Source of the DNA: Shigella phage KRT47
Direction: 5' to 3' (one strand)
Sequence record: MN781580
Length of the DNA stretch: 64,000 nucleotides
In this document: piece by piece, positions 1-64,000 of the stretch
Layout of the letters: every line of letters starts with the position of its first letter
How positions within the stretch are numbered: the stretch's first letter is position 1
Notes under the pieces: generated by a model
What the model was told of the DNA's origin: nothing
Database searches by the model: none
The model's input: only the letters and a program-made list of their open reading frames with translations
Translations under genes and position numbers: made by a program

Positions 1-36
1 TATACTCTAATAAATTAAAGCATAATCTCTTATAAA

Positions 37-1719
37 TTAAACCATTACAGTAAATCGACCAACTTTCTTCATTTGAAGGTGCTGACCATATGCTTGTGGG
101 TCATGGTCTCTATGCGAAATAACAAAAACATTAGTATTTTTTAAACTATCTAAAATAGTTGAAATAGCTTTTACACCTTCAACATCGGTCGCTGAATCAA
201 AAACTTCGTCAAGAATTAACGTGTTTATTTTAACACCTGAAACTTTTTCAGCAATATCACGCCAAGTAAATAAAAGAGCAATATCAATTCGTGCTTTTTC
301 ACCTTGACTGAATGAAGCATAACTAAAATCTTCACGACCACGGGATTTAATTGTCTCATTAAATTCTTCATCTAATGTAAACACATAATCCGCTTCCATT
401 ATTTTAAGATAATGGTTAATCTGCTTATTAAATAATGGAATGTACTTTTTAATAATAGCACCTTTAATACCAGAATCTTTGAGCATATCAGTCAAAATTC
501 CTCTGTGGTATTTTTCCATTACTAAATTAGTTTTTGTCTTAACAATTTTATCAAGTTCTTCTTGAAGCAGTGCTATTTCATCAGCATGGTCAATAAACTC
601 AGAAGATGCTTTTTCTATAGCCGCTTTAACTTTTTTAGCTTTATCTACTGTCGTGATTAGAGATTGCTTTTTATTGCGAATATCATTTGCCAACGACTGC
701 TGTGTTTTAATATTATCTCTGTATTCATCAACAAGAACTTTTAAATTATCACGATGTGTTGAAAGCTGTTCAAACGAATGCGTACATTCAGAAACTTTAT
801 CTTTAATTTTAGAAACAACTTTATCACCTGAACTTAATTGTGACAAGCAGGTTGGACATAATCCACCTTCGTGATACATATTAATGACTTTATTATACGA
901 GTCAATTTTTGATTTAATTAAAACTGCTTCTTGACCGATTTTATTAAATGCATCAGTCGGGTCTTCATCTAAAACAATATTAACTAATCTTTCGTTAGCT
1001 TCTTCTATTTCCGATTTTAGCGTTCTAGCTTCTTTTGCCAAATCATCATACATATTTTGCAGACGAGTAAGGTTGTCACCAGTTAATTTTTTCTGGCGTT
1101 CAACGTTATCATTATATATTTTAATTTGTTGGATAATACTATCTTTTTTAACATCAAGCACTTGGTTTTGTGAATTTAATTCACGTATTAGCGCTTTATT
1201 AAGCTTATCCATTTCAGCTAATGTTCCTACCTCAAGCAGGTCTTCCACAAGCTTTCTTCGTGCAGGGGTCGACAAACCCATGAAAGGGGTATACCCTGCT
1301 GTACCAAGGACAACAATCTGCTTGAAACTGGCATATGACATTCCGATAAGCTGTTCAAATTCTGCTTGGAAATCTTTACTGCTGGCAGATTCATTAAGAC
1401 GTGTACCGTTAACGGTGATTTCGAAAACGTTTGGTTTTTGTCCTCTTTTGATATAATACTTTTTCTCATCATATTCCATCCACAGTTCAACTAAAAGTTC
1501 TTTCTTATTTGTGCTGTTTATTAATTGACCTTTCTTTACATCACGAAATGGCTTGCCAAAAAGCCCAAATGTGATGGCTTCTAACATAGTAGACTTACCA
1601 CCGCCATTTCGGCCAGTAATAAGAGTTTTTTGAACCTTATCTAATTGAATGTCAATAGGATTTCCACCTACTGACATTATATTTTGATACCTAACTCGGT
1701 TTAGTTTAAAATTCTTCAC
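37..1719 (-). CDS. 46: recombination endonuclease subunit gp46 (SbcC/Rad50-like ATPase)
   Basis: 560 aa; N-terminal Walker A GRNGGGKST; long coiled-coil middle; C-terminal LILDEVFD Walker B-like; same length as T4 gp46. Confidence 0.93.
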   Translation of the reverse strand: MKNFKLNRVRYQNIMSVGGNPIDIQLDKVQKTLITGRNGGGKSTMLEAITFGLFGKPFRDVKKGQLINSTNKKELLVELWMEYDEKKYYIKRGQKPNVFEITVNGTRLNESASSKDFQAEFEQLIGMSYASFKQIVVLGTAGYTPFMGLSTPARRKLVEDLLEVGTLAEMDKLNKALIRELNSQNQVLDVKKDSIIQQIKIYNDNVERQKKLTGDNLTRLQNMYDDLAKEARTLKSEIEEANERLVNIVLDEDPTDAFNKIGQEAVLIKSKIDSYNKVINMYHEGGLCPTCLSQLSSGDKVVSKIKDKVSECTHSFEQLSTHRDNLKVLVDEYRDNIKTQQSLANDIRNKKQSLITTVDKAKKVKAAIEKASSEFIDHADEIALLQEELDKIVKTKTNLVMEKYHRGILTDMLKDSGIKGAIIKKYIPLFNKQINHYLKIMEADYVFTLDEEFNETIKSRGREDFSYASFSQGEKARIDIALLFTWRDIAEKVSGVKINTLILDEVFDSATDVEGVKAISTILDSLKNTNVFVISHRDHDPQAYGQHLQMKKVGRFTVMV

Positions 1720-1979
1720 AAAAGATTCCTTTTAATGTATCTTTTAGACCATTCTATCATATCATCATAATCTAAAAAGTATTCATCAAATTCAGCCATG
1801 CAAACAACACCTTGTACTGTTTTTGATGTAATATAAATTATTCCAACATATCTGGAATCTTCTTCAGTATAATCAATATTTGCTATGAATTCATCATTAA
1901 TGTCAAATGTCGAAAACTTCACAGTATGCATCCTTAATACAAGATACAGCCATATCTCGTAATGATTTAGGTGTGTCAT
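1716..1979 (-). CDS. hypothetical small protein
   Basis: 87-aa ORF between 46 and 47; overlaps next ORF in another frame, true start may be internal Met at 1931. Confidence 0.45.
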   Translation of the reverse strand: MTHLNHYEIWLYLVLRMHTVKFSTFDINDEFIANIDYTEEDSRYVGIIYITSKTVQGVVCMAEFDEYFLDYDDMIEWSKRYIKRNLL

Positions 1980-2166
1980 TATCTAAAATGTTGAAGTTAA
2001 AAGATACAGCCCAGTCAGTGCAGACTGTAACCTTTTTAATACAATTATCTTCAACTTCTAGCGGTTCAAACCAATATTCAATAATTTCTTTATGCCCAAT
2101 ATCATCTTTTACTTCGCATTCAAAATGCTGACTCATCATAACATTTTTAAATTCATCAAAAGTCAT
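1903..2166 (-). CDS. hypothetical small protein
   Basis: 87-aa ORF; stop overlaps start of gp46-proximal ORF, start overlaps gp47 stop (compact operon). Confidence 0.55.
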   Translation of the reverse strand: MTFDEFKNVMMSQHFECEVKDDIGHKEIIEYWFEPLEVEDNCIKKVTVCTDWAVSFNFNILDNDTPKSLRDMAVSCIKDAYCEVFDI

Positions 2167-3182
2167 TGTGTTGCCTCTACATATAGCTGATTCGCATATT
2201 GAATAAGTGCTTCACGGTCAGAATCAGTGATGTCTGGAATTGCATTAATGTATTCTTCCATTAACGTCTGAAGAGATTGAACTTCAACTTCTTCACTGTC
2301 ATCTGACTCGACAGAGTTATCAATTTTTGACACAACTCGTAATGAATGCACAACTTTTTCTAGTTCAGATTCGAACTTCGTCAGATTTTTGTCTACCTCA
2401 GTTACTATAACACGTACTGATAGATTTGTAAAATCTTTATAGTCAATTTTTCCTTTAAATGGATAATGAATTCTACGATGCCAGGTAGTATTGTTTGGAA
2501 TAAATTCCATTCGTTCTGTTTCTGTATCAAACATCCAGAACCCGCGAGGGTCATTCTCGTCACCTGCAGTTAGTGTCCATGGTGTCCCAATATATCTGAC
2601 GTTTGCAGCCTCAGAAATAGTATGGAAGTGACCAGACCACACCTCTTTATAAGTCTTAAGGAAATCAGGTTCAAGACCGTGAGATTTCATTCCTTTATAA
2701 AAATAAAATCCATTCAGTTCCCAGTGACCAACACAAAAAGAAGCAGAAGAAGTTTTTATGTGCTCGAGAATTTCACCAGTATTTTCTTCACACATCCAAG
2801 GAATTAAATCAATTAAACATCCGTCAAAATCTACTGTAGTAGGCTTATCATATACTTTAACATTAGGATATTTAGCCAAAAGCTCAGTAGAGGCATTTGG
2901 AGTTAAAGTATTTTTAAAGTGCATATCATGGTTTCCTACAACAGTATGCAGGGTAATACCAGCATCATCAAGCATTTGAACTATTTCACGAGCGAACTCC
3001 ATAGTTTTATGTGTGATTGCTTTTCGCACATCAAAAATATCACCATATTGAATCCAGGTAGTAATTCCATTTTTCTTAGAATATTCTATTGCTTGTTTAA
3101 TTCCATCTAACTGAATGGATTGAACCCACTCATCATCGGCTTTAACGCCTAAATGCCAATCACCTAAATTTAAAATTTTCAT
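2163..3182 (-). CDS. 47: recombination nuclease subunit gp47 (SbcD/Mre11-like phosphoesterase)
   Basis: 339 aa; N-terminal metallophosphatase motifs (DWHLG, GDIFD, GNHD); length equals T4 gp47. Confidence 0.93.
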   Translation of the reverse strand: MKILNLGDWHLGVKADDEWVQSIQLDGIKQAIEYSKKNGITTWIQYGDIFDVRKAITHKTMEFAREIVQMLDDAGITLHTVVGNHDMHFKNTLTPNASTELLAKYPNVKVYDKPTTVDFDGCLIDLIPWMCEENTGEILEHIKTSSASFCVGHWELNGFYFYKGMKSHGLEPDFLKTYKEVWSGHFHTISEAANVRYIGTPWTLTAGDENDPRGFWMFDTETERMEFIPNNTTWHRRIHYPFKGKIDYKDFTNLSVRVIVTEVDKNLTKFESELEKVVHSLRVVSKIDNSVESDDSEEVEVQSLQTLMEEYINAIPDITDSDREALIQYANQLYVEATQ

Positions 3183-3345
3183 ATATCAAGAACCGTCATT
3201 GAAATGCAAAATAAAATTATTGAAATAAATCCATCTGGAGTGCTAAAGAACCCAATCCAGCATGCTCTAGTGAATAGATAAAATGCAAGAAAAAGTATCA
3301 CATATCCAAGAAATATCATTATATCAAACTCCGTATAAAGCTAAA

Positions 3346-3357
3346 GGGCCGAAGCCC
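3346..3357 (-). terminator. GC stem-loop with UUCG-type loop downstream of a-gt
   Basis: gggccgaagccc palindrome directly 3' of the a-gt stop on the minus strand. Confidence 0.5.
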
Positions 3358-3358
3358 T

Positions 3359-4561
3359 TTATTTTGTAATAATGTCAAACTGTTCTTTAAAGCAGAAGCT
3401 TGAATCTTGATGCTGATACAAAAATTCATATGCTTTTTCTCGCTCACGGTCATAAAGAGTTCGGTCAGATGACAGTTCTTTAATACGTTCAAATGTTGAT
3501 TCCATATCATTTTCATCAAACCAAATGATACCGCTATCATGCGAGGTCAAAGGAGTATTATCAACACGGAATTTTAAATTTTCGCCAGTAGATTTCCAAA
3601 ATACCGGAATTGTTCCACATGCACCAAGCTCGAGATGAGTATATTCTAAAGAACGTTGTAGATATTTTTTATCCAACTTACTCAGCTGATAACCAAATCC
3701 GGATTTACTCATGCGTTCAAGCATTTCGCTATTTACATAACGGTCGAGAATTTGCGTTGGCAAATTAGGAGCAATTTTAATTTGGTCTACTTGATGAAGA
3801 CGATAATACTCGTATGGAATTCCTTTTTCTTTAATAGGAATGAACGCTGGAGAACGTTCCAGACCTTCCATAATAGTACTTAGTCCTGCAGGTTTAAGAT
3901 GTTTTTCGTGAAAATCAAACATCTGATAAAAACCTTTCCATGTAGTCGTACGACCAATCCAACGGTTGATATTCATGTTAATTTCAGAAACATCTTTCCA
4001 GTAGGTTGATCGAACCTTCGCAATATCCATAGGAGGCTGAAAGTTATATATGGTCGGTGCTTCTTCAATATCATCAAACAGAGAAACAGTTTCTGGATAC
4101 CACTCTTTCATCAGAACTTTATTAAAATCACCATTATCAGAATGGCTAAAAATAACATCAGCTCGACGAACAGTTTCTTCTAATCCCAAATTTCGACGCA
4201 AAGAAAGAGAAGAATGGTCATGCTGATAAACTACAACACGAACCGAAGGTTTAATGTTATCAATAATTTTTTTATAGTTATTAATAGTGTCTTCTTCAAC
4301 CGAAGTAGCAGGAACTGAATTGATAATTAGAATATCACAATCATTTACCAGCTTAAGTGTTTTATCATATTCTTTTGCCAATAAAACCGGAATTGAAAAT
4401 GATTTATAATCATGCGCGCAATTACGAGTAAATGATTTATCTTTAGCATAAACCAAAGTCACTTCATGACCATTTTTAATAAACCAATCACGTTGCTCGA
4501 GTGAGAATTTTGTTACACCACAACCTTCAAGACCTCGAGCCATAAAAATACATACTTTCAT
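3359..4561 (-). CDS. a-gt: DNA alpha-glucosyltransferase (glucosylation of hydroxymethylcytosine)
   Basis: 400 aa; N-terminus MKVCIFMARGLEGCGVTKF matches recalled T4 alpha-gt; same length. Confidence 0.88.
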   Translation of the reverse strand: MKVCIFMARGLEGCGVTKFSLEQRDWFIKNGHEVTLVYAKDKSFTRNCAHDYKSFSIPVLLAKEYDKTLKLVNDCDILIINSVPATSVEEDTINNYKKIIDNIKPSVRVVVYQHDHSSLSLRRNLGLEETVRRADVIFSHSDNGDFNKVLMKEWYPETVSLFDDIEEAPTIYNFQPPMDIAKVRSTYWKDVSEINMNINRWIGRTTTWKGFYQMFDFHEKHLKPAGLSTIMEGLERSPAFIPIKEKGIPYEYYRLHQVDQIKIAPNLPTQILDRYVNSEMLERMSKSGFGYQLSKLDKKYLQRSLEYTHLELGACGTIPVFWKSTGENLKFRVDNTPLTSHDSGIIWFDENDMESTFERIKELSSDRTLYDREREKAYEFLYQHQDSSFCFKEQFDIITK

Positions 4562-4585
4562 TTAATATCCTCTTTGTTTTGGTTT

Positions 4586-4611
4586 ATTTTACCAAAAATT
4601 TATAAAGCAAT
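4586..4611 (-). promoter_or_regulatory. candidate MotA-dependent middle promoter for a-gt
   Basis: minus strand reads ATTGCTTTA (MotA-box-like), 11 nt, TAAAAT, about 25 nt upstream of the a-gt ATG. Confidence 0.4.
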
Positions 4612-4614
4612 ATA

Positions 4615-4628
4615 GGAGCCGAAGCTCC
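4615..4628 (-). terminator. GC stem-loop (ggagccgaagctcc)
   Basis: perfect palindrome with cgaa/uucg loop in the intergenic region. Confidence 0.45.
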
Positions 4629-4801
4629 TATCCGCATAATACGCCATACAGAGGCTCGTTAGAACTTTTAAATTTTATGCGCTTATATTTTATAGTTCCT
4701 TCTGCTTTAGCTTTATCATGAGACTCTTTAAAGCGTCTCATCATTTCTACTTTAGAGGAACGAATTTTATTATAATCTATTTCAGAAGTCTGGGTGTTCA
4801 T
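4628..4801 (-). CDS. hypothetical small basic protein (57 aa, below ORF-track cutoff)
   Basis: ATG at 4801 to TAG at 4628 on minus strand, translation MNTQTSEIDYNKIRSSKVEMMRRFKESHDKAKAEGTIKYKRIKFKSSNEPLYGVLCG; fills an otherwise empty 240-nt gap. Confidence 0.35.
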   Translation of the reverse strand: MNTQTSEIDYNKIRSSKVEMMRRFKESHDKAKAEGTIKYKRIKFKSSNEPLYGVLCG

Positions 4802-4804
4802 CTT

Positions 4805-5011
4805 TCATAACTGCCACCATTTTTTGACTTGATAAGAATCAACCCACACTTTCATATTAGGGTCTGCTCTTACAATAGGAGGATTAACTTCTTTAATTGA
4901 ACTATCATGGTATTCTTTTTCAGAAATTTTCACACAAAGATGACCATTCAAAGATTCAGTAAATCCTGCATTAATTTTAAGACGCTTGAATTTTACGTGT
5001 GTAAGCATCAA
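4805..5011 (-). CDS. hypothetical protein
   Basis: 68-aa ORF, minus-strand operon context. Confidence 0.5.
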   Translation of the reverse strand: MMLTHVKFKRLKINAGFTESLNGHLCVKISEKEYHDSSIKEVNPPIVRADPNMKVWVDSYQVKKWWQL

Positions 5012-5294
5012 TCATATCCTCAATTTGCGATCTAGTAGTCTTCCAAAGAATACTGATGAGTTCATCGTTATATGGCTGTTTTAGAATATCCCGACTTTTC
5101 TTGATAGCATATTCGTATTGAGCAAAATTATTATTTTCAGCTGCGATCTGAGCGTGCTTATAAAGACGATTCAGTTCGCGTTTGTTTTTAGACAATAACT
5201 TATTTGCTTTTCTTTCTGCTTCAAGACGGTTCTTTTCTTCAATAGAAGAAATAAGCTTTTCCACTTCATCATTAATTTCGGGTTTATCAGTCAT
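4977..5294 (-). CDS. hypothetical protein (coiled-coil rich)
   Basis: 105-aa ORF, K/E-rich. Confidence 0.6.
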   Translation of the reverse strand: MTDKPEINDEVEKLISSIEEKNRLEAERKANKLLSKNKRELNRLYKHAQIAAENNNFAQYEYAIKKSRDILKQPYNDELISILWKTTRSQIEDMIDAYTRKIQAS

Positions 5295-5295
5295 A

Positions 5296-5514
5296 TTATT
5301 TCTCTAATATAAAATAAAAATCATCATCTGTTAAATGATACCGATAGTTTAATTCTACACCATTAGATTTAAAAGCGGTATCATACGGATTTTCTGGATC
5401 AATATCAATGTCAAGAGCTAAAACTTCCCTGAGATACATTTTAAGTAAATAGGGAATAGCTTCAACTTCAGGTATTTCTTCCAAGAATCCGGAGAGGTTA
5501 ATCGTTAGCCTCAT
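5296..5514 (-). CDS. hypothetical protein
   Basis: 72-aa ORF immediately downstream of gp55. Confidence 0.55.
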
Positions 5515-6055
5515 ATAAAAAATCCAAACTAGGAGAATCGTCTACAACACTTTTCTTTTCAGCCCCCGGTGTTCTATAGGTTGATTCTTCGTAATGCGTC
5601 ATTTTATCATAGATGTCTTGAATAAAAGTTTCATCTACTAACGCAACCATATCGTCGTCACGACTGTCATAGACATTGTGAACGAAGTAACTATATTTCT
5701 TTGCAACTTCCTTACGTTCTTTTTTAATACGTTGGACGAATGCATTAAAACAAGCTTGAGTTATATACGCATGTGGGTTTTTATATTTCGTTTCATCAAA
5801 ATTATGAAGCCCCTTAATAGAAGCTTCTATACCATCTGCAATCATTTCTTGTTTCCAAGACTGGGTGTATCCTGAAAAGTTGAAACGTTTAGATAAGCCT
5901 TCTGCAATAAGCATAATGGCTAATCCGATAGTATCATTCTGACGAACTACTTTATTTGGGTCTTTATTATTTGCTAATTCTGTTTTCCAATCAATAATAG
6001 CTTGTAAAAGCTCTTTATTGTTTACGTAATTATATTTAGGCTTAGTTTCTGACAT
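5498..6055 (-). CDS. 55: late-transcription sigma factor gp55
   Basis: about 185 aa from [20 protein letters not shown]; matches recalled T4 gp55 N-terminus and length. Confidence 0.9.
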
Positions 6056-6133
6056 TTTCACCTCTTAGCTCAATTCATAGATCTATTATATCATAATATT
6101 TGAAGATCTATCTTAAAGCATAGAGGATATCAG

Positions 6134-6403
6134 TTATCTAAGTAAACAGTATGCTTGGAACACTTTCTCCATCATCTTTTTAAATTCATGAATATCTATG
6201 TAATGACTAGTTAAATCAGCATGATATAAAAAGTCTAAAAACTTTTCATGTGTGCTAACATATTCGCTTTCATTTAATTCAGAAACATGGCTTTCCCAAT
6301 ATCCAACACCAGTCTTATTTGGGAAAAATGAAATTTTCATGTATTGGTCAACATAGAAAATGCCATAATTTTCAATAGTAATAGAAATATTAATAAATTT
6401 CAT
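6134..6403 (-). CDS. hypothetical protein
   Basis: 89-aa ORF. Confidence 0.6.
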   Translation of the reverse strand: MKFINISITIENYGIFYVDQYMKISFFPNKTGVGYWESHVSELNESEYVSTHEKFLDFLYHADLTSHYIDIHEFKKMMEKVFQAYCLLR

Positions 6404-6621
6404 ACATTCATCAACTTAGCCGCTCCAAGAGCTGCATCTAGTGAATCAAATTGATCAACATATTCAATCAATTCGCCGTAATTGGCATATAACCACCATT
6501 GGCTAAATTCATACTCAAGGATGAATCCATTTCCTTCAATTTGAGTTAAACCAATGCCATTTGTATTTACTTCATACCCAGCAAGACGTAAATCGTTAAT
6601 AAGAGCTTCGTTCATATTCAT
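6400..6621 (-). CDS. hypothetical protein
   Basis: 73-aa ORF, start/stop overlap with neighbours. Confidence 0.6.
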   Translation of the reverse strand: MNMNEALINDLRLAGYEVNTNGIGLTQIEGNGFILEYEFSQWWLYANYGELIEYVDQFDSLDAALGAAKLMNV

Positions 6622-6944
6622 ACCTTAGCAATTTTCAGGTCAGCAAATTTTTTCTTGCGTTGGTTTTTCATACGACGAATAGTTTTATCGGAAATTTCAT
6701 GCTTTTGATAAGCTTTAGATTCTACACCAAAAGCTTTAACATCAAATTCTGACAAGATATATTGAACCAACAATTCACGGACAGTATTGCGCCCAATTTT
6801 CTGATCATTCTGTTTCATCGTCTGATGAAGCTCTTTTTCCCATTTATCCAAAATTTGAGGAGTTACAATATCGCCTTTTTCTAGCAAAGAAACTACTTTA
6901 TCATATGCATAAGAATTGATGGCGTTTTTAATTTGAATAGTCAT
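6618..6944 (-). CDS. hypothetical protein
   Basis: 108-aa ORF. Confidence 0.65.
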   Translation of the reverse strand: MTIQIKNAINSYAYDKVVSLLEKGDIVTPQILDKWEKELHQTMKQNDQKIGRNTVRELLVQYILSEFDVKAFGVESKAYQKHEISDKTIRRMKNQRKKKFADLKIAKV

Positions 6945-6984
6945 ACATTATCCTCAATTACATTAAAATTTTATTATCCAAAAA

Positions 6985-6996
6985 GGGCCGAAGCCC
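6985..6996 (-). terminator. GC stem-loop (gggccgaagccc)
   Basis: palindrome immediately 3' of the stop of ORF 6997..7197. Confidence 0.5.
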
Positions 6997-7197
6997 TTAG
7001 CTAAACTGTTTGGCACCCTTCCAGCCTTCGTACATCATTGCGGCTGATATTAATATTGCTCCTGCGCATTTTGAATATTTGTGATTCCAAAACCAGTTTA
7101 GAAAAACTTCGTCATCAATACCTTGGGCTATCATATTTTCAAAGAACTGACGACGAGCTTCAGCAATTCGTTGCGATAATTTAGATTCGGGATTCAT
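6997..7197 (-). CDS. hypothetical protein
   Basis: 66-aa ORF. Confidence 0.6.
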   Translation of the reverse strand: MNPESKLSQRIAEARRQFFENMIAQGIDDEVFLNWFWNHKYSKCAGAILISAAMMYEGWKGAKQFS

Positions 7198-7329
7198 TTA
7201 AATTTTCCAGTTACCGTTTTCATCAATAAATTTAATCCAGTCATTTACTGACCACTTAGTCGTATCGCCTTTTGGAGCAACATTTAAAGTGTATAACCCC
7301 TGCTTAAAAAGCATTCGTTTGATATTCAT
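7198..7329 (-). CDS. hypothetical small protein
   Basis: internal Met (MNIKRMLFKQ) preceded by GAGGA; longer ORF-track version overlaps upstream gene. Confidence 0.4.
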   Translation of the reverse strand: MNIKRMLFKQGLYTLNVAPKGDTTKWSVNDWIKFIDENGNWKI

Positions 7330-7336
7330 ATTTTCC

Positions 7337-7669
7337 TCAGCTGTAACGATAACACTCGTTTGATTTACGTTTAGCAACTCGTTGAGAAGTATTATAATCA
7401 AAATCATCGTCAATGTAAACTGATTTTTTCAACTTTCTTACTTCACCACGTAATTGGCGATTTAGCTCATCTTTAACTTCTGAATCAATGCCTTTCATTC
7501 TACGCCATTTATCTGAGCGAAAAATGTTTTCAACCATATCTTTATGACTTACCCCATCAGGGGCTTTACGCTTTCCGAAATAGTCATAATCACGAACTTT
7601 CAAGTCTTTACGACGATACGTTTTACCCATGGAGTTTAATTTCCTTAGCAACTGAACTAAATGCAGCAC
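7337..7669 (-). CDS. hypothetical basic protein
   Basis: 110-aa ORF, K/R-rich. Confidence 0.55.
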   Translation of the reverse strand: MLHLVQLLRKLNSMGKTYRRKDLKVRDYDYFGKRKAPDGVSHKDMVENIFRSDKWRRMKGIDSEVKDELNRQLRGEVRKLKKSVYIDDDFDYNTSQRVAKRKSNECYRYS

Positions 7670-7805
7670 GATCGCAAATCATGCGTTTATGTAACTTGAG
7701 TATAATATAGCAAACTTCAAAACTATTTACATGAGTAACACGAACAGCATTACCATTAATGAGATAATACTGTCCCTTTTTAATTTCTTTATCAACCACA
7801 ACCAT
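7623..7805 (-). CDS. hypothetical small protein
   Basis: 60-aa ORF directly downstream of a GTTTAC-N18-TATTAT promoter and GAGGAA RBS. Confidence 0.55.
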   Translation of the reverse strand: MVVVDKEIKKGQYYLINGNAVRVTHVNSFEVCYIILKLHKRMICDRAAFSSVAKEIKLHG

Positions 7806-7835
7806 ATCAATTCCTCAAAGGTAATTCATGTGTTA

Positions 7836-7865
7836 ATAATACCACGGTTTGAACTTGTTGTAAAC
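7836..7865 (-). promoter_or_regulatory. early (sigma70-type) promoter
   Basis: minus strand GTTTAC, 18 nt, TATTAT, preceded by TTTCACAAAGTT upstream element. Confidence 0.65.
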
Positions 7866-7946
7866 AACTTTGTGAAAATTATTTTAGGGAATGATAAGAA
7901 GGGAACGATAGCTTAGAATGGTAATATACAGAATGTAAGAAAGAAA

Positions 7947-7959
7947 GGCCCAGAGGGCC
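7947..7959 (-). terminator. GC stem-loop (ggcccagagggcc)
   Basis: palindrome just 3' of the nrdH stop. Confidence 0.45.
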
Positions 7960-7963
7960 CGTC

Positions 7964-8272
7964 TTAGTCTTCTATGATATCTCTATCATATCCAAGTGAA
8001 ATGAGAGTTTCTTTGAAGTGTTTAATGTTCTTTTGTCTAGAATCATTAATGAAAATGACTGGATAACGAATGTTAAGAGATGTGAATCCAGCGCGTTTAG
8101 CAAGAGATACAATCAGCGGACGATCATACTCAATCTTACCATTATTTGTAAGAACTTTATAGAAAGTAAAAGGAGCATTGAGCTCCTTTAGAAGTTTTGT
8201 AACTGATTGACATCCAGGACAACGACCTACTTCATCTGGAATTCCATAGACTTCAATCTTATTTTGTTTCAC
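7964..8272 (-). CDS. nrdH: glutaredoxin-like protein (NrdH-type redoxin)
   Basis: 102 aa; CPGC redox motif near N-terminus; next to nrdG/nrdD. Confidence 0.7.
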   Translation of the reverse strand: MKQNKIEVYGIPDEVGRCPGCQSVTKLLKELNAPFTFYKVLTNNGKIEYDRPLIVSLAKRAGFTSLNIRYPVIFINDSRQKNIKHFKETLISLGYDRDIIED

Positions 8273-8274
8273 AA

Positions 8275-8487
8275 CTATTCCTTACTAAGAGCAGCATTCA
8301 GCTTGTTAGTAATTTTATCCAGACGCTTATTGAACTCACTAGAAGATAAGCCCTTTTCTGGAGAAATCAAACTAATCACGAAAAATATAGCAATAAAAGG
8401 AATAAGGAAAATAGCTCCAACTGCCATAAACAGAAAGAATGTTACAGTTGTAAGAAAATCAGCTAAACCTTTACGAAATTTATACAT
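8275..8487 (-). CDS. small membrane protein
   Basis: 70 aa with a central hydrophobic stretch of about 30 residues. Confidence 0.6.
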   Translation of the reverse strand: MYKFRKGLADFLTTVTFFLFMAVGAIFLIPFIAIFFVISLISPEKGLSSSEFNKRLDKITNKLNAALSKE

Positions 8488-8602
8488 ATTTTACCCTTAA
8501 TTGATTAACCAAGCATTGATAAGCACTAAACTATATTGCGAATAAAATTCTGGACCAAAATGAAAAATCATATCATTTATAGTATCCATAATGTAATTCA
8601 AT

Positions 8603-9073
8603 TTAATCATGTGTCCACACCCCATCGGTATTTGACCAAAGTCGCTGATTATCTGATCCTCGCCACAGCTTTTTAGTCGGAAGATTTTTCTCATACTTCC
8701 CATCAATAATAACATCAACATATTTAAGCATTTCTAGTTGTTTAATATCTTCAAACTTATATCCTGTCCACAACCAAATGCTTTTATTGGGATAAAGATT
8801 TTTAATAGTTTGAACCACAGAGTGAATCACGTCTCTGTTATCAGGATAAAGAGGGTCACCTCCGGTTATAGTTAATCCTTCTATATAATCATTATTCAAA
8901 CACTGAATCAGTTTTTCTAATGTCTCTCCGGTGAATGGAACGCCATTTCTAGCGTTCCATGTTGATTTATTATAACACCCTTCACATTTATGCAAACAAC
9001 CTGTAACGAAAAGAACGACCCTGCAACCAGGGCCATTCACAAAATCACAGGGATAAAATCTATCGTAATTCAT
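8603..9073 (-). CDS. nrdG: anaerobic ribonucleotide reductase activating protein (radical SAM)
   Basis: 156 aa; CxxxCxxC cluster (CLHKCEGC); overlaps nrdD stop. Confidence 0.88.
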   Translation of the reverse strand: MNYDRFYPCDFVNGPGCRVVLFVTGCLHKCEGCYNKSTWNARNGVPFTGETLEKLIQCLNNDYIEGLTITGGDPLYPDNRDVIHSVVQTIKNLYPNKSIWLWTGYKFEDIKQLEMLKYVDVIIDGKYEKNLPTKKLWRGSDNQRLWSNTDGVWTHD

Positions 9074-10887
9074 TGGTGTTTAACCCTATGCATGATTTCT
9101 TTATTTTTACCGAGATTAAATCCGCGCTCGTTCGGATTTCCCAAATAACCACATGTTCTTCTTATGGTATTCATCTTTTTAGGATCAGTTTCTCCACAAA
9201 TAGAACAAACAAATCCGTTTTCAGTAGGAGTCATTTCATGGGTACTTCCACATGTAAAACATTTATCTACTGGCATATTAACACCAAAATAATCTAAATG
9301 TTGTGCAGCATAATCCCATACGGCCTCAAGACCTTTTAAGTTATTTTTCATATCAGGAAGTTCAACATAAGAAATGTGACCACCTGTCGCAATGAAATGA
9401 TATGGCGCTTCACGAGAAATCTTTTCAAACGGAGTAATATTTTCTTCTACTGAAACATGGAAACTGTTAGTGTACCAGCCTTTATCGGTAACATCTTTTA
9501 CACTTCCATATTTTTCTGTATCAAGTTTACAGAAGCGATAACAAAGGTTTTCAGCAGGAGTCGAATATAAACTAAAAGCAAATCCAGTTCTTTCAGTCCA
9601 CTGTTTAAGATGAGCATTCATTTTAGTTAAAATTTCTCGTCCAATATCACGACCGACAAGAATATTCAATTCGTGAATACCAATGTATCCTAAAGACACT
9701 GAACTTCTACCGTTTTTAAATAACTCAATTATGTCGTCATCAGGTTTAAGACGAACCCCGAATGCACCTTCTTGGTAAAGAATAGGAGCAACAGTAGCTT
9801 TAACTCCTTTTAAGGAACTAATTCTACACATCAAAGCTTCAAAACATAAATCCATTCGTTCATTGAATAATTCAGCAAATTTCTGTTCATTGAACTGTGT
9901 TCCAATATAAGAATCTAACGCGATGCGAGGAAGATTCAGTGTTACAACACCAAGATTATTACGTCCATCAAGAATTTCATTACCAGTCGAATCTTTCCAT
10001 ACGCTCAAGAAACTACGGCATCCCATCGGAGAAACAGGAACAGATGAACCAGTGATAGCTTTATTGTTCTTAGCTGAAATAATATCAGGATACATCCTTT
10101 TGCTTGCACACTCTAGAGCAAGTTGCTTAATGTCGTAATTCGGATCGTCTTTATAAAGATTAACGCCTTCTTCAACGAACATAACAAGCTTAGGGAAAAT
10201 AGGAGTTATTCCATCACGACCAAGACCTTTAATACGATTTTTCAGAATTGCTTTCTGAATCATTCGTTCAGTCCAGTCAGTTCCCGTACCAAATGTAATT
10301 GTTACAAAAGGCGTTTGTCCGTTTGAACTAAAGAGAGTATTTACTTCATATTCATAAGCTTGGAATGCATCGTATACGTCTTTTTCTGTTTTAGATTGAG
10401 CATAATTCAACGCATCAGCGATTTGCCATTTTTCTGCATCCTCAATATGTTTTGCATAGGTGCGTTTAACATAAGGAGAAAGTACTTTATCTACATTCGC
10501 AAAAGTCGTTCCGCCATATTGATGGGAAGCAACTTGCGCAGTAATTTGTGCCATAATTGCAGTAGCAACGCCAATTGATTTAGGAGTTTCAATCTGTGCA
10601 TTACCAAGCTTAAATCCGTTCTCAAGCATTCCTTTTAAATCTACTAAACAGCAATTAGTAAATGGAAGAGCAGGGGAATAATCAATATCATGGAAATGAA
10701 TAATTCCGCTTTCATGCGCTTTCATAATAAAAGACGGGACCATATTTTTGGCAATGTGTTTAGACACAATACCAGCCATAAGGTCCCGTTGAGTTGGAAA
10801 AACACGAGAATCTTTATTAGCATTCTCGTTTAAAAGGTCTTTATTAGTTTTATGAATCAATCCTTCAATTTCTTTTTCAATTGTCAT
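9070..10887 (-). CDS. nrdD: anaerobic ribonucleoside-triphosphate reductase (glycyl radical enzyme), uninterrupted
   Basis: 605 aa continuous ORF; C-terminal Cys cluster and glycyl-radical motif RRTCGYLG. Confidence 0.93.
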   Translation of the reverse strand: MTIEKEIEGLIHKTNKDLLNENANKDSRVFPTQRDLMAGIVSKHIAKNMVPSFIMKAHESGIIHFHDIDYSPALPFTNCCLVDLKGMLENGFKLGNAQIETPKSIGVATAIMAQITAQVASHQYGGTTFANVDKVLSPYVKRTYAKHIEDAEKWQIADALNYAQSKTEKDVYDAFQAYEYEVNTLFSSNGQTPFVTITFGTGTDWTERMIQKAILKNRIKGLGRDGITPIFPKLVMFVEEGVNLYKDDPNYDIKQLALECASKRMYPDIISAKNNKAITGSSVPVSPMGCRSFLSVWKDSTGNEILDGRNNLGVVTLNLPRIALDSYIGTQFNEQKFAELFNERMDLCFEALMCRISSLKGVKATVAPILYQEGAFGVRLKPDDDIIELFKNGRSSVSLGYIGIHELNILVGRDIGREILTKMNAHLKQWTERTGFAFSLYSTPAENLCYRFCKLDTEKYGSVKDVTDKGWYTNSFHVSVEENITPFEKISREAPYHFIATGGHISYVELPDMKNNLKGLEAVWDYAAQHLDYFGVNMPVDKCFTCGSTHEMTPTENGFVCSICGETDPKKMNTIRRTCGYLGNPNERGFNLGKNKEIMHRVKHQ

Positions 10888-11357
10888 TTTAAACTCTTTC
10901 TAAGCTGCTTCTTAAATGAAGCTATTAATTGTGTTTTAGTGTCAGATTCATTATATTCAAATCCTCTTTGAAGCATCTCAGCCATCATTTCCTCTTTTCC
11001 TAAACGAGAAAATTCCTTTGATTTATCTCCAACGAAGTTAGGGTGAATATTATTTTGGGTGTAATCGGATTTTAAATAAGTAAGTAAATTTTCTAGCCAT
11101 TCAAGATAATCAACGCCTTGTCCCTTTAAGCCAGAACGATTAAATTTATGCTTCATTTGACCTTCCGCAGCATTGCAGAGATTACAGAGCAATCCACGTA
11201 CCTTTCCTGCTTTTGGTCCATTTAATTCATGGTCATGGTCAAGGTGATTAGCTTGAACATCAGGATTTAGTTCTCGTTGGCAAATTAAGCATTTACCGTT
11301 TTGTGCATTATAAAATTTTTGTTTTTCTTCTTTATATAATTTGCCAGTCAATAACAT
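10884..11357 (-). CDS. 49: endonuclease VII (Holliday junction resolvase)
   Basis: 157 aa; zinc-binding cysteines (CLICQ ... CNLCN) and HLDHDH motif; matches recalled T4 gp49. Confidence 0.9.
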   Translation of the reverse strand: MLLTGKLYKEEKQKFYNAQNGKCLICQRELNPDVQANHLDHDHELNGPKAGKVRGLLCNLCNAAEGQMKHKFNRSGLKGQGVDYLEWLENLLTYLKSDYTQNNIHPNFVGDKSKEFSRLGKEEMMAEMLQRGFEYNESDTKTQLIASFKKQLRKSLK

Positions 11358-11406
11358 AATAAAACCCTTACCTTAAATAGATAAGGGTATTTATTATTTT
11401 CAAGTA

Positions 11407-11871
11407 TTAAAACGCTCGGTCAGAAAAAGAAATTTGAGTTTCAAGCCATTCAATATATTCTGCCGCGGCTTGCATTAAATTTCCTTCATAATCATCAATA
11501 TCTTTTTTCAACGCCGATTTAGATAATGCATATGAAATTCGTTCACCCTGAAATCCAGCTTTAGGTTTATGAAGAACTTGATCAATTCGTTCTACAACTT
11601 CTTCAATTTCGCCATTTTCTGCGGATTCAGTATTCCACAAGCACCAATACGTAATTGGCTTATCATAGATGTTAATAATCTTTCCATCAGAAAGTTCAAT
11701 TTCAATAATTCCAGTATCAGGTTCTATATCATCTTCGCATTCTTTTGCAAGTTCACGAACTTTAAAGACAGTACCTGCACTAAGTTCCGGCCAGTAATTA
11801 CACAGCCCTTTATCAGCACGATTAATTCTAAACCACTTATCTACTGCAATCATGTCCCATCTCCATATCAA
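11407..11871 (-). CDS. hypothetical protein (sits where T4 pin is expected)
   Basis: 154-aa ORF; assignment positional only. Confidence 0.65.
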   Translation of the reverse strand: MIWRWDMIAVDKWFRINRADKGLCNYWPELSAGTVFKVRELAKECEDDIEPDTGIIEIELSDGKIINIYDKPITYWCLWNTESAENGEIEEVVERIDQVLHKPKAGFQGERISYALSKSALKKDIDDYEGNLMQAAAEYIEWLETQISFSDRAF

Positions 11872-11976
11872 TTAAGTCATTTATTGTTGGTTCATTATAT
11901 ACTGTTTCTTCATCAGTGTAAACCGGTTCTTCCGGCTCTGGCTCTACAGTTTCCCATCTAGCCGCCCACCAGGGTT

Positions 11977-12297
11977 TTATAGCGTAATCCATTCTCGTAC
12001 TGTCTGAGTTACTACACGTTCATGGGGCTCGACTAGTTCAACAGTCGGAACTGCATAATACCAGTCAGAATGATAAGAACCTGACCGAGATTCATTTACA
12101 GCCACATGTACATTATGTTTTGGACTAAAGTAAACACACTGACGATATTGACATTTACCATCTTGCACCCAGTCTTCTATTTCGACAGGTTTAAGATAAT
12201 CGGAAAAATCGAAATCATAGTTTTCCGAAAATGCATCATGGTCTTCAATGATTTCGCTCAGAACTGCATCAACATCTAATTTATTTTCAATAGTCAT
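11977..12297 (-). CDS. hypothetical protein
   Basis: 106-aa ORF. Confidence 0.65.
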   Translation of the reverse strand: MTIENKLDVDAVLSEIIEDHDAFSENYDFDFSDYLKPVEIEDWVQDGKCQYRQCVYFSPKHNVHVAVNESRSGSYHSDWYYAVPTVELVEPHERVVTQTVREWITL

Positions 12298-12307
12298 TTT
12301 TCACCAA

Positions 12308-12478
12308 TTAATTTCGCAATTTATTAAGTTCTTCATAATCAATCCAGGATTCTAATCCTGATGGCAAATCAGATTCAATTTCCCAAAGAAGTTCTTCAAT
12401 TTTATGAAGACGATCTAGTTCTTCAGCAGAAATAGTAACCATTGACGGAGCTCTTGCTGCATTAATATCGTAAATCAT
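12308..12478 (-). CDS. hypothetical small protein
   Basis: start moved to internal Met to remove overlap with upstream gene. Confidence 0.45.
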   Translation of the reverse strand: MIYDINAARAPSMVTISAEELDRLHKIEELLWEIESDLPSGLESWIDYEELNKLRN

Positions 12479-12480
12479 AT

Positions 12481-12696
12481 TTACCCCAGTTTGACCATGC
12501 AATCGCCGTATTTCCACTTAGAAATAGACTTTTCACCATTAGAATAATAAACTTCGAGTTTAGCGCGGCCATTTTTAATTTGAATAACCTTTGCTGTCAT
12601 CAAAGTTCCATACCCATAATAAACTGCAACCTCATCACCTACATATACCGCGCTTCCACGATAATCATGGATATAATCAGTTCCTTCGAGCATCAT
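12481..12696 (-). CDS. hypothetical protein
   Basis: 71-aa ORF, start overlaps nrdC stop. Confidence 0.6.
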   Translation of the reverse strand: MMLEGTDYIHDYRGSAVYVGDEVAVYYGYGTLMTAKVIQIKNGRAKLEVYYSNGEKSISKWKYGDCMVKLG

Positions 12697-12956
12697 TTAA
12701 AGTATTCCCGCAATTGGTCAAAGCCGCCAATATGACTTCCATCAGGAGCAAATACCTGAGGCATTGTCAAGCCAATTTGAGTATCACGACCTAGTTTAGT
12801 CAGAAGCTCAGCGATTTTCTCATCATCAAAAACACCTTTTTCCGGCATAATGTTGATAAATTCAAACGGCTGTTTCTTCACGGTCAAAAGACGTTTTGCA
12901 TTATCACAATACACACATTTGTGGATGTTGCTATCATAACCATATACTTTAAACAT
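12693..12956 (-). CDS. nrdC: thioredoxin/glutaredoxin (NrdC)
   Basis: 87 aa; CVYC redox motif; matches recalled T4 thioredoxin. Confidence 0.9.
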   Translation of the reverse strand: MFKVYGYDSNIHKCVYCDNAKRLLTVKKQPFEFINIMPEKGVFDDEKIAELLTKLGRDTQIGLTMPQVFAPDGSHIGGFDQLREYFK

Positions 12957-12957
12957 A

Positions 12958-13200
12958 TTATTCCTTAATTCCTAGTACTTGTTTAAAAGTCTCGTCGTAA
13001 TCAAGACTTTGGCCCGTTTGTTCTTTATGTTTGTATATAATATCACTTACTTCTGATAGCATATTTTTATATGAACGAGTTAAAGCAGATTTAAGCACGC
13101 TGTATCTATCAGGAAATTTACTATGTTCATTATAATAAGCTATTGCTAATTCACGGACTGCCTTTTCAGCAGTCTCCATATATTCTTTACGCTTGGTCAT
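12958..13200 (-). CDS. hypothetical protein
   Basis: start at internal Met MTKRKEY (ATG at 13200); N-terminal ORF extension overlaps upstream gene. Confidence 0.5.
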
Positions 13201-13483
13201 TTTCTTCTCGGTCAAATCGGTGTTTACAATGGCGACATTTATAACGAAGATTATTAGTCTGCCAATGGACCAATTGCACCTGTTCAGTTCCACATTCAGG
13301 GCAATTAGGAACGTTTTTAGAAGCCCTTTCGCGACGTTTAACCATAGCCATAATGGCATCCCATGCTGGAGGTTTAAAATCTAAATCGTCAGTAACTAGC
13401 AGTCCTTTATCAAACCCAACGCATGGAGTCCATTCAGGAAAATCTGAAGCTTCGGCAATATCTTCTAATAAACGCTTTTTCAT
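13187..13483 (-). CDS. zinc-ribbon protein
   Basis: 98 aa; CPEC ... CRHC four-cysteine motif. Confidence 0.65.
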
Positions 13484-14406
13484 TTCAGTACCTCAATAGC
13501 ATCACGTAAACCATTTGCTTTGGCGGTTAAAGCCTTAAGAACTTTAGTATGCTCTTCAATTTGTTTTTCAACTTCAATCAAACGGGCACTGAGATATTCG
13601 CGTTCTTCTTTCATAGTATCATTCCCATGATTGGGCTTTGGCGTAGATTTAAATTTACTAGGGTCCTTTAACTTAATAACAACTTTAGTTTCAAACAGTG
13701 AAAGACCATAATTCGTATTATCATCAAAGGATTCAACTACGTCCATTTTAGACAATAACGTGCGAAGATTATAAGTCAAAGAACGAATCGTTTTATTATG
13801 TTTATTAGCTTCACATGGTTTCATATATGGAAGATTTTTATATATTTCATGTGGAGCACAAACAATAATTGACAATTCAAATGGTCCATTCTGTGATGAT
13901 GGAATGAATTTAGCCGTAACCCAATCTTTTACATTTACATTAATAGTACGGTCATCGCCATGACAAAACAGTCTACGAGAATGCTTAAAAAGCATATTCA
14001 CATTATTATTAAATTCATGTGAAAACTCACTAGCAAATTTTTCTTTACTATTTTTAGAAAACCATTCTTCTAAATAAGTTCTTTTCACGTCATTAATAAT
14101 ATTAAATGTAACAACATTAGCATTTGATACATTAGTCTCAATGTAGCTTGGATACATAAATTTTTTAACATTATTAACAGCTATCACAGAAGATAGTAAT
14201 CGGGAACGTTTGAACCACTCGAGCAAAGAACCAAGAGAATGTGAATACGCATTTTGTGTATCTTTACAAATATGGTTTTCCCATCCAATATAGTCTAAAA
14301 AATCACGAAGAATATTATTGATTACTGCTCTGTGTCCTATCTGATAATTACGATGTTTAGTAATAAGACTGTCAAAATAATCAATATAATGTTTACGAGT
14401 TTTCAT
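13480..14406 (-). CDS. hypothetical protein with C-terminal coiled coil (tandem set member 4)
   Basis: 308 aa; last 40 residues heptad-like and K/E-rich. Confidence 0.7.
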   Translation of the reverse strand: MKTRKHYIDYFDSLITKHRNYQIGHRAVINNILRDFLDYIGWENHICKDTQNAYSHSLGSLLEWFKRSRLLSSVIAVNNVKKFMYPSYIETNVSNANVVTFNIINDVKRTYLEEWFSKNSKEKFASEFSHEFNNNVNMLFKHSRRLFCHGDDRTINVNVKDWVTAKFIPSSQNGPFELSIIVCAPHEIYKNLPYMKPCEANKHNKTIRSLTYNLRTLLSKMDVVESFDDNTNYGLSLFETKVVIKLKDPSKFKSTPKPNHGNDTMKEEREYLSARLIEVEKQIEEHTKVLKALTAKANGLRDAIEVLK

Positions 14407-14458
14407 GTTCTTCTCACTTGGTTAATGGTTTATACTCCGAGCCATCCTTGGCTTTAAA

Positions 14459-15460
14459 TTACTTAATTAACTGTAAAGCTTGTTCAAGACGATCAAGACG
14501 ATTAACGGATTCTTCCCAAATCTTTTTAGCCTGCTCATATTCTTTCTGCGCTTTATTAGAAATTTCTAGAACTTCTTTATAAGCTTTTTCTAATGCAATA
14601 ACTTCTGGACGAATTTCTATCGGTTCAGGTGAATCATCAAGACATTCCATTAGTTCCTCAAGAGTAGTTTCTTCTTTAGGAGTATTCACAATTTCCTCAC
14701 ATTTTTGTTGATAAATTTCTTTATCAGTAGGTGAATAAGCACATTTCACTTCACGAAGACTAATTACAATTTTATATCCTTCCCATCCGCATATATTCTT
14801 AAAAGGATATGTATGAATATTTTCTACTGTTTCCATACAAAGTAATGCAGTCTCTAACTGACGAGTTATAGTGCTAGCAATTGAGAAAAATTTATTAATA
14901 TTCTTTTGGTTAGCGTTTGGTGTAAAAAATCCATAATTCACAAAAATAGCTACTTTATTTTCATCAAGCTCATATTCTTTTACGATAATCATATCAGAAG
15001 CCAAAGGATGAATTTGACGATAATCGCCATAACATAATTTAGAAGCTGATTTTAGAATTTGTCCTTTGAAAAGTCTGAAATTACTAATCCAACGACGAGT
15101 AAAAATATTCTCAGGGTCTTCTTTATTATTAAGATGATAAGAATTAACATCACCGAACCAATTATATCCTACTACATCTTTAGTTCGTTTAATTTCTTTC
15201 CCAAAATTACCAAGAATATCCCGATTAACCAAATATGAAAGAAGACGAGACTCTTTAAAGGTTTTCTTGATATTATCTTTATCTACACGGCTAGAAATTT
15301 TACGAATTTCATGAATAAATTTAGTAGAAGAAACAATACTTGCATCAACACTATTGAGCCATTGATTGATAATGGAAAGAACGATATTTTGACCAAACAT
15401 CGGTATAGCTTTATCATCAATAACGCTATTGAATGATTTGATATATTCGTTACGAGTCAT
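14459..15460 (-). CDS. hypothetical protein with C-terminal coiled coil (tandem set member 3)
   Basis: start set to MTRNEYIKS Met at 15460, preceded by GAGGAG RBS and an early promoter. Confidence 0.7.
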   Translation of the reverse strand: MTRNEYIKSFNSVIDDKAIPMFGQNIVLSIINQWLNSVDASIVSSTKFIHEIRKISSRVDKDNIKKTFKESRLLSYLVNRDILGNFGKEIKRTKDVVGYNWFGDVNSYHLNNKEDPENIFTRRWISNFRLFKGQILKSASKLCYGDYRQIHPLASDMIIVKEYELDENKVAIFVNYGFFTPNANQKNINKFFSIASTITRQLETALLCMETVENIHTYPFKNICGWEGYKIVISLREVKCAYSPTDKEIYQQKCEEIVNTPKEETTLEELMECLDDSPEPIEIRPEVIALEKAYKEVLEISNKAQKEYEQAKKIWEESVNRLDRLEQALQLIK

Positions 15461-15488
15461 ATTAATCTCCTCAGTAGAAAGTAAGAAC

Positions 15489-15518
15489 ATTATACCACAT
15501 CCTTGTGGCAAAGTAAAC
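15489..15518 (-). promoter_or_regulatory. early (sigma70-type) promoter
   Basis: minus strand GTTTAC, 18 nt, TATAAT. Confidence 0.65.
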
Positions 15519-16537
15519 TAGTTCAGTGCATTTAGTGCATTGTTCAGTTTAGAACGTTGCTTCGTGAGATTTTTGACTTTTTCTTGTGCTTTTTCTAGCA
15601 TCTTTTCAGCTTCTAACACTTCATTGGTCGCTTTAACGAGTTCATCATCTACTGCCTTAAGGGACTTCTCAATCGCATCCGCGTGCCATTTTTCAACAGG
15701 TTTAAGACTCGGATTTTCAATAGGAAGAAAATTCACTTTATTGAATTTCCATGCATCTTTATTACCTGAACTATACATCCAAAATTTAGGATCATTTGAC
15801 GAGTAATTAGATAAATTTAAGTTATCTTGCACTTCCTGCTTTTTCTCTTGCGGGACTTCGTCCTTTCTCAAAAAATCGTATTTAAATGAAACGATCATAT
15901 CAAGTTCATATGATGTTGTATCTAACTTAAATCGTTCAAAACGAGGTAAAATCTTAGATTGAACAGCAGCAACAACATCCATATACTTAAATGCTTCTGT
16001 CAACTGTGATTTAAGACATTCACAAATTGAAAGAGAATTTTTAGTATTAGGCTTAAAGCTGATTCGCGCAGTTCGATTATTTTCTTTAGATGGTCTTACT
16101 TCCATTTGAAGAGTATAACCATCAAATTTCAGATTCTTTAAGTTAATATCAGAACCTTTTAATCGACTAGCCGTAGACAAAATTTGCTTTAATTGTTTAC
16201 GGAATAAAGCAATAAATCTCCATTCAAGACGATAATGATTTGGATTATAAAATCCCGTTGATAGATCAACTTTACTTTGACCAACGCCTTGAACAAGTAG
16301 AGGATTTTTATAATCAACAGTTTTACAGAAATCCATGAGCTGTTCACGGGCAGTCATTTGCGTAATATATCCAGCTTTATCAAAATGCCGCAACCATTCA
16401 GCGCTATTCAATGAGTTAAAGTGAATATTACGTGTAACTTTATCAGGGTCTAAATTATTTTCACATAAAAATGTTATGACATTACGAGTATAACTAGCAT
16501 TACGAACCATATCTTCAATTTGAGAACGAGTTTTCAT
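15518..16537 (-). CDS. hypothetical protein with C-terminal coiled coil (tandem set member 2)
   Basis: 339 aa; C-terminal EVLEAEKMLEKAQEKVKNLTKQRSKL. Confidence 0.7.
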   Translation of the reverse strand: MKTRSQIEDMVRNASYTRNVITFLCENNLDPDKVTRNIHFNSLNSAEWLRHFDKAGYITQMTAREQLMDFCKTVDYKNPLLVQGVGQSKVDLSTGFYNPNHYRLEWRFIALFRKQLKQILSTASRLKGSDINLKNLKFDGYTLQMEVRPSKENNRTARISFKPNTKNSLSICECLKSQLTEAFKYMDVVAAVQSKILPRFERFKLDTTSYELDMIVSFKYDFLRKDEVPQEKKQEVQDNLNLSNYSSNDPKFWMYSSGNKDAWKFNKVNFLPIENPSLKPVEKWHADAIEKSLKAVDDELVKATNEVLEAEKMLEKAQEKVKNLTKQRSKLNNALNALN

Positions 16538-16545
16538 AGTATTCC

Positions 16546-17469
16546 TTAAAATTTAAGTAAATCGATAATTTTAATTAAATTTTCACGCTCAGATTTAGCT
16601 TTACTGCTTAATCCAGACAATCTAAAAATTTCATCATCGTATTGCTGAATAGAAATATTTAGCTCTTCTATTTGTTTACTGAAATAATCAATCTGCTCGG
16701 AATATTTTTCATTACTACGAACTGGAACGGGTTTTGTTGGCAAGTCAATCTTATTCTCATTGACTTCAACCGGACGATAAATTAAAATACAATTTGAACC
16801 AATTGGGCATTTTGCTCCAGATACATATTCTAGTGTTCCGGCTTTCTTTAAAACCTCAAAAGCTAAGCATAGATGGTATCCCATATTAGCATAATCGGTT
16901 GAATGCGCCCTGATGTAATAATCATCTTGACGAATACTAAACTTGAAGCATTTAAGTTCTTCTGTATTATTCGTTTTAAAGATCATTTGTTTATCTAGGC
17001 CTGTAGCTAATCGAGCTCCTAATGCCAACAATCGACGCTGATTTTCCCACAAATCAGTAATCATTTGATCAAATGATAGTTTTGGCATTGGACGACCGTA
17101 AAGATCATAGCCTTTGTTATAATTGCGAAGAATTTCACTTGCATTAATACGTGATAACGCTCCAATTTTATTAAGCGCTTTCATAATACGATTAGACCAC
17201 CCCATCCCAGACCCATTAGTTCGTCGCAAGTGTTTTTCTAATCTAAAGCCAATATCAATATTAAACGTATCTAAAATTTCATTACGAACATCTTGTTCAA
17301 TGATACTAAAATTAAATGTTGGGTTAAGTCTATAAAAGAGCTGATCTGCTTTATCGTGATTAAGTACAGTCCATTCATTTAATTTTTTATTAACTAAAGA
17401 TTTAATTACTGCATTAACATTATTAATTATTACTGACATATTATTTTCCTCACTCAATTTCGGTTTCAA
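16546..17469 (-). CDS. hypothetical protein with C-terminal coiled coil (tandem set member 1)
   Basis: 307 aa; C-terminal heptad-like tail. Confidence 0.7.
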   Translation of the reverse strand: MKPKLSEENNMSVIINNVNAVIKSLVNKKLNEWTVLNHDKADQLFYRLNPTFNFSIIEQDVRNEILDTFNIDIGFRLEKHLRRTNGSGMGWSNRIMKALNKIGALSRINASEILRNYNKGYDLYGRPMPKLSFDQMITDLWENQRRLLALGARLATGLDKQMIFKTNNTEELKCFKFSIRQDDYYIRAHSTDYANMGYHLCLAFEVLKKAGTLEYVSGAKCPIGSNCILIYRPVEVNENKIDLPTKPVPVRSNEKYSEQIDYFSKQIEELNISIQQYDDEIFRLSGLSSKAKSERENLIKIIDLLKF

Positions 17470-17863
17470 TTAATTTTGCTAGTCTAAATATAATATAACA
17501 ACAAATATAAGCACCACACACAGATTGAACTAATACCATTCCAAAGAACCAAACAATATTATCAAACAATGTCTGTTTTACGTCGAAAGGACGTAAACTT
17601 ACAGTAATATTATCGCCTTTTTCTATTGATGAATACATCTCTGGTGAAATATATTCGCTAAATCTATAACCGTCTTTGAGTTCATATACAGCAATAAACG
17701 ATAAACTAGACCCCTTTCCTTGAGTTCCTGTAAGGGTATTAACTACAGTAACATCATAATCTTTATAATGCATATAATCATTAATTGCGTAATAACCATA
17801 TGCAACTACTACACATAAACAGCATATCAATAAATTCAATCTTTTAATTATCAACTGTTTCAT
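17450..17863 (-). CDS. membrane protein
   Basis: 137 aa; hydrophobic segments at both termini. Confidence 0.65.
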   Translation of the reverse strand: MKQLIIKRLNLLICCLCVVVAYGYYAINDYMHYKDYDVTVVNTLTGTQGKGSSLSFIAVYELKDGYRFSEYISPEMYSSIEKGDNITVSLRPFDVKQTLFDNIVWFFGMVLVQSVCGAYICCYIIFRLAKLIETEIE

Positions 17864-17918
17864 AATAATCTCAATTAAAAGGGCTTAGAACCATTATACC
17901 ATCCTTGGTATAAAGCGG

Positions 17919-18446
17919 TTATGCGAGTACCGTCTTTAACCGTTCTTCAAATTTCCGAAGAGTGTTCTGGCGTTCAGCTCTTTGCTTTTTGTAAGTTTCA
18001 ATACGCTCTGAAATGAGAGTGTATCGTTCATTTACTGATTCTTTCATAAAATCAGGAATTTCACGAGAAGCTTTAATCTCGTCAAATTTATCAATAACTG
18101 CTTGCTCTTCAGCAATTAAGTTATCATACATCAAAATATCCTTTTTGATGAACTCAATATCTTCTTGAGTTACACGAGATAATTTAGATGCTTTATCCTT
18201 TTTGTACTGTTCGTTAGTATCACGAGACCAGTGTAATGTACGATTTTTATTCGTATTCTTGTAAATTTCTACAATACCAATCTCATCGATAATAACGATC
18301 CAATTCCAACGAGATTTGTAAATTTGTCCTCCGTCAACCGTGATTTCACCTCCGATTGAGATGTCATTAAAGAACTTGCTTTGTGCTTCAGATTTAAATT
18401 TACCATCATTGTAGTTTACCAAGTTGAAAATATCTTTAGCATTCAT
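17919..18446 (-). CDS. hypothetical protein
   Basis: start set to MNAKDIF Met at 18446, which follows the promoter and GGAGGAAC RBS. Confidence 0.65.
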   Translation of the reverse strand: MNAKDIFNLVNYNDGKFKSEAQSKFFNDISIGGEITVDGGQIYKSRWNWIVIIDEIGIVEIYKNTNKNRTLHWSRDTNEQYKKDKASKLSRVTQEDIEFIKKDILMYDNLIAEEQAVIDKFDEIKASREIPDFMKESVNERYTLISERIETYKKQRAERQNTLRKFEERLKTVLA

Positions 18447-18473
18447 TTTTGTTCCTCCGTAGTTGATAGTTGT

Positions 18474-18503
18474 ATAGTACCACAGAGGAATGGTCTTGTA
18501 AAC
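18474..18503 (-). promoter_or_regulatory. early promoter within a repeated cassette
   Basis: minus strand GTTTAC, 18 nt, TACTAT; flanked by conserved ACAACTATCAACT. Confidence 0.65.
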
Positions 18504-18505
18504 CA

Positions 18506-18820
18506 CTAAAAGAAACTTCTTTCACAATTTTTTCCACTGAACCAAGCGCTCACTGCTTTCTTAGTCTCAGGAGCAGTGTTATCCATAAACCATTCAAAAG
18601 CAGCCTTTTTATGATTCTGGAGGGCTTCTCGGGCTTTAATCTGCTCACGGTCTATTAACACTAACATATGAGCCTTTCTTGTCACCAAGGGCTTCTTATG
18701 ATTCTTGGAGTATTCCCAGTCATTTGTCCAACGCATTGTCGTTGCGAACTGATGAACCGCGTCTTTAATTTTAGTTTCGTAAATTTCACGAGCCTTTGAG
18801 TATAACATCACTACCTCCAT
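18506..18820 (-). CDS. hypothetical protein
   Basis: 104-aa ORF. Confidence 0.6.
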   Translation of the reverse strand: MEVVMLYSKAREIYETKIKDAVHQFATTMRWTNDWEYSKNHKKPLVTRKAHMLVLIDREQIKAREALQNHKKAAFEWFMDNTAPETKKAVSAWFSGKNCERSFF

Positions 18821-18909
18821 TTACCAGTTTAATTCTAGTCATCTTTTTGATGGCAGTCCATATAATCTATTTCTGAACTGCCTTTTTATCTTAGAAGGCC
18901 TCTTATGAA

Positions 18910-19878
18910 TTATTTCAGAAGAGTAACCTCAGCGATTTCTTCCCAACCGTTTTTGTCGGTCATAATAAAGTCAGCAAGATAAAGAGCAGTACGCAGTGAA
19001 ACATTGCGTAAACGATTAACATTGACTTTCATCCATGATAATGCTTTATAAGTTTCTTCATCAGAAAGACCGCGCTTTTGCATCATGTCAGTTGAAAGAA
19101 TAACATCTTCAACCCTGACCATAATTTCTTCATTAGTGTGAACACCCAAATCCAAATAAACTGAGCGGGACACTAATGCTTGTAAGTGTGGGGCAAGTTT
19201 AGTACCACGGTCTAATTCGCGGTCAATGTCAACGTTTGTGATAAAAACAATCGTTCCTTTAAATTCAAACTCACGCTCAATGCCTTTTTCTTCTAAGTAA
19301 GAAGATGCAGTGCTCCAGCAGACTTTGCGGGTCTCTCCGGTGTCCAGAGCAGCTTTCAGAAGATTAAGAATGTCCATATCAGAGAAAACATCCACATCAT
19401 CAATCAAAAGGACAGAATTCTCTTCACGATTATTCCAAAGCTGCTCATAAAGACCGATACCAGAGATTTTACCGTTAATGCTTTTATACTCAATGTATCC
19501 AATATCATTTGCTTTATTTAAAGCTTTATCTAAAGAATACGTTTTACCAATACCTGCTGCTCCCGAGATAATTAATGAACGAATGTTTCCGTTAATAATA
19601 CCATTCGTCATCATTCCCATAACATTAAATCTTTTATTAATGCGGGTTTTCATATCTTCATATGATTCTTTAACTTCTTCAACTTTTACACCATCATATG
19701 AAATGTCTGATTTGTAAACCCAAACACCGCGACGTTTACCGTCAATTTCAACAAAAACTTTACCATCTCCTTGTGCATCTACTGGAGCATTATCTGGGAA
19801 CCATTCGCCTAAGAGCTCAAAAGTTCCAGAGATTTCTTTACCGAAGTAGATACCCTTATTGATAGTTACAGTTTTCAT
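18910..19878 (-). CDS. P-loop NTPase (AAA-like ATPase)
   Basis: Walker A SGAAGIGKTYS and Walker B-like VLLIDDVD; start set to MKTVTINKG Met at 19878 after promoter/RBS. Confidence 0.7.
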   Translation of the reverse strand: MKTVTINKGIYFGKEISGTFELLGEWFPDNAPVDAQGDGKVFVEIDGKRRGVWVYKSDISYDGVKVEEVKESYEDMKTRINKRFNVMGMMTNGIINGNIRSLIISGAAGIGKTYSLDKALNKANDIGYIEYKSINGKISGIGLYEQLWNNREENSVLLIDDVDVFSDMDILNLLKAALDTGETRKVCWSTASSYLEEKGIEREFEFKGTIVFITNVDIDRELDRGTKLAPHLQALVSRSVYLDLGVHTNEEIMVRVEDVILSTDMMQKRGLSDEETYKALSWMKVNVNRLRNVSLRTALYLADFIMTDKNGWEEIAEVTLLK

Positions 19879-19912
19879 TTTATTCTCCAAATCCGTATCA
19901 GTTGATAGTTGT

Positions 19913-19942
19913 ATAGTACCATAAAGCTTTATGCTTGTAAAC
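19913..19942 (-). promoter_or_regulatory. early promoter within a repeated cassette
   Basis: minus strand GTTTAC, 18 nt, TACTAT. Confidence 0.65.
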
Positions 19943-19973
19943 AACTTTGTGAAAAATTTTTGAAATAAAAAAA

Positions 19974-19991
19974 GGGAGCCCGAAGGCTCCC
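19974..19991 (-). terminator. intrinsic terminator
   Basis: gggagcc-cgaa-ggctccc hairpin followed by a U-run on the minus strand, right after the stop of ORF 19994..21007. Confidence 0.65.
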
Positions 19992-19993
19992 TA

Positions 19994-21007
19994 TCATTTA
20001 TAATAACTTCGGTGGTTTTCAAGATAAACCTTCTCAAGGAAGTCATCCCAGAAACTCATGTCTACTTTTTGCTGCATACCGTTCTTAGAAGCTTCAGTAG
20101 ATGCTGCTTCTACTTGATCAACCACATCTTCCAAAAACTCTTGAACCGTTTTAAATGGATGTTTACCTAACTTCACGTCGAGAATAAAGGGAGCATCTTT
20201 GAGTGGATAAATCAAGTCGCCAGTTTTGTAAATTTCCAATAGTTGAAGTCCACCACGACAAGCATGACTCAGAGCTTTCCAATCAATACCTTCATTAGCT
20301 TCGGCTTTACGAGCACGTTCACCATATTCAGCATCTAATTTGTTCAGTGACTGCTTAAGCTCAATAAGAGAAAGCGTTGTCTGATATTTACGACCCAATA
20401 CAGTGTAGAACGTTTGTGGACCTGTTTTCTCATGATTATGGAACACCCATTCACAGAATTCGTTTTCTGGAAGACGATGCTTAATATCTTCAACTTTAGT
20501 GCGACGCTGCTTAATAGAACCATCTTCTTGGTAATCAACCCATTGCTCAGGGATTTGATTAACTACTTTCAATACATCGCGTAATGCAGCCAAACGAGAA
20601 CCCTTGACACCGTATTTAGAAGCTTGCTTGCGAACATATCCTAAATAGGATTTCATGTTAGTCGTATAAAAACGAGAACGGTTGTCTTGAATAAACTTCC
20701 ACACGTCAGGCAAATCAGATTTAACCACTAGTTCAGGTGGAGTGTGAAGCATATCCAATGCTACAGTTTCACCATCTGCTGCTAATTTAAAGAAATATTT
20801 AAGACTGTATAGTTCATGGTCAATATCATCTTTAGTGTTTTTAGATGATGTGTTATTAGTGTTTTTACTCATGTGCTCTTTGACATTTCCGATAAGAATA
20901 TCACGAGCAGGAGGAACAAAAATTTCTTTAAAATCTACATCAGATTCTGGGGTAGAAGTTCCATAAAGATGACTACCAAAATAGCTTTTCATTACTGTTT
21001 TCATCAT
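19994..21007 (-). CDS. nucleotidyltransferase-fold protein (pol-beta/CD-NTase-like motif)
   Basis: 337 aa; N-terminal GS-x10-DVD motif (YFGSHLYGTSTPESDVDF) and a later acidic DDIDHE segment. Confidence 0.7.
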   Translation of the reverse strand: MMKTVMKSYFGSHLYGTSTPESDVDFKEIFVPPARDILIGNVKEHMSKNTNNTSSKNTKDDIDHELYSLKYFFKLAADGETVALDMLHTPPELVVKSDLPDVWKFIQDNRSRFYTTNMKSYLGYVRKQASKYGVKGSRLAALRDVLKVVNQIPEQWVDYQEDGSIKQRRTKVEDIKHRLPENEFCEWVFHNHEKTGPQTFYTVLGRKYQTTLSLIELKQSLNKLDAEYGERARKAEANEGIDWKALSHACRGGLQLLEIYKTGDLIYPLKDAPFILDVKLGKHPFKTVQEFLEDVVDQVEAASTEASKNGMQQKVDMSFWDDFLEKVYLENHRSYYK

Positions 21008-21465
21008 TCAGCCTTATATTCAATAACAGGACATACTTTAGCTTTACGAGCTTTTAAAAATTCAACGATAATCGATTTCTTGGGTTGAATAGGAGGTAAA
21101 CCTTTATACGCCCTATCAATATTTTCTATGTGTAAAGCATAATCCTTTTTCCATTTATAATCTTTATATTTTTCATGCAAATGTGCAGGAATAACAAATG
21201 AACCAATAATAAGTAAAACAAGCAAAATGGCAAGTATAAATGCTGATGGAATAAGAGTCCATAAACTACCAAAAATAAGCCATTTCTGTATGATTTCTGC
21301 ACAGATAATAGTTAGACCTGCGAGTATAGTACATCCGAAAAAAGAAACGAAAAATGTAGGAATAACAACAGACCAAAAATATGCACACAGTGTCTTAGGT
21401 CGTTTCCATTCATCATTAAACATTTTGAATAATTTATAGTGCCAAGAGTTTTCATTAATAATCAT
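21004..21465 (-). CDS. integral membrane protein
   Basis: 153 aa with at least three long hydrophobic segments. Confidence 0.7.
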   Translation of the reverse strand: MIINENSWHYKLFKMFNDEWKRPKTLCAYFWSVVIPTFFVSFFGCTILAGLTIICAEIIQKWLIFGSLWTLIPSAFILAILLVLLIIGSFVIPAHLHEKYKDYKWKKDYALHIENIDRAYKGLPPIQPKKSIIVEFLKARKAKVCPVIEYKAE

Positions 21466-21467
21466 AA

Positions 21468-21989
21468 TTATCCTTTCATTGAAGGTGTAACAGTTGTTAA
21501 ATACTTAATCATAGCTTCAGCTTCTGATTTTGATAATGAAATTTCTCCATTGTTTTGACGAATAGAAATAAAATCCGGATGACGGTCACCACCAGCTTTT
21601 AAAATACACATATAAGTATCAGTTTCATCTTCAATATCTGAAATGATTGAAGCAGTTCCGCATGAATGTGGTTTTTGATAAATCAATGCAGCTTTTCTTC
21701 CACCGTTTGACTGTTCATAAACTTTTAACACATCAAACAAATCACTTCTTTTATCAATAGCTAAGATGTTGTTTTCATCTTCAATGTTAAATCCTTCGGA
21801 TACTTCATAAAGTGTCACCCATAAATCACCGATGTCAATAACAGCATTTCCTTTTCCACGACTTTCAAGAATATGACAAATTTTCTTGATTTCGTCATAA
21901 CTCATTTTAATAATATCATCTCCTTGAATAAGGAAGATGTCATTTTTAAATTTAACGCGAATTAAACCACTTCCACTTGAAATAAACAT
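21468..21989 (-). CDS. hypothetical protein (paralog pair member B)
   Basis: 173 aa; C-terminus SKSEAEAMIKYLTTVTPSM resembles the C-terminus of the neighbouring ORF. Confidence 0.65.
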   Translation of the reverse strand: MFISSGSGLIRVKFKNDIFLIQGDDIIKMSYDEIKKICHILESRGKGNAVIDIGDLWVTLYEVSEGFNIEDENNILAIDKRSDLFDVLKVYEQSNGGRKAALIYQKPHSCGTASIISDIEDETDTYMCILKAGGDRHPDFISIRQNNGEISLSKSEAEAMIKYLTTVTPSMKG

Positions 21990-21995
21990 ATTTCC

Positions 21996-22553
21996 TCACT
22001 TTGAAATCATAGTTGGAATGACAGAATCAAGATAAGTCTTTAGCGCAATGGCTTCGTCTTTGGTAAATGTGACAATATGTGATCGAAAATCGTCAATTTG
22101 GCGAATAGTTAAGACATCTCCCTCTTCATAACATTTTGATACATTTAAAAGAGTTTCATCATTCTGATTGCAATCGTTAGTAATAATAGCATTGCAATTT
22201 TTGAGCCATTTTAAACTATGTTTTCTTTCATTAGAATAATAAAAATATTTAATCTTAGCTATAAAACTATCCCAATGAATAACTGATAAACACATTGACT
22301 CACTTTTAATATTAAATCCTGGGCATGAAGAATAAAAATGAATTTTGTGCTCATCATTGATGCTTACTATTTTATCAGTATAAGGATATTCAATTTGGGT
22401 TAAATGAATGATTTCATTAGGCGTAAAATACAGCATATCGTCTTCTTGCGTCAAACGATACATGTTATTTACTTTTTCTATAGCCAATTCACCAAAAAGC
22501 GGACTAACTTCTAATACTAATCGTTTCATATTGATTCTCTTCGACTCACTCAT
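21996..22553 (-). CDS. hypothetical protein (paralog pair member A)
   Basis: 185 aa; C-terminus TKDEAIALKTYLDSVIPTM. Confidence 0.65.
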   Translation of the reverse strand: MSESKRINMKRLVLEVSPLFGELAIEKVNNMYRLTQEDDMLYFTPNEIIHLTQIEYPYTDKIVSINDEHKIHFYSSCPGFNIKSESMCLSVIHWDSFIAKIKYFYYSNERKHSLKWLKNCNAIITNDCNQNDETLLNVSKCYEEGDVLTIRQIDDFRSHIVTFTKDEAIALKTYLDSVIPTMISK

Positions 22554-22688
22554 AATTACATACTCCTTTGAATAATATCAATAATGTTGTTCACCAGATT
22601 ATAAGTAAACATCGGGTGATAATATTGAATCATCACATACACAACAAACAAAATTTTCATTCTCTTCTCCTTGGCAGTTGACAAGATT

Positions 22689-22718
22689 ACTATACCATAA
22701 CCTTGCCAACTTGTAAAC
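22689..22718 (-). promoter_or_regulatory. early promoter
   Basis: minus strand GTTTAC, 18 nt, TATAGT. Confidence 0.55.
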
Positions 22719-22720
22719 CA

Positions 22721-22894
22721 TTAAATGACGTTTTCAATAAAATTCTGAAGCTTTGTGTGAGCATCAACCATGATTTTCATTTCTTCCTTTGCGAAAGCTG
22801 TACCTCTTTCTCGAGCAGAATACTCATAGTCAGAAACTGCATTAGCATATTCTTCAATTAGCTTCATTAAAAACATCTGCTTTTCAGTTTTCAT
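22721..22894 (-). CDS. hypothetical small protein (57 aa, below ORF-track cutoff)
   Basis: ATG at 22894 preceded by AGGTGG; translation MKTEKQMFLMKLIEEYANAVSDYEYSARERG... Confidence 0.4.
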   Translation of the reverse strand: MKTEKQMFLMKLIEEYANAVSDYEYSARERGTAFAKEEMKIMVDAHTKLQNFIENVI

Positions 22895-23078
22895 TATTCC
22901 ACCTAATCATTTCAAGATATTGAACTAACTTAGCTTTGGATTTATCCAAATCTCTTTTAGCTGCTTCTATACCATCGTATGAGTATCCTTCACAATGCTC
23001 AACTGCCAATTGGTATGAATCTATTTCAATATCACGTGCTAATTTAATGATTTTTTCAAACTGTTCGCGTGTTAACAT
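22884..23078 (-). CDS. hypothetical protein
   Basis: 64-aa ORF. Confidence 0.6.
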   Translation of the reverse strand: MLTREQFEKIIKLARDIEIDSYQLAVEHCEGYSYDGIEAAKRDLDKSKAKLVQYLEMIRWNNEN

Positions 23079-23080
23079 AC

Positions 23081-23263
23081 TTAAACTCTCGTATTATGAT
23101 CGATAATTTCATCAAGAAACATATCTAAAGCTTCTAAAGCATTATCAACTTTAGCTTCAAATTCTTCAATACCTGATAAGGCAAAGTTAACGCGTTCCTC
23201 ATCTGCTTTGCGAATTAAAGCTACCAATTCTTTAATTTTATCTGCTTGTTCGATACTAATCAT
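23081..23263 (-). CDS. hypothetical small protein
   Basis: start at MISIEQADK Met giving TAATG stop-start overlap with upstream gene. Confidence 0.5.
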   Translation of the reverse strand: MISIEQADKIKELVALIRKADEERVNFALSGIEEFEAKVDNALEALDMFLDEIIDHNTRV

Positions 23264-23451
23264 TATTCCACCACATATGAAAGAGAGAATATTGCACACG
23301 CCATGTGAGTTGCAACTTCATCACACATATTATAACGTTTCTTAAGAAATTCTACAAGTTCTTCACTAGTAACTTCATCCATGTCGACGAAAAAATCACC
23401 ATTAATGATGACGTAGATATTTCCTTCTTGATTGAGTGCTTCAATTTTCAT
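23263..23451 (-). CDS. hypothetical small protein
   Basis: start at MKIEALNQ Met at 23451 after promoter and AGGAG RBS. Confidence 0.55.
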
Positions 23452-23479
23452 GATGTTCTCCTCTTTATCCGATAGTTGT

Positions 23480-23509
23480 ATAGTACCACAGCTCAAACGG
23501 AAAGTAAAC
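23480..23509 (-). promoter_or_regulatory. early promoter within a repeated cassette
   Basis: minus strand GTTTAC, 18 nt, TACTAT. Confidence 0.65.
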
Positions 23510-23524
23510 CGGTAAAATGAAAAA

Positions 23525-23542
23525 AGTCTCCCGAAGGAGACT
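23525..23542 (-). terminator. intrinsic terminator
   Basis: agtctcc-cgaa-ggagact hairpin followed by a U-run on the minus strand. Confidence 0.6.
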
Positions 23543-23546
23543 AATG

Positions 23547-23933
23547 TTATTCGAGGGAAAGAAGATACTTACTCTGGTAAAACATTCCAGTAATATCATC
23601 TATCGTGCTTTGGATGGCTGGAGGCATTTCTTTATAAATGCTGTTAGATTGGTCTAGTATGTGATCAATCATTTTAATTGTGTCGGTAGGAAGTTTACTG
23701 GCATCTGGAATTGAAGGCGTGTATTTTCTACCAGAATACCCCAAATATTGCTCACCAAATTTATCAATCAAATCTGGCAACTCGGAGAAAATAAAATCGT
23801 ATGCTTTGTGTCTAGCATAACTTTTAGTTTCAAAATGCGCAGAATGAAAATAAGCTTGTGCAGCCATTAATAAACCTAAGTATTCATCTGCCTTTGAAGG
23901 TTTTCCACTTTGTGAAAAGTCGCTGAATTTCAT
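23547..23933 (-). CDS. hypothetical protein (positional equivalent of T4 rI.-1)
   Basis: 128-aa ORF immediately downstream of rI. Confidence 0.65.
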
Positions 23934-24223
23934 TCAGTCTCCAATTTAATGTTCATAATTCTAGCGTATGATTGTGCCATCTCCGCGCCTCGCTCTATAC
24001 ATTCAAAATCGGAAGAGCACGGGTCATTTTTATAAGTCGTTCGCATAAAACTATAGAACTGTTCAGATGATTCTACGCTTTTATTTTCAAAAAGCATATA
24101 AACGTGTCTAATACCAGATTCCATAAATTTATCAAAATGAGGATCGACATTCGCTTCAATCGGTGGAGATAAAGCAAACGCTAATCCTAGCATGGCAAAT
24201 AGTGCCGTTGCTTTTAAGGCCAT
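23930..24223 (-). CDS. rI: lysis-inhibition regulator rI (signal-anchored periplasmic protein)
   Basis: 97 aa; N-terminal hydrophobic signal MALKATALFAMLGLAFALSP; matches recalled T4 RI. Confidence 0.85.
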   Translation of the reverse strand: MALKATALFAMLGLAFALSPPIEANVDPHFDKFMESGIRHVYMLFENKSVESSEQFYSFMRTTYKNDPCSSDFECIERGAEMAQSYARIMNIKLETE

Positions 24224-24235
24224 AAAGGCCTCCTA

Positions 24236-24448
24236 TCATTTTTGTCCTGTATTTACTTTATGCCGATGCACGGCCTTAACTTTATCAAGGTATTTTTCAA
24301 AATTTCGCAATCTAGTATAGTCTGCCGGAGATTGGTTGAGTGATACTTCTCGACGCAAAGCTGAAATGATATTTCCAACTTCCCTACGAATTTCATCTAA
24401 TTGAAGAACAGTAAGATTGCGAAGTTGCTTTTCAGTTAATTGTAGCAT
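24236..24448 (-). CDS. hypothetical protein
   Basis: 70-aa ORF. Confidence 0.6.
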
Positions 24449-24490
24449 ATATACCCCTTTAGTTAGATAAACCTATTTATAACTTTTGCA

Positions 24491-25072
24491 CTAACCGAGC
24501 TTTTTAGTTAATTCATTCCAATGTTTTCTGCACAAAGAAACATAAATTTCATCACCAATACAGATTTGATTACCTTCTTTAACTGGTGTTCCATCTTCCA
24601 TTAATCGAGCTGTCATAATAGCTTTTTTACCACAATGACAAACTGCTTTTAGTTCAATAAGTTTATCTGCAATCGCCAAAAGTTCTTTAGAACCTTCAAA
24701 TAATTTTCCAGCGAAATCAGTCCTTAGTCCATAAGCCATAACAGGAACATTATATGTATCAACAATTCGGCTTAATTGATGCACCTGTTCAGTTTTTAAA
24801 AACTGAGCTTCATCTACAAATACACAATGAATATCTTTTTGTGCTTCAGCCCATTTATAGAACTCAAAAATATCCATATCATCCGTAATAATATTCGCTT
24901 CCTGCTTAATTCCAATGCGAGAAACGACTTCACAGACAGAATCGCGAGTATCAATAGCAGGTTTAAGAACTAATACACCCATTCCGCGTTCTTTATAATT
25001 ATGCGCAGCAGTCAAAAGAGAAGCAGATTTTCCAGCATTCATTGCTGCATAAGTAAAAATTAAACTCGCCAT
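24491..25072 (-). CDS. tk: thymidine kinase
   Basis: 193 aa; Walker A AMNAGKS; C-terminal zinc cysteines; T4 Tk length. Confidence 0.9.
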   Translation of the reverse strand: MASLIFTYAAMNAGKSASLLTAAHNYKERGMGVLVLKPAIDTRDSVCEVVSRIGIKQEANIITDDMDIFEFYKWAEAQKDIHCVFVDEAQFLKTEQVHQLSRIVDTYNVPVMAYGLRTDFAGKLFEGSKELLAIADKLIELKAVCHCGKKAIMTARLMEDGTPVKEGNQICIGDEIYVSLCRKHWNELTKKLG

Positions 25073-25081
25073 ATCACCTTC

Positions 25082-25267
25082 TTAAAGCGTATTCACATAA
25101 GCTATTAATTCGTTTTCTTTCTTATCAAACCGGTCAGCAAATTCTTCTTGCTGTTCGGGAGATAGCGGGCCGTATTCATCATAAAAGGTGTTTGCTTCTG
25201 TATGCTCATCTAGAAGTTCATGGATAAGCTCAAACAATTTATCTTTTTGTTCTTTGCTTAGGCTCAC
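25082..25267 (-). CDS. hypothetical acidic small protein
   Basis: 61-aa ORF. Confidence 0.55.
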   Translation of the reverse strand: MSLSKEQKDKLFELIHELLDEHTEANTFYDEYGPLSPEQQEEFADRFDKKENELIAYVNTL

Positions 25268-25436
25268 AGTATGTCAATCCCCAAAAGTTTTAAAATGACT
25301 CGTTTCTGATTCATAACCGCTACGATTGAATGACCGTTGGGGTCTTTTTGACCTGATCCAATTATAAATCCTTTTTGCGCAGAAAGTTTAATCAAAACAT
25401 CAAGTTCACGTAATAATTGATATTTTAAATCATCAT

Positions 25437-25643
25437 TCATTTTGGTTTACCTTCTTTAACGAAATCAGGATAAGGATAAAATCCTGAATAAAATCCTTCA
25501 CCTTTATGATTGATGCATCCTTTATTAGAACAATAGCACCAATAATCGAAATCACAAGCCATTTCATCGTTGCATAAAGCAAAAACAACCGGCCACTTAC
25601 ACTTTTCACAGTGGGCATTTTTAAGAATACTAGTTTGGCTCAT
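25437..25643 (-). CDS. cysteine-rich small protein (probable metal binding)
   Basis: start at MSQTS Met giving ATGA overlap; 10 Cys in 68 aa (HCEKCK ... CYCSNKGC). Confidence 0.55.
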   Translation of the reverse strand: MSQTSILKNAHCEKCKWPVVFALCNDEMACDFDYWCYCSNKGCINHKGEGFYSGFYPYPDFVKEGKPK

Positions 25644-25852
25644 AACCATGTAACCTTTAAGCAATATTCTTCTACATGTTGTTTACGACCTTTCTTATCA
25701 ATAAAGGTATATTCAACGAATGTTCCAATGTAGTCTTTATCTACATCATGTGGACTATTAATTGGGCATTTAGTACGGCAAATGCGTTCCCATTGACGAA
25801 TAATTTCTGCTTTGTTTTTAGGATCAAACGGATGCGGGTAATGTACTTTCAT
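25640..25852 (-). CDS. hypothetical protein
   Basis: 70-aa ORF with GGTGG RBS. Confidence 0.55.
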   Translation of the reverse strand: MKVHYPHPFDPKNKAEIIRQWERICRTKCPINSPHDVDKDYIGTFVEYTFIDKKGRKQHVEEYCLKVTWL

Positions 25853-26303
25853 AATCCACCACTATTAAATCAATATCAGGAGTAAACATGTCGATTAATT
25901 TAGAAACCTTATCCCAATCACCGCCAGCAATACCGCAACCTATGCGTGGAATGTAAATTACCGGTTTAAACAAAAGGGTTTCTGCCTGTAGATTTAATTC
26001 TATCATGCAGTTTACTAAAGCACCATAATCAAGATTAGGACCTGGTTCGTATTGCGTATACAGGTTATAGCATATACCAAATCCTGTAGGACTATGTTTA
26101 AAAACAATAGACATATCGCCTAATTTATCACGAGAACCGTACTCGGTAGTGGTTTTATCTATTTCTAAAATTTTGGGATAGGCTCTTGCTAATTGACCTG
26201 CTACGCCAGAGCCCATTGTGTGGAAGCAATTACACCCGTGTGCAATAATATTACCTTGAAGAAATAGGGCGACAATATCGCCCTTGATATATTTTACAAT
26301 CAT
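25824..26303 (-). CDS. macro-domain-like protein (ADP-ribose binding/processing fold)
   Basis: 159 aa; N-terminal AHGCNCFHTMGSGVAG and C-terminal PRIGCGIAGG resemble the two macro-domain glycine-rich motifs. Confidence 0.65.
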   Translation of the reverse strand: MIVKYIKGDIVALFLQGNIIAHGCNCFHTMGSGVAGQLARAYPKILEIDKTTTEYGSRDKLGDMSIVFKHSPTGFGICYNLYTQYEPGPNLDYGALVNCMIELNLQAETLLFKPVIYIPRIGCGIAGGDWDKVSKLIDMFTPDIDLIVVDYESTLPASV

Positions 26304-26641
26304 CTAGTACTCAATCCTCGATTATAAGAATCTACTAAACGGTCAACCATTGAATGACAAGCGGCTTTATCTTTCTCCTCCGCAACTGAACATTCTAAGG
26401 TATTCCACTTTTTAGCATATCGTTTTAACAATGTATCATTTTTGTATCTGCTTGATTTATCTCTTTCTCCGTCTTTATATGCATATATTAATTTCTGTGC
26501 AAATTCAGCTTGGCATGCTTTATTTTTCCCGCAATAATCCGCTGCAGTACGGTTTACATACTCTCTAATTTCAGTATATGATGTATCTGCTAACGCAGAA
26601 AATGAAATTAATCCTATACATAAAACCAAAATTTTAGTCAT
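26300..26641 (-). CDS. secreted/periplasmic small protein
   Basis: 113 aa; N-terminal signal peptide MTKILVLCIGLISFSALA; several cysteines. Confidence 0.65.
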   Translation of the reverse strand: MTKILVLCIGLISFSALADTSYTEIREYVNRTAADYCGKNKACQAEFAQKLIYAYKDGERDKSSRYKNDTLLKRYAKKWNTLECSVAEEKDKAACHSMVDRLVDSYNRGLSTR

Positions 26642-27179
26642 TTACTATTTCCAAAAGTTTATTATTTTTAAGGTAATTAGCCTTTTCTAGGACTTCAGAA
26701 GCATATTTAGAACCTGCTTTAACATTCCATCCCGAATTATAAGAGGATATTGCTTTTCTTATATCGCCCTTATGTATATTTAACCAATAAGAAAGTTCAA
26801 TGTACGCCCAGGAAGCTGAATTGGACCGTTTATTCAACATTCTTTTTATTTCAGCATCGGTCATATTATAACCAAGTTCCTTAACTCTTGCTCGCATAGT
26901 AGGCAAATAATTTTGGAACATTCCGTAGGCGTGATGCTTTGGTTTAGATTTTAAATTAACTCCGCCAGAGCTTTCTTGCCATAAAATGGCTGCCATTATA
27001 TGACCTAATCCGCTCTTGTGGATATTTTTGTGTGTTTTATATTTTCCATCCTTAGAAAATTGTTCCCCGAATTGATACGCGTAACGCATGTTATCGAGTT
27101 GGACATTACTGAAAGTATGCTCGGAGCTATGTGCCATCATTGAAATGGCCAATAGACCAGCGAGTAGTGCTTTTCTCAT
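26634..27179 (-). CDS. secreted lytic-transglycosylase-like protein
   Basis: 181 aa; signal peptide MRKALLAGLLAISMMAHS; ES...GMFQ...YN motif arrangement reminiscent of SLT domain. Confidence 0.6.
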   Translation of the reverse strand: MRKALLAGLLAISMMAHSSEHTFSNVQLDNMRYAYQFGEQFSKDGKYKTHKNIHKSGLGHIMAAILWQESSGGVNLKSKPKHHAYGMFQNYLPTMRARVKELGYNMTDAEIKRMLNKRSNSASWAYIELSYWLNIHKGDIRKAISSYNSGWNVKAGSKYASEVLEKANYLKNNKLLEIVND

Positions 27180-27186
27180 GCTTACC

Positions 27187-27648
27187 TCATTGAGTTTTAA
27201 TTACTGCTTTAGAAGCCTTTCCTGGTAAACGACGACTGTTGATAATTGCCATCCTGCATTGAAGCGACGGGTCTTTGAACTTCGCATTAGGTTTACAAAC
27301 TGTAAATCCAAGCCAAAGATTTCCATCTGTGATTTCTAAACGCCCAGGACGATATTCAACCCCATCAATAAAATCCTCGTCAATGTCCGGACGCGGAGGC
27401 ATACTCAGGAATTCATTAACTTCTAAAACATGGTCTTTTATTTTGTGGAATAATTCAAAAACATATGTCTCATCAATCTCCCGTTGAATTGCACGGTCAA
27501 GAAGATGCTGAGAATATTTTAGATGAAACGATGAGACCCCTGCTGCTTTTGATGCCTCACGAATCTCATTGTTAATTTGACGAAACTCCGACTCAAAGTG
27601 ACGACGGAGCTTATTTCGACGGATAAAAACTTCTGTGTTGATAGTCAT
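27187..27648 (-). CDS. regB: endoribonuclease RegB
   Basis: 153 aa; sequence matches recalled T4 RegB from MTINTEVFIRRNKLRRHFESEF. Confidence 0.88.
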   Translation of the reverse strand: MTINTEVFIRRNKLRRHFESEFRQINNEIREASKAAGVSSFHLKYSQHLLDRAIQREIDETYVFELFHKIKDHVLEVNEFLSMPPRPDIDEDFIDGVEYRPGRLEITDGNLWLGFTVCKPNAKFKDPSLQCRMAIINSRRLPGKASKAVIKTQ

Positions 27649-27675
27649 GTTATTCTCCTCTTAACTGATAGAAAA

Positions 27676-27705
27676 ATTATACCACAGTCAAGAGGAAAAG
27701 TAAAC
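27676..27705 (-). promoter_or_regulatory. early promoter for regB
   Basis: minus strand GTTTAC, 18 nt, TATAAT, followed by AGGAG RBS and the regB ATG. Confidence 0.7.
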
Positions 27706-27707
27706 AG

Positions 27708-27986
27708 TTATTCTTTAAATCTAATCAATTTATTCATAGACTTTGAAACTTCTGCACGAACCTCATGTAGGTTTTTGAGCTGTTCAAGACGCTGCTCATA
27801 GTAAGCAATTTCATCTTCTTCGAGACAGTCCTGTGAATCTTCTTTAAGATAACGTGCATAGTCCTGGAAAGCTTTACGGACTACTTCCTGGAAGTCATCA
27901 AGACTTTGAATTTTCTTAGGAGCAACAGATACACGACGAGGGGCAGTATAATACTCATAACCAAACCCTGCGCTTAATTGAGCCAT
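27708..27986 (-). CDS. hypothetical small protein
   Basis: start at [13 protein letters not shown] Met giving TAATG overlap. Confidence 0.5.
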
Positions 27987-28252
27987 TAATATTTTTCCTC
28001 TGGTTGGAACACAGCACGACAAGCCCACATACTGGCTTCTTTGAGTTTCGTTTTAGCAATAGTTAACTGATCGAGGCTTTCAGCATAATTCTTTGCGAAT
28101 TCACAGTCTTCACAATTATTTAGTGCTTCCCAGAATTCATCATATAAAGCATCAAAGATAAGTCCCAAACGAACTTCAGCGTCTTTGATAGCATTCACTT
28201 TACCGATTTTCTCTTCAGTGTGCGGCTTATAACCTTTAATGTCTTCAATCAT
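27986..28252 (-). CDS. hypothetical small protein
   Basis: start at MIEDIKGYK Met; 88 aa. Confidence 0.5.
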
Positions 28253-28466
28253 ATTTGACTTCCTCACCAGTACATAAATCATATTCAACTAAACGAATAG
28301 GTTCATGAATGCCATATCCTTGAACAGAAATTTCTGTCGTAGGATAAATTCCATCAATATCACCCATATTCCATGCTTCATTAAATTGTTGTTCGCCTGA
28401 ATTACTAAACCATTCGGCGAAAGCATTTAGCACATCTTTAGAACCTTCAATAATTATCTTTGCCAT
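28245..28466 (-). CDS. hypothetical small acidic protein
   Basis: 73-aa ORF. Confidence 0.55.
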   Translation of the reverse strand: MAKIIIEGSKDVLNAFAEWFSNSGEQQFNEAWNMGDIDGIYPTTEISVQGYGIHEPIRLVEYDLCTGEEVKYD

Positions 28467-28828
28467 TACAAACTCTCAGTAAAGGTACGAGCGATAACGT
28501 CGCGCTGCTGTTCCGGAGTCAGAGAGTTAAAGCGAACTGCATAACCGGATACACGGATGGTCAGCTGCGGATATTTTTCCGGATGCTTAACTGCATCTTC
28601 CAGAGTTTCGCGACGCAGAACGTTAACGTTCAGGTGTTGACCACCTTCAATTTTAACTGTAGGCTGTGGTTCAATTTCAATTTCACGGGCATGCAAACCG
28701 TAGAAAATTTCTGGGTCTACAAAAGAGTCCTCTTTAAAGGTTTTAGAGACAATAATTCGTGCTTGAATACCATCTTCAAAATAAATAGTACCTTTATGCG
28801 TGCCTTCAAGAATTTGATATGCTTTCAT
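28466..28828 (-). CDS. autonomous glycyl radical cofactor (GrcA/YfiD-like)
   Basis: 120 aa; C-terminal half matches the conserved glycyl-radical domain ([10 protein letters not shown] ... [11 protein letters not shown]). Confidence 0.85.
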
Positions 28829-28835
28829 ATAAACC

Positions 28836-29165
28836 TCAATTAGAAAATAAATTTATCCAAGATTGTTCTTTAATTAAAAATGGCTCAGAATCATATGCCA
28901 TTAAACTTTGGGTGATTAGTCCTTTAAAAGGTCCATCAATAAATTCCATGGTAAAATATGGAATTTTATTCATTAATCTTGCATTAGGAGCAGTGCACAA
29001 AACTCTGCATCCTTTGAATACGCCTTTTTGTAATTTGTATTGCTTGGGATAAAATTCGCTCAAAATGTTATTATTTGCCAAAATTTCAAAATGATTCACC
29101 AATTTATTTTTAATAGTTTTTGGCGAAAAATAAAGATATTCGAAAAGCTGTGTGTCTGTCATCAT
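28836..29165 (-). CDS. hypothetical protein
   Basis: 109-aa ORF. Confidence 0.6.
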
Positions 29166-29704
29166 TGCATTCCAATCACAAAAAATTGAGGACGAACTGT
29201 TTCACCTGTTTCAGCATTATAGCTTCGACAACAGTGTTGCACAGTTTCAATATGAATATCGTAAATTTTATCCATATCAGGAGATTTGACAGGCTCATCA
29301 ATTATATACAAAATTCGCGAAAGCGATAAACCTCTGAACTTGCTTCCTTTATTACCAATAAAACTGCGCACAGAATCAGTAAATAAACGAAAACGTATAT
29401 CATCATTAGAATAACGCGAAAATTCCTTTTTAATGTTATTTGCAGAAATTTTAGCGTAAGCTGAAGTATTAGAAAGAACGATAACTGTTCCGCCATCATA
29501 CAACCAATTAGCAGCAAAGTTAGTCACAGCAATTGATTTACCGGATTGACGTCCACCATCTAGTCGAAGTGTGCAATACTGTTTAAGTAATTCTTCAAAT
29601 GGCGGGATATATTCGTTTTTACAAATTTCTTCTACTCTAGCATCAGAATGGTGTGTAAAAGCATTCATCAGGGATAGATAAGGACCAGTTAAAAATGTTC
29701 TCAT
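29162..29704 (-). CDS. P-loop-containing hypothetical protein
   Basis: 180 aa; Walker A-like GGRQSGKS. Confidence 0.6.
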   Translation of the reverse strand: MRTFLTGPYLSLMNAFTHHSDARVEEICKNEYIPPFEELLKQYCTLRLDGGRQSGKSIAVTNFAANWLYDGGTVIVLSNTSAYAKISANNIKKEFSRYSNDDIRFRLFTDSVRSFIGNKGSKFRGLSLSRILYIIDEPVKSPDMDKIYDIHIETVQHCCRSYNAETGETVRPQFFVIGMQ

Positions 29705-29844
29705 TTCTTCTCTCTAAGTTTGGGCCATTCCATGGCGCATGAATTGTCCATTTCTGTATTTACCCATTACCGCACTCAGGCTCGACCTTATTACAGGTTG
29801 GCGGGAATCCCTCACAGAATCATGAGGTCCAGGTTGTTCCCATA

Positions 29845-30318
29845 TTATTTGAACGATTTAACGTACTGAATAGAACCTTTACTATTTACAAAGGCAATTT
29901 TACCATTTTTATTATACATGGTAGCAGTACGTTGATAGCCATAAGTTTGTTTACCAGATTGATAACCAACTAATGCAAAATTATCTTCACCCATTTTATT
30001 CTGTTTAGCGCGAATGCGTTCATGACCATGTGCCATAAGAACCTTAGCGTCGCCAGTTGCAATGGATCTACGAGTTTTTTCATCTTCAACTGTATTAACA
30101 AAGTCGTCAAATGAATCAAATTTAGCATGAGATTTATTATACAGTTTTCCATCTACTGCATAATTATATCCCTGTACATCCATCTCAACTTCTGTACCAT
30201 CATCCAATACAGCAGTGATTTTTTGACCTTTTTTAAATTTCAAAAGATCAGTAAAAGATTCAGCAATAATTTGAGAATTAATAGCTGCTTCAGTAATAAA
30301 TTCTTGATATGTTTTCAT
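29845..30318 (-). CDS. internal (capsid-packaged) protein with capsid-targeting sequence
   Basis: 157 aa; N-terminus MKTYQEFITEA matches the T-even internal-protein capsid-targeting sequence. Confidence 0.75.
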   Translation of the reverse strand: MKTYQEFITEAAINSQIIAESFTDLLKFKKGQKITAVLDDGTEVEMDVQGYNYAVDGKLYNKSHAKFDSFDDFVNTVEDEKTRRSIATGDAKVLMAHGHERIRAKQNKMGEDNFALVGYQSGKQTYGYQRTATMYNKNGKIAFVNSKGSIQYVKSFK

Positions 30319-30334
30319 GTGTATCCTTTAATTT

Positions 30335-30652
30335 TTATTCTTTAGGGAAGTTTTTAGAATATGCATCATAAAGCTTATTTCCAATACGGCGGAAAACTCT
30401 AGCAGCAAAACGATTTTCTGGGTTTTTAATCATGATTTGCATCATATAAGTACCCGCGTCAGAAAGAGCTTCTTCATAGTACCCGTTAATTTCTTTAAGA
30501 GTCCTACGTTTACCACCAGGACCATCAACAGTGATTTTCCATTTACCTGTAGAAGTGCGACTTGGCGGCTCAACTTGTTCAATCCAGATATAACCGCCTT
30601 CTACACGTTGTCCTGCAGCAGATTCTGCAATAAATTCTTTATACGTTTTCAT
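30335..30652 (-). CDS. internal (capsid-packaged) protein with capsid-targeting sequence
   Basis: 105 aa; N-terminus MKTYKEFIAES. Confidence 0.75.
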   Translation of the reverse strand: MKTYKEFIAESAAGQRVEGGYIWIEQVEPPSRTSTGKWKITVDGPGGKRRTLKEINGYYEEALSDAGTYMMQIMIKNPENRFAARVFRRIGNKLYDAYSKNFPKE

Positions 30653-30706
30653 GTGTTTCCTTTAAATATTTTAATTAGTAATTTATCTATTCAAGTAACT
30701 GTGAAT

Positions 30707-30736
30707 ATACTATCACAATTCCAAGAGAAAGTAAAC
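30707..30736 (-). promoter_or_regulatory. early-type promoter upstream of internal-protein gene
   Basis: minus strand GTTTAC, 18 nt, TAGTAT. Confidence 0.5.
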
Positions 30737-30740
30737 AACT

Positions 30741-31709
<969 letters not shown>

Positions 31710-31728
<19 letters not shown>

Positions 31729-32198
31729 TCAGTGATAAAATTATTTAAATTTTGAGTATATTTCTTTTCATCAAAAATCTTTTGCTGCCTACGTAACCGC
31801 CATGGCATTTCAATGAACACGCACCATATTCCTGATAGTACTGCTGCTGTAAAAATATTAACAAGTATAATTAAAAGAATCCAATCTTCCGTTCTGCCTA
31901 CTGGACTTTCTCCAAAGAAGCAAAATACAAATGATGTCACAGGAAAACTAATAATATACCACAGAATAACCTTCTTATCTGTGAACCAATCAGCGTTCGT
32001 TAACTTAGCACGACCATTTTGAATACACACGAATTTATCATCTGTTACAGTAGATGGCTTAACTGCTTGATATCCCATTCTAAACTCCCTAATTAATCGT
32101 TTCTTTGTATCTTCAGAACAGCCGCTCCAGTCAACTCTATCGACTGAAATGCCATCGTCCCCATCATCTAAATCATACCAGCGAGTTTTTAAAATCAT
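31710..32198 (-). CDS. membrane protein
   Basis: 162 aa; two or more hydrophobic helices. Confidence 0.6.
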
Positions 32199-32269
32199 TT
32201 GATTTTCCTACAATCATTCACGAATTCTTTCATTGATTCATTTTCAATATAAGACATGTAGTTATTATA

Positions 32270-32569
32270 TTATTTTAATTGTATTTTGTAATCCTTTTTT
32301 CTTTGCCAATTTATTTTAAAATTATCATAATGAAAATATAAAATGATACTAAAGAATGAAAATAATGAAATTGCTATAGTATAATGAAGTTCACTCCAAA
32401 CTTCTATTATATCTACTATACCGCTGACGTTACTGCGGATGTTTAAAATAATACAGTCAATCATTAATCCAATAAGACTACCAGCAAGAGCTGCAGCCAA
32501 CGCCACAGCAAAAATTAAAAATGACTCAGAAAAAGAATATTTGACTTTATTTAGTTTTGGCTTTTGCAT
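32270..32569 (-). CDS. membrane protein
   Basis: 99 aa; two hydrophobic helices. Confidence 0.6.
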   Translation of the reverse strand: MQKPKLNKVKYSFSESFLIFAVALAAALAGSLIGLMIDCIILNIRSNVSGIVDIIEVWSELHYTIAISLFSFFSIILYFHYDNFKINWQRKKDYKIQLK

Positions 32570-32943
32570 CGTGATTCCTTAACAAATTTCATAATTTCAT
32601 TAAATTCATACATATTTAGTTTAAGCTGGTGTTCCTTTTTAATCTTTTTACACTGAGCTTTCCATTCACGTACACGTTTACGATAATGCCTTCCTTGATA
32701 CCAATATCCTACCCAATTTACAGGTACCAATAAAAATGGAACTACTAATGGAAGAATTAATACTAACAAAAATATTACGCCAGATTCAATATCAGTCATA
32801 AAGTCTATAACCATTCCAACAATCAATAGAATTACAAATGATATAGCTGTCACAGGACCTATTAATACATCAGTAGGAATTAGCTGACGCTTTAGTTCAT
32901 ACTTCACAGGTTCACTTGGAAGGTATAGTGATGGCTTTGACAT
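32551..32943 (-). CDS. membrane protein
   Basis: start at MSKPSLYLP Met with AAGGAA RBS; two hydrophobic helices then basic tail. Confidence 0.6.
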   Translation of the reverse strand: MSKPSLYLPSEPVKYELKRQLIPTDVLIGPVTAISFVILLIVGMVIDFMTDIESGVIFLLVLILPLVVPFLLVPVNWVGYWYQGRHYRKRVREWKAQCKKIKKEHQLKLNMYEFNEIMKFVKESRCKSQN

Positions 32944-33517
32944 ATTCTCTACATTCCTTAACAAATTTTTCTAATAATAAATCGCTTTCAAAATTAGGAT
33001 TTTCTACGAATTTATCAAAAAGATCATCAACAATAGTTAAGATATTCTTTTTACTAAGAATACGTTTATTTTCATGCTTTGTTTCAGAATCAACTATAAG
33101 AGTAAAGAAATATTTCTTTCCCTGAAATTTTACCGTAGTATCAATATAAAATAAATTTGACTTTTGTAAATTACGTTTAAACCATGCGTCACTTAAACTA
33201 TAAACGCCAAGATAATCATAATCGTCGTTTAAATAACAAACCGTCCATTCAGGAGAAATGAAATCAGTAAATTCAACATCAAAATCACATGTCAATGAAT
33301 GAATTGATTCAATACTTTTAATGAGTATTCCAGGACGTATTAAAGACTTTTTACCTTTATAAAATCCAGAAAGACTTTCATCAGTTTCATATGAAGACCC
33401 CCAATAGTAATTACGTCCTTCTGCCATACGTTTAAGAGCATTTAGTAATTGATCTGGAACATCAACCTGTCTTTGGAACTCTTCAAACATTGAATTGAAA
33501 TCACTTTGCATTTTCAT
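32912..33517 (-). CDS. hypothetical protein
   Basis: 201-aa ORF. Confidence 0.65.
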   Translation of the reverse strand: MKMQSDFNSMFEEFQRQVDVPDQLLNALKRMAEGRNYYWGSSYETDESLSGFYKGKKSLIRPGILIKSIESIHSLTCDFDVEFTDFISPEWTVCYLNDDYDYLGVYSLSDAWFKRNLQKSNLFYIDTTVKFQGKKYFFTLIVDSETKHENKRILSKKNILTIVDDLFDKFVENPNFESDLLLEKFVKECREYVKAITIPSK

Positions 33518-33538
33518 TCCTATTTACTCCAAGTAATA

Positions 33539-33552
33539 GGGGCCGAAGCCCC
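33539..33552 (-). terminator. GC stem-loop (ggggccgaagcccc)
   Basis: palindrome immediately 3' of the stop of ORF 33559..34152. Confidence 0.5.
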
Positions 33553-33558
33553 TTATCA

Positions 33559-34152
33559 TTATTTCAGAGAATTAATATATTCCTGGACATCGGCAGAGGT
33601 AGTTTCAACCCCGGAAATATTACCGTTAAAGGTTTCAACTCGAGCAAGGGTATCTTCAATATCAACCTTAGTCAGTGCTGCAATTTCAACTACATCATCG
33701 GCAGTACTAATTCCAAGGGCATTTGCCGCACGAGTTTCACGGATATATTCCAATTTAACTGCAAGTTCTTGACGAGCATCATCTAACTCAACTACTTTCT
33801 TGGCGATTTCAATTCGCATTTCAGCATAACCGTCAGCTTTAGTAGTCAATTGCTCAGATGTTCGACGATATAGTAAACCGAGTTTAGCATGCATTGTTAC
33901 ATCTTGACCTTCGGAAAGAAGTTTTCGAATTTCACGCTCTTTTGATTCGGCCTGTCGATTCTTTTCGATAACAAGTTCACGAATACGTTTTTCTTCATTA
34001 ATAGATTTAATAGAAGCAGTTTTTAGATCTTTAATTTTATCAAGTAGTTTTGCTGCTGCAGCAGTATACTGTTCTTCAACAGATAGATTTTTAGCCATAG
34101 CAGAACCAAGTTTAGTGCGAATAAACTCAACAATTTTCTTCAGTGTGTTCAT
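33559..34152 (-). CDS. coiled-coil protein (PspA/IM30-like architecture, unverified)
   Basis: 197 aa, almost entirely heptad-like and charged. Confidence 0.6.
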
Positions 34153-34209
34153 AGTATTTCCTTAGATTGATACAATTAGATAATATCACGTTTTTAATAG
34201 ATTGTAAAC

Positions 34210-34545
34210 TTATTCTTCGTCTATCTCATCGATAAAGACGTCAATGGCCTCGATAACGGCATCATTGATAGCCAATAAAGTAAAATCGTCGTCAGTACCT
34301 TTATAAGATTCTGAAGCATTGATATATGCTTGATTGACGAGTTCCCAAGCCTTTTTAAAATAAGGAGCTTCATCATCAGGACAAATATCCCGCACACCTT
34401 CAAAGATACGATTGGCATAATCTAACACCCATTGTACAGGCATGTTTTGAGAACGTTCGTTAAACTCTTTAAATTCCTTAGATTCAAAAAGCTCTTCAGG
34501 ATAATAATTTCGATTACAAAAAGCTTTACTAAAGTTACGTTTCAT
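34210..34545 (-). CDS. hypothetical acidic protein
   Basis: 111-aa ORF. Confidence 0.6.
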   Translation of the reverse strand: MKRNFSKAFCNRNYYPEELFESKEFKEFNERSQNMPVQWVLDYANRIFEGVRDICPDDEAPYFKKAWELVNQAYINASESYKGTDDDFTLLAINDAVIEAIDVFIDEIDEE

Positions 34546-34600
34546 AATGTTCTCCTCAAGTTACAGGCTCATAATATCTCAATCATGAGCCTGTGTAAAC

Positions 34601-34864
34601 TTATTTCATATTATTGAAATATTCTTCTGCGATTTCGTCGTTATCATGGTAAACTTTAGAAGACAGTTTAACATAACCTTCTGCTGTGAACATGTTAATC
34701 ACAACCTTTACAGTATACCACTGACCGTCTTCATTACCCATTACTGCGTAAGTTTCAAACATCGGATGATCAGGACCGATAACTTTAATATCATTCACTG
34801 TACGACCGAAATCTTCTGAAACGCATTTCATAAAGAAGTTGAACAGTTCGCCGTAATTATCCAT
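34601..34864 (-). CDS. hypothetical protein
   Basis: start at MDNYGELF Met at 34864 after promoter and GGAGAATG RBS. Confidence 0.6.
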   Translation of the reverse strand: MDNYGELFNFFMKCVSEDFGRTVNDIKVIGPDHPMFETYAVMGNEDGQWYTVKVVINMFTAEGYVKLSSKVYHDNDEIAEEYFNNMK

Positions 34865-34908
34865 TTCATTCTCCAAGTTGTTTTTCTGTATCAGTAGTTG
34901 ATAGTTGT

Positions 34909-34938
34909 ATAGTACCATGGAAGAACGGGGATGTAAAC
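34909..34938 (-). promoter_or_regulatory. early promoter within a repeated cassette
   Basis: minus strand GTTTAC, 18 nt, TACTAT. Confidence 0.65.
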
Positions 34939-35104
34939 AGTTTTGTGAAAAAATTTTTAAAAAGTTTTAGGGAATTCTAGGGAGGGAAGGGGCAGTTAAA
35001 GGATAGGATAATATATTATAAAGGGTAGAAACTAAATGATGCCTAGAGAGATCCAGAAAGGCCTAGATGCCAAAAAGCCCTATCATTTAGATAGGGATTT
35101 AAAA

Positions 35105-35668
35105 TTATTTATCTAGTTTAGTTATTATAGCTTCTGCGGCAGCTTTTAGCTTAGATGCGGTGTTAATACGATTTTTAATTTCAGTATACGCATCGCCAAG
35201 AACATCAAGGCTATCAGAATAAACACTTACACTATTGCGTTCGCTATTTGAAATAGAACCTTTAGTTTTACGATCAAAATCGGTGTACACGTCTTGAAGA
35301 TCACGGGCTGCCTTCTTTGCATCATCCAATGCATCAAGAGCTTTATTCAAAGCATTAACGTATTTTTTAGTGTCGAACATATTCTTAGAAATTTTAACAG
35401 GTGCGCGTTCAGGAGTAGCTAACACAGATTTAGGAACCTGAGCGCCAGATGCCAATTTCTTAGAAATTTTGAAAAATGCTTTGTTGAATTTATTTTCTTG
35501 ACTCATTGTAAAAGAACTATTATCGATGTTGTACATTTCAATAGCTTTAGCTTTCCACTTAAGAAAATCGCCGCGGTCTTTTGGGTCCAAGTGGAAAAAT
35601 ACTTTAGTAAGATCTGCTTCAGATGGTAATTTTGCTGCTTCGGTTAAAAATTCGGCATAGGTTTTCAT
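35105..35668 (-). CDS. internal-protein-like gene with capsid-targeting sequence
   Basis: 187 aa; N-terminus MKTYAEFLTEAAK. Confidence 0.7.
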   Translation of the reverse strand: MKTYAEFLTEAAKLPSEADLTKVFFHLDPKDRGDFLKWKAKAIEMYNIDNSSFTMSQENKFNKAFFKISKKLASGAQVPKSVLATPERAPVKISKNMFDTKKYVNALNKALDALDDAKKAARDLQDVYTDFDRKTKGSISNSERNSVSVYSDSLDVLGDAYTEIKNRINTASKLKAAAEAIITKLDK

Positions 35669-35762
35669 TTAAAATCCTTGAAATAATTTATCGGTTGGTT
35701 ATTAATTATTTATTACTTTGTTATTATCCGTAACAGCATTCTCTATGTGATTCAAACTAAAA

Positions 35763-35786
35763 AGCCCCAACCTTTCGGCTGGGGCT
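35763..35786 (-). terminator. intrinsic terminator
   Basis: gcccca...tttc...tggggc hairpin followed by a U-run on the minus strand. Confidence 0.6.
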
Positions 35787-35793
35787 AAGAATG

Positions 35794-36267
35794 TTATTTG
35801 ATTTGTTTAGCAGACCAAATGCGGTCTTTAATAATCTTTTGGATGTCTTCAACATACTCTAGGTCATGAGCATGTGGATTATCTTTGAAACTATAGGCAC
35901 GGGCTAACTTTTGGCCTTCGGTTTTGATTACTAAAAGCTCTTTAAGGATAGCTTCATATTTAGCGATAATTCCTTTAACAATATTTTTTTCTTGTGCAGC
36001 TTTATGATCTGCTTTAGGAGCAGGTTTACCCGAAGCCTTTGCAAAAGCAGCGCCAGTAGCAACTAAACTTTTCCAGGCCATACTAACTGCATTTCCCGTA
36101 AATCCTTCTGCTTTCATGTCGCGAGCAAACTGGAATCGTGATTCGTCAGAAGCATCTTTATAGGAATATTTACCCGCTGCAATGGCTGCTTTTGCGACAG
36201 CTTGAATTTCGGTGCTAGATGCTTCATTTAACACCGCTTCATTTAAAAATTGAGCATATGATTTCAT
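35794..36267 (-). CDS. internal-protein-like gene with capsid-targeting sequence
   Basis: 157 aa; N-terminus MKSYAQFLNEA. Confidence 0.7.
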   Translation of the reverse strand: MKSYAQFLNEAVLNEASSTEIQAVAKAAIAAGKYSYKDASDESRFQFARDMKAEGFTGNAVSMAWKSLVATGAAFAKASGKPAPKADHKAAQEKNIVKGIIAKYEAILKELLVIKTEGQKLARAYSFKDNPHAHDLEYVEDIQKIIKDRIWSAKQIK

Positions 36268-36306
36268 CTTATTTCCTGTTTTAATTCGTGATTTAATATA
36301 CTACTA

Positions 36307-36314
36307 TATTTATA
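36307..36314 (-). promoter_or_regulatory. late promoter (TATAAATA)
   Basis: minus strand TATAAATA about 40 nt upstream of the ATG of ORF 35794..36267. Confidence 0.5.
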
Positions 36315-36320
36315 CCAAAA

Positions 36321-36344
36321 AGCCCCAACCTTTCGGTCGGGGCT
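36321..36344 (-). terminator. intrinsic terminator (second copy of the 35763 hairpin)
   Basis: near-identical agccccaacctttcgg(t/c)(c/t)ggggct hairpin followed by a U-run. Confidence 0.6.
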
Positions 36345-36349
36345 AAGCC

Positions 36350-36655
36350 TTGCGGCAACCTTGTCGGGGTTCCACCTGCTAAGGCAAGTGTTTGTACGAA
36401 ACGCCGGGATTCGAACCCGGTTATTAAGCAGTTGACGCTACTTAATATTTTTAAAAGGCCATATCTCGACCATATCCGAACGTTCCGTCAAAAACGCTAC
36501 TCGGCTTACGGCAAAGATATTTCCTCGAATCGATAATTCGGTGCGCCGTTTCTGCTGTGATGTAAGAGGGCATCAACAAATCATAAAGATTTATTAACAC
36601 GATTCCTTACCCAGGGAACATCAGTCCGACGACTTACCGGTAGCGACCCGGTTTC
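36350..36655 (-). ncRNA. candidate structured small RNA(s) with tRNA-like T-arm
   Basis: about 300 nt without ORF between a CDS and a terminator; minus strand has CCGGG-TTCGAAT-CCCGG T-arm-like element plus a 7-bp pairing resembling an acceptor stem; no CCA, no clean cloverleaf. Confidence 0.35.
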
Positions 36656-37006
36656 TTAATATTCTTTTAAAGCATCAATCTGTTCACGACGTTTACGCCA
36701 TAAATCAATTGCTTCATACGCAGATTCAGCATTTCGAATTGGACGGCATTTATATAAAGACTTGTGATTTTGATATTGCGTAGATAACGGAATTTTATCT
36801 AAAAGGTCTTTACGTTCAAAGTATTCGTAACCATCTAAGCCAAATGAACGATTTTTGAGAAATTGCCAATGACCAAATTCGTTTTGAATATAAATATAAT
36901 CCGCGTGTTGATAAAGTAAATTAATTTCACGAAATGAGATATGTTTTTCATATTCATTGAAGTAAAATGTTAAATCATGAACTACTAAATAAACATTACC
37001 TTTCAT
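36656..37006 (-). CDS. hypothetical protein
   Basis: 116-aa ORF downstream of the tRNA cluster. Confidence 0.65.
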   Translation of the reverse strand: MKGNVYLVVHDLTFYFNEYEKHISFREINLLYQHADYIYIQNEFGHWQFLKNRSFGLDGYEYFERKDLLDKIPLSTQYQNHKSLYKCRPIRNAESAYEAIDLWRKRREQIDALKEY

Positions 37007-37024
37007 ATTTTCCTCACTTATAAT

Positions 37025-37100
37025 TGGTCGAGGCAGTAGGGATCGAACCTACGACCTAGGACTTAGAAGGTCCTTGCTCTTCCTTCTGAGCTATGCCCCG
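37025..37100 (-). tRNA. tRNA-Arg (anticodon TCT)
   Basis: 76-nt cloverleaf on minus strand; anticodon loop CTTCTAA; T-loop GGTTCGATCC; CCA encoded. Confidence 0.85.
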
Positions 37101-37104
37101 TAAT

Positions 37105-37180
37105 TGGGGTGACCGATGGGAGTCGAACCCATGACTACGAGAATCACAATCTCGAGTTCTACCAACTGAACTACGGCCAC
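37105..37180 (-). tRNA. tRNA-His (anticodon GTG)
   Basis: 76-nt cloverleaf; anticodon stem CGAGA/TCTCG with loop TTGTGAT; discriminator C; CCA encoded; no encoded G-1. Confidence 0.7.
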
Positions 37181-37294
37181 ATTAATACCTACTCCAACAA
37201 TCAAGATGTCTTCACACGAAATTAAGAGAAGAGTGATCAGTTCAACCCCGATAATCGCGTCAAGTAGATATTAATGTGACAGTTGTCACAAATT

Positions 37295-37369
37295 TGGCGG
37301 ACGTGATAGGATTCGAACCTATAACCAATCGCTTAACAGGCGATCGCTCTGCCATTGAGCTACACATCC
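37295..37369 (-). tRNA. tRNA-Asn (anticodon GTT)
   Basis: 75-nt cloverleaf; anticodon stem ATCGC/GCGAT with loop CTGTTAA; T-loop TTCGAAT; CCA encoded. Confidence 0.85.
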
Positions 37370-37373
37370 AAAT

Positions 37374-37460
37374 TGGTGGGGAGTGATGGAGTCGAACCAC
37401 CCGAGTCGCAATGACAATGAATTTACAGTCCACACCGCTACCTCTACGGGATAACTCCCC
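37374..37460 (-). tRNA. tRNA-Tyr (anticodon GTA), long variable arm
   Basis: 87-nt type II structure; acceptor GGGGAGT/ACTCCCC; anticodon loop CTGTAAA; CCA encoded. Confidence 0.8.
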
Positions 37461-37469
37461 AAATTAATT

Positions 37470-37544
37470 TGGTGGCCCTGGGTGGAATTGAACCACCATC
37501 TGGCGATTATGAGTCGCTTGCTTGAACCTTCCAGCTACAGGGCC
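37470..37544 (-). tRNA. tRNA-Ile2/Met (anticodon CAT)
   Basis: 75-nt cloverleaf; anticodon loop CTCATAA; abuts tRNA-Thr as in the known T4 Thr-Ile dimeric precursor. Confidence 0.8.
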
Positions 37545-37545
37545 T

Positions 37546-37621
37546 TGGTGCTGATTGACGGAATCGAACCGCCGACCTTCTCATTACAAGTGAGTTGCTC
37601 TACCTACTGAGCTAAATCAGC
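37546..37621 (-). tRNA. tRNA-Thr (anticodon TGT)
   Basis: 76-nt cloverleaf; anticodon loop CTTGTAA; CCA encoded. Confidence 0.85.
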
Positions 37622-37626
37622 AAAAT

Positions 37627-37716
37627 TGGCGGAGGCGATAGGATTTGAACCTATGAGTCGCCGGAGCGACTGCCGGTTTTCAAGACCGGTGCATTAAACC
37701 ACTCTGCCACGCCTCC
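37627..37716 (-). tRNA. tRNA-Ser (anticodon TGA), long variable arm
   Basis: 90-nt type II structure; anticodon stem CCGGT/ACCGG with loop CTTGAAA; variable-arm hairpin GTCGC/GCGAC. Confidence 0.85.
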
Positions 37717-37718
37717 AG

Positions 37719-37792
37719 TCTCCATACAAGGATTTGAACCTTGGACCTCCTGATCCCAAATCAGGCGCTCTACCAAACTGAGCTACACGGAG
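37719..37792 (-). tRNA. tRNA-Pro (anticodon TGG), CCA not encoded
   Basis: 74-nt cloverleaf; anticodon loop TTTGGGA; 3' end abuts tRNA-Ser (dimeric precursor arrangement). Confidence 0.8.
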
Positions 37793-37802
37793 TAAATTAA
37801 AT

Positions 37803-37876
<74 letters not shown>

Positions 37877-37881
37877 AAATT

Positions 37882-37968
37882 TGGTGCGAGAAGTGGGACT
37901 CGAACCCACAAGGAAATCATTCCGCAGCATTTTAAGTGCTGTGCCTTTACCAATTTGACCATTCTCGC
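37882..37968 (-). tRNA. tRNA-Leu (anticodon TAA), long variable arm
   Basis: 87-nt type II structure; anticodon stem CAGCA/TGCTG with loop CTTAAAA; CCA encoded. Confidence 0.85.
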
Positions 37969-37969
37969 G

Positions 37970-38042
37970 CTGGGAATAAAGGACTCGAACCTTTGCATCC
38001 TGGAATCAAAATCCAGTGCCTTACCAACTTGGCTAATTCCCA
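37970..38042 (-). tRNA. tRNA-Gln (anticodon TTG), CCA not encoded
   Basis: 73-nt cloverleaf starting with U1-A72 pair; anticodon stem CTGGA/TCCAG with loop TTTTGAT; abuts tRNA-Leu. Confidence 0.8.
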
Positions 38043-38139
38043 ATTATTAACAAAGGCTCTCAAGCAAGAACCCTTGATGATAGAGGGTATTAATCAGTGC
38101 GATATGAGTTAATAATAACAAATAATTCTTAAAGCATAT

Positions 38140-38427
38140 TTACCATTTATGATAATACATATTTACGATGCATTCAAGACCCAAAGGATTCTTGAAAATA
38201 TCATATTCAAGAGGACCTTTTTCTGTTTCAATAAAGAAATCAAAATTTACTGTATTAAATTTACGGTCTTCCTTCACTAATTTAACTTGAGAAGATGAAC
38301 GGTCAATGTAAACCTTTTCAACTTCAAAATATGTTAAAATGCCATAATCATCAATCAAGGCTTTAGCCGCGTCTTGATCATATTTATATCCATTTTCAAT
38401 GGATGATACTTTCGCATAAAGAATCAT
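38140..38427 (-). CDS. hypothetical protein
   Basis: 95-aa ORF. Confidence 0.6.
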   Translation of the reverse strand: MILYAKVSSIENGYKYDQDAAKALIDDYGILTYFEVEKVYIDRSSSQVKLVKEDRKFNTVNFDFFIETEKGPLEYDIFKNPLGLECIVNMYYHKW

Positions 38428-38429
38428 TA

Positions 38430-38813
38430 TCAGCCTTCATCAACAATAGTATGAGTATGGGCATTTACAATTTGCCACCAGTCAAAACGATTAGAACCAT
38501 ACATCGGTTTATTTTCATTTTCTTTAATAATATCACGAAGTTCATCTTCGGTAGCGGCTTTCGCGATTAAATCAGCATATCCACCACGAGGATAATAATT
38601 ATCACCTGCAAAAAGTAAAAAGTTTGGTTTAATATTATTGAACTCTTCAAGAGTAATAACTTTTCCTGATGGTAGTTGAACAATCTCTACATATTTATAT
38701 CCTAATTTTTGAGCAGCATCTACTGCTTCAAGCAAAGTATCATGAGCCCATCCAATTTGACAACCTGGCTTTTCAGATGGATTAGCCTGATAATCCGCAT
38801 ACACTTTATACAT
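38430..38813 (-). CDS. hypothetical protein
   Basis: start at MYKVYADYQ Met with AAAGGTGA RBS. Confidence 0.6.
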   Translation of the reverse strand: MYKVYADYQANPSEKPGCQIGWAHDTLLEAVDAAQKLGYKYVEIVQLPSGKVITLEEFNNIKPNFLLFAGDNYYPRGGYADLIAKAATEDELRDIIKENENKPMYGSNRFDWWQIVNAHTHTIVDEG

Positions 38814-38814
38814 T

Positions 38815-39000
38815 CTATTCACCTTTAGAAATTTTATCCATAACGATAGCAATTAAACCAATTAAAAATGCTACTACAAGTGAAAACACATTTTCTGCTG
38901 TAGTTAATAATCCACATATAAATCCAACAAACATTGAAAAACTAAAAGCAGAAGCAGAAATTGCAATAGCAACATTTCGAATTAATTCACAGCGTTTCAT
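38815..39000 (-). CDS. small membrane protein
   Basis: 61 aa, two hydrophobic helices; preceded by GAGGAG RBS and an early promoter. Confidence 0.6.
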   Translation of the reverse strand: MKRCELIRNVAIAISASAFSFSMFVGFICGLLTTAENVFSLVVAFLIGLIAIVMDKISKGE

Positions 39001-39028
39001 TTTATTCTCCTCAGTAGTTGATAGGGTA

Positions 39029-39058
39029 ATAGTATCACAACTAAAACCCTATGTAAAC
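39029..39058 (-). promoter_or_regulatory. early promoter within a repeated cassette
   Basis: minus strand GTTTAC, 18 nt, TACTAT. Confidence 0.65.
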
Positions 39059-39070
39059 AACTTTGTGAAA

Positions 39071-39328
39071 TTATTTTAAATCTTCTAATCGTTTCTTCAT
39101 CTTAGAACCATTTTTAGCAATTTCTCCTGCATCGGAGCATAACGCTAAAAGTGCTTTAACTTTAGTTTGGTCTCCTTTAAAAGACGAAGGATCGACTGCA
39201 GCAGCAAGTTCTTTAATACGAGAGAAAAGACGCTCAGCTTCAGCTAAAGCCATTCCAAGCTTTACTTCCATACCGTGAGAAGATTCAGTGATAGTAGTTT
39301 TTGTAGCAAACTCTTTGAAAGTTTTCAT
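39071..39328 (-). CDS. internal-protein-like small protein (divergent capsid-targeting sequence)
   Basis: 85 aa; N-terminus MKTFKEFATKTTITE; located where T4 ipI sits next to 57B. Confidence 0.6.
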   Translation of the reverse strand: MKTFKEFATKTTITESSHGMEVKLGMALAEAERLFSRIKELAAAVDPSSFKGDQTKVKALLALCSDAGEIAKNGSKMKKRLEDLK

Positions 39329-39358
39329 TTTATTTTCCTAATTAATTTTGATGAGATA

Positions 39359-39388
39359 ATAGTATCACTACCTCATCAGCATGTAAAC
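39359..39388 (-). promoter_or_regulatory. early promoter within a repeated cassette
   Basis: minus strand GTTTAC, 18 nt, TACTAT; near-identical to the cassette at 39029-39058. Confidence 0.65.
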
Positions 39389-39400
39389 AACTTTGTGAAA

Positions 39401-40097
<697 letters not shown>

Positions 40098-40098
<1 letters not shown>

Positions 40099-40811
40099 TA
40101 TAGTACCTTTAGTGTATTTTTAATTTTAGAAAAAAGTTCTTCAAGAGAACCATCGTTTGTAATTACTAAATCGCCATCACGAATTGGCAATCCAGCTTCT
40201 GTAATATGAGTATCATTGGATTTTTGACCAGGACGAACTACATGAATTACTGTAGCACCCATCGCCCTAGCCGCATCCATTTCATGATCTTGACGAGTAT
40301 CAGGAACGATATAATAATCATAACCTGAGTTAAATTTATCAAGATAATCTAAAGCAAATAATTTTACCCAATACATGCGGTCGAAGTTATTAACAATCAA
40401 ATCCGTACCTAGGGCTTGCATCAGACGACGGACTGACCATTGATCTTCAATATTATTTATAACGTCAGCAATCTTGTTAAATGCTACGAAATTAACTGCG
40501 TCATCAAAAACAAACACACCTTTAATTGGGCTTTTACTATTAAGATAGCAAAATGCTTGTTCCATAATCGTAATTACTTCTAATTTAGTCAGATTTAAAT
40601 TAGTTTCACGATCATAGTCAATTCCTTCAAACTCTTTACGAGTTAAACAAGGATAGTCAGTGTTTGCTGCAAATACACCCCATGCATAAGCCAATGCATC
40701 CTTAATAGGACCAGCAAGTTGATATTTAACTGCAGAATAATTATTCATAATAAAATCTGCAGTAGTATCTTTTCCACTACGCTTTACACCACTTAAAAAG
40801 ATTAGTTTCAT
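40098..40811 (-). CDS. 1: deoxynucleoside monophosphate kinase gp1
   Basis: 237 aa; P-loop GVKRSGKDT near N-terminus. Confidence 0.88.
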
Positions 40812-40860
40812 ATGTTTCTCCTCAAATTTAGTTAAGATTATAACACATGAAACTGAAGCA

Positions 40861-41391
40861 TTAAACTTCTGCTATAATTTTTCCATCTTTTTCTACTTGA
40901 AAATACGTATAAGGAATCGTTGCTGTGCATACTAAGGCTGGGTCTGAATCTTCCGTGTAGCTAAATTCTACTTCAGAGAGGTCAGAAACCCAAGGCTTAT
41001 AAAAGTTTATTGACATCACGATTTCAGTTTTACTATTATCTAAAATGTAAAGCGTAATGTATTCAGGACCTGTTTTTTGGGCAGTATTTTCACCTGTAAG
41101 ATAGTTACTAGTTCCTAGCATCCATTCATACATTCCTATCCACGACTTAAGCTCTTCGTCAACTATAAATCTCACGATGAGTGGATCGTACTCAAATGTA
41201 ACTCCTGGACGTTGTGCTCGGCCTAGTCCAAACGGCCCAGTCACGGTATCAGTAACAGGTATTCTAATTCCTGGAATAGGAACTGACTGAGCATTTAAAG
41301 TAAAAGCAGATGTAGTACTACTATGTGGTATTGATACTACAAAGTTAGTTGTATTTGCTTGGTTAAAAATTTGTTGCAGTGCTTGCGACAT
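40861..41391 (-). CDS. 3: tail completion / sheath stabiliser gp3
   Basis: start at MSQALQQIF Met (GAGGAA RBS) gives 176 aa, the recalled T4 gp3 length. Confidence 0.75.
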   Translation of the reverse strand: MSQALQQIFNQANTTNFVVSIPHSSTTSAFTLNAQSVPIPGIRIPVTDTVTGPFGLGRAQRPGVTFEYDPLIVRFIVDEELKSWIGMYEWMLGTSNYLTGENTAQKTGPEYITLYILDNSKTEIVMSINFYKPWVSDLSEVEFSYTEDSDPALVCTATIPYTYFQVEKDGKIIAEV

Positions 41392-41497
41392 ATATTCCTC
41401 ATAATGCTTTATAAATGTTGGTGGTATAATGGGTCTAAGTCCCTTCCATTCAATTCCATTTAGAACAAACAACAGAAAAGAATGGAAGATAATAGAA

Positions 41498-42322
41498 TTA
41501 AATATTTGACCAGACTTTGTTTGCAGAGAAACGTTTTCCTTTTGAAACGAACTGCTGAAGTGGCATCAACACAACGTTCGCCCAGTCTTTCGGGGCGATT
41601 TCAACAAGGCTACCCATGATATTACCAGGTATATATGCCTTAATCATTTGGTCTGCACCCCTAAATCCTTTCACTTGACTCCAATCAATTTTTAATTTCG
41701 TTTTATTAGTAATAGTAGGTGTATTTGAATATTGCTTTAAAAGCTCTTCTAGAAATTGCTGACGAGCTTTAGGTGGAATATAGTGCAAGTTCAATCCGTA
41801 CATTAAATTATGTTTACCTAAACCAAGATAAATTATCAAAGGAAATTTATCCCAGTAAGGAAGAGTTTCCTTGTGTTTAGCATCATAAGCAAAAGCATAT
41901 ATTCGTCCCGGCTGCGGGCGAACAACTTTATGTCCTTTTACTTGCTTAATAGTTTCAGCAAACCACTTTCTGGTTTTATTATTAATTGCTGCACCTTCAT
42001 TACGAATTTTATCACGCAATGTTTGCCTGAATGAATTTATCATAAGCAGTTGTCTTTCTTGCTTATTGAGTTTATTCATTGGTTTTGATTCAAGCTTTTG
42101 AATCTTTTCAGCCGTTTTAATTCCTGAAGCATATTTTGACATTGCCGAAGTAAACGTAGAGTATTTGATTCCTCTTTCTTCGGCAAATTGCTTTCCTGTC
42201 ATTCCTTTTGCTTTGGCCTTTTTGTATTCAAGACCTATCTGAATCCATTTCTTTTCGTTTAATGATTGCTTAACCTTTGGAACTTGGGGAGTGCTTTCAT
42301 TAATTATTTGAAAAATAGCCAT
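41498..42322 (-). CDS. 2: DNA end protector gp2
   Basis: 274 aa, basic; length and position match T4 gp2. Confidence 0.8.
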
Positions 42323-42774
42323 TATGCCCCCTTAAAGCCAAGAGCTCGTAATCCATCTTCTGTTAGAATTCTAAATTTTATTCCACGCTTTTCAGCTAAA
42401 GCTTGCGCTGCTTTCCATTTGTCAGTATTAACGGAATATGTATAAATTTCATTCATAAATCTTTTCTTCGCTGCAGTTGTTAGATGTGCCGGTTTAACTG
42501 GTGGTTGTGTTTCTTTTTTAGGTTTTATTTCAATAAAAAATTCTTGTCCAGAAGAATCTTTCATCCAAATATCCATGAAGTATCTACGTTTTTTCCCTTC
42601 TGCATTACAAAAATAAGGAATTACTGCTGTTTCACTACCCCATGTAATAATTTCTGGATTTTTATCTAACCATTCAAAAAAGAATTTTTCCCAATTTGAT
42701 CTATACGTAATTTTTTTAGGGTCACCTCTATATTTTGATATATTTTTAGGAACCCATTTTCCAGAATATGCCAT
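42322..42774 (-). CDS. 4: head completion protein gp4
   Basis: 150 aa; length and position match T4 gp4. Confidence 0.8.
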
Positions 42775-42785
42775 TGGATTCTCCT

Positions 42786-42793
42786 TATAAATA
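42786..42793 (+). promoter_or_regulatory. late promoter (TATAAATA) for gene 53
   Basis: plus-strand TATAAATA 29 nt upstream of the gp53 ATG. Confidence 0.65.
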
Positions 42794-42800
42794 GATAATA

Positions 42801-42808
42801 TATTTATA
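42801..42808 (-). promoter_or_regulatory. late promoter (TATAAATA) for gene 4
   Basis: minus-strand TATAAATA 27 nt upstream of the gp4 ATG; divergent from the gene 53 promoter. Confidence 0.6.
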
Positions 42809-42821
42809 AACAGGAGGGCCC

Positions 42822-43412
42822 ATGCTCTTTACATTTTTTGATCCGATTGAATATGCGGCCAAAACGGTGAATAAAAACGCGCCGACTATTCCTATGACAG
42901 ATATTTTTAGAAACTATAAAGACTATTTCAAACGTGCTCTTGCGGGATACCGCTTACGTACTTATTATATTAAAGGTTCACCACGCCCGGAAGAATTAGC
43001 AAATGCTATATATGGAAATCCGCAGTTGTATTGGGTTTTATTGATGTGTAATGATAATTATGATCCGTATTATGGATGGATTACTTCGCAAGAAGCTGCT
43101 TATCAAGCATCTATACAAAAATACAAAAACGTAGGTGGAGACCAAATAGTATATCATGTGAATGAGAACGGTGAAAAATTTTATAATTTAATATCATACG
43201 ATGATAATCCATATGTTTGGTATGACAAAGGCGATAAAGCTAGAAAATATCCTCAATATGAAGGAGCACTTGCCGCTGTCGATACGTATGAAGCTGCTGT
43301 TCTTGAAAATGAAAAACTTCGTCAAATAAAAATAATAGCAAAATCAGACATCAATTCATTTATGAACGACCTTATACGTATAATGGAGAAATCTTATGGA
43401 AATGATAAGTAA
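42822..43412 (+). CDS. 53: baseplate wedge protein gp53
   Basis: 196 aa, first plus-strand gene of the late module. Confidence 0.85.
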   Translation: MLFTFFDPIEYAAKTVNKNAPTIPMTDIFRNYKDYFKRALAGYRLRTYYIKGSPRPEELANAIYGNPQLYWVLLMCNDNYDPYYGWITSQEAAYQASIQKYKNVGGDQIVYHVNENGEKFYNLISYDDNPYVWYDKGDKARKYPQYEGALAAVDTYEAAVLENEKLRQIKIIAKSDINSFMNDLIRIMEKSYGNDK

Positions 43413-45123
43413 TAACCTTAATTGGTTTGTTGGTGTTGTTGAAGATAGAATGGACCCATTAAAATTAGGTCGTGTTCGTGTTCGTGTAGTTGGTCTGCAT
43501 CCACCTCAAAGAGCACAAGGCGACGTAATGGGTATTCCAACTGAAAAATTACCATGGATGTCAGTTATTCAACCTATAACTTCTGCAGCAATGTCAGGAA
43601 TTGGAGGTTCTGTTACTGGACCGGTAGAAGGAACTAGAGTTTATGGTCATTTTTTAGACAAATGGAAAACTAACGGAATTGTCCTTGGCACGTATGGTGG
43701 AATAGTTCGCGAAAAACCGAATAGACTTGAAGGATTTTCTGACCCAACTGGGCAATATCCTAGACGTTTAGGAAATGATACTAACGTATTAAACCAAGGC
43801 GGAGAAGTAGGATATGATTCGTCTTCTAATATTATCCAAGATAGTAATCTAGATACTGCGATAAATCCCGATGATAGACCACTATCAGAAATTCCAACTG
43901 ATGATAATCCAAATATGTCAATGGCTGAAATGCTTCGTCGTGATGAAGGATTAAGACTAAAAGTTTATTGGGATACTGAAGGATATCCGACAATTGGCAT
44001 TGGTCATCTTATCATGAAGCAGCCAGTTCGTGATATGACTCAAATTAATAAAGTTTTATCAAAACAAGTTGGTCGTGAAATTACCGGAAATCCAGGTTCT
44101 ATTACAATGGAAGAAGCGGTAACTTTATTTGAACGTGATTTGGCTGATATGCAACGCGACATTAAATCACATTCTAAAGTTGGCCCAGTTTGGCAAGCAG
44201 TTAATCGTTCTCGTCAAATGGCATTAGAAAATATGGCATTTCAGATGGGTGTTGGCGGTGTAGCTAAATTTAACACAATGTTAACTGCTATGTTAGCCGG
44301 AGATTGGGAAAAAGCATATAAAGCTGGTCGTGATTCATTGTGGTATCAACAAACAAAAGGCCGTGCATCCCGTGTTACCATGATTATTCTTACGGGTAAT
44401 TTGGAATCATACGGTATTGAAGTGAAAACACCGGCTAGGTCTTTGTCAGCAATGGCTGCTGCTGTAGCAAAGTCTTCTGATCCAGCTGACCCTCCTATTC
44501 CGAATGATTCGAGAATTTTATTTAAAGAACCTGTTTCTTCATATAAAGGTGAATATCCGTATGTTCACACAATGGAAACTGAAAGCGGTCATATTCAGGA
44601 ATTTGACGATACCCCGGGACAAGAACGATACAGATTAGTTCATCCGACTGGAACATATGAGGAAGTATCACCGTCAGGAAGAAGAACAAGAAAAACTGTT
44701 GATAATTTGTATGATATAACAAATGCTGATGGTAATTTTTTGGTAGCTGGCGATAAAAAGACTAACGTCGGTGGATCAGAAATTTATTACAACATGGATA
44801 ATCGTCTTCACCAAATAGATGGAAGCAATACGATATTTGTGCGTGGCGATGAAACTAAGACGGTTGAAGGTAATGGAACTCTCCTAGTCAAAGGTAATGT
44901 TACTATTGTAGTTGAAGGTAATGCTGACATTACAGTTAAAGGAGATGCTACCACTTTAGTTGAAGGAAATCAGACTAATACAGTAAATGGAAATCTTTCT
45001 TGGAAAGTTGCTGGGACAGTTGATTGGGACGTTGGTGGTGATTGGACAGAAAAAATGGCATCTATGAGTTCTATTTCATCTGGTCAATACACAATTGATG
45101 GATCGAGGATTGACATTGGCTAA
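43396..45123 (+). CDS. 5: baseplate hub / cell-puncturing protein gp5 with lysozyme domain
   Basis: 575 aa; internal lysozyme domain (MLRRDEGLRLKVYWDTEGYPTIGIGHL); C-terminal VxGxxxxxV beta-helix repeats. Confidence 0.93.
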   Translation: MEMISNNLNWFVGVVEDRMDPLKLGRVRVRVVGLHPPQRAQGDVMGIPTEKLPWMSVIQPITSAAMSGIGGSVTGPVEGTRVYGHFLDKWKTNGIVLGTYGGIVREKPNRLEGFSDPTGQYPRRLGNDTNVLNQGGEVGYDSSSNIIQDSNLDTAINPDDRPLSEIPTDDNPNMSMAEMLRRDEGLRLKVYWDTEGYPTIGIGHLIMKQPVRDMTQINKVLSKQVGREITGNPGSITMEEAVTLFERDLADMQRDIKSHSKVGPVWQAVNRSRQMALENMAFQMGVGGVAKFNTMLTAMLAGDWEKAYKAGRDSLWYQQTKGRASRVTMIILTGNLESYGIEVKTPARSLSAMAAAVAKSSDPADPPIPNDSRILFKEPVSSYKGEYPYVHTMETESGHIQEFDDTPGQERYRLVHPTGTYEEVSPSGRRTRKTVDNLYDITNADGNFLVAGDKKTNVGGSEIYYNMDNRLHQIDGSNTIFVRGDETKTVEGNGTLLVKGNVTIVVEGNADITVKGDATTLVEGNQTNTVNGNLSWKVAGTVDWDVGGDWTEKMASMSSISSGQYTIDGSRIDIG

Positions 45124-45157
45124 TATACTTCCAATGAGCGCTGATTTAGGAGAATCC

Positions 45158-45652
45158 ATGGAAGGTTCTTCTATCGACGTCACCTTTACTGCTCAATTAG
45201 AAACAGGTGAAACGTTAGTATCTATAAATATAACTAGTTACGAAGAAACTCCTGGGGTTTTAGTAGAAGAAAATCGTTTATATGGAACGTATGAATCTGT
45301 ATTTGGATTTGGAAATGATGCGTTGAAATATCGTTTAGATAATGAATTTAAAACTGCTGCTTCATGGGAAGACCTTCCAACTGATTCTAATACTCAGTTA
45401 TATTTATGGAAAGCTCCTCAAAACCTCCAGAAGACATTCACTTACGAAGTAACATTAATATATGACTACCAAGAACAAGGTGAATCTGGAGGTTCTGGCA
45501 GTAATTCTAGGTCATCTTCTGATACTACTGAACCAACGAATCCTCCAGCTCCAATAAGAAAAACTCTTGTTAAAAATTACACAAAAACTATAGTTGGAAA
45601 TTGGAGTCGTTGGGCTAATAAATTGAGAAGCTATGTGTATGAGAGGCCATAA
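45158..45652 (+). CDS. baseplate-associated protein gp5.1
   Basis: start chosen at MEGSSIDV Met with AGGAG RBS; ORF-track version starts at 45095 inside gp5. Confidence 0.6.
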
Positions 45653-45946
45653 ATGTCAGGATTAAGTTATGATAAGTGTGTTACTGCCGGCCATGAAGCA
45701 TGGCCTCCAACAGTTGTGAATGCTACACAAAGTAAAGTATTCACTGGAGGAATTGCTGTTCTCGTAGCAGGTGATCCAATTACAGAACATACAGAAATTA
45801 AAAAGCCATATGAAACACATGGCGGAGTGACACAACCTAGAACTTCTAAGGTATATGTCACTGGAAAGAAAGCTGTTCAAATGGCTGATCCAATATCATG
45901 CGGTGATACTGTGGCTCAGGCATCATCTAAAGTATTCATTAAATAG
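45653..45946 (+). CDS. spike-tip protein gp5.4 (PAAR-like)
   Basis: 97 aa, Gly/Val-rich small protein directly after gp5.1. Confidence 0.75.
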
Positions 45947-45954
45947 GATTTAAA

Positions 45955-47937
45955 ATGGCAAATACCCCTGTAAATTATCAATTAACAAGAACAGCAAATG
46001 CTATTCCCGAGATATTCGTCGGGGGTACATTTGCTGAAATAAAACAAAACCTCATTGAATGGCTTAATGGCCAAAATGAATTTTTGGATTATGATTTTGA
46101 AGGCTCAAGATTAAACGTTCTGTGCGACCTTTTGGCTTATAATACATTGTACATTCAGCAGTTTGGTAATGCTGCCTTGTATGAAAGCTTTATGCGTACT
46201 GCTAATTTGCGTAGTTCAGTAGTTCAAGCTGCACAAGATAATGGATATTTACCTACTTCAAAATCAGCTGCTCAAACTGAAATTATGCTAACTTGTACAG
46301 ATGCATTGAATAGAAATTACATTACTATTCCTCGTGGTACTCGCTTTTTAGCATATGCAAAAGATACTTCCGTTAATCCTTATAACTTTGTATCTACCGA
46401 AGATGTTATTGCTATTCGCGATAAAAATAACCAATATTTTCCGCGTTTAAAATTAGCCCAGGGGCGTATAGTAAGAACTGAAATCATTTATGATAAATTA
46501 ACACCTATTATCATTTATGACAAAAATATAGATAGAAACCAAGTTAAACTGTACGTTGATGGAGCAGAATGGATTAACTGGACAAGAAAGTCAATGGTTC
46601 ATGCTGGTTCTACATCAACAATTTACTACATGCGTGAAACTATTGATGGAAATACTGAGTTTTATTTTGGTGAAGGTGAGATTTCTGTTAATGCGGCAGA
46701 AGGAGCATTGACTGCTAATTATATTGGGGGTCTTAAACCTACCCAGAACTCTACGATTGTTATTGAGTACATCAGTACTAACGGTGCAGATGCGAATGGC
46801 GCAGTCGGATTTTCATATGCAGATACATTAACAAATATAACTGTCATCAACATTAATGAAAATCCAAACGATGATCCAGATTTTGTTGGGGCAGATGGCG
46901 GCGGTGATCCAGAAGATATTGAGCGTATTCGCGAATTGGGTACTATTAAACGCGAAACCCAGCAACGCTGCGTAACTGCGACTGACTATGATACATTCGT
47001 TTCAGAGAGATTTGGTTCTATTATTCAAGCAGTTCAGACTTTCACTGATTCTACTAAACCTGGTTATGCATTTATTGCTGCTAAACCTAAATCGGGACTA
47101 TATTTAACTACTGTACAACGCGAAGATATTAAAAATTATCTCAAAGACTATAATTTAGCTCCTATTACGCCATCAATTATTTCTCCTAATTATCTTTTTA
47201 TTAAGACTAATTTAAAAGTCACATATGCTTTAAATAAGCTGCAAGAATCCGAACAGTGGCTCGAAGGTCAAATAATTGATAAAATTGATCGTTATTATAC
47301 CGAAGATGTAGAAATTTTTAACTCATCTTTCGCTAAATCTAAGATGTTGACATATGTAGATGATGCAGATCATTCTATCATTGGCTCATCAGCGACAATT
47401 CAAATTGTTCGTGAAGTACAAAACTTCTATAAAACGCCTGAAGCAGGTATTAAATACAATAATCAAATAAAAGATCGTTCTATGGAATCTAATACGTTTT
47501 CATTTAATTCTGGACGAAAGGTTGTAAATCCTGATACTAGTTTAGAAGAAGATGTATTATATGACGTTCGCATAGTATCAACAGACCGAGATTCTAAAGG
47601 AATTGGTAAAGTTATTATTGGTCCATTTGCTTCTGGCGATGTTACAGAAAATGAAAACATTCAGCCGTATACAGGCAACGATTTTAACAAATTAGCAAAT
47701 TCTGATGGACGCGACAAATACTATGTTATCGGTGAAATAAATTATCCAGCTGATGTGATTTATTGGAATATCGCTAAAATTAATTTAACATCTGAAAAAT
47801 TTGAAGTTCAGACTATTGAATTATATTCTGACCCAACCGATGATGTTATCTTTACTCGCGATGGTTCACTGATTGTATTTGAAAATGACTTACGTCCACA
47901 ATACTTAACTATCGATTTGGAGCCTATATCACAATGA
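45955..47937 (+). CDS. 6: baseplate wedge protein gp6
   Basis: 660 aa; length and order match T4. Confidence 0.88.
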   Translation: MANTPVNYQLTRTANAIPEIFVGGTFAEIKQNLIEWLNGQNEFLDYDFEGSRLNVLCDLLAYNTLYIQQFGNAALYESFMRTANLRSSVVQAAQDNGYLPTSKSAAQTEIMLTCTDALNRNYITIPRGTRFLAYAKDTSVNPYNFVSTEDVIAIRDKNNQYFPRLKLAQGRIVRTEIIYDKLTPIIIYDKNIDRNQVKLYVDGAEWINWTRKSMVHAGSTSTIYYMRETIDGNTEFYFGEGEISVNAAEGALTANYIGGLKPTQNSTIVIEYISTNGADANGAVGFSYADTLTNITVININENPNDDPDFVGADGGGDPEDIERIRELGTIKRETQQRCVTATDYDTFVSERFGSIIQAVQTFTDSTKPGYAFIAAKPKSGLYLTTVQREDIKNYLKDYNLAPITPSIISPNYLFIKTNLKVTYALNKLQESEQWLEGQIIDKIDRYYTEDVEIFNSSFAKSKMLTYVDDADHSIIGSSATIQIVREVQNFYKTPEAGIKYNNQIKDRSMESNTFSFNSGRKVVNPDTSLEEDVLYDVRIVSTDRDSKGIGKVIIGPFASGDVTENENIQPYTGNDFNKLANSDGRDKYYVIGEINYPADVIYWNIAKINLTSEKFEVQTIELYSDPTDDVIFTRDGSLIVFENDLRPQYLTIDLEPISQ

Positions 47938-64000: not shown

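Follow-up and report, generated by a model that had tools for sequence, protein, structure and literature searches.

The strong early promoters of phage T4 carry GTTTAC at -36 to -31, an A-rich stretch at -40 to -44, a TGn extension and a -10 box (Nolan 2006; Hinton 2010), and TGn -10 boxes also occur in about half of T4 middle promoters (Hinton 2010). The T4 regB promoter has been described as a "typical early promoter", and a primer-extension stop was reported for the T4 mobD.5 promoter (Durand 2006); the literature treats both as working promoters. A model of gene mobility through promoter-early stem-loop (PeSL) cassettes was published for RB49 and phi1 (Arbiol 2010), and subsequently for the pairs T4/PST and KVP40/nt-1, with TTTACW-N17-TAYWAT as the T4/PST consensus (Comeau 2014). 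Polymorphism of the T-even internal-protein locus was described by Repoila et al. (1994), as cited in Arbiol 2010 and Comeau 2014.

The window analyzed here is a stretch of 64,000 nucleotides from Shigella phage KRT47 (MN781580). It is a Tequatrovirus (T4-like) genome with approximately 97% identity to phages UFV13, HP3, and Sf24, and is collinear with T4 genes 46 to 4. A position-weight matrix built from the sites identified 15 strong early-promoter sites on the minus strand and none on the plus strand, compared to 0.23 expected by chance in Markov-simulated sequence. All 15 lie in the early-gene block (1-42.8 kb), in the same orientation as the early genes and mostly 25-55 nt upstream of a start codon, which would give a start point roughly every 2.9 kb; the same scan found no strong early-promoter site in the late-gene block. 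The string GTTTAC-N18-TACTAT had 6 exact matches, all on the minus strand (0.04 expected by chance). A generic sigma-70 scan of the window was uninformative, with 88 hits versus 82 expected. The sites, referred to below by the coordinate of G(-36), and 2 neighboring hairpins are as follows.

39339..39400, minus strand, early promoter of Ip5 (internal protein gene, 39071..39328), G(-36) 39388, -10 TACTAT, directly after the 57B stop codon
39009..39070, minus strand, early promoter of trna.4 (38815..39000), G(-36) 39058, directly after Ip5
34889..34950, minus strand, early promoter of e.8, G(-36) 34938
34551..34612, minus strand, early promoter of e.7, G(-36) 34600, -10 TATTAT; the e.8 stop TAA adjoins its GTTTAC
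34160..34221, minus strand, early promoter of e.6, G(-36) 34209, -10 TATTAT
30687..30748, minus strand, early promoter after the lysozyme gene e, G(-36) 30736, -10 TAGTAT; downstream are internal-protein-like genes at 30335..30652 and 29845..30318 (Ip4-like)
27656..27717, minus strand, early promoter of regB, G(-36) 27705, -10 TATAAT
23525..23542, minus strand, hairpin AGTCTCCTTCGGGAGACT resembling an intrinsic terminator, with TTTTTT after it, immediately ahead of the mobD.5 promoter
23460..23521, minus strand, early promoter of mobD.5, G(-36) 23509, -10 TACTAT
22669..22730, minus strand, early promoter between mobD.2a and mobD.2, G(-36) 22718, -10 TATAGT
19973..19992, minus strand, hairpin AGGGAGCCTTCGGGCTCCCT resembling an intrinsic terminator, with TTTTTTT after it, between nrdC.11 and the nrdC.10 promoter
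19893..19954, minus strand, early promoter of nrdC.10, G(-36) 19942
18454..18515, minus strand, early promoter of nrdC.8, G(-36) 18503
15469..15530, minus strand, early promoter of nrdC.4, G(-36) 15518, -10 TATAAT
11874..11935, minus strand, early-promoter-like site within the 49.1 coding region, upstream of pin, G(-36) 11923, -10 TATAAT
7816..7877, minus strand, early promoter of 55.6, G(-36) 7865, -10 TATTAT, TTTCACAAAGTT upstream
7371..7432, minus strand, early-promoter site within the 55.5 coding region, upstream of 55.4, G(-36) 7420, -10 TATAAT

An earlier note on this DNA had placed promoter copies at 11 positions, and every one was present. GTTTAC-N18-TACTAT was exact at each of its 6 minus-strand positions, and its related copies at 7836, 15489, 22689, 27676, and 30707 proved to be the 3' ends of real -10 boxes (G(-36) at 7865, 15518, 22718, 27705, and 30736, respectively), although the TATAGT of the 22689 site was absent from its list of variants. 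Four sites of equal quality (34600, 34209, 11923, and 7420) were not in that note.

Positional orthologs of all 15 sites were found in T4, which for the Ip5 promoter is L002:46940, and orthologs of all 15 occupy the same gene junctions in T4, UFV13, RB14, CM8, and G4498. The T4 GenBank record is without promoter features for cross-checking. In JK45, a 78%-identical phage, there are 19 such sites, all on the minus strand. The blocks common to the sites are an A-tract (-44 to -40), GTTTAC (-36 to -31), a 17-nt spacer, TGn, and TAnnAT, and the information profile peaks at -40, -36 to -31, -17 to -13, -12 to -7, and -2 to +2, plus the Shine-Dalgarno site. TGn is missing at 11923 and 7420. Since these 2 sites also lie inside coding regions, they may be weak or non-functional; 7420 is the weakest of the 15 (score 19.5), and 11923 is kept in T4, UFV13, RB14, CM8, G4498, and JK45.

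The copies had been called almost identical over about 60 bp, each reading the same consensus. Neither description held. The 6 TACTAT copies had a mean identity of 63% (range 46-74%) from -48 to +13, and their spacers were 35% identical compared to 27% for random 61-mers, which is near random. TTTCACAAAGTT was exact in 3 of the 6 (4 of all 15 sites) and ACAACTATCAACT likewise in 3 of the 6; the full consensus matched only 19942 and 34938 with up to 3 mismatches, and 19942 alone exactly. Conserved blocks separated by free spacers indicate that the similarity reflects mainly functional constraint on polymerase-contact positions and not recent copying.

These repeats are almost certainly the known strong, sigma-70-dependent early promoters (Pe) of a T4-like phage, as the earlier note had proposed in calling them sigma70-type early promoters; the blocks match the published T4 consensus and every site has its T4 positional ortholog. 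It is highly improbable that they are instead recent duplicates of a small mobile DNA element (a MITE-like or transposed repeat) that only look like promoters. One pair would fit duplication, in that 39388 and 39058 are 72% identical over -66 to +13 (79 nt) and have in common the 27 nt upstream of the -35 box. However, the near-random spacers argue against recent duplication, conservation is restricted to the polymerase-contact blocks, no terminal repeats or target duplications were found at the copies, all copies are co-oriented with the genes, and each is at the same junction in T4, UFV13, RB14, CM8, and G4498. That the sites are T4 middle (MotA/AsiA-dependent) or late (gp55-dependent) promoters is extremely improbable. 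The TGn -10 boxes are shared with middle promoters, but a MotA box (TGCTT centered at -30) occurred in none of the 15 sites whereas GTTTAC was at -36 to -31 in all of them, and the late consensus TATAAATA was likewise in none. A late-type TATAAATA is present elsewhere in the window, near 36300.

The promoters combine the phage-typical -35 box GTTTAC(A/T), the 17-nt spacer, and the extended -10 (TGn, TAnnAT) with an A-tract resembling a proximal UP element for the alpha C-terminal domain. Transcription would start at an A some 7 nt past the -10 box, within the conserved CTATCAA; a short leader carrying a Shine-Dalgarno site of the GGAG type comes next. Host RNA polymerase, unmodified or Alt-modified, would use these promoters immediately after infection and be captured by them, and Alt would presumably stimulate initiation.

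RNA-type hairpins enclose 6 of the 15 promoters, with dG of -14 or lower over 54 nt, compared to 5% of random genomic 54-mers; in JK45, 12 of 19 promoters had z of -2.8 or lower, again compared to 5%. At regB, the spacer arm TTTTCCTCTTGACTG pairs with CAGTTAAGAGGAGAA and covers the Shine-Dalgarno site (dG -21.6, z -7.3), and at nrdC.8 the spacer arm TTCCTCTGTGGT pairs with ACTACGGAGGAA, likewise covering it (dG -15.8, z -4.0). Embedded hairpins were also found at Ip5 (TGATGAGGTAGTG / TATTATCTCATCA, dG -14.8, z -3.4), at e.7 (13 bp, ACAGGCTCATGAT / ATTATGAGCCTGT, dG -20.0, z -4.95), and at 22718 (15 bp with G.U pairs, AGTTGGCAAGGTTAT / ATAGTAATCTTGTCAACT, dG -19.0, z -4.9), where the T4 version is perfectly paired. 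At trna.4, the hairpin ATAGGGT / ACCCTAT surrounds the -10 box. No embedded hairpin was found at e.8 in the fold screen of the 15 sites.

The hairpins covering the regB and nrdC.8 Shine-Dalgarno sites are maintained through compensatory changes. Each of three lineages has its own arm pair at regB, and every pair is complementary and covers GGAG. In a distant nrdC.8 lineage (protein 68-70% identical), other arms, CTCCAGTAG / CTACTGGAG, preserve pairing with the Shine-Dalgarno site. The denV promoter has CTCCTGTAG / CTACAGGAG in T4 versus TTCCTCCAAG / CTTGGAGGAA in UFV13, G4498, and JK45, and the e.7 promoter has a compensatory C:G to T:A change relative to T4. These changes suggest that the embedded hairpins could be RNA switches, a reading that adds to the promoter explanation without replacing it and that we rate at slightly under an even chance. 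About 40% of the promoters lie within a hairpin formable only in RNA read through from upstream, in which the spacer-derived 5' arm would pair with the leader or Shine-Dalgarno site. When closed, the hairpin would prevent the downstream gene from being translated and might also keep RegB from cutting at GGAG, whereas transcripts initiated at the promoter itself would be missing the 5' arm and remain open. Among 24 strong hairpins, the sense strand was 2.6 kcal/mol more stable than the antisense strand (Wilcoxon p=0.003) because of G.U pairs, no terminator was predicted between the 30736 promoter and regB, and RNA structure is known from the literature to inhibit RegB. [quoted passage not shown] The 3' arm also stops short of the Shine-Dalgarno site in 4 of the 6 window hairpins, the hairpin flanks the -10 box instead in one lineage of nrdC.8 relatives (L019), and read-through into the hairpin-bearing genes is something we infer. 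The overlapping hairpins have no U-run and so are not classic terminators, a point of difference from the published PeSL cassettes.

The earlier note had also likened the repeats to PeSL cassettes and had supposed that the genes they flank are mobile. The resemblance stands, and T4 and PST had already been described in these terms with an identical consensus. The supposed mobility was borne out in part: Ip5 and e.7 vary among five close relatives, but 5 of 7 promoter-flanked segments are retained in all five, the conserved ones comprising nrdC.8-.10, mobD.2a-.5, e.8, and 55.5/55.6. The gene nrdC.10 is the one that had been called an ATPase; its AAA-like match is weak.

Breakpoints or chimeric promoters were found inside cassettes at Ip5, e.7, the second internal-protein locus, and one nrdC.10 insertion. 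Ip5 occupies the place of ipI in T4 and UFV13, with breakpoints in or beside both flanking cassettes; RB14 has both ipI and Ip5 and, at the junction, a duplicated cassette of 82 nt; still other arrangements occur in CM8 and G4498. RB14, CM8, and G4498 have e.7 replaced over the stretch from the 34600 cassette to the 34209 cassette, with a breakpoint at 34171; indel breakpoints at the 34600 cassette are at 34556-34601, and UFV13 has a 235-nt insertion within the 34600 promoter. A 493-nt insertion in CM8 at +4 to +16 of the 19942 promoter (breakpoint 19890-19902) has a chimeric cassette, and the 30736 promoter has breakpoints at 30662-30752 in UFV13, CM8, and G4498. RB14 38829 is another chimera, of a trna.4-type spacer and an ip-type leader, while in CM8 41759 and 21053 the sequence changes after CTATCAA. 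Every extra gene of the relatives is accompanied by its own promoter.

Taken together, these data give partial support to PeSL-type shuffling in this genome, for which Comeau 2014 provides a precedent in T4/PST. The 30-80 nt of shared sequence appears to serve as recombination homology at a few hot loci, namely the two internal-protein loci, e.7, and the nrdC.11/nrdC.10 junction. We consider it possible, but on balance doubtful, that the cassettes are PeSL-type mobile modules and that recombination between them mainly drives gain, loss, and exchange of the flanked genes. In a comparison with the five close relatives that gave 39 distinct indel or replacement events, 10 touched a cassette and 29 did not, many of the latter being homing-endonuclease or intron insertions (mobB, mobC, I-TevII, mobD, seg-like). 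Compared to a uniform null, cassettes were hit in excess (p=4e-4); compared to a gene-junction null, the excess was no longer clear (p=0.03 to 0.5), and adding JK45 gave a Fisher p of 0.22. The internal-protein loci could also be hot from diversifying selection by itself.

The promoters, and the part proposed for them in gene shuffling, have been published before, and the finding is real but ordinary. Compared to the PeSL of Arbiol 2010 and Comeau 2014, the cassettes here likewise consist of a strong intergenic early promoter and a stem-loop, which may be placed in the spacer or across the -10 box; they have their crossovers between the -10 box and the ATG, and they flank small ORFs and internal-protein genes that differ from one relative to the next. 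In contrast, the stem-loop that the PeSL definition demands is convincing at only 8 of 15 sites here, and the indel excess is not clearly over the gene-junction null. The regB, nrdC.8, and denV hairpins, absent from the cases in Uzan & Miller 2010, follow the logic established there for T4 e, soc, 49, and I-TevI, in which a helix sequesters the Shine-Dalgarno site, its 5' arm is upstream of the start of an internal promoter, and the closed form occurs in read-through RNA only. In those genes, however, the internal promoter is late and the purpose is delayed translation, whereas here the promoter is early and the 5' arm is inside the -35/-10 spacer. Relative to the T4 Pe ("uber" UP/-35/TGn/-10; Hinton 2010; Nolan et al. 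2006), there is no material difference: the boxes and the extra conserved positions around +1 are the same, the sites are upstream of early genes on the early-transcribed strand, and TACTAT is commoner than TATAAT, as in T4 at the same sites. Likewise, the exchange of Ip5 for ipI and of Ip4 and a 105-aa gene for ipII/ipIII, each gene having an early promoter of its own and the conserved leader MKTY..E, does not differ from the T-even internal-protein polymorphism as Arbiol 2010 and Comeau 2014 relate it, and the window is one more allele combination.

The pattern GTTTAC-N18-TACTAT occurred 6 times in the window, all on the minus strand, where 0.04 matches were expected by chance. These were the six copies of an early promoter cassette (an early promoter with its adjoining leader) that an earlier note had placed there, and the five related copies of that note were also real, its numbers marking the last base of each -10 box. 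A looser scan together with a position-weight matrix made from the sites gave 15 strong sites, every one of them in minus-strand orientation and between 1 and 42.8 kb. The same matrix scan found no strong site on the plus strand or among the late genes at 42.8-64 kb, and Markov-simulated sequence yielded 0.23 sites. Four of the 15 had been overlooked; these have their G(-36), the position by which each promoter is named here, at 34600, 34209, 11923, and 7420. A generic TTGACA/TATAAT sigma-70 scan was not enriched (88 matches vs 82 expected). We, therefore, used the phage-specific pattern and the matrix instead; the signal is carried only by this phage-specific extended pattern. With the matrix threshold reduced to 8 bits, only noise-level matches were added (approximately 10 expected per strand), and sites of intermediate score at 40866 (upstream of gene 1), 30845, 32293, and 2433 were left out of the count. 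Thirteen of the 15 sites occupied the short interval that separates a stop codon from the Shine-Dalgarno site of the following gene. The other two were within small ORFs: 11923 in 49.1, upstream of pin, and 7420 in 55.5, upstream of 55.4. The T4 GenBank record was checked for promoter annotation and had no promoter features, and a literature search found no T4 start-site or cappable-seq data set.

Many Tequatrovirus (T4-like) phages, UFV13, Sf24, and HP3 among them, matched a 6-kb piece covering the finding along its entire length, at 96.5-97.6% identity. Compared to annotated UFV13 and T4, the gene order of the window was gene 46, 47, a-gt, 55, nrdH/G/D, 49, pin, and nrdC to nrdC.11, then the mobD.x genes, rI, tk, vs, regB, the internal-protein genes, e, nudE, and e.2-e.8, and finally the tRNA cluster, the ipI-locus gene, 57B/A, 1, 3, 2, and 4. 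Genes up to approximately 42.8 kb were all on the minus strand, and late baseplate genes on the plus strand lay beyond. The cassettes are therefore within the classical early "hyperplastic" part of a T-even genome. The T4 homing-endonuclease genes mobB, mobC, I-TevII (with the nrdD intron), mobD, and segB were absent from the window (4552, 9053-9073, 10349, 21008-21971, and 36656-37525), and the mobD position was occupied by two unrelated ORFs, likewise in RB14, UFV13, and G4498. The tRNA cluster (37025-38042, minus strand) contained eleven genes (Arg, His, Asn, Tyr, Met/Ile-CAU, Thr, Ser, Pro, Gly, Leu, and Gln), compared to eight in T4 and ten in RB14, which is without tRNA-His.

All 15 sites had GTTTAC at -36 to -31, with T rather than G at -33, and a 17-nt spacer to a TAnnAT -10 box. 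The TG of an extended -10 element (TGn) was present at -15/-14 in 12 sites and missing at 34600, 11923, and 7420. Information peaked at -42 to -40 in an A-rich UP-like region, in which A at -40 was invariant, and the conserved blocks of the profile were A at -42 to -40, GTTTAC at -36 to -31, TGTG at -17 to -14, TAnTAT at -12 to -7, CTAT at -2 to +2, and GGA at +13 to +15, the last being the Shine-Dalgarno site. Nolan et al. (2006) described T4 early promoters with GTTTAC at -36 to -31 and an A-rich UP-like region at -40 to -44, Hinton (2010) described them as "uber" UP/-35/TGn/-10 promoters with additional consensus regions, and Comeau et al. (2014) reported TTTACW-N17-TAYWAT for the T4/PST pair. 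Since the blocks in our sites are those of the published T4 consensus, their earlier description as strong sigma70-type early promoters is supported. T4, UFV13, RB14, CM8, and G4498 all had an ortholog of each of the 15 at the corresponding gene junction; in the aligned portions of the 329-nt queries, identity to T4 was 93-99%. The equivalent region of JK45 (78% identical) contained 19 such sites, all on the minus strand. The feature is real, highly non-random, and already known: it is the early-promoter set of a T4-like phage.

The T4 regB and mobD.5 promoters appear in the literature as working promoters, and from this orthology we infer that sigma-70 would initiate at these sites immediately after infection. 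According to established T4 biology, the host sigma-70 holoenzyme would contact the A-tract through alpha-CTD, GTTTAC through region 4, TGn through region 3, and TAnnAT through region 2, and would start at an A approximately 7 nt past the -10 box to produce short-leader mRNAs with GGAG Shine-Dalgarno sites. The CTATCAA start region (-2 to +5) was kept in the T4-like lineage (ACAACTATCAACT) as well as in the JK45 one (AGACCTATCAAAACAAA), such that most early RNAs would begin AUCAA. T4 had a further TTTCACAAAACT...TACTAT ACAACTATCAACT promoter at 27011-27101 (12-102 of T4 stretch L002), near the cut end of imm.1 and outside the window-equivalent region, with 87% identity over 98 nt to the e.8 promoter of the window. 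The exact 18-mer TTTCACAAAGTTGTTTAC was found in 19 stretches of T-even-sized IMG/VR contigs.

Middle- or late-promoter identity and a MITE-like origin were considered for the sites and rejected. In T4 middle promoters the -35 box is replaced by a MotA box (Hinton 2010; Nolan 2006), and no such box, (a/t)(a/t)(a/t)TGCTT(t/c)A centred at -30, was present in the 15 aligned sites. The late motif TATAAATA was likewise absent from all 15. A MITE-like origin was rejected because identity in the spacer was near random; the copies were 35% identical at 13 central spacer positions, compared to 27% for random 61-mers. The copies had been called almost identical, which was an overstatement: the six with TACTAT averaged 63% identity (46-74%) over -48 to +13, and a search with the quoted 55-nt consensus that tolerated three mismatches still matched only 19942 and 34938. 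With the spacers free and the contact positions fixed, the similarity is attributable mainly to functional constraint, not to recent copying.

The resemblance of the cassettes to promoter-early stem-loops (PeSLs) is an apt comparison, although one already in the literature. Arbiol (2010) introduced the PeSL definition in RB49/phi1, Comeau (2014) applied it to T4/PST, and the T-even internal-protein loci are analogous cases named earlier, by Repoila (1994) as cited in Arbiol (2010). Shuffling was assessed in five close relatives (T4, UFV13, RB14, CM8, and G4498), with synteny chaining that allowed 150-nt overlaps because the cassette repeats overlap at junctions. Ip5 (39071..39328) stands where T4 and UFV13 have ipI, with its left breakpoint inside the 39058 cassette and its right breakpoint missing the edge of the 39388 cassette by 23 nt. 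RB14 had both Ip5 and ipI, and an 82-nt cassette was present in duplicate at their junction, and CM8 and G4498 had still other gene arrays at this locus; insertion junctions carried a duplicated cassette of 82 nt or 69 nt. In three relatives e.7 was replaced between the 34600 and 34209 promoters. UFV13 had a 235-nt insertion inside the 34600 promoter, CM8 had a 493-nt insertion at +4 to +16 of the 19942 promoter, and the right edge of the second internal-protein locus was within the 30736 promoter. Promoter scans of the relatives identified chimeric cassettes at RB14 38829 (a trna.4-type spacer with an ip-type leader) and at CM8 41759 and 21053 (a partner switch just after CTATCAA), and each extra gene was accompanied by its own promoter. 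Crossovers are located inside the cassettes, and those in the -10 to +8 block agree with the crossovers mapped in RB49 mini-circles (Arbiol 2010). CM8 also had a tandem duplication of a unit comprising a 57B fragment, Ip5, and ipI (40438-42560 of CM8 stretch L004), with repeated promoter cassettes at 42089/41759/41393 and 41115/40785/40419.

Among the five relatives, 10 of 39 distinct indel or replacement events touched a cassette and 29 touched none; many of the latter were homing-endonuclease or intron insertions (mobB, mobC, I-TevII, mobD, seg-like, and HNH genes). The cassette excess had p = 4e-4 against a uniform null and p = 0.03-0.5 against a gene-junction null, which is the fairer of the two. 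When JK45 was included, 8 of 12 promoter-bearing junctions were affected compared to 38 of 76 others (Fisher p = 0.22), with the null inflated by this 78% identical phage, whose contribution was mostly alignment ends in each of the divergent intergenic regions. The earlier note had reasoned that genes flanked by cassettes are therefore likely mobile. Two of the 7 promoter-flanked segments, Ip5 and e.7, did vary among the five relatives, whereas nrdC.10 (weakly AAA-like), nrdC.8/.9, mobD.2a-.5, e.8, and 55.5/55.6 were conserved; with most events also off the cassettes, that reasoning is only partly supported. Gene-content differences between close relatives in the 43-kb early region are mostly homing endonucleases or breakpoints outside promoters, and cassette-mediated exchange was visible mainly at the two internal-protein loci, e.7, and the nrdC.11/nrdC.10 junction. 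The shuffling interpretation was already published and is partly borne out in this region.

Several observations concern internal-protein-like genes. The interval 29845-30652, compared to 37940-39416 of T4 (L002), was without denV, ipII, and ipIII, and in their place were an Ip4-like gene (DUF7412, 157 aa) and a 105-aa ip-like gene; RB14 has a closely similar arrangement. Genes at 35105-35668 and 35794-36267 (minus strand) had capsid-targeting-like leaders, MKTYAEFLTEAA and MKSYAQFLNEAV, resembling those of Ip4, the 105-aa ip gene, and Ip5 (MKTYQEFITEAA, MKTYKEFIAESA, and MKTFKEFATK). Both genes are outside the two classical internal-protein loci, in an interval most of which T4 lacks; Arbiol (2010) reported internal-protein genes to be absent elsewhere in T-even genomes. 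Each is preceded by one of two copies, 558 nt apart, of a strong terminator hairpin, AGCCCC(A/G)(G/A)CCGAAAGGTTGGGGCT then TTTTT:

35763-35786, minus strand, terminator hairpin, one copy
36321-36344, minus strand, terminator hairpin, the other copy

These copies belong to repeat family D6 (35719-35789 / 36277-36347), and a late-type TATAAATA was present near 36300, after the 36321-36344 copy.

Stem-loops at the promoters were of two kinds. A terminator-type GC hairpin with a T-run was found just upstream of only 2 of the 15 promoters:

19992-19973, minus strand, intrinsic-terminator-like hairpin upstream of the 19942 promoter
23542-23525, minus strand, intrinsic-terminator-like hairpin upstream of the 23509 promoter

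Six promoters (39388, 39058, 34600, 27705, 22718, and 18503) were within an inverted repeat, with the 5' arm in the spacer and the 3' arm in the start region or leader, and 7 had neither structure. Hairpins were assessed by per-sequence folding with shuffle controls; a fixed-register pair count was dropped because the arms are at different registers in different promoters. The six overlapping hairpins had minimum free energies of -14 to -21.6 kcal/mol over 54 nt (z -2.3 to -7.3), a level reached by 5% of random genomic 54-mers, and 12 of the 19 JK45 promoters had similar embedded hairpins. No U-run was found after the overlapping hairpins, which suggests that they are not intrinsic terminators. 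Among 24 strong hairpins, G.U pairs gave the sense strand a folding advantage of 2.6 kcal/mol over the antisense strand (p = 0.003), and this difference favours RNA over a DNA cruciform. As a structure the overlapping hairpin is not new: it is the "SL" of the PeSL.

At regB and nrdC.8, the 3' arm of the hairpin covers the Shine-Dalgarno site. With divergent relatives from IMG/VR compared, the arm pairs were TTTTCCTCTTGACTG/CAGTTAAGAGGAGAA, TTCTCCTCTAGTTG/CAACTAGAGGAGAA, and TCTCCTGTAAG/CTTACAGGAGA at regB, and TTCCTCTGTGGT/ACTACGGAGGAA and CTCCAGTAG/CTACTGGAG at nrdC.8. Shine-Dalgarno pairing at these two genes is kept with different sequences. Pairing at regB was understated by RNAalifold compared to direct comparison, because the MAFFT alignment supplied to it mis-registers regB of the window. 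The denV promoters of T4 compared to UFV13, G4498, and JK45 had different arms that were still complementary, and the e.7 promoter had a C:G to T:A compensation relative to T4.

These pairings raise the possibility, which we hold slightly less probable than its converse, that the hairpins serve as translational insulators. The spacer between -35 and -10 would encode the 5' arm, and the 3' arm would be the conserved start region or, for regB, nrdC.8, and denV, the Shine-Dalgarno site. Both arms would be present only in read-through RNA, which would be translationally closed and shielded from RegB, a nuclease published to be blocked by RNA structure; promoter-initiated RNA alone would be open. 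Synthesis of regB, nrdC.8, and denV would then be confined to the few minutes of early-promoter firing. That an RNA switch of this kind is built into a considerable fraction of T-even early promoters is conceivable, but we lean against it.

The cassette finding as stated matters little, as it concerns textbook T4 early promoters and a shuffling hypothesis of 2010 and 2014, in one more Tequatrovirus with known promoters and a known shuffling model. It is of some use for annotation, as 15 start points are now located and GenBank records of such phages, including T4, are without promoter features, and the event distribution in the 43-kb early region tempers the shuffling model. The hairpin side observation would be of modest importance if confirmed. 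If true, the Shine-Dalgarno hairpins would be a simple cis-acting tie of regB, denV, and nrdC.8 translation to their own promoters, and a further reason for the spacers of strong phage promoters to be held back from drift. Promoter-in-hairpin control is established for e, soc, 49, and I-TevI (Uzan & Miller 2010), and the hairpins in the window mirror that layout. The PeSL papers (Arbiol 2010; Comeau 2014) interpret such stem-loops as terminators and sites of recombination and do not treat them as translational insulators; the part that may be new is the pairing partner of the hairpins, not the hairpins themselves.

Follow-up and report, generated by a model that had tools for sequence, protein, structure and literature searches.

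A tandem array of diverged body-linker-tail proteins around the Dsr1-countering NrdC.5 of T4-like phages, a candidate anti-defence family

T4 is the best-studied phage, but for about half of its genes no function is known. Garb et al. are said to have found in 2022 that the phage protein DSAD1 inhibits the SIR2 defence protein DSR2, reportedly by direct binding. Like T4 NrdC.5, DSAD1 is a phage product that counters a defence protein with a SIR2 domain and NAD-depleting activity. It differs in coming from another phage lineage and in targeting DSR2 and not Dsr1, and no sequence or fold similarity to any solved chain was detected for NrdC.5.

In T4 itself, Ip1, Ip2 and Ip3 each inhibit their own GmrSD variant (PMC12373910), and an anti-toxin-antitoxin island is formed by dmd, tifA and adfA (PMC9391042). 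On MG1655 with the dsr1 gene of ECOR17, plating is restored when T4 nrdC.5 is supplied in trans (Srikant, Guegler and Laub, eLife 2022, PMC9391042). That paper terms nrdC.5 an early gene and handles it as a lone uncharacterised gene, without a paralog family, a body-linker-tail layout or a mechanism.

The locus described here would resemble the Ips in providing several dispensable, variable and variant-specific inhibitors per phage, with presence/absence variation between T-even phages. However, the Ips are small and apparently non-homologous and enter the cell together with the injected DNA, owing to an N-terminal capsid-targeting sequence, whereas NrdC.3 to NrdC.6 are about 300 aa long, demonstrably paralogous, apparently made early and equipped with coiled-coil tails. 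With the dmd/tifA/adfA island it would share adjacent early accessory genes, each directed against a different host defence and with homologues that vary between phages; but the island genes are small and mutually unrelated, while the NrdC.3-6 array probably derives from one duplicated gene.

Gene identities and layout of the array

The window (the whole stretch of 64,000 nucleotides that was analysed) comes from a Tequatrovirus distinct from T4. A preliminary description of this DNA had reported four consecutive open reading frames (ORFs) of 300-340 aa. All four are present as adjoining ORFs on the minus strand and are the orthologues of nrdC.3, nrdC.4, nrdC.5 and nrdC.6, with identities of 82-97% to the T4 proteins. 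Each consists of a globular body of ~220-245 residues, a disordered linker of ~20-55 and a C-terminal heptad helix of ~45-58:

13480..14406 (-): nrdC.3 orthologue, 308 aa; body residues 1-245 (13672-14406), linker 246-262 (13621-13671), heptad tail 263-308 (13483-13620)
14459..15460 (-): nrdC.4 orthologue, 333 aa; body residues 1-245 (14726-15460), linker 246-285 (14606-14725), heptad tail 286-333 (14462-14605)
15467..15518 (-): candidate early promoter and ribosome-binding site of nrdC.4, lying after the nrdC.5 stop and ahead of the ATG of nrdC.4; -35 GTTTACT 15518-15512, extended -10 TGgTATAAT ending at 15489, GAGGAG 15472-15467
15518..16537 (-): nrdC.5 orthologue, 339 aa, Pfam DUF7235 (PF23882); body residues 1-224 (15866-16537), disordered linker 225-280 (15698-15865), single-helix heptad tail 281-339 (15521-15697)
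16546..17439 (-): nrdC.6 orthologue, 297 aa; body residues 1-222 (16774-17439), linker 223-243 (16711-16773), tail helices 244-297 (16549-16710)

The window NrdC.3 is 96% identical to its T4 counterpart at the amino acid level (nrdC.3 allele classes lie at 90% or more, about 61% and about 55%), NrdC.4 is 97% identical and NrdC.6 82% over 260 aa. NrdC.5 is 91% identical over its full length and occupies a conserved slot between nrdC.6 and nrdC.4. The ORF at 15518-16537 matched PF23882 with E=3.1e-120 and 402 bits (cut-off 30) over residues 1-339, and in the Pfam model search this family was not matched by the NrdC.3, NrdC.4 or NrdC.6 ORFs. Accordingly, this ORF is orthologous to T4 NrdC.5 (DUF7235), the Dsr1-countering protein for which the phenotype was recorded, and the other three are its distant paralogs.

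The similarity in size noted earlier held (308, 333, 339 and 297 aa), but the end of the fourth ORF moved from 17469 to 17439. Most likely, nrdC.6 starts at ATG 17439 and not at TTG 17469, because a GAGG ribosome-binding site lies at the ATG, the TTG overlaps the end of nrdC.7 and homologues use ATG. Among these are annotated homologues and P0145, a metagenomic protein of 297 aa that is 99% identical to NrdC.6. Two of the proteins, NrdC.3 and NrdC.5, do begin with MKTR as described, and NrdC.4 begins with MTRNEY. The nrdC.3 stop and the nrdC.2 start overlap in ATGA. The array adjoins pin (Lon protease inhibitor) and nucleotide-metabolism genes in the early region.

One of the genes had been credited with its own early promoter, which fits the sequence upstream of nrdC.4. 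The predicted sigma-70-type elements GTTTACT and TGgTATAAT are separated by a 17-nt spacer. Across Tequatro-, Gapriver- and Dhakavirus, neither the hexamers nor the ribosome-binding site vary, whereas the spacer sequence diverges. nrdC.3-6 lie on the early-transcribed strand, with a conserved early-type promoter preceding nrdC.4.

Relationship of the four bodies

Pairwise and profile alignments bore out the proposal of a diverged tandem family, with hhalign E-values of 4e-12 to 4e-9 between paralogs and NrdC.6 joined through a Karamvirus bridge. NrdC.3 and NrdC.4 recognised each other by BLASTP (E=5e-5) and hhalign (E=3.8e-12), and NrdC.5 matched a merged NrdC.3/4 profile with E=3.9e-12. After removal of linker and tail, the NrdC.5 body still matched NrdC.3/4 with E=3.9e-9 and 96% probability, as against E=0.3-0.8 for the controls; across the hhalign controls (reversed, column-shuffled and unrelated ORFs), E ranged from 0.05 to 0.9. 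In a merged alignment of the paralogs, motifs share the same columns. By sequence, the bodies of NrdC.3, NrdC.4 and NrdC.5 are thus homologous independently of the tail.

Direct hhalign comparison of NrdC.6 with the other three was not significant (E=0.01-0.06). The Karamvirus family, in contrast, matched both NrdC.6 (E=1.5e-6) and NrdC.3/4 (E=7.9e-6) at full length, and with bodies only the bridge gave about 1.5e-3. The NrdC.6 body is likely homologous to the other three through this transitive link and a structural one. AlphaFold2 models of moderate confidence (pLDDT 67 for NrdC.5 and 76 for NrdC.6) have the same order of secondary-structure elements, which suggests a shared body core of two helices, two strands, one helix and two strands within the ~220-245 residues. 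Foldseek searches of BFVD with NrdC.5 and NrdC.6 returned common targets at probability 1.00, namely IME523 (1e-8 and 6e-7, respectively), PM2 (3e-6 and 5e-7) and Mineola (4e-8 and 4e-4).

It is highly improbable that the four proteins are unrelated and converged on a C-terminal coiled coil, or that they belong among structural or SMC-like proteins of the coiled-coil type. Such a reading can point to sub-threshold Pfam matches to CENP-F, DUF4164 and AAA_23, to a weak SMC match in the PDB and to tail-completion proteins that the NrdC.5 core matched weakly in Foldseek, but it is contradicted by the body-only homology (E=3.9e-9), the Karamvirus bridge and the control scores. We hold a paralogous family with this architecture to be very probable.

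Neither Pfam, the PDB nor structure searches matched any of the four to an enzyme family or known fold, and known defence and anti-defence models and solved structures gave no significant sequence or structure match. The outcome is therefore detectable homology and no enzyme match, and not four unrelated members of different enzyme families. An SMC/AAA_23-type ATPase was rejected: AAA_23 scored E=0.8, CENP-F and DUF4164 fell below the cut-offs, these matches were confined to the tail, and the PDB Smc match reached E=0.095 over 39 residues. Many GenBank records name the product thioredoxin; no thioredoxin-family match was found for any of the four proteins, and the label was propagated from the neighbouring nrdC gene.

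Part of the relationship is already visible in public family models. phrog_1435 matched both NrdC.3 (E=1e-100) and NrdC.4 (E=1.5e-169), and phrog_2257 matched NrdC.6 (E=5.9e-133). The relatives P0056 and P0204 carry PF26897 Phage_T4_Y04OP, in which Pfam already unites NrdC.3 and NrdC.4, and all 109 NrdC.6 homologues have the precomputed label PF26899; the window ORFs were assigned to these two families, which between them span NrdC.3, NrdC.4 and NrdC.6, via precomputed labels on relatives and PHROGs. Pfam thus holds three separate families without function, whereas PF26897, PF26899 and DUF7235 are joined here into one superfamily, which unlike the Pfam split also takes in the syntenic Karam-, Jiaoda- and Lazarusvirus proteins. 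What is new is this single superfamily of four diverged paralogs, each with body, linker and tail, with NrdC.5 as its known anti-Dsr1 member.

Heptad tails

The reported heptad-like C-termini withstood a coiled-coil analysis. In each whole protein, the best 35-aa heptad window is its C-terminal tail, where a/d positions are 83-92% hydrophobic as compared to 17-27% for other positions (tail-shuffle p of 0.009 or less in each). Among 76 non-overlapping ORFs of the window, all four are in the top 6 for heptad character. AlphaFold2 places a single helix of 58 residues at 281-338 in NrdC.5 (pLDDT 83-91) and tail helices of 30 and 18 residues at 244-273 and 279-296 in NrdC.6.

The description of the tail as common to the four holds for heptad character, to which a loose terminal L...h.hhK pattern can be added, and not for sequence: two paralogs agree at only 1-10 of their 35 C-terminal residues. 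Each tail is paralog-specific and usually better conserved than its body. Conservation across genera is, for example, 80 vs 60% or 70 vs 35% for tail and body, and dN/dS in nrdC.4 is 0.05 in the tail vs 0.22 in the body. Such paralog-specific conservation might also be due to a conserved binding partner and not to self-association.

Variation between phages and proposed function

The family is confined to T4-like phages (Straboviridae). In the comparative genomics suggested earlier, copy number varied from one to four between T4-like genera, with one copy in Karamvirus, Jiaodavirus and Lazarusvirus, three in Dhaka-, Gapriver- and Mosigvirus and four in Tequatrovirus. Phages Manna, ACG-C40 and Pinarejo, together with Dhaka-, Gapriver- and Mosigvirus, lack at least one of the four paralogs and have one to three of them. 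ACG-C40 and Pinarejo have natural deletions; such deletions, like fusions and the replacement of alleles, are common. nrdC.3-6 are dispensable and accessory.

The rate of nonsynonymous change (dN) was 0.03-0.16 for nrdC.3-6 and 0.002-0.011 for the flanking genes, a 3-15x difference, while dN/dS was 0.14-0.29 for all four genes, which gives no sign of positive selection at the level of whole genes. The suggestion of a diversifying family is thus supported by faster evolution and allele replacement, but not by gene-wide positive selection.

The proteins could instead be early host-takeover or regulatory factors acting on housekeeping machinery such as metabolism, transcription or proteolysis, the effect of nrdC.5 on Dsr1 being indirect, e.g., by blocking the signal that triggers Dsr1. 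The position of the array next to pin and nucleotide-metabolism genes in the early region would suit such factors, and with dN/dS below 0.3 selection seems to be mainly purifying. However, the phages can dispense with these genes, which natural isolates have often lost or replaced, and the core genes nearby evolve much more slowly. A family restricted to T4-like phages with genus-dependent copy number is more typical of arms-race loci, and the sole recorded phenotype is relief from a defence system. We therefore regard takeover factors as rather unlikely.

The reading that we favour, with some reserve, is that of tandem diverged paralogs, each stoichiometrically inhibiting its own host immunity protein, or its own variant of one, and oligomerised by its tail. 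The array would have arisen by duplication of one ancestral gene, and the paralogs would act as early, dispensable, target-specific anti-defence proteins. The fast-evolving body may recognise and bind the defence target, and the coiled-coil tail may make the inhibitor a homo-oligomer with avidity against oligomeric defence proteins; neutralisation of the SIR2-type NADase Dsr1 by NrdC.5 would be the known example. The preliminary description recognised no characterised T4 function here, which is outdated for nrdC.5 (and NrdC.3 and NrdC.4 are united in PF26897). Its proposal of inhibitors or host-takeover factors agrees with the Dsr1 relief by nrdC.5 (PMC9391042), the one member of four with a phenotype on record; by analogy, NrdC.3, NrdC.4 and NrdC.6 may have anti-defence roles as well. 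Three 'hypothetical' T4 genes (nrdC.3, nrdC.4 and nrdC.6) become specific, testable anti-defence candidates, and the domain map can be used for the design of truncations and tail swaps and for structure prediction with Dsr1.

It is improbable that the four proteins form a single machine, one hetero-oligomeric complex held together by the coiled-coil tails. Adjacent, size-matched genes with a common architecture are consistent with such a complex, and the conservation of tails within each paralog could reflect specific tail pairing. Against it, natural phages have only one, two or three of the four, plasmid-borne nrdC.5 alone rescues (PMC9391042 does not state whether other paralogs were present) and a tail-swapped fusion persists in phage Manna.

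This fusion joins an NrdC.6 body in frame to an NrdC.4 tail. P0204 has an NrdC.4-like body with an NrdC.5-like tail, and in the P0089 contig a break at the tail start places a foreign body on an NrdC.5 tail. These three cases point to an exchange of bodies on fixed tails. As a speculative and on balance unlikely extension of the inhibitor reading, the array may be modular, with conserved tails as an oligomerisation or docking platform and bodies swapped by recombination, so that the phage could rapidly obtain new inhibitors or decoys, oligomeric in form, to counter SIR2-type and other defences. Should the bodies indeed be specificity modules that can be exchanged, the locus would clearly illustrate lytic-phage counter-defence diversification by duplication and recombination. 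In the same modular scheme, the bodies may imitate structural proteins of the phage by which such defences are triggered, at which the weak Foldseek matches to tail-completion proteins hint.

Gene identities and C-terminal tails

The window belongs to a Tequatrovirus, a T4-like phage that is distinct from T4, and the top phage record for positions 13000-18000 is 94% identical. Comparison with the T4 reference identified the four ORFs of the array, which is flanked by ORFs for endonuclease VII, Pin and NrdC, as follows:

13480-14406, minus strand: nrdC.3, 308 aa, 96% identity to T4
14459-15460, minus strand: nrdC.4, 333 aa, 97% identity to T4
15518-16537, minus strand: nrdC.5, 339 aa, 91% identity to T4
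16546-17439, minus strand: nrdC.6, 297 aa, 82% identity to T4 over 260 aa

All four ORFs of the preliminary description are present, but the TTG at 17469 that it took as the start of nrdC.6 is probably wrong. The ATG at 17439 is favoured since it has a GAGG ribosome-binding site, is used by annotated homologues and is supported by a 99%-identical metagenomic protein. The two proteins described as opening with MKTR are NrdC.3 and NrdC.5, while NrdC.4 begins instead with MTRNEY.

In the T4 reference (NC_000866; compared locus L002, 10067-10894), NrdC.6 has 275 aa and a frameshift immediately ahead of the coiled-coil tail. The nrdC.6 tail is intact in T4_583L (MZ375356; locus L032), a resequenced T4 derivative with three indels in 951 nt relative to the T4 reference. 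The frameshifted reference annotation probably reflects a sequencing artefact or a lesion peculiar to that strain. Across nrdC.1 to nrdC.11 (window 13480-21007; many GenBank phage records) the label 'thioredoxin' is widespread. It is a name propagated from nrdC, and none of the four array proteins matches any thioredoxin family.

Each array protein consists of a body, a linker and a C-terminal heptad tail. The tails noted earlier are confirmed and stand out statistically: in 4/4 proteins the highest-scoring 35-residue heptad window is C-terminal, the a/d positions of the tails are 83-92% hydrophobic versus 17-27% elsewhere (per-tail shuffle, p ≤ 0.009 each), and the array proteins all rank in the top six heptad scores of 76 non-overlapping window ORFs. 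The AlphaFold2 (AF2) model of NrdC.5 predicts a disordered linker of ~55 residues followed by one 58-residue helix (281-338, pLDDT 83-91); in that of NrdC.6, a linker of ~20 residues leads into predicted tail helices at 244-273 and 279-296. The sole other ORF of the 76 with a comparable C-terminal heptad score encodes 187 aa (35105-35668, minus strand; phrog_2280). Two genes upstream of the array, NrdC.8 (17919-18446, minus strand, 175 aa) also has a significant C-terminal heptad tail; it was rejected as a fifth member, with hhalign E = 0.04-0.15 and high conservation (dN/dS 0.02). Heptad scoring detected no tail in NrdC.7, a membrane protein.

The tails, earlier described as common to the four, do not share one sequence, with only 1-10 identical residues in the last 35 between paralogs. 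Within orthologous groups across genera, the tail is more conserved than the body, and within Tequatrovirus the dN/dS of NrdC.4 is 0.05 in the tail versus 0.22 in the body. Therefore, the own tail of each paralog is under purifying selection. Such paralog-specific conservation fits a tail that associates specifically with itself or with a conserved partner.

Table. Tail and body identity within orthologous groups (P0057 is a homologous protein)
Comparison; tail identity; body identity
NrdC.3 across genera; 80%; 60%
NrdC.4 across genera; 65%; 40%
NrdC.6 across genera; 70%; 35%
NrdC.5 vs P0057; 63%; 38%

Relationship among the four proteins

Pairwise BLASTP among the four detected NrdC.3 versus NrdC.4 alone (E = 5e-5); both are assigned to phrog_1435, and Pfam unites them as PF26897 'Phage_T4_Y04OP'. 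Orthologues were gathered from 11 and later about 30 T4-like phage loci, together with database homologues. Shallow initial profiles did not place NrdC.5 firmly and left NrdC.6 unplaced, and deeper profiles plus a bridging family were required. The merged NrdC.3/4 profile matched that of NrdC.5 with E = 3.9e-12 (probability 97.6%, 230 colinear columns), and with E = 3.9e-9 (96%) when linker and tail were stripped. Direct profile comparison of NrdC.6 with the others gave E = 0.01-0.06, below significance. The bridge is a 332-aa Karamvirus family from the same genomic slot, which matched both NrdC.6 (E = 1.5e-6, 208 colinear columns) and NrdC.3/4 (E = 7.9e-6). The single syntenic proteins of Jiaodavirus and Lazarusvirus matched NrdC.3/4 and NrdC.5, respectively (E = 4e-6 each). 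Negative controls gave E = 0.05-0.9; they comprised reversed and column-shuffled profiles and three unrelated ORFs (257-269 aa) that lie next to one another in distant phages and had been tried as members and rejected. When 1.84 billion representatives were searched exhaustively by HMMER, the NrdC.5 profile yielded only 15 matches and did not directly reach the NrdC.3, NrdC.4 or NrdC.6 families.

The AF2 models of NrdC.5 and NrdC.6 share a common order of helix pair, two strands, helix, two strands, linker and long helix. In BFVD, both match the same uncharacterised proteins of T4-like phages with probability 1.00 over nearly their full length, and these predicted structures agree independently with the profile evidence for paralogy.

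Table. E-values of BFVD targets matched by both models
Target; NrdC.5 model; NrdC.6 model
Enterobacter phage IME523; 1e-8; 6e-7
Pectobacterium phage PM2; 3e-6; 5e-7
Klebsiella phage Mineola; 4e-8; 4e-4

Motifs recur in common columns of the merged alignment, for example F-K-x-S-R-L-L-S...A...L..F in a helix, h-L...A-S-+-L followed by G-D-D-R, and L..hh..M-D-V-V. NrdC.3, NrdC.4 and NrdC.5 are firmly identified as paralogs, and NrdC.6 is likely a paralog of the other three. The alternative that these are unrelated coiled-coil proteins is less well supported.

Turnover, rates and a promoter-like site

Comparison across T4-like phages, as the preliminary description had suggested, revealed one to four copies, differing by genus: one in Karam-, Jiaoda- and Lazarusvirus and on the contig of the homologous protein P0204, three in Dhaka-, Gapriver- and Mosigvirus, and four in Tequatrovirus. 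That the four proteins form one hetero-oligomeric complex is less well supported than independent action.

Within Tequatrovirus, natural losses and fusions were found at several loci. ACG-C40 (L009, 5802-6215) has lost nrdC.3 to nrdC.5, with NrdC.5 residues 1-68 joined out of frame to the nrdC.3 end, and Pinarejo (L011, 6001-6138) has lost nrdC.6 apart from its tail. In Salmonella phage Manna (L010, 5215-6252), NrdC.6 residues 1 to ~270 are fused in frame to the NrdC.4 linker and tail (from ~257; junction ...QQYDDEI|VNTPKEE...), with nrdC.5 and the nrdC.4 body deleted. P0056, from a metagenomic phage (167-kb contig), is an NrdC.5-NrdC.3 fusion. A separate case is P0204, which combines an NrdC.4-type body (E = 2e-6) with an NrdC.5-type tail. 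In P0089 (173 aa; ENA contig ERZ27280904:k141_89665, locus L030, 803 bp), an unrelated 118-residue body, for which no phage match was found, is in frame with the NrdC.5 tail. From NrdC.5 residue ~287 onward, the contig matches window 15679-15356 at 94% DNA identity, across the tail, the promoter-like site and the beginning of nrdC.4. This contig represents a body swap or else a chimeric assembly.

The alleles of NrdC.3 form three discrete classes (90% or more, about 61% and about 55%) beside flanking genes that are nearly identical. The neighbouring nrdC.2 (13187-13483, minus strand) encodes 98 aa that include a zinc-ribbon-like CPEC...CRHC pair. It shares an ATGA overlap with the nrdC.3 stop, and the two genes covary across phages (minimum identities 58% and 60%), which suggests a two-gene allelic module. 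Dhaka- and Gaprivervirus loci (L004, L006, L008; e.g. L008, 6665-6880) carry a 71-aa ORF between nrdC.6 and nrdC.5 that the window lacks. The nrdC.7 of RB69 is relocated and adjoins nrdC, and RB9 and phage 132 have a homing-endonuclease-like gene between nrdC.9 and nrdC.10.

Since scans of viral contigs yielded only 4 and 5 loci, the rate analysis covers about 16 Tequatrovirus arrays. In these, dN was 0.03-0.16 (dN/dS 0.14-0.29) for nrdC.2 to nrdC.7 versus 0.002-0.011 (dN/dS 0.01-0.09) for gp49, nrdC and nrdC.8 to nrdC.11, and nrdC.2 to nrdC.7 therefore evolve much faster than their neighbours. Gene-wide positive selection was sought by dN/dS in the same arrays and not found, so that the proposed diversifying family is borne out in its rate and allele replacement but not in this respect.

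The gap between nrdC.5 and nrdC.4 contains GTTTACT, 17 nt, TGgTATAAT, GAGGAG and then ATG. Neither the hexamers nor the ribosome-binding site vary among Tequatro-, Gapriver- and Dhakavirus, although the spacer does, which argues for function and agrees with the early promoter noted for one of the genes. As promoter-like sites in the region total 32 versus 31.3 in shuffles, i.e. chance level, the claim is limited to this conserved intergenic site.

A putative role in countering host defence

A T4 clone lacking some accessory genes does not infect E. coli ECOR17, owing to the SIR2-domain defence protein Dsr1, and plasmid-expressed T4 nrdC.5 restores infection of MG1655 carrying dsr1 (PMC9391042). 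This is the one experimental fact on the function of the array; the article and its supplements (eLife) do not specify which neighbours of nrdC.5 were lost in the evolved clone. The preliminary description had recognised no characterised T4 function. This is contradicted for nrdC.5 and stands for nrdC.3, nrdC.4 and nrdC.6, for which, as for DUF7235 (PF23882, the NrdC.5 family), the literature searched holds only genome announcements; no paper dedicated to the whole family was found there.

The most economical reading is that the array encodes early, dispensable, paralogous inhibitors of host immunity, in which the body of each protein would supply specificity and a paralog-specific coiled coil oligomerisation. 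General host-takeover factors are a less well supported alternative. Paralogy, architecture, turnover and rates are shown by the present analysis and the anti-Dsr1 role of NrdC.5 comes from published work, while direct binding, oligomerisation and an anti-defence role of NrdC.3, NrdC.4 and NrdC.6 are inferred. The anti-defence activity of one member and the joining of two others by Pfam were already known, while the union of all four with syntenic proteins of other genera in one superfamily, with a body-linker-tail map, appears to be new in the literature searched.

Foldseek matched the body of the NrdC.5 model weakly (E = 3e-3 to 3e-2) to tail-completion, tail-terminator and head-tail connector proteins of phages, which offers a lead that NrdC.5 may mimic a structural protein.

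What the first reader, a model, noticed from the sequence alone, without database searches (positions are those of the whole stretch)
27708..28466. Three small proteins downstream of regB, one possibly a cyclic-nucleotide sponge
Three compact, overlapping genes of 73-92 aa follow regB under a strong early promoter. By position in the T4 gene order the middle one (27986-28252) would correspond to vs.4, the gene family reported to encode the Acb2 anti-CBASS sponge. I cannot confirm this from sequence alone. Small early proteins here are typical inhibitor candidates.
Basis: inference. Interest (0 to 1): 0.45.

Follow-up and report, generated by a model that had tools for sequence, protein, structure and literature searches.

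The report
T4 vs.5–vs.4–vs.3: two known sponges
The three small genes are near-identical copies of phage T4 vs.5, vs.4 and vs.3; two are already characterised "sponge" proteins that soak up bacterial immune signals (Acb2 against CBASS, TadIV-1 against type IV Thoeris), so only the third, Vs.5, remains unexplained.

Summary
The window is a T4-like phage (Tequatrovirus; 99.7% identical to phage FelixPlatter/Bas40). The three ORFs exist exactly where reported (73, 88 and 92 aa, overlapping by 8 and 1 nt). They lie on the minus strand, so they are transcribed before regB, not after it. The strong early-type promoter at 27704-27676 sits between vs.3 and regB and is regB's own.

- **Middle ORF (Vs.4/Acb2):** 87/88 identical to T4 Vs.4 (PDB 7UQ2). 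It passes Pfam Acb2_Tad1_hairpin and keeps Y8, K23 and F82. By identity with T4 Acb2 it should bind cyclic dinucleotides but not trinucleotides.
- **ORF next to regB (Vs.3/TadIV-1):** 90/92 identical to T4 Vs.3. This protein was shown in 2026 to be TadIV-1, a dimeric sponge for N7-cADPR that blocks type IV Thoeris. R17, R18, K24 and the long N-terminal loop are kept.
- **Third ORF (Vs.5):** a real, conserved gene found in about 990 phage records. It is strongly acidic and has no detectable sequence or structural relative of known function.

A side finding: the 58-aa Vs.5 in the T4 reference genome is a legacy one-base sequencing error.

Verdict: already known, low interest. Vs.5 is a modest lead.

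The parts
28245..28466 (-). vs.5: a 73-aa, strongly acidic protein (pI 4.1) of unknown function. Its start codon shares one base with the vs.6 stop (TAATG).
27986..28252 (-). vs.4 = acb2: an 88-aa anti-CBASS cyclic-dinucleotide sponge. Its ATG lies 8 nt inside the end of vs.5 (ATGATTGA).
   Evidence: 87/88 identical to PDB 7UQ2 'Vs.4' and to T4 NP_049728; the only difference is D45N. Pfam PF24729, 71.2 bits, E 8e-20. Y8, K23 and F82 are invariant or nearly so in 120 homologues, and position 45 lies in a hypervariable indel loop. Function in T4 is documented.
27708..27986 (-). vs.3 = tadIV-1: a 92-aa sponge for N7-cADPR that inhibits type IV Thoeris. Its ATG shares one base with the vs.4 stop (TAATG).
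   Evidence: 90/92 identical to T4 Vs.3; the differences are K38 for N and E64 for T. E 4.9e-38 to PDB 9WIW, the TadIV-1 of phage UPEC07. It belongs to the long group (>80 aa) and keeps R17, R18 and K24. PHROG_2037, E 1.7e-40.
27676..27704 (-). Early-type promoter of regB (TTTACT, 17 nt, TG-extended TATAAT). It lies downstream of vs.3, so it is not the promoter of the three small genes.
   Evidence: Consensus scans; sequence read. [quoted passage not shown]
27655..27658 (-). GGAG within the regB Shine-Dalgarno sequence (GAGGAG), the self-cleavage site of RegB.
27187..27648 (-). regB, the sequence-specific endoribonuclease. It is the next gene downstream in transcription.
   Evidence: Pfam REGB_T4, E 1.4e-68. 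152/153 identical to T4 RegB.
28466..28828 (-). vs.6, an autonomous glycyl-radical cofactor (GrcA-like). It is the gene immediately upstream and is joined to vs.5.
   Evidence: Pfam Gly_radical, E 2.8e-18. 119/120 identical to T4 Vs.6.
30816..30844 (-). Nearest early-type promoter upstream of the vs.8-to-vs.3 gene string (TTAACT, 17 nt, TG-extended TATAAT). It is only a candidate.
   Evidence: No minus-strand terminator-like site was found between it and vs.3.

Best explanation
The segment is the vs.5-vs.4-vs.3 part of the T4 'vs' gene string, read on the minus strand towards regB. The three genes are joined to each other and to vs.6 by overlapping stop and start codons. They are therefore probably made from one mRNA with coupled translation (inferred from the sequence).

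**Vs.4 is Acb2.** By near-identity with the T4 protein, it should form a homohexamer that sequesters three cyclic dinucleotides (3',3'-cGAMP, 2',3'-c-di-AMP and others). Tyr8 and Lys23 should contribute to each pocket. The CBASS effector then never sees its activating signal. Like T4 Acb2, it should not bind cyclic trinucleotides.

**Vs.3 is TadIV-1.** It should form a two-helix homodimer whose flexible N-terminal loop (R17, R18, K24) captures N7-cADPR. That is the signal made by the TIR protein of type IV Thoeris, so the caspase-like effector stays off.

Two unrelated signal sponges against two different signalling defences thus sit side by side.

**Vs.5** is a conserved 8-kDa acidic alpha/beta protein with no known relative. 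My best guess, at about 0.3, is that it is a further small inhibitor that binds a host or defence protein rather than a nucleotide. The reason is that no basic residue is conserved in the family.

What is shown and what is inferred:
- Gene identity is shown here.
- The binding activities are shown in the literature for the T4 proteins and inferred for these 98-99% identical copies.
- The single-mRNA arrangement and the Vs.5 role are inferences.
For: **Identity**
- Gene order is the same as T4.
- Vs.4 is 87/88 identical, Vs.3 90/92 and Vs.5 72/73 to the T4 proteins.
- Pfam Acb2_Tad1_hairpin scores 71.2 bits against a cut-off of 27.
- PDB 7UQ2 gives E 8.9e-57 and PDB 9WIW gives E 4.9e-38.

**Functional residues**
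- Acb2 Y8, K23 and F82 are present and are invariant or nearly so in 120 family members. The one substitution, D45N, falls in a hypervariable loop where 40 of 120 sequences have a gap.
- TadIV-1 R17, R18 and K24 are present, as are the counterparts of UPEC07 K57, E58 and H83 (K48, E49 and H74).

**Published function of the T4 proteins**
- Vs.4 forms a hexamer with three cGAMP molecules and inhibits CBASS.
- Its Kd is about 84 nM for 3',3'-cGAMP, with no cA3 or cAAG binding.
- Its Kd is about 62 nM for 2',3'-c-di-AMP. Y8A and F82C impair function.
- Deleting vs.3 makes T4 sensitive to type IV Thoeris. Vs.3 sequesters N7-cADPR, and only long-form homologues are active.

**Gene junctions**
- TAATG, ATGATTGA and TAATG.

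**Vs.5**
- It is conserved across Tevenvirinae genera.
- It has 14 acidic and 4 basic residues.
- No basic residue is among the invariant or nearly invariant columns.
Against: - No binding or infection assay exists for this exact phage, so activities are extrapolated from T4.
- The Vs.4 allele with N45 is rare. Only 2 of 1241 records reach 99% identity or more, and the allele is untested.
- Presence of the gene does not guarantee protection. T2 carries a functional TadIV-1 homologue yet is sensitive to type IV Thoeris, which the authors suggest may reflect low expression.
- The promoter and timing of the cassette are not established from the sequence.
- For Vs.5 there is no positive functional evidence at all. 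Vs.3-Vs.8 were each tested against type IV Thoeris, and immune suppression was reported only for vs.3.
Confidence: 0.9

Rival explanations
1. The small proteins are RegB-related endoribonuclease domains, as many GenBank records name them ('endoribonuclease RegB domain-containing protein', 'RegB-like RNA endonuclease'; the PDB entry 9WIW is titled 'Endoribonuclease').
For: These names appear on the vs.3 and vs.4 homologues in several records and on PDB 9WIW.
Against: Pfam REGB_T4 matches only the true regB and none of the three small proteins. BLASTP of Vs.3 against RegB finds nothing (E 17 over 4 residues). 9WIW is the TadIV-1 sponge structure. The names are annotation carried over from the neighbouring gene.
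Confidence: 0.01
2. Vs.5 is a third nucleotide-signal sponge, making the cassette a triple-sponge array.
For: It is small, widely conserved in Tevenvirinae and directly joined to two proven sponges. T4 is known to carry several anti-signalling proteins.
Confidence: 0.1
3. Vs.5 is not an anti-defence protein. Instead it is an accessory partner of its neighbours Vs.7 or Vs.6 (GrcA-like glycyl-radical cofactor), for example a small adaptor in host metabolism takeover.
Against: The fusion is a single sequence and could be a sequencing or gene-calling artefact. Salmonella phage UTK0003 keeps vs.5 without vs.7 or grcA. The structural similarity is below significance.
Confidence: 0.25
4. The D45N substitution in Vs.4, or the K38/E64 substitutions in Vs.3, change or abolish ligand binding, so that these copies are not functional sponges.
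For: The N45 allele is rare. None of the variants has been assayed.
Against: Position 45 is in a loop that varies in length and sequence across the family. It is not among the residues reported to line either pocket. Vs.3 position 64 is E in the active UPEC07 protein, and position 38 varies (N, Q or K) among active homologues.
Confidence: 0.04

Closest known systems
T4 Vs.4 / Acb2 (anti-CBASS protein 2; PDB 7UQ2; Pfam PF24729 Acb2_Tad1_hairpin)
   Same: Same gene at the same map position. 87/88 residues are identical, and the dinucleotide-pocket residues Y8, K23 and F82 are the same. So are Y37, A57, L60, D61, T64 and T68, the residues lining the occluded trinucleotide site.
   Different: A single D45N change in the hypervariable helix-helix loop. 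Compared with Pseudomonas phage PaMx33 Acb2 (about 24% identity to T4 Acb2), this T4-type protein lacks the arginine of the cyclic-trinucleotide pocket and is expected to bind dinucleotides only.
[quoted passage not shown]
   Same: Same gene and position, 90/92 identical to T4. It is the long form with the N-terminal loop, and R17, R18 and K24 are kept. The helical hairpin aligns with 9WIW along its full length.
   Different: K38 (N in T4) and E64 (T in T4). It is 9 residues shorter in the loop than the crystallised UPEC07 protein.
T4 Vs.5 (PHROG_1986), uncharacterised
   Same: 72/73 identical to Vs.5 of re-sequenced T4. It matches the family profile along its full length.
   Different: It differs from the 58-aa 'Vs.5' of the T4 reference NC_000866, which is frameshifted by a legacy one-base omission. 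No characterised family resembles it.
Other phage signal sponges (Tad1, Tad2, Acb4, Sequestin/T4 Y16O, Lockin)
   Same: The same strategy: small oligomeric proteins that sequester immune second messengers. T4-like phages carry several of them.
   Different: Vs.3 and Vs.4 show no detectable sequence similarity to each other. [quoted passage not shown]

Membership tests
Acb2 (anti-CBASS sponge) | Significant match to the family profile (Pfam PF24729 Acb2_Tad1_hairpin) above the curated cut-off | tested here: met
   71.2 bits against a cut-off of 27, E 8.1e-20, covering residues 7-83.
Acb2 (anti-CBASS sponge) | Homology to an experimentally characterised member with a solved ligand complex | tested here: met
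   87/88 identical to T4 Vs.4, PDB 7UQ2, E 8.9e-57. T4 Vs.4 is a hexamer holding 3 cGAMP.
Acb2 (anti-CBASS sponge) | Cyclic-dinucleotide pocket residues: Tyr and Lys equivalent to PaMx33 Y11/K26 (T4 Y8, and K23 by the 3-residue offset), plus F82 | tested here: met
   Y8, K23 and F82 are present. They are invariant or nearly so in 120 aligned homologues (120, 120 and 119 of 120). Y8A and F82C impair T4 Acb2. Y11A and K26A abolish binding in PaMx33.
Acb2 (anti-CBASS sponge) | Homohexamer that binds and releases intact cyclic dinucleotides, and protects phage from CBASS | not testable with these tools
   Inferred from 99% identity to T4 Acb2. Needs ITC or native gels and plaque assays.
Acb2 subgroup with a second, cyclic-trinucleotide pocket (PaMx33/JBD67 type); a variable feature that does not define the family | Arg and Thr equivalent to PaMx33 R67/T74, and a kinked helix that opens the pocket | tested here: not met
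   As in T4, the position equivalent to R67 is D61, and only T68 is kept. T4 Acb2 does not bind cA3 or cAAG, and D61R does not restore binding. This copy is predicted to be dinucleotide-only.
TadIV-1 (N7-cADPR sponge, anti-type IV Thoeris) | Homology to T4 Vs.3 and to UPEC07 TadIV-1 | tested here: met
   90/92 identical to T4 Vs.3. E 4.9e-38 to 9WIW over the full length.
TadIV-1 (N7-cADPR sponge, anti-type IV Thoeris) | Long form (>80 aa) with the N-terminal flexible loop; short forms of about 70 aa are inactive | tested here: met
   92 aa, with the N-terminal 23 residues identical to T4.
TadIV-1 (N7-cADPR sponge, anti-type IV Thoeris) | Residues shown by mutagenesis to matter: T4 R17, R18, K24; UPEC07 K57, E58, H83 | tested here: met
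   R17, R18, K24 (and K25), K48, E49 and H74 are all present.
TadIV-1 (N7-cADPR sponge, anti-type IV Thoeris) | Homodimer that sequesters N7-cADPR and rescues phage from type IV Thoeris | not testable with these tools
   Inferred from 98% identity to T4 TadIV-1.
RegB endoribonuclease family (as named in some GenBank records for vs.3 and vs.4) | Match to Pfam REGB_T4 or sequence similarity to RegB | tested here: not met
   No REGB_T4 hit for any of the three proteins. BLASTP of Vs.3 against RegB gives E 17.
Vs.5 family (PHROG_1986; no known function) | Full-length profile match and the conserved core around W19, F20, G24, E25, Q26 (WFSNSGEQ in this copy), plus G50, V60, E61 and Y62 | tested here: met
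   E 1.3e-43 over positions 1-73 of the protein and 1-76 of the profile. Invariant columns are listed.
FG-GAP / beta-propeller repeat (considered for Vs.5) | Match to FG-GAP profiles and an all-beta blade | tested here: not met
   phmmer hit a repeat protein (P0007) through the motif WFxNxGxQxF. Vs.5 itself matches no FG-GAP model even at E 10, and the motif region is helix and loop in the model.

The most novel reading that the evidence does not exclude
Vs.5 is a third counter-defence protein of a new family. It would be a small acidic inhibitor that binds a defence or host protein. It is joined by overlapping codons to two unrelated signal sponges, which would make vs.5-vs.4-vs.3 a compact anti-defence cassette. 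The composition of this cassette varies between Tevenvirinae genera. Because the T4 reference annotates a frameshifted 58-aa product, screens that rely on that annotation could have missed it.
Probability: 0.3. Interest if true: 0.55.

Novelty: already known. Interest (0 to 1): 0.17.

Why it matters
There is little new here. Acb2 and TadIV-1 are published, and these copies are 98-99% identical to the T4 proteins. The practical value is better annotation. In the closest genome (FelixPlatter/Bas40, a BASEL collection phage) all three genes are still 'hypothetical', and in other records they carry wrong 'RegB domain' names.

The result predicts that this phage resists cGAMP-type CBASS and type IV Thoeris. 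Because it carries Acb2, it should also be vulnerable to the Panoptes system, which senses sponge activity.

The remaining open item is Vs.5. It is a widely conserved small protein wedged between known anti-defence genes, and its true 73-aa form is hidden in the T4 reference by a sequencing error.

Tried and rejected
- **Vs.3 and Pfam Tex_N.** The match (E 0.0015, 18.6 bits against a cut-off of 32) is below threshold. It is a short helical stretch and was rejected.
- **Vs.5 in annotation libraries.** There were no hits in Pfam or NCBIfam, and PHROGs returned only unknown-function families. The PDB sequence search gave only a non-significant SurE hit at E 0.008.
- **Vs.5 against BFVD.** Foldseek returned only Vs.5's own uncharacterised family.
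- **AlphaFold database library (afdb50).** It was not available.
- **Exhaustive HMMER search with Vs.5.** It found only 6 cluster representatives. One was a bacterial FG-GAP repeat protein hit through a repeated motif, and this was rejected as homology.
- **Literature searches for Vs.5.** Nothing was found. The T4 accessions were absent from the supplements of the structure-based sponge screen.
- **Promoter for the cassette.** No MotA-box middle promoter with at most one mismatch was found in 27600-31600. No early-type promoter lies between 30816 and 27708, apart from weak in-gene matches at 28928 and 28409.
- **GC-rich element upstream of vs.8.** The predicted RNA fold is no better than shuffled sequence (z 0.07), and there is no Rfam family.
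- **Vs.3 against Vs.4.** No sequence similarity, so they are not a tandem duplication.

Full report
**What the window is.** A megablast of 27100-28900 against phage genomes finds 810 records, nearly all T4-like phages of Enterobacteriaceae. The best is Escherichia phage FelixPlatter (Bas40, Tequatrovirus teqdroes) at 99.7% identity. The T4 reference has the same gene order on the same strand: vs, vs.1, regB, vs.3, vs.4, vs.5, vs.6, vs.7, vs.8.

**The observation.**
- The three ORFs exist at exactly the reported coordinates: 28245-28466 (73 aa), 27986-28252 (88 aa) and 27708-27986 (92 aa).
- The mechanical ORF list gives longer TTG and GTG versions of the last two. The ATG starts reproduce the T4 proteins and have GAGGA-type ribosome-binding sites 7 nt upstream.
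- The genes overlap by 8 nt (ATGATTGA) and 1 nt (TAATG). vs.6 is joined to vs.5 by another TAATG.
- They are real genes. tblastn finds 988, 1241 and 724 phage records respectively, most with full-length matches.

**What is wrong in the observation.**
- All these genes are on the minus strand, so the three small genes are transcribed before regB.
- The strong early-type promoter (TTTACT, 17 nt, TG-extended TATAAT; 27704-27676) lies in the 59-nt gap after the vs.3 stop and before regB.
- This fits the literature. regB has its own typical early promoter, and RegB cleaves the GGAG of its own ribosome-binding site. That GGAG is at 27658-27655.
- The nearest early-type promoter upstream of the three genes is at 30844-30816. 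Late-type TATAAATA boxes lie at 31269 and 31256.
- No MotA-box candidate and no minus-strand terminator-like site were found in between.
- A transcriptome atlas classes T4 vs.4/acb2 as mostly middle/late. 'Under a strong early promoter' is therefore not supported.

**The middle gene is Acb2.**
- The 88-aa protein is 87/88 identical to T4 Vs.4, whose structure is PDB 7UQ2 (E 8.9e-57).
- It scores 71.2 bits on Pfam Acb2_Tad1_hairpin, whose cut-off is 27.
- T4 Vs.4 was identified as a cGAMP sponge that forms a hexamer with three ligands and inhibits CBASS.
- Y8A abolishes its function, and F82C reduces 2',3'-c-di-AMP binding (Kd about 62 nM for wild type).
- In the Pseudomonas phage PaMx33 protein the equivalent residues Y11 and K26 are essential.
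- In an alignment of 120 homologues, Y8 and K23 are invariant and F82 is present in 119. The only difference from T4, D45N, lies in a loop where 40 of 120 sequences have a gap.
- T4 Acb2 binds 3',3'-cGAMP at about 84 nM but not cA3 or cAAG. Its trinucleotide site is occluded by Y37, A57, L60, D61 and T64. All of these are unchanged here.
- This copy is therefore predicted to be a dinucleotide-only sponge.

- The 92-aa protein matches PDB 9WIW at E 4.9e-38.
- That entry is the apo structure of TadIV-1 from phage UPEC07.
- The paper shows that T4 vs.3 encodes TadIV-1. Deleting it makes T4 sensitive to type IV Thoeris. The protein sequesters the TIR-made signal N7-cADPR and so prevents activation of the caspase-like effector.
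- It is a dimer of two-helix protomers whose flexible N-terminal loop forms the pocket.
- Only long homologues (about 90 aa) are active. In T4, R17, R18 and K24 matter.
- The window protein is 90/92 identical to T4 Vs.3 and is of the long type. It keeps R17, R18, K24, K48, E49 and H74.
- Its two differences are at position 38, which varies among active homologues, and at position 64, where it carries the residue of the active UPEC07 protein.
- Vs.3 and Vs.4 share no detectable sequence similarity.
- The 'RegB domain' and 'Endoribonuclease' names attached to these genes in databases are carried over from the neighbour. There is no REGB_T4 match and no BLASTP similarity.

**The third gene, vs.5.**
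- The T4 reference annotates a 58-aa Vs.5 that agrees with the window only for 17 residues.
- A DNA alignment shows a one-base gap in the reference.
- Only the three legacy records (X04567, AF158101, NC_000866) have this gap. All re-sequenced T4 genomes carry the extra base.
- T4 MT984581 encodes a 73-aa Vs.5 that is 72/73 identical to the window's.
- The 73-aa frame matches PHROG_1986 end to end. It is conserved down to 43% identity in Klebsiella, Enterobacter, Citrobacter and Salmonella phages.
- The protein is very acidic (pI 4.1; 14 acidic and 4 basic residues).
- It has a conserved core around W19, F20, G24, E25, Q26 (WFSNSGEQ in this copy) plus G50, V60, E61 and Y62. No conserved basic residue is present.
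- With a 57-sequence alignment, AlphaFold2 gives a confident small beta-alpha-alpha-beta-beta fold (pLDDT 89.8).
- A bacterial FG-GAP repeat protein hit is motif-level only.
- Some homologues have C-terminal extensions. One (Enterobacter phage PG7) is fused behind a Vs.7-like half.
- Vs.3-Vs.8 were tested individually against type IV Thoeris, and inhibition was reported only for vs.3.
- No paper on Vs.5 was found. Its function is open.
- The absence of conserved basic residues argues against a nucleotide sponge and for a protein-binding role. This is only an inference.

**Comparative context.** The stretch upstream of regB is modular.
- Klebsiella phage KP182: vs.8, vs.7, a longer vs.5, grcA, then a 93-aa gene.
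- Phage WG01: vs.8, vs.7, vs.5, then a 92-aa gene identified as Acb2 by the homologue search.
- Salmonella phage UTK0003: only vs.8 and vs.5.
- Acb2 is the most widespread of the three (1241 records). TadIV-1 is the least (724 records, of which 628 cover at least 80% of the query).

**Verdict.** The cassette holds two already published sponges in near-identical copies, plus one conserved protein of unknown function. This is known biology and of low interest. Two modest by-products are the Vs.5 lead and the error in the T4 reference annotation.

Noticed in passing
window 28245-28466; L001 (T4 NC_000866) 5345-5558; L007 (T4 MT984581) 443-664: The T4 reference genome annotates Vs.5 as 58 aa because of a one-base omission after codon 17. 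The omission is inherited from the legacy record X04567. All re-sequenced T4 genomes and about 986 other phages encode the 73-aa protein. The reference annotation is therefore wrong, and screens based on it use a nonsense C-terminus.
   Followed up: yes
window 29712-29845 (minus strand); L001 6790-6940: A GC-rich element of about 125 nt between the upstream gene and the vs.8 ATG is about 95% conserved with T4, although the upstream neighbour differs (denV in T4, an internal-protein-like gene here). T4 annotates it as an N-terminal extension of Vs.8 (219 aa). The window has an in-frame TAG and a 9-nt deletion, so Vs.8 probably starts at the internal ATG (180 aa) and the element is something else. 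The predicted RNA fold is no better than shuffled sequence (z 0.07), and there is no Rfam hit.
   Followed up: partly
window 29704-30741: denV (endonuclease V), which in T4 lies between ipII and vs.8, gives no tblastn hit anywhere in the 64-kb window. Its place is taken by two genes whose products begin MKTYQEFI/MKTYKEFI, resembling T4 internal-protein N-termini. One is a DUF7412 protein (E 5.7e-96), and it has weak similarity to IPII.
   Followed up: partly
L003 (KP182), L004 (WG01), L005 (UTK0003): The cassette upstream of regB is modular across Tevenvirinae genera. acb2, vs.3, grcA and vs.7 come and go, and the order of vs.5 and grcA is swapped in Jiaodavirus. vs.5 and vs.8 are the most constant members.
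   Followed up: partly
P0169 (Enterobacter phage PG7, 156 aa): A single protein fuses a Vs.7-like N-terminal half to a full Vs.5 domain. This may hint at a functional link between Vs.7 and Vs.5, or it may be a sequencing or gene-calling artefact.
   Followed up: no
GenBank records under; PDB 9WIW: vs.3, vs.4 and even vs.1 homologues are often named 'endoribonuclease RegB domain-containing protein' or 'RegB-like RNA endonuclease'. The PDB entry for TadIV-1 is titled 'Endoribonuclease'. There is no sequence basis for these names.
   Followed up: yes
window 29162-29704 (vs.8): Vs.8 contains a Walker-A-like GGRQSGKS motif. It has a weak match to the ATPase part of terminase large subunits (PHROG_2, E 7.9e-06), suggesting a small P-loop NTPase of unknown role at the head of the gene string.
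   Followed up: no
window 25824-26303 (tk.4 homologue): A 159-aa Macro-domain protein (Pfam Macro, E 1.3e-07) lies three genes downstream of regB. Macro domains act on ADP-ribose derivatives, which is notable next to a sponge for an ADP-ribose-derived signal. This was not examined further.
   Followed up: no
window 27986-28252: The N45 allele of Acb2 is rare. Only 2 of 1241 phage records reach 99% identity or more to the window protein, one of them FelixPlatter at 100%. The T4 protein has D at this position.
   Followed up: partly

Follow-up and report, generated by a model that had tools for sequence, protein, structure and literature searches.

A T4-type glycyl-radical spare part in a Shigella phage carries a tract identical to Escherichia coli grcA

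Two spare-part proteins for glycyl-radical enzymes have been validated experimentally, namely YfiD (GrcA) from E. coli and Y06I from phage T4 (PMC8683613; PMC13450708). For Y06I, an in vitro activity has been reported (Wagner 2001, as described in PMC8683613). Here, the activase PFL-AE (PflA) activates Y06I, which then reconstitutes pyruvate formate-lyase (PFL) that has been cleaved by oxygen. Spare parts are so far known for formate lyases only (PMC13450708). In RefSeq the T4 gene vs.6 is named autonomous glycyl radical cofactor GrcA, and the equation of Y06I with vs.6 is based on this annotation and on the presence of a single such gene in T4. A previous genome publication put forward a function of vs.6 in nucleotide metabolism (PMC1524935). 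A mutant phenotype of vs.6 or an in vivo role in infection was not found in the literature searched.

Here, we describe the vs.6 gene within a stretch of 64,000 nucleotides from Shigella phage KRT47 (MN781580), referred to as the window. The gene as it was flagged adds nothing new, since it is the T4 vs.6/Y06I spare part characterised in 2001; both the gene and the biochemistry of its product have been described, and phage copies are often annotated as GrcA. The one feature out of the ordinary is a tract of 175 nucleotides within this gene that is identical to the chromosomal grcA gene of E. coli.

The vs.6 gene and its product

The gene is located at 28466-28828 on the minus strand and, according to the ORF list of the window, has an ATG start followed by a reading frame of 120 codons. 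The product is a phage GrcA of 13.8 kDa, an autonomous glycyl-radical cofactor. A Shine-Dalgarno motif, GAGG, read from the sequence at 28834-28837 (minus strand), lies 5 nt before the ATG and overlaps the stop codon of vs.7. Downstream, the stop codon of vs.6 overlaps the start codon of vs.5 (TAATG), an ORF at 28245-28466 on the minus strand that matches phrog_1986 (1.3e-43) and occupies the same place in T4 and in phage Kha5h. The neighbourhood as a whole, vs.8-vs.7-vs.6-vs.5-vs.4-vs.3-regB-vs.1, has an order common to Kha5h and T4, and vs.6, syntenic with its T4 counterpart, is present as a single copy per genome. With an ATG and a GAGG of its own and unrelated small phage genes on both sides, the protein is free-standing. 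Scans for promoters and terminators around vs.6 gave scores no better than those of shuffled sequence.

The family assignment is supported by several profiles. The Pfam model Gly_radical (PF01228) matches residues 61-101 with E = 2.8e-18 and 66.8 bits, against a cut-off of 22.2, and phrog_1209 covers the full length of the protein (1.2e-62). Among solved structures, the top match is E. coli GrcA (6OWR, E = 8.6e-42, residues 22-120), followed by residues 697-759 of PFL, which align to residues 58-120 (E = 5e-26). The NCBIfam equivalog model for GrcA, TIGR04365, scores 153.3 bits with residues 20-120 aligned to model positions 25-126, which is under the cut-off of 170; this model was built on bacterial GrcA and its cut-off is the threshold of one bacterial model, no biochemical criterion. 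The shortfall arises because the N-terminal half of the phage protein is divergent.

The preliminary description of this DNA had proposed a GrcA/YfiD-like ORF at 28466-28828, with C-terminal 60 residues nearly identical to those of GrcA. The ORF as well as the Pfam and 6OWR matches agree with this, and the last 60 residues, ending in TFTESL, are in fact identical to those of E. coli GrcA (60/60). The alignment to E. coli GrcA and T4 Y06I that it had suggested as a check gave this C-terminal identity and 119 of 120 residues shared with T4 over the entire protein, and its statement that Y06I is able to repair oxygen-cleaved PFL is in agreement with the published work (PMC8683613; PMC13450708).

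T4 Vs.6 resembles the window protein in its length of 120 aa, in its position between vs.7 and vs.5 and in the possession of an E. coli-like patch. The sole change is at residue 73, where T4 has His and the window protein has Arg, as does E. coli GrcA. Here, the T4 codon CAT is one step away from the common E. coli codon CGT, while the window has the K-12-type CGC. The gene of phage Kha5h, annotated as GrcA, shares 99.7% of its nucleotides with the window gene, and a megablast search with the window gene matched 756 phage records, mostly Tequatrovirus. Judged by sequence, the window gene is the orthologue of T4 vs.6 (Y06I) and belongs to the GrcA/YfiD-type spare parts.

Beyond these close relatives, homologues were detected by tblastn in 1588 phage records, including many genera of the Straboviridae, T5-like Demerecviridae, Aeromonas phages and a Yersinia jumbo phage. 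The whole gene is under purifying selection (dN 0.03 vs dS 0.23).

The host-identical patch and its age

The patch lies at 28476-28650 (minus strand), corresponding to nucleotides 179-353 of the gene and codons 60-118, and encodes the glycyl-radical domain including the RVSGY motif with Gly95. It is identical to nucleotides 200-374 of grcA from E. coli strain 504239 at 175 of 175 positions, and the grcA gene of K-12 MG1655 gives an equal top score. All complete E. coli genomes (5426/5426) match at 97-98%. On the DNA level this match is to grcA (97-98%) and not to tdcE (76%). The GC3 of the patch is host-like (0.44), and if codons were drawn according to the usage of the phage, agreement at 57 of 57 codons would have a probability of about 1e-30. 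Furthermore, a megablast search of the window against all E. coli genomes revealed the patch as the only DNA resembling the E. coli chromosome in 64 kb. Here, the segments 1-25000, 25001-28400 and 50001-64000 gave no match to any E. coli genome, and the segment 28900-50000 matched only tRNA genes on plasmids of about 100 kb.

On both sides the patch is bounded by sequence of phage type. The N-terminal half of the gene (28651-28828, minus strand; codons 1-59 plus 1 nt) is AT-rich, with a GC3 of 0.22 that compares with 0.229 for a set of 30 long window ORFs. It is distantly homologous to the N-terminus of GrcA, from which it differs in most positions (48% nucleotide identity; 16/74 aa, about 22%); the HMM alignments to GrcA span residues 20-120 and so include a part of it, and the GrcA counterpart of this stretch reads ARCIVAKAGYAEDEVV. 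Compared with Mosigvirus, the N-terminal half shows a dN/dS of about 0.14-0.15, which indicates purifying selection. In GrcA, the N-terminal region is disordered and promotes installation of the radical by PFL-AE (PMC13450708). It may be speculated that the phage has tuned this half of the protein while copying the docking domain.

On the other side, a 3′ tail of phage type (28466-28475, minus strand) runs from the final base of codon 118 through codons 119-120 to the stop codon (G AGT TTG TAA). The last three codons are synonymous to those of E. coli, GAG AGT TTG in the window vs GAA AGC CTG, and other T4-like genera have similar codons in this place (GAGAGTCTA, GAGAGTATA). Such phage-type codons are what a conversion tract resolved within an existing phage gene would leave behind.

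On the nucleotide level, the exact match of the tract to E. coli is robust, and with host identity and host composition enclosed by phage-type sequence on both sides the gene reads as a mosaic. An assembly artefact or contamination as the source of the patch is excluded, as it recurs in about 640 phage records that are independent of each other, the T4 reference among them. A transfer in the opposite direction, from phage to host, was rejected, because the bacterial gene is syntenic (ung-grcA-eamB) and uniform in composition along its length. An earlier description of the nucleotide identity was not found in the literature searched, and a prior mention is possible.

The proposed course of events is that 175 nt of the E. 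coli gene replaced codons 60-118 in an old, AT-rich phage homologue of grcA. Homologous recombination or gene conversion with the DNA of the host would have brought this about, recently on the scale of the divergence of phage genera. Since the part that has to fit the host PFL and the host PflA is the part that was overwritten, it is an exact copy of the host version.

The identical 60-aa radical sequence is present in many bacterial genera and therefore only the DNA is able to identify the donor. The patch and E. coli are 98.3% identical with a dS of 0.023, in comparison to 92% and a dS of 0.40 between the grcA genes of Citrobacter and E. coli; for the other grcA genes the values were 89% (K. 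aerogenes), 83% (Serratia) and 82-83% (Yersinia). At the level of these nucleotide comparisons, made with a bacterial set without other Escherichia species and Salmonella, the donor is pinned no closer than to an Escherichia-type allele.

The age of the patch can be judged against its surroundings. The Mosigvirus phages JS09 and ATK47 have the same patch at 98.3-98.9% nucleotide identity to the window and a dS of 0.05-0.07, whereas their vs.8, vs.7, vs.5, regB and vs.1 genes are only 64-83% identical with a dS of 0.8-2.4. At the rate of the flanks, no more than three synonymous differences would be found among 44 sites with P < 3e-9. The low dS of the patch next to saturated flanks indicates that the patch is recently host-derived and far younger than the separation of the genera, both of which it entered afterwards. 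Between the window and Mosigvirus, the N-terminal half of vs.6 lies at a dS of 0.40-0.46. In number, the patch at 95% or more (about 640 phage records) is comparable to the Tequatrovirus/Mosigvirus-type N-terminal half at 80% or more (about 648 records). The patch is not confined to phages of E. coli, as Tequatroviruses isolated on Yersinia, Salmonella or Proteus also have the E. coli type. In T4-like genera of other hosts, namely Slopek-, Karam-, Pseudoteven- and Krischvirus, this locus also holds the gene, but with ordinary phage codons and no E. coli-like patch.

Recurrent conversion or single capture

How the patch came to be so close to the host gene in so many phages can be explained in two ways. 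For the first, which we would give slightly less than an even chance, conversion is ongoing and recurrent, i.e., in many infections fragments of the host grcA gene recombine with vs.6 and reset the phage copy to the allele that the host has at the time. Marker rescue from plasmids shows that recombination of T4 with homologous intracellular DNA occurs readily. The comparison of alleles, about a dozen from phages and four from E. coli, is in line with this: the phage alleles are 0-6 nt away from E. coli alleles, and the window, Kha5h and two IMG/VR contigs (L118 and L124) each have exactly the sequence of one of the E. coli alleles. The four E. coli alleles differ at patch positions 18, 30 and 45. 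At position 45 the phage alleles have C, T and once G, and the T4 codon there is CAT. The CGC/CGT polymorphism of E. coli at this position segregates within Tequatrovirus (C in the window, T in JK45) and again within Mosigvirus (C in ATK47, T in JS09), and a further IMG/VR contig (L126) has the O157-type G at position 18. Furthermore, the number of records with the patch is close to that of records with the N-terminal half.

On the contrary, the shared polymorphisms are third-position transitions, which could have arisen by recurrent mutation, and both the sites and the alleles behind them are few. The patch boundaries, which are the same in both genera, fit a single event, although limits of homology could impose them as well. 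Repeated resetting to the current host would also not lead one to expect the E. coli-type patch kept by Tequatroviruses isolated on Yersinia, Salmonella and Proteus.

The second explanation is one capture or conversion from E. coli in the recent past, after which recombination between phages would have distributed the patch among the T-even phages of E. coli, Tequatrovirus and Mosigvirus, on co-infection. Every copy examined has the same 5′ and 3′ boundaries, and the N-terminal half, with its dS below that of the flanks (0.40-0.46 vs 0.8-2.4), suggests that the gene did move between the genera. Nevertheless, this explanation demands a patch (dS 0.05-0.07) far younger than the N-terminal half of the same gene (dS 0.4), a pattern that whole-gene transfer alone fails to explain, and the presence of both E. 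coli alleles of position 45 in both genera would be left without an explanation. We consider a single capture a serious possibility, but incline against it. The broader proposal, that repeated conversion by the host chromosome during lytic infection keeps the radical half of vs.6 equal to the host grcA and amounts to a concerted evolution of phage and host, is put forward tentatively, as we do not give it even odds.

Phages of other hosts show how far the likeness to the host extends. On protein level, Klebsiella phages from two genera carry the Klebsiella-type residues LLDAVEH and match K. aerogenes at 59-60 of 60 residues, and the domain of an Aeromonas phage has its best match in the GrcA of Aeromonas (56/60). 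The domains of Enterobacter phage HK6 and of the E. coli Krischvirus KMB43 do not match their own host. Host matching on protein level is a tendency only, seen in those phages of E. coli, Klebsiella and Aeromonas that were examined. On DNA level, the Klebsiella phage PKO111 (Jiaodavirus) was followed further. Here, the GC3 of the C-terminal part (0.60) departs from that of the N-terminal part (0.23) and approaches that of K. aerogenes (0.62). A search for the donor covered 80 GTDB loci, the K. aerogenes grcA gene, three ENA contigs and 80 metagenome loci, among the matches listed, and the best bacterial match to the C-terminal domain among them reached 86-89% of the nucleotides. An exact 29-nt pattern from PKO111, sought in metagenomes, gave nothing among the matches listed. 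A general rule of host tracking at DNA level is not supported, as the Klebsiella phages are without a near-identical donor among the matches listed. So far, identity to the host on DNA level is specific to the T-even phages of E. coli.

Target enzyme and relation to known systems

For the T4 protein, identical at 119 of 120 residues, and for E. coli GrcA the mechanism of activation and docking has been established, and it is from these that the mechanism of the window protein can be drawn. The host PflA (PFL-AE) would place the radical on the Gly of the RVSGY motif, and the protein would then dock into a host PFL whose C-terminal radical domain had been cut off by oxygen. The docked spare part would restore the conversion of pyruvate to acetyl-CoA and formate. 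For the phage, the benefit may be that the output of fermentative ATP and acetyl-CoA is maintained when oxygen fluctuates during infection, and that formate continues to be supplied as reductant for the phage NrdD/NrdG. Orthology to vs.6, repair of PFL and a mosaic radical domain, taken together as one explanation of the locus, are in our view likely to be correct.

The window also encodes a class III (anaerobic) ribonucleotide reductase, nrdD (9070-10887, minus strand; NF006732 908 bits, TIGR02487 565 bits), and its activase, nrdG (8603-9073, minus strand; TIGR02491 199 bits vs a cut-off of 126). The preliminary description had placed both about 18 kb from vs.6, which the NCBIfam matches bear out with a distance of 17.6 kb, here as in T4-type genomes. 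Its further suggestion, that the protein might protect the NrdD of the phage, was not borne out by the sequence, since the radical domain is unlike the C-terminus of NrdD. The radical domain of vs.6 is of PFL type, with the RVSGY motif and Gly95 as radical residue. The NrdD of the window ends in a Zn-ribbon (CSICGE) followed by RRTCGYLG. In a BLASTP comparison of the two window proteins, E was 2.7 and the radical site was left unaligned, without similarity to the C-terminus of NrdD. With this E value and the PFL-type motif as opposed to RRTCGYLG, a spare radical domain for NrdD is not supported.

A service to the class III reductase could nevertheless take another form, in which the vs.6 protein is a substrate of NrdG and acts on PFL or another target. 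Together with the spare domain for NrdD, we regard such a service as improbable, although gene order in distant phages speaks for it. In Aeromonas phage phiWae14 the order is nrdD-nrdG-grcA, the last gene following directly on nrdG with a stop/start overlap of 4 nt, and the adjacency of nrdG and grcA is also seen in PX29; in the Yersinia jumbo phage fHe-Yen9-04 the homologue is placed between nrdD and nrdG. In addition, a role in nucleotide metabolism had already been proposed (PMC1524935), purifying selection acts on the N-terminal half, which is specific to the phage, and the N-terminus of GrcA influences how the radical is installed by the activase (PMC13450708). On the contrary, similarity to the window NrdD is undetectable and the motif behind its Zn-ribbon is a different one, the radical domain is an exact copy of the PFL-directed domain of the host GrcA, and the spare parts known so far are confined to formate lyases (PMC13450708).

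A PFL-type domain that is unlike NrdD makes the linkage to nrdD and nrdG better explained through metabolism. Formate is the reductant of class III ribonucleotide reductases, including the T4 enzyme (PMC4493059). Given the gene order in the distant phages, and since PFL makes formate and the class III enzyme uses it, a formate-mediated link to NrdD with PFL as the formate source of the cell is plausible, although vs.6 is not adjacent to nrdD and nrdG in the window. We infer that the linkage reflects the supply of formate or an activation through NrdG and not the repair of NrdD.

A last explanation would do without any recent transfer: after an old capture, selection on synonymous sites, through codon optimisation or mRNA structure, would have kept the patch E. 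coli-like. In E. coli, grcA is strongly expressed and its codons are optimised, and the protein sequence of the radical domain is extremely conserved across bacteria, yet we consider this very unlikely, as other phage genera encode the same domain with phage codons (74-83% nucleotide identity to E. coli) and with nearly the GC3 of their N-terminal halves, bacterial genera that have the same 60 aa differ at 8-12% of the nucleotides, the long ORFs of the window have a GC3 of 0.23, and the identity of 57/57 codons has, under phage usage, the probability of about 1e-30 given above.

The sequence thus sorts the proposed targets, being an exact mimic of the PFL-directed domain of the host and unlike NrdD. 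Beyond this, a 175-nt tract amid synonymously saturated flanks represents a clean natural case of recent homologous exchange from host to phage in the virulent T-even phages. It could serve to measure the exchange between host and phage and to mark the history of hosts. If conversion is indeed recurrent, a T-even phage would, even though it destroys the DNA of its host, undergo concerted evolution with one of the genes of that host, and the spare part would always fit the local PFL and PflA. Under the same condition, the patch would record the bacterial species in which a phage lineage has recently replicated, for example in Tequatroviruses from Yersinia, Salmonella or Proteus that carry the E. 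coli allele.

In comparison to the described systems, the window protein shares with E. coli GrcA (YfiD, 6OWR) the C-terminal 60 residues, the 175 nt and the order of domains. With 120 aa it is 7 residues shorter than GrcA with its 127 aa, and the N-terminal halves are only about 22% identical. Furthermore, in contrast to E. coli grcA, the window gene is encoded by a lytic phage and has phage-type codon usage outside the patch. The C-terminal glycyl-radical domain of PflB (PDB 1H16 and others) and TdcE is the domain that is replaced, and its core is identical to that of the window protein. Here, the difference is that the window protein is free-standing, whereas the radical domain of PflB and TdcE forms the end of the enzyme.

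A mosaic of host and phage sequence resulting from intragenic recombination is known for the psbA gene of marine cyanophages. As with vs.6, this is a metabolic gene of T4-like lytic phages with a host-like segment amid phage-like sequence. Unlike psbA, vs.6 carries a short tract of 175 nt that matches an allele of the host of today without a difference and spans precisely the domain docking to the host enzyme, and it does so in coliphages, which degrade the DNA of their host.

GrcA homologues in other phages and in a probably mislabelled or contaminated contig

Here, the grcA homologue of Klebsiella phage PKO111 (locus L004, 1501-1863) represents a second compositional mosaic. Its GC3 amounts to 0.60 in the C-terminal 60 codons in comparison to 0.23 in the N-terminal 60, and the encoded protein sequence is of the Klebsiella type. 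Among the matches listed, the closest bacterial DNA to this mosaic displays an identity of only 87-89%.

In two further phages the GrcA homologue is housed within the class III RNR cluster. Aeromonas phage phiWae14 (L012, 376-3378) harbors the order nrdD-nrdG-grcA with a 4-nt overlap, and in the Yersinia jumbo phage fHe-Yen9-04 (L008, 279-4543) the arrangement nrdD-orf-grcA-orf-orf-nrdG is present.

An Enterobacteriaceae-type grcA was also observed on a 253-kb contig labelled 'Vagococcus sp. WN89Y' (NZ_JBQPOM010000029.1, L013). The encoded protein is identical to the Klebsiella/Phytobacter type and Vagococcus is a Firmicute; this assembly is probably mislabelled or contaminated.

A hairpin bordering the host-identical tract

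The tract which vs.6, the phage grcA, has in common with E. coli carries a terminator-like hairpin at its 5' edge, on the antisense strand (28632-28646, plus strand). A T-rich stretch follows the stem-loop AGGTG-TTGAC-CACCT. The inverted repeat of this hairpin belongs to the E. coli grcA sequence itself, and the number of terminator-like sites in the region equals the expectation from shuffled sequences.

The tRNA cluster

Eleven tRNA genes are clustered at 37025-38042; they are specific for Arg, His, Asn, Tyr, Met, Thr, Ser, Pro, Gly, Leu and Gln. Within this cluster, a segment near tRNA-Tyr (approximately 37309-37465), which according to the tRNA gene coordinates also takes in tRNA-Asn, is 82-90% identical to plasmid-borne tRNA clusters in 255 E. 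coli genomes. These plasmids have a size of approximately 95-110 kb, and in the search of the window against E. coli genomes no chromosome matched the segment. This suggests tRNA cassettes that are common to T-even phages and phage-like plasmids.

vs.8 and the denV slot

The gene vs.8 (29162-29704) contains a P-loop-like GGRQSGKS motif and shows a weak similarity to phage large terminases in their ATPase region (phrog_2, E = 7.9e-06). The endonuclease V gene denV is absent from its usual site between the internal-protein genes and vs.8 (29705-30740), and a tblastn search with DenV of phage Kha5h did not reveal it anywhere in the 64 kb (best E = 0.67). The slot is occupied by an ipIV-like internal virion protein gene (29845-30318) and by an ORF of 105 amino acids (30335-30652), whose N-terminus, MKTYKEFIAE, resembles the capsid-targeting N-termini of the T4 internal proteins.

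Follow-up and report, generated by a model that had tools for sequence, protein, structure and literature searches.

In Escherichia coli, the gene for PspA, a protein usually pictured as a host response to phage, adjoins the genes for PspB and PspC, small inner-membrane proteins that each have one TM helix and a cytoplasmic C-terminal helix, and the system also includes PspF. Vipp1/IM30 of cyanobacteria and chloroplasts, a protein of about 260 aa with a specific C-terminal extension, works without dedicated membrane-anchor genes, and in ESCRT-III, which belongs to the same superfamily, a short C-terminal helical motif (MIM) on the ESCRT-III subunit binds the MIT domain of Vps4. In Bacillus subtilis, the PspA-family protein LiaH is recruited by LiaI, a small polytopic membrane protein encoded by the adjacent gene (general knowledge, and the partner survey in PMC11237479). 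Viruses can also carry the superfamily, as in the case of a "PspA/IM30 family protein" of Acinetobacter phage vB_AbaM_ME3 and a "Snf7 family protein" of Megaviridae, both of which are recognised by standard annotation. A literature search turned up no publication that names a PspA/ESCRT-III homologue encoded by a T4-like phage. No lytic phage has been studied more than T4, whose Imm and Sp are small, early, non-essential proteins of the inner membrane or periplasm that act alone. A genome-wide study of 2025 still gave "unknown function" for the T4 genes e.2–e.8, and knockdown of these genes in T4 was neutral in the laboratory (PMC11879866).

The window analyzed here is a 64,000-nucleotide stretch of Shigella phage KRT47 (MN781580). 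Five of its minus-strand ORFs, matched to their T4 counterparts, form the e.2-e.3-e.4-e.5-e.6 block of a Tequatrovirus (T4-like) phage: e.2 (31710..32198, 162 aa), e.3 (32270..32569, 99 aa, a truncated allele), e.4 (32551..32943, 130 aa), e.5 (32912..33517, 201 aa) and e.6 (33559..34152, 197 aa). A preliminary description had reported these five ORFs, which are indeed present at these coordinates and all on the minus strand, and had placed them next to the internal-protein genes; this placement is corrected here, as e.7 and e.8 separate e.6 from the internal-protein genes. From e.5 through nudE, consecutive genes overlap head to tail, and the series continues into nudE and then the endolysin gene e. 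The ATG of e.4 lies inside the tail codons of e.5, with a 32-nt overlap in the junction alignment, and the stop codon of e.2 overlaps the nudE start (ATGA). That the genes lie together in a T4 hyperplastic region says little for a shared function.

The assignment of e.6 as a divergent, phage-borne member of the PspA/IM30(Vipp1)/ESCRT-III superfamily holds up at the level of family profiles and predicted structure. The e.6 sequence of the window alone gave no match to PF04012 (PspA_IM30) even at E<=1-10, returning only scattered coiled-coil noise from Pfam, and a single-sequence search of the PDB yielded nothing. A narrow family profile reached Vipp1/PspA in the PDB only at E 2-3, whereas a widened family profile ranked Vipp1/PspA as the top 7 of 177,635 sequences (E 1.2e-4 to 1e-3), a recognition that was gained because distant members from an exhaustive profile search had been added. 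In the best of these alignments (E 1.2e-4), residues 1-146 of the e.6 family lie on residues 1-147 of Vipp1, start to start. Comparison by hhalign with a reference profile built from near-identical enterobacterial PspA sequences and cyanobacterial Vipp1 loci gave a probability of 94% (P 1.4e-7, 167 columns), and the match was abolished in reversed controls (P 0.2-0.3). The similarity to PspA extends over about 170 residues, including the putative alpha0, the hairpin and an ARFESF-like segment ("ARVETF" in e.6 aligned with "ARFESF" in PspA), at an identity to E. coli PspA of ~13%. In addition, 4 of 46 e.6 relatives match PF04012 directly, with a best E-value of 8.9e-10. The e.6 family is closed, with about 45 representatives, and comprises T4-like and Ackermannviridae-type phages; unlike the vB_AbaM_ME3 and Megaviridae proteins, its members are annotated as hypothetical or, in some databases, misnamed "host specificity protein" or "tail completion protein".

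The AF2 model of e.6 is helical over residues 2-145, with a predicted hairpin formed by helices 25-80 and 86-145 (pLDDT about 90), followed by a flexible linker and short helices at 166-174 and 186-196. This arrangement agrees with the ESCRT-III layout (alpha1/alpha2-3 hairpin, linker, alpha4/alpha5), and the earlier characterization of e.6 as almost entirely coiled coil applies to approximately three-quarters of the protein but not to the linker and the two short C-terminal helices of the model. When the model was compared with the PDB using Foldseek, the top 9 matches were Vipp1, PspA and CdvB2 (Vipp1, E 7.8e-4), and the hairpin core superimposed on 6zvs_A at 2.9 A over 122 columns. Its neighbors in a viral structure library included the PspA/IM30 protein of vB_AbaM_ME3 (E 9e-3) and the Snf7 protein of Megaviridae (5.5e-4), so that both CdvB2 and Snf7, which share the ESCRT-III superfamily fold, are among its fold matches. 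Vipp1 is the best match for e.6 in both sequence and fold, shares the hairpin and alpha4/5 layout, with a putative alpha0 in e.6, and is of similar length up to alpha5, although e.6, at 197 aa, is without the Vipp1-specific C-terminal extension. Residues 2-19 of e.6 have a hydrophobic moment of 0.45 (PspA, 0.42; Vipp1, 0.57), a value reached by 6% of shuffles, and the helix is modeled with a pLDDT of about 42. The guess in the preliminary description that the 197-aa protein is PspA/IM30-like, for which it had proposed a profile comparison with PspA/IM30, is therefore supported by the family profiles, by the profile-profile match and its failed reversed controls, by the Pfam relatives and by the predicted fold.

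An early-type promoter-like site was found upstream of e.6 (34180..34208, minus strand), with GTTTACA, a 17-nt spacer, TATTAT and a TG before the -10; it was recognized by consensus scan and direct reading as a match to the T4-early consensus only, and is followed by an AAGGAA Shine-Dalgarno sequence read directly from the DNA. In T4, the e.6 RNA is classed as early, and the block as a whole yields early RNA and detected proteins, including e.6 (PMC9697503 and its supplements). Unlike the E. coli Psp system, e.2-e.6 are encoded by a lytic phage and early-expressed; the phage block is also without PspF, and e.6 itself, unlike PspA, does not match PF04012.

Hydrophobic segments were identified by a Kyte-Doolittle scan with a 19-residue window and a threshold of 1.6. 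Two strong segments each were detected in e.2 (77-95 and 106-124), e.3 (17-35 and 61-79) and e.4 (28-46 and 55-73), which bears out the earlier statement that three small proteins here have at least two hydrophobic helices, and none were detected in e.5, e.6, e.7, e.8 or nudE at the same threshold. At least two strong segments occur in only 6 of the 102 greedily called genes of the window, and three of these six are adjacent in this block; we estimate that random placement would give three such genes in a row ~1% of the time. The e.2 protein begins with an acidic soluble domain of ~75 residues, which is followed by two TM helices in a hairpin and then by a basic tail in the cytoplasm. From its charge distribution and the positive-inside rule, e.4 is predicted to be an inner-membrane hairpin with two TM segments and N-in/C-in topology, and its C-terminus, a basic helix that would be cytoplasmic in this topology, ends with KFVKESRCK, a variant of the tail described below. 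The e.3 of the window is likewise a 2-TM hairpin protein, shortened by a nonsense mutation (GAA to TAA) at codon 100, and alignment with T4 and vB_SsoM_113 shows that it has lost a tail of 21-24 residues that is kept in T4 and other phages, where full-length relatives have 117-123 aa and EFVSDCRKIK as their C-terminus. The remnant coding for this tail (32195..32269, minus strand), read from the alignment in frame past the premature TAA, specifies YNNYMSYIENESMKEFVNDCRKIK and then a stop codon, a TGA that overlaps the ATG of e.2.

The locus resembles the E. coli system in that a PspA-family gene adjoins genes whose small products lie in the inner membrane and have cytoplasmic C-terminal helices, but PspB and PspC have one TM helix where the phage membrane proteins have two, and the sequences are unrelated. 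No Pfam family was matched by e.2, e.3 or e.4 at E<=1, including its superinfection-immunity (Imm-type) family, and e.2-e.5 gave no match in Pfam or NCBIfam to partner families of the PspB, PspC, PspF or LiaI type. The NCBIfam search returned nothing, and a PADLOC search for defense systems returned only sub-threshold noise (E 0.027-0.035).

The four genes downstream of e.6 are connected by a feature that the preliminary description had overlooked. The e.2, e.3, e.4 and e.5 families have in common a C-terminal helix of ~18 residues ending in F-[IV]-x-x-C-R, while the bodies of the proteins are unrelated. In e.5, a soluble alpha/beta protein of 201 aa, this tail is the C-terminal helix at 180-195 (KFVKECREYVK) and the best-conserved stretch of the protein. 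The strict motif is present in 2 of the 316 ORFs of the window (e.2 and e.5; 0.1 expected), in 45/46 e.2 and 35/40 e.5 family members, and in none of 129 ORFs for e.6, e.7, e.8, nudE, e and the internal proteins. Comparison of the e.2, e.3 and e.4 families by hhalign produced alignments at 94-97% (95.6% for e.2-e.4 and 97.2% for e.3-e.4) that are confined to the tail, which rules out whole-length paralogy of the three. Since synonymous codons vary freely at the F, C and R positions, selection on the tail acts at the level of protein rather than DNA, and the same variation, together with variable spacing, led to the rejection of the idea that the motif is a ribosome-binding site, conserved as DNA, for the gene that overlaps it downstream.

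Among 40 diverse loci, e.5 directly follows e.6 in 37 and a gene with the tail motif lies immediately next to e.6 in 38; tail-bearing genes number 0-5 per locus, and every one of them is downstream of e.6. Loss, duplication, disruption or separation by ~4 kb of inserted DNA is common among the membrane genes, and variation across loci extends to genes duplicated in tandem, insertions that separate e.4 from e.2 and frequent pseudogenization, while Aeromonas-type loci keep e.6 and e.5 with no membrane gene nearby. The conserved core of the block is thus e.6 plus e.5, not the membrane trio. In distant phages, the e.6-like gene adjoins replication genes, among them uvsX, a gp41-like helicase gene, a DNA ligase gene or nrdD instead of lysozyme, and relaxed forms of the tail recur on its neighbors against a background of 1-5%, although these matches were spotted post hoc.

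To these observations, a model to which we assign about an even chance may be fitted, in which e.2-e.6 would be a phage PspA/ESCRT-III-type module for inner-membrane maintenance with adaptors that dock through the shared tail. The five genes would act together so that the host inner membrane stays sealed and energized during infection. The e.6 protein would sit on the cytoplasmic face of the membrane by the hairpin and a putative amphipathic helix at its N-terminus and polymerize there, like PspA and Vipp1, and the tail-bearing proteins would be adaptors or regulators docking by the common tail to a single partner, for which e.6 is the simplest candidate; the tail could instead bind a host factor or mediate self-association. 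The membrane hairpins may be anchors or sensors, comparable to PspB/PspC for PspA and LiaI for LiaH, and e.5 a soluble regulator or adaptor. The phage would differ from the LiaH-LiaI pair in having several alternative anchors and a soluble partner that share one tail, with no similarity to LiaI found in the Pfam/NCBIfam comparison, and from Vipp1 in having such anchor genes at all. A short C-terminal helical motif as a common docking element would recall the MIM-MIT interaction, but in ESCRT-III the motif is on the ESCRT-III subunit, whereas in the phage it is on the neighbors of e.6, no AAA ATPase is present and docking is presumed. The neutral laboratory knockdown of these genes in T4 is expected for a conditional accessory module, and the benefit might lie in resealing after DNA injection or superinfection, in maintaining the proton-motive force while lysis is inhibited or in blunting membrane-attacking host suicide effectors. 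A more specific version, which we regard as tentative and unlikely, is that T4-like and some Ackermannviridae-type phages possess an ESCRT-III-like machine of their own, in which polymerizing e.6 would be steered to the inner membrane by fast-evolving, copy-number-variable, tail-docked adaptors, as a viral parallel to the MIM-MIT or PspBC arrangement, and would repair or pre-empt membrane damage, including that caused by depolarizing abortive-infection effectors.

The preliminary description had suggested a module for superinfection exclusion or membrane stress. Given the kinship of e.6 with PspA/IM30, membrane stress is a reasonable functional frame, but exclusion received no positive evidence from Pfam, PADLOC or NCBIfam. 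In an exclusion model, which would extend to resistance against lysis from without, the membrane proteins would stop the DNA entry or envelope damage of later phages, as Imm and Sp do, and e.6 would reinforce the membrane. Three small, early-expressed inner-membrane proteins in a block that is dispensable in single-infection laboratory assays would suit this role and recall Imm and Sp of the same phage type, and damage done to the envelope from without is something that a PspA-like protein could plausibly counteract. Imm and Sp have, however, no sequence relationship with these proteins (Pfam) and no PspA-like partner or shared tail, T4-type phages already have imm and sp, the conserved core of e.6 and e.5 is soluble and the membrane genes are the dispensable part, and an exclusion model leaves the shared tail unexplained; we consider it decidedly unlikely. 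Control of lysis timing, with the module tuning holin triggering or stabilizing the energized membrane in lysis inhibition, falls within the membrane-maintenance model as a special case, and is suggested by the head-to-tail run into nudE and e and by the ability of PspA-family proteins to preserve the proton-motive force, the collapse of which triggers holins. It appears quite unlikely, because the module genes are early and the lysis genes late-acting, the T4 holin and antiholin genes t and rI lie elsewhere, and the distant e.6-like genes are found beside replication genes rather than lysozyme.

Other explanations detach e.6 from membrane remodeling or from its neighbors. It is unlikely that e.6 functions alone or with e.5 only, next to tail proteins that interact with a host target or among themselves and have accumulated by duplication and recombination: the tail-bearing gene beside e.6 in 38/40 loci, the relaxed tails near distant e.6-like genes in otherwise different contexts and the status of the tail as the most conserved part of e.5 all weigh against independent neighbors, even though the variable copy number, tandem duplicates, e.4/e.2 insertions and frequent pseudogenization are what such accumulation would produce and the sharing of the tail alone fits a short recombining cassette spread over unrelated genes. 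Mimicry of the host Psp system, with e.6 as a decoy that binds PspF or PspB/PspC and silences or hijacks the phage-shock response without remodeling membranes itself, can appeal to homology covering the N-terminal region and hairpin, where PspA is known to bind its partners. An identity of ~13% to E. coli PspA, a family distributed over phages of hosts with differing Psp systems and Ackermannviridae-type phages, and the early arrest of host transcription by T4, which would make control of a sigma-54 operon of little use, render it very unlikely, and neither e.5 nor the tails are accounted for. Extremely improbable is the view of e.6 as a generic coiled coil, a scaffold or virion component whose resemblance to PspA is a compositional artefact, as the noise in single-sequence Pfam scans and the names given to some homologues might imply; the loss of the hhalign match on reversal, the specificity of the PDB ranking for Vipp1/PspA among all coiled coils, the four relatives matching PF04012 and, with respect to a structural role, early expression weigh against it.

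With its unrecognized PspA relative and the four tail-sharing genes behind it, three of them for small membrane proteins, this T4-type phage may have its own kit for host-membrane integrity during infection. If the model is true, a phage family that is both large and in medical use would be seen to supply its own protein for membrane repair or remodeling, reversing the usual picture of PspA, and mechanistic work would gain a compact ESCRT-III-like system in which the adaptors are defined and the docking motif is short. It would also suggest a new class of counter-defense against membrane-targeting abortive-infection systems and give a concrete experimental handle on five orphan T4 genes. Should only the homology hold, this would still allow several hundred phage genes now listed as hypothetical or misnamed to be re-annotated.

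A 975-nt "e.5" in vB_SsoM_113 had the appearance of a natural e.5-e.4 fusion, and was rejected as such because it arises where an A5 run has lost 1 nt, and no other locus shows it. Between e.6 and e.5, a tetraloop hairpin (GGGGC-UUCG-GCCCC; 33539..33552, minus strand) begins 6 nt past the e.6 stop codon, ahead of a GGAG Shine-Dalgarno sequence and then the e.5 start. Hairpins of the C(UUCG)G type occur in T4 intercistronic regions, and this one, which has no U-tract, is probably an RNA stabilizer or processing barrier rather than a terminator.

The window belongs to a Tequatrovirus (T4-like) genome, and 675 phage records match the 5.6 kb around e.2–e.6, with a best identity of 97.6%. The five minus-strand ORFs of the preliminary description, which had read them as a membrane-protein trio accompanied by a PspA-like coiled-coil protein, were all found exactly as described; by synteny and annotation they are the counterparts of T4 e.2 (31710–32198), e.3 (32270–32569), e.4 (32551–32943), e.5 (32912–33517) and e.6 (33559–34152), placed between nudE/e and e.7/e.8 with the internal-protein genes. 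Each falls in a separate PHROGs family of unknown function, and a search of e.2–e.6 against a local Pfam copy, which does not contain PF26876, returned no match; PF26876 is a precomputed Pfam tag on all e.5 homologues (proteins P0209–P0222). The GC content is 0.28–0.31 across e.3–e.5 (32000–33500) vs. ~0.35 in the flanks, in keeping with a hyperplastic or exchangeable stretch.

Single-sequence searches of Pfam and the PDB with e.6 did not recognize PspA. Because the window protein itself lies below the Pfam threshold, its assignment as a divergent protein of the PspA/IM30/ESCRT-III superfamily is made at the level of the family and of the modeled structure, where four mostly independent lines of evidence make it very probable. 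Exhaustive searching of 1.84 billion representatives with the family profile delimited a closed family of ~45 members, all ~200 amino acids long. When distant members were added to the profile, the E-values for Vipp1/sll0617/PspA in the PDB went from 2–3 to 1.2e-4–1e-3, and with this widened profile these proteins were the seven best of 177,635 PDB sequences, aligned start to start (1–146 with 1–147). Profile–profile comparison by hhalign with a reference of E. coli-type PspA and cyanobacterial Vipp1 bore out the proposed PspA likeness (94% probability, P 1.4e-7, 167 columns), pairing “ARVETF” of e.6, in which T174 and F175 are invariant, with “ARFESF” of PspA; reversal of either alignment left P 0.2–0.3 over only 23–29 columns. 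PspA_IM30 of Pfam is matched directly by 4 of the 46 family members (best E 8.9e-10), one being P0064, encoded on a 156-kb T4-like contig. In the AF2 model (mean pLDDT 73.5, core ~90), e.6 is predicted to comprise an N-terminal helix (residues 2–22), putatively amphipathic to a degree comparable with the PspA and Vipp1 helices, a long helical hairpin (25–80 and 86–145), a disordered linker and two short helices (166–174 and 186–196). Foldseek comparison of this model with 350,542 PDB chains placed Vipp1, PspA and archaeal CdvB2 in the top nine positions, and the hairpin core superposes on 6zvs_A at 2.9 Å over 122 columns.

By hydropathy scanning, e.2, e.3 and e.4 each have two strong hydrophobic helices, as the preliminary description had proposed, and e.5, e.6, e.7, e.8 and nudE have none. 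At least two strong hydrophobic helices occur in 6/102 window genes, three of which are adjacent here (estimated chance ~1% under random placement). Their charge distribution and the positive-inside rule suggest that e.2, e.3 and e.4 are hairpins of N-in/C-in topology, in which a short loop faces the periplasm and a basic C-terminal helix lies in the cytoplasm.

A C-terminal tail, a helix of ~18 residues with the motif F-[IV]-x-x-C-R, is common to e.2–e.5. The e.2 tail ends in ten residues (not shown), and the C-termini of full-length e.3, e.4 and e.5 are EFVSDCRKIK, KFVKESRCK and KFVKECREYVK, respectively. Among 316 window ORFs the strict motif occurs only in e.2 and e.5, both times C-terminally (0.1 expected from shuffles); the ORFs at 17450–17863, 21004–21465 and 38815–39000 (minus), the only other window ORFs predicted to have two hydrophobic helices, lack it. 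Across 40 viral loci with e.6 relatives (49–99% identity), the motif was found in 45/46 e.2-family, 35/40 e.5 and, in relaxed form, 10/10 e.3 ORFs, and in 0/129 e.6, e.7, e.8, nudE, e and internal-protein ORFs; 17 more matches among 845 other ORFs all lie inside the block downstream of e.6. When the e.2, e.3 and e.4 families are compared by hhalign, only the last ~18 residues align (94–97% probability, P 1e-7 to 3e-11; reversed controls, P >= 0.019), and e.5 shares the tail more weakly. Within the e.5 family (12–46% identity), only N97 and the motif F and C are invariant, and R nearly so. A disguised ribosome-binding site was ruled out by free synonymous use of the Phe, Cys and Arg codons, with all six Arg codons occurring, and by variable spacing to the next start codon (−32 to +457 nt). 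Judged from the sequences, the tail is a specific feature under protein-level selection.

A relaxed tail, I-[IV]-x-x-[A/T/C]-[R/K], was noted after the fact at or near the C-termini of genes adjoining distant e.6-like genes: L087 has three in a row downstream, L133 has two, L128 has FIDECK, and L132 has two 7–8-TM proteins immediately upstream. The background in 552 unrelated ORFs is 1.1% (R form) or 5.1% ([RK] form), and these tails provide only a lead. In L132, a distant metagenomic contig, the 7–8-TM genes (4271–5933 and 6001–6600; C-termini ...MIINEARSN... and ...SIIEHSKRN...) may encode a polytopic version of the tail-tagged partners. The three genes after P0064 in L087 (7661–9123) resemble mutual paralogues with a common ...FW..F....FPKV... 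core, two having an N-terminal membrane anchor; their tails are ILANAR, IVHRAR and IVFITR.

In the 40 loci, the gene after e.6 is an e.5 homologue in 37 and bears the tail motif in 38, both exceptions being broken e.5 genes. The membrane genes vary: e.4 is present in one to three tandem copies or missing, e.3 is restricted to close relatives, and e.2-family genes number one to three, often with ~4 kb of small inserted ORFs between them and e.5/e.4; in Aeromonas-type loci e.6 and e.5 are retained and no membrane gene lies close by. Because the e.5 neighbor is kept while the membrane genes vary, the conserved core is e.6+e.5 rather than the membrane trio.

The window e.3 is truncated, relative to T4 and vB_SsoM_113, by a GAA-to-TAA nonsense change at codon 100 (32270–32272), which looks recent because the 24 downstream codons (32195–32269), including the FVNDCR tail, are intact and in frame; its loop region also has a 12-nt insertion relative to T4. 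In the T4 reference (NC_000866; 2992–3461), e.2 is annotated as 102 aa vs. 162 aa for the intact form, and two compensating single-base indels 78 nt apart return the tail-coding end to frame; either the laboratory strain carries a double-frameshift pseudogene or the sequence contains an old error. The 975-nt “e.5” of vB_SsoM_113 (L001, 3339–4313) is an e.5–e.4 fusion caused by loss of one A from the A5 run that immediately precedes the tail codons (window 32943–32964); its absence from the 40 other loci makes a mutation or a homopolymer sequencing error the probable cause. This A-run also precedes the e.4 start, itself inside e.5, in every close relative.

Upstream of e.6 are a promoter-like site of the T4-early type and a strong Shine-Dalgarno sequence. 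Between e.6 and e.5, 3′ of the e.6 stop, a C(UUCG)G hairpin lacking a U-tract (GGGGC-UUCG-GCCCC, 33539–33552, minus strand) may make the e.6 transcript more stable than those of the genes downstream. Head-to-tail overlaps link e.5, e.4, e.3 (intact form), e.2 and nudE. The longest nudE ORF begins at 31728 (MQEIKMKTL...); the 146-aa NudE annotated in other records has an ATG overlapping the e.2 stop (ATGA, 31713–31710), which suggests that translation of e.2 and nudE is coupled. In T4, e.4 and e.5 have early RNA and early protein, and e.2 and e.6 early RNA and protein with middle kinetics (PMC9697503 supplements). Laboratory fitness is unaffected by CRISPRi-ART knockdown of e.2–e.8, genes of unknown function in that study's listing (PMC11879866 supplements).

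With e.6 homology, gene linkage, the common tail at the protein level and early expression established, a model can be proposed in which e.6 would assemble on the cytoplasmic face of the inner membrane, like PspA and Vipp1, and the tail-bearing proteins would dock through their common helix to one partner, in the simplest case e.6. Membrane anchors or sensors, like PspB/PspC and LiaI, would be the role of the hairpin proteins, and e.5 would be a soluble adaptor or regulator; the likely benefit, under certain conditions, would be to keep the membrane intact and sustain the proton-motive force while infection proceeds. Membrane genes that vary in copy number and often decay, as in e.3 here and e.2 of the T4 reference, fit redundant, fast-evolving adaptors. 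The whole model, from membrane assembly through tail docking to conditional membrane maintenance, has an even chance of being correct.

Among the less likely rivals, the view that e.6 is merely a coiled coil has on its side the single-sequence searches, and against it the reversed hhalign control, which preserves composition and heptad periodicity. Functionally independent neighbors would accord with the changeable membrane genes and less readily with the tail-bearing gene next to e.6 in 38 of the 40 loci. Mimicry of the host Psp system by e.6 draws on the same homology as the proposed model. The other two rivals are superinfection exclusion, already suggested in the preliminary description from the gene arrangement, and lysis timing, for a block just upstream of nudE and e.

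The closest known systems are PspA–PspBC, LiaH–LiaI and Vipp1, and ESCRT-III MIM–MIT docking offers an analogy for tail docking. The partners e.2–e.5 have no sequence relation to any known Psp or Lia component. Within the limited literature covered, no paper was found on T4 e.6 as PspA-like or on phage-encoded PspA in T4-like phages, which the foundational superfamily paper does not mention. In a viral structure library, a handful of viral proteins already bear a PspA/IM30 or Snf7 annotation, and e.6 relatives, also present in Ackermannviridae-type phages, are labeled “uncharacterized” or mis-named. Within this known kind of system, e.2–e.6 would be a PspA/ESCRT-III-type module carried by a phage, novel in its set of tail-tagged partners. 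In some databases, e.6 homologues (P0003, P0034, P0036; BFVD A0A5Q2F7S5) go under “host specificity protein” or “tail completion protein”; given the PspA-type fold and early expression, these names are probably annotation errors that have propagated.

Four minus-strand ORFs (29845–30318, 30335–30652, 35105–35668 and 35794–36267) open with the internal-protein capsid-targeting-type sequence MK[TS]Y.EF..E, with two on either flank of the e/e.x block, unlike the T4 order ipII–ipIII–e; strong terminator-like hairpins lie 3′ of both ORFs at 35105–36267.

Follow-up and report, generated by a model that had tools for sequence, protein, structure and literature searches.

Shigella phage KRT47 carries orthologues of rnaD and rnaC, two small stable RNAs of T4, downstream of its tRNA genes

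The DNA analysed here (the window) was a 64,000-nt stretch of Shigella phage KRT47 (MN781580), a T4-like phage (Tequatrovirus). A cluster of 11 tRNA genes was found with ARAGORN at positions 37025-38042 on the minus strand. Downstream of it, a 116-aa open reading frame (ORF) was followed by approximately 340 nt without a credible gene, up to a terminator-like hairpin. The initial annotation had described a single non-coding region of about 300 nt, bracketed by a coding sequence and an intrinsic terminator. The bracketing was confirmed, as the 116-aa coding sequence ends at 36656 and the other flank, at 36344-36321, is a hairpin followed by a T-run. The region was indeed non-coding, but it was not a single unit: it consisted of two RNA genes and a 50-nt trailer. 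With high confidence, the interval was assigned to orthologues of T4 rnaD (species 2 RNA) and rnaC (species 1 RNA), followed by a 3' trailer and, at the close of the tRNA operon, an intrinsic terminator. The ends of rnaD and rnaC in this phage were those of the T4 annotation, transferred through the alignment, and the coordinates were checked against the sequence. The features were as follows.

36656..37006, minus strand: 116-aa ORF (ORF listing), upstream boundary of the RNA region, between tRNA-Arg and rnaD
36659..36540, minus strand: rnaD, 120 nt by homology to T4 71053-71171, orthologue of species 2 RNA
36636..36652, minus strand: predicted 5' hairpin of rnaD, ACCGG-GUCGCUA-CCGGU (minimum-energy and consensus folds)
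36570..36600, minus strand: predicted central hairpin of rnaD, hypervariable, with covarying pairs in helix 5 (alignment)
36539..36534, minus strand: spacer GAAUUA, 6 nt, between rnaD and rnaC (T4 annotation via the alignment)
36533..36395, minus strand: rnaC, 139 nt by homology to T4 70908-71046, orthologue of species 1 RNA
36532-36526, minus strand: 5' strand CGAUUCG of the predicted acceptor-like stem of rnaC, pairing with 36403-36397 (minimum-energy fold and RNAalifold)
36461..36520, minus strand: predicted long arm of rnaC, with stem P2 (AUAUCUUUGCC / GGUCGAGAUAU), an internal loop and hairpin H2
36504-36476, minus strand: predicted hairpin H2, with a 5' bulge of 3-4 nt and the 6-nt loop UUGACG at 36491-36486
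36422..36447, minus strand: predicted hairpin H4, with a 10-bp stem and the 6-nt loop CGUCAA at 36437-36432
36420-36404, minus strand: T-arm of rnaC, CCGGG-UUCGAAU-CCCGG (sequence), directly 5' of the acceptor-like 3' strand, as in tRNA
36403-36397, minus strand: 3' strand CGUUUCG of the predicted acceptor-like stem; U-A-CAA (36396-36392) comes next, and CCA is not encoded
36394..36345, minus strand: 3' trailer, 50 nt, between the rnaC end and the terminator (sequence)
36344..36316, minus strand: intrinsic terminator AGCCCCGACC-GAAA-GGUUGGGGCU followed by UUUUU, stem at 36344..36321 (terminator scan)

The minus strand of 36316-36659 aligned with T4 rnaD, rnaC, the 3' trailer and the intrinsic terminator at a mean column identity of approximately 93%, with long invariant runs. 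In the T4 reference record, rnaD is a misc_RNA at 71053-71171 ('small, stable RNA; species 2 RNA') directly after tRNA-Arg, and rnaC is a misc_RNA at 70908-71046 ('species 1 RNA') downstream of rnaD. The gene order of the window matched that of T4; phage G50 was also compared. Both RNAs were annotated on the same sequence in the close relatives Aplg8 (96.7% identity) and RB68 (95.7%). BLAST found the region in approximately 805 of 50,697 phage records, nearly all of them from T4-like enterobacterial phages, with a best match of 99.5%. Most other deposited T4-like records left the region blank or overlaid it with 'hypothetical protein' calls, which we consider spurious.

The initial annotation had offered a stable structured RNA, a tRNA-derived pseudogene or an interrupted tRNA, had pointed to the small stable RNAs encoded near the tRNA genes of T4, and had proposed a comparison with T4 species 1 and 2 RNA. 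This comparison was decisive for the identity. T4 rnaD and rnaC aligned base for base with the interval, and this alignment, together with the annotated close relatives, bore out both the structured-RNA option and the pointer to T4. The two tRNA options were not supported, the non-tRNA parts being conserved and covarying across nine genera. The identity of the two RNAs and their structured nature are near certain. Known from T4 since the 1970s, the species 1 and species 2 RNAs are an already described feature, and their presence here is a rediscovery.

The locus differed from that of T4 in a few respects. rnaC was nearly identical to its T4 orthologue over 139 nt, with the same T-arm and the same predicted fold, and it occupied the same place in the final part of the tRNA operon, downstream of rnaD and ahead of the same trailer and terminator; the few substitutions included G.U/A-U swaps in hairpin H4. 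The order of rnaD, 6-nt spacer and rnaC was also identical. In rnaD, approximately 48 nt on the 5' side and 24 nt on the 3' side were essentially those of T4, whereas the central hairpin was changed by substitutions and indels, and the 3' end read CACCG instead of the CACCA that an encoded A after rnaD gives in T4. The 116-aa ORF separates rnaD and rnaC from tRNA-Arg in this phage and its close relatives. T4 lacks this ORF, and there tRNA-Arg adjoins rnaD directly, so that rnaD starts after the CCA of tRNA-Arg in T4 and over a stop codon here. The TAA stop of the ORF (36658-36656) fell inside the T4-defined 5' end of rnaD, which may therefore differ in this phage. The ORF matched phrog_3355, a family of unknown function (E = 1e-52), and its counterparts in G50 and RB69 are labelled hypothetical proteins.

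For the structure of rnaC, 17 distinct homologous sequences were compared, from nine genera (Tequatrovirus, Mosigvirus, Dhakavirus, Kagamiyamavirus, Moonvirus, Karamvirus, Tegunavirus, Kanagawavirus and the Marfavirus-type Klebsiella phages). RNA folding, which had been suggested as a check, gave stable predicted folds for both RNAs, with minimum energies of -50.1 kcal/mol for rnaC (z = -4.1; 0 of 200 shuffles as stable) and -35 kcal/mol for rnaD (z = -2.2). RNAalifold on the rnaC alignment agreed with the single-sequence fold, and 24 of 36 predicted pairs had changes on both sides. Modelling showed rnaC as a four-way junction of an acceptor-like stem, a T-arm, hairpin H4 and a long arm. In the structure including the loop-loop helix described below, 91.7% of cells were paired, compared with 79.3% for shuffles and 32-45% for slid controls. 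Changes on both sides were seen at 18 pairs, a number reached by 0 of 500 shuffles. The spacing between conserved motifs was nearly constant (61-62 and 37-39 nt).

The initial annotation had noted a perfect T-arm-like hairpin next to an acceptor-like pairing of 7 bp with upstream sequence, without CCA and without a canonical anticodon arm. All of this was found in the sequence. The hairpin at 36404-36420 was exact (minus strand) and also unique, being the sole match in the 64-kb window at up to 2 mismatches, with a match in 0 of 100 shuffles. It was paired in 100% of the homologues, with 2 pairs changed on both sides. The acceptor-like stem joins the 5' and 3' ends of rnaC itself over 7 positions (CGUUUCG/CGAUUCG), with 5 Watson-Crick pairs and 2 central U.U mismatches, and in the model it stacks on the canonical T-arm. 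The U.U mismatches, unusual for a substrate of RNase P or the CCA-adding enzyme, were present in 16 of the 17 homologues; in phage TG1, the two positions become U-A and C-G. The third pair of the stem was G-C in 11 homologues and A-U in 6. The stem was followed by UACAAAC. Only the Marfavirus-type homologues encoded a CCA (...CGUUCCG-U-CCA), whereas all others ended in ...G-U-A-CAA.

The D and anticodon arms of a tRNA are replaced in rnaC by a long arm with a bulge and by hairpin H4 of 10 bp. The long arm starts with AGG/CCU and continues through stem P2 (11 bp) and an internal loop to hairpin H2. Among the homologues, each of the 5 pairs of the inner H2 stem and each of the 8 counted pairs of H4 was changed on both sides.

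The loops of these two hairpins, UUGACG in H2 and CGUCAA in H4, are exact reverse complements of each other. The resulting loop-loop helix was 100% paired in all 17 homologues. The complementarity was kept through two independent compensatory changes: a C-G to U-A change in TG1 (UUGAUG/CAUCAA) and an A-U to G-C change in the Marfavirus-type phages (UUGGCG/CGCCAA). The bases flanking the six loop nucleotides would mismatch, which would confine the pairing to the loops, as in a kissing contact. The maintained complementarity thus points to a kissing-loop contact between H2 and H4, which may form within one rnaC molecule or between molecules.

Modelling of rnaD, based on 13 distinct homologues, showed a rod-like RNA from which the 5' hairpin stands apart; its ends were invariant, whereas its centre was hypervariable and covarying. 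The 5' ~48 nt, which include the hairpin ACCGG-GUCGCUA-CCGGU, and the 3' ~24 nt were invariant among the homologues; the closing pair of the hairpin was A-U, G-U or G-C. Between these flanks, related phages carried at least three unrelated sequence versions of the centre. In the consensus fold, 94% of cells were paired and 8 pairs were changed on both sides. The covariation score was reached by 0 of 500 shuffles, and the weaker count measures by 20 and 85 shuffles. The basal stem never varied, so that covariation speaks neither for nor against it. rnaD had no T-arm; of the two RNAs, only rnaC was tRNA-like.

The trailer contains a small hairpin (CACUUGC-CUUA-GCAGGUG), and its first ~36 nt, from this hairpin through CCCCGACAAGGUU, were conserved in T4. 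The terminator has 10 pairs, of which 7 are G-C, a 4-nt loop and a T-run, in keeping with a Rho-independent terminator, and the G50 record annotates a terminator at the counterpart of the 36344-36316 hairpin.

A covariance model (R1) was made from the 17 rnaC homologues. In the window, it scored 164 bits (E = 3e-38) at rnaC, which was its sole real match in the 64 kb. A covariance-model search of the tRNA cluster of Aeromonas phage 44RR2.8t, run with filters off, detected no rnaC homologue. Scans of viral contigs with differing motif sets detected no rnaC outside the enterobacterial Tevenvirinae and the Marfavirus-type Klebsiella phages, yielding only variants of the known types. In a metagenome motif scan, 10 of 53 matches were real, all of them T4-like or Marfavirus-like. 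When 185,579 bacterial and archaeal genomes (one per species) were scanned with a strict motif pattern, 45 matches were obtained, of which R1 confirmed 0; with a pattern this strict, distant cellular relatives could be missed.

The genomic behaviour of rnaC was that of a tRNA gene module. In Karamvirus, Moonvirus, Kagamiyamavirus and Tegunavirus, it lay alone between tRNA genes, with spacers of 2-4 nt, without rnaD and also without the trailer or a nearby terminator. Conversely, rnaC was cleanly missing from the Dhakavirus phages MX01 and IME08, which kept rnaD, the start of the trailer (its first ~36 nt) and a terminator; the part of the trailer directly before the terminator differed.

These arrangements bear on whether the region might act purely in cis, as a structured 3' UTR, a processing platform or a terminator region serving both the tRNA operon and the ORF, without a trans-acting product. 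The placement between a coding sequence and the operon terminator fits such a role, as does the persistence of the first part of the trailer and a related terminator where rnaC is absent, and a 2025 study read a single-nucleotide polymorphism (SNP) in the rnaD region as 'regulatory' (PMC12685909). We nevertheless consider a purely cis-acting element improbable. Both RNAs are discrete stable species in T4, of about 140 nt for rnaC and 120 nt for rnaD, according to the T4 record and to a 2022 study in which RNAC and RNAD were late RNAs of T4 infection, validated by Northern blot with an RNAC probe (PMC9697503). Moreover, rnaC is elsewhere embedded between tRNA genes without any of the accompanying elements, and its elaborate covarying fold exceeds the needs of a processing signal.

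The resemblance of rnaC to tRNA raised a second alternative, a decayed or interrupted tRNA reduced to its T-arm and part of the acceptor stem, with neutral spacer making up the remainder. Compared with canonical tRNA (RF00005), rnaC shares a 7-bp stem joining its ends, a 5-bp T-stem with a UUCGAAU loop on the 3' side of the molecule, and a location in tRNA gene clusters with tRNA-like spacers. It differs in its length of 139 nt, in the two U.U mismatches of the acceptor stem and the lack of an encoded CCA, and in having neither a D-arm nor a 7-nt anticodon loop. A canonical tRNA was rejected on this account: there was no cloverleaf with D-arm and 7-nt anticodon loop, the hairpin loops being 6 nt, and ARAGORN called nothing in 36300-36700, its 11 tRNAs all lying outside the interval. 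At the gathering score, Rfam gave only 10 tRNA matches in the whole window and none in the rnaC/rnaD interval. The Rfam scan proposed in the initial annotation likewise returned no family: in a permissive run over 36200-36800 nothing was better than E = 0.5, all matches being far below threshold. rnaC and rnaD are thus without a matching family in Rfam 15.

A tRNA-Sec-like cloverleaf at 36396-36488, the best structural match of the permissive run, was also rejected, as it reached 17.3 bits (E = 1.3) against a threshold of 47 and its pairing did not covary. A second upstream partner for the acceptor-like 3' strand, ACGGAACG, was present in the sequence; it is the partner used by this weak alignment and had no covariation support. 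Its pairing with CGUUUCGU had 0 pairs changed on both sides, and 500 of 500 shuffles reached its value. The 5' strand of this pairing (ACGGAACG) is the 3' strand of the covarying hairpin H2.

The weak tRNA-Sec-like alignment, the site within or beside tRNA clusters and the SonariX record, which labels the 3' 95 nt of an rnaC homologue 'tRNA-Met', are what a decayed tRNA could account for. This alternative appears very unlikely. The score lies far under the Rfam threshold and ARAGORN makes no call, the 5' strand that the cloverleaf needs belongs to H2, and the alternative acceptor pairing is no better than in shuffles. Unlike a neutral remnant, the non-tRNA parts of rnaC keep their length and structure over nine genera.

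A tmRNA-like, possibly two-piece, ribosome-rescue RNA was considered as well, in which the acceptor/T-arm domain of rnaC would act with an adjacent RNA ending in ...CACC(A/G). rnaC does combine an acceptor/T-arm module with the lack of an anticodon arm, and the encoded A after T4 rnaD gives ...CACCA. The window, however, reads CACCG. ARAGORN found no tmRNA, and the permuted tmRNA family of Rfam matched the T-loop alone (10 bits, E = 9.7). The G3.U70 alanine identity pair was missing, the third acceptor pair being A-U or G-C, as were a tag reading frame and pseudoknots of the tmRNA type, so that we give this reading hardly any credence. The same holds for a small protein gene: a 49-aa GTG ORF exists mechanically at 36451-36600 on the minus strand, where the initial annotation had seen no ORF of any length, but GCG replaces its GTG start in T4, indels just downstream shift the frame, it crosses the rnaD/rnaC boundary and the 6-nt spacer, and substitutions among homologues track RNA pairing and not codon positions.

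With rnaD and rnaC taken as two structured RNAs, their production can be outlined. They would be transcribed together with the tRNA genes, as the last part of a transcript that runs to the terminator. The tRNA-module behaviour of rnaC led us to infer its excision from the operon transcript by host tRNA-processing enzymes, which would also cut out rnaD. The 5' terminus of rnaC would be made by RNase P, and its encoded ACAA would be replaced through 3' trimming, possibly with CCA addition. Some T4 tRNA precursors also lack an encoded CCA, tRNA-Ser ending in UAA instead; the CCA form is preferred for efficient processing by RNase P, according to a review that also cites studies of the part played by tRNA nucleotidyltransferase in making T4 tRNAs (PMC11143913).

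The roles of RNAC and RNAD were given as unknown in 2010, 2022 and 2025 (PMC3014915, PMC9697503, PMC12685909). Without an anticodon arm, rnaC cannot decode. It would most likely act as a tRNA mimic that binds a protein recognising the acceptor/T-arm half of tRNA, or else as an RNA that locks molecules, or joins them to one another, through its complementary loops. A role as tRNA mimic or decoy is a reasonable possibility, to which we would give somewhat less than even weight. For rnaD, three lines of a T4-like phage that adapted independently to E. coli ECOR34 converged on one SNP in its region, and virulence rose from 0.17 to 0.98 (PMC12685909, 2025). The BW1 coordinates in that study place rnaC-rnaD at 164080-164336 on the reverse strand and the SNP at 164264. 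By arithmetic on these published coordinates, the SNP appears to lie some 73 nt into rnaD, counted from its 5' end, which would place it within the central, hypervariable hairpin. Based on the hypervariable centre and the published SNP, rnaD may take part in host-specific interactions. The same hairpin and the convergent host-adaptation SNP led us to a broader and rather doubtful proposal, in which rnaC would be a tRNA-shaped decoy, locked or copy-linked by the 6-bp loop-loop pairing, and would form a host-range or anti-defence module together with rnaD.

Acceptor/T-arm modules on a non-decoding body are found in the tRNA-like domain of tmRNA, the tRNA-like structures of plant viruses and the bacterial YrlA RNAs. 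rnaC shares the principle only; it had no sequence or covariance-model match with them, and its body, with two arms whose loops are complementary, is not built like theirs. The ROOL and GOLLD RNAs are, like rnaC, phage-borne structured non-coding RNAs, often located beside tRNA genes. They are several times larger, and at the gathering score the window matched only the tRNA family in Rfam. ROOL and GOLLD assemble into multimers, according to recent cryo-EM. That rnaC forms multimers through its two loops is only a possibility.

The stem formed by rnaC's own ends, the maintained loop complementarity and the hypervariable centre of rnaD were not found described in the searchable literature; the originals of the 1970s-1980s lie outside it, and novelty is not claimed. 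The residual interest of the locus lies in the long-standing question of function and in structural features that can be tested: the own-ends stem, the complementary loops and the variable rnaD centre are concrete handles for experiments on function. If the decoy and anti-defence reading were true, a phage-host arms race around tRNA would answer the half-century-old question of the species 1 and species 2 RNAs.

The Dhakavirus genomes MX01 (L009, about 2100-2130) and IME08 (L010, about 2110-2140) both lacked rnaC, the orthologue of T4 species 1 RNA. The absence was clean, with the junction ...GCACCGAA / CACTTGCC... in each genome, and rnaD (the species 2 orthologue), the start of the trailer that follows rnaC and a terminator were retained despite the missing gene. 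In LHE83 (L026), also a Dhakavirus, rnaC was present. Gain or loss of rnaC thus takes place as a discrete module.

The Marfavirus-type Klebsiella phages encoded the CCA end in rnaC and carried an additional G+C-rich element of about 65 nt between tRNA-Met and rnaC. The element reads AAGGGGUGG...CCCACUCC, its ends are able to pair, and it is possibly another small structured RNA. It was located as follows:

L022, about 575-640
L023, about 535-600
L077, directly upstream of the match to rnaC at 2149-2291 (minus strand)

The surroundings of rnaC and rnaD in the window contained the following features:

37374-37460 (-), tRNA-Tyr of 87 nt with a long variable arm (ARAGORN)
37181-37294 (-), 114-nt spacer within the tRNA cluster, at the tRNA-Asn/tRNA-His boundary
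36656-37006 (-), 116-aa ORF (phrog_3355) between tRNA-Arg and rnaD
36570-36600 (-), centre of rnaD (central hairpin)
36344-36321 (-), terminator closing the rnaC operon
36314-36307 (-), TATAAATA, resembling a T4 late promoter, directly after the rnaC terminator
35794-36267 (-), ORF (phrog_2280)
35786-35763 (-), terminator after this ORF
35105-35668 (-), ORF (phrog_2280)

Comparison of the window with L011, L082, L090 and L010 showed at least three versions of the rnaD central hairpin that are unrelated in sequence, although the flanks on both sides are invariant. Such a pattern resembles the outcome of cassette replacement or of diversifying selection. The convergent SNP of the T4-like phage BW1 (PMC12685909) probably lies in this hairpin, as placed by coordinate arithmetic only. 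Upstream, the phrog_3355 ORF was shared with RB69 and G50, whereas T4 has no counterpart. Its stop codon overlaps the rnaD 5' end as defined in T4, and therefore the 5' end of rnaD or its processing may differ from that of T4.

Within the tRNA cluster, the Rfam matches at gathering score listed 10 of the 11 ARAGORN tRNAs, tRNA-Tyr being absent. The tRNA-Asn/tRNA-His spacer contained the palindrome TGTGACAACTGTCACA; at the equivalent boundary between its two tRNA subclusters, T4 carries the homing-endonuclease gene segB. On the downstream side, the two adjacent phrog_2280 ORFs are paralogues, and the terminators after rnaC and after the first paralogue were near-identical, AGCCCC(GA/AG)CCGAAAGGTTGGGGCTTTTT.

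In the deposited record of Enterobacter phage SonariX (L005, 2054-2148), the 95 nt at the 3' end of the rnaC homologue were entered as 'tRNA-Met', and in many further records 'hypothetical protein' calls overlapped rnaC and rnaD. Across T4-like genomes, rnaC and rnaD are systematically mis-annotated or left unannotated.
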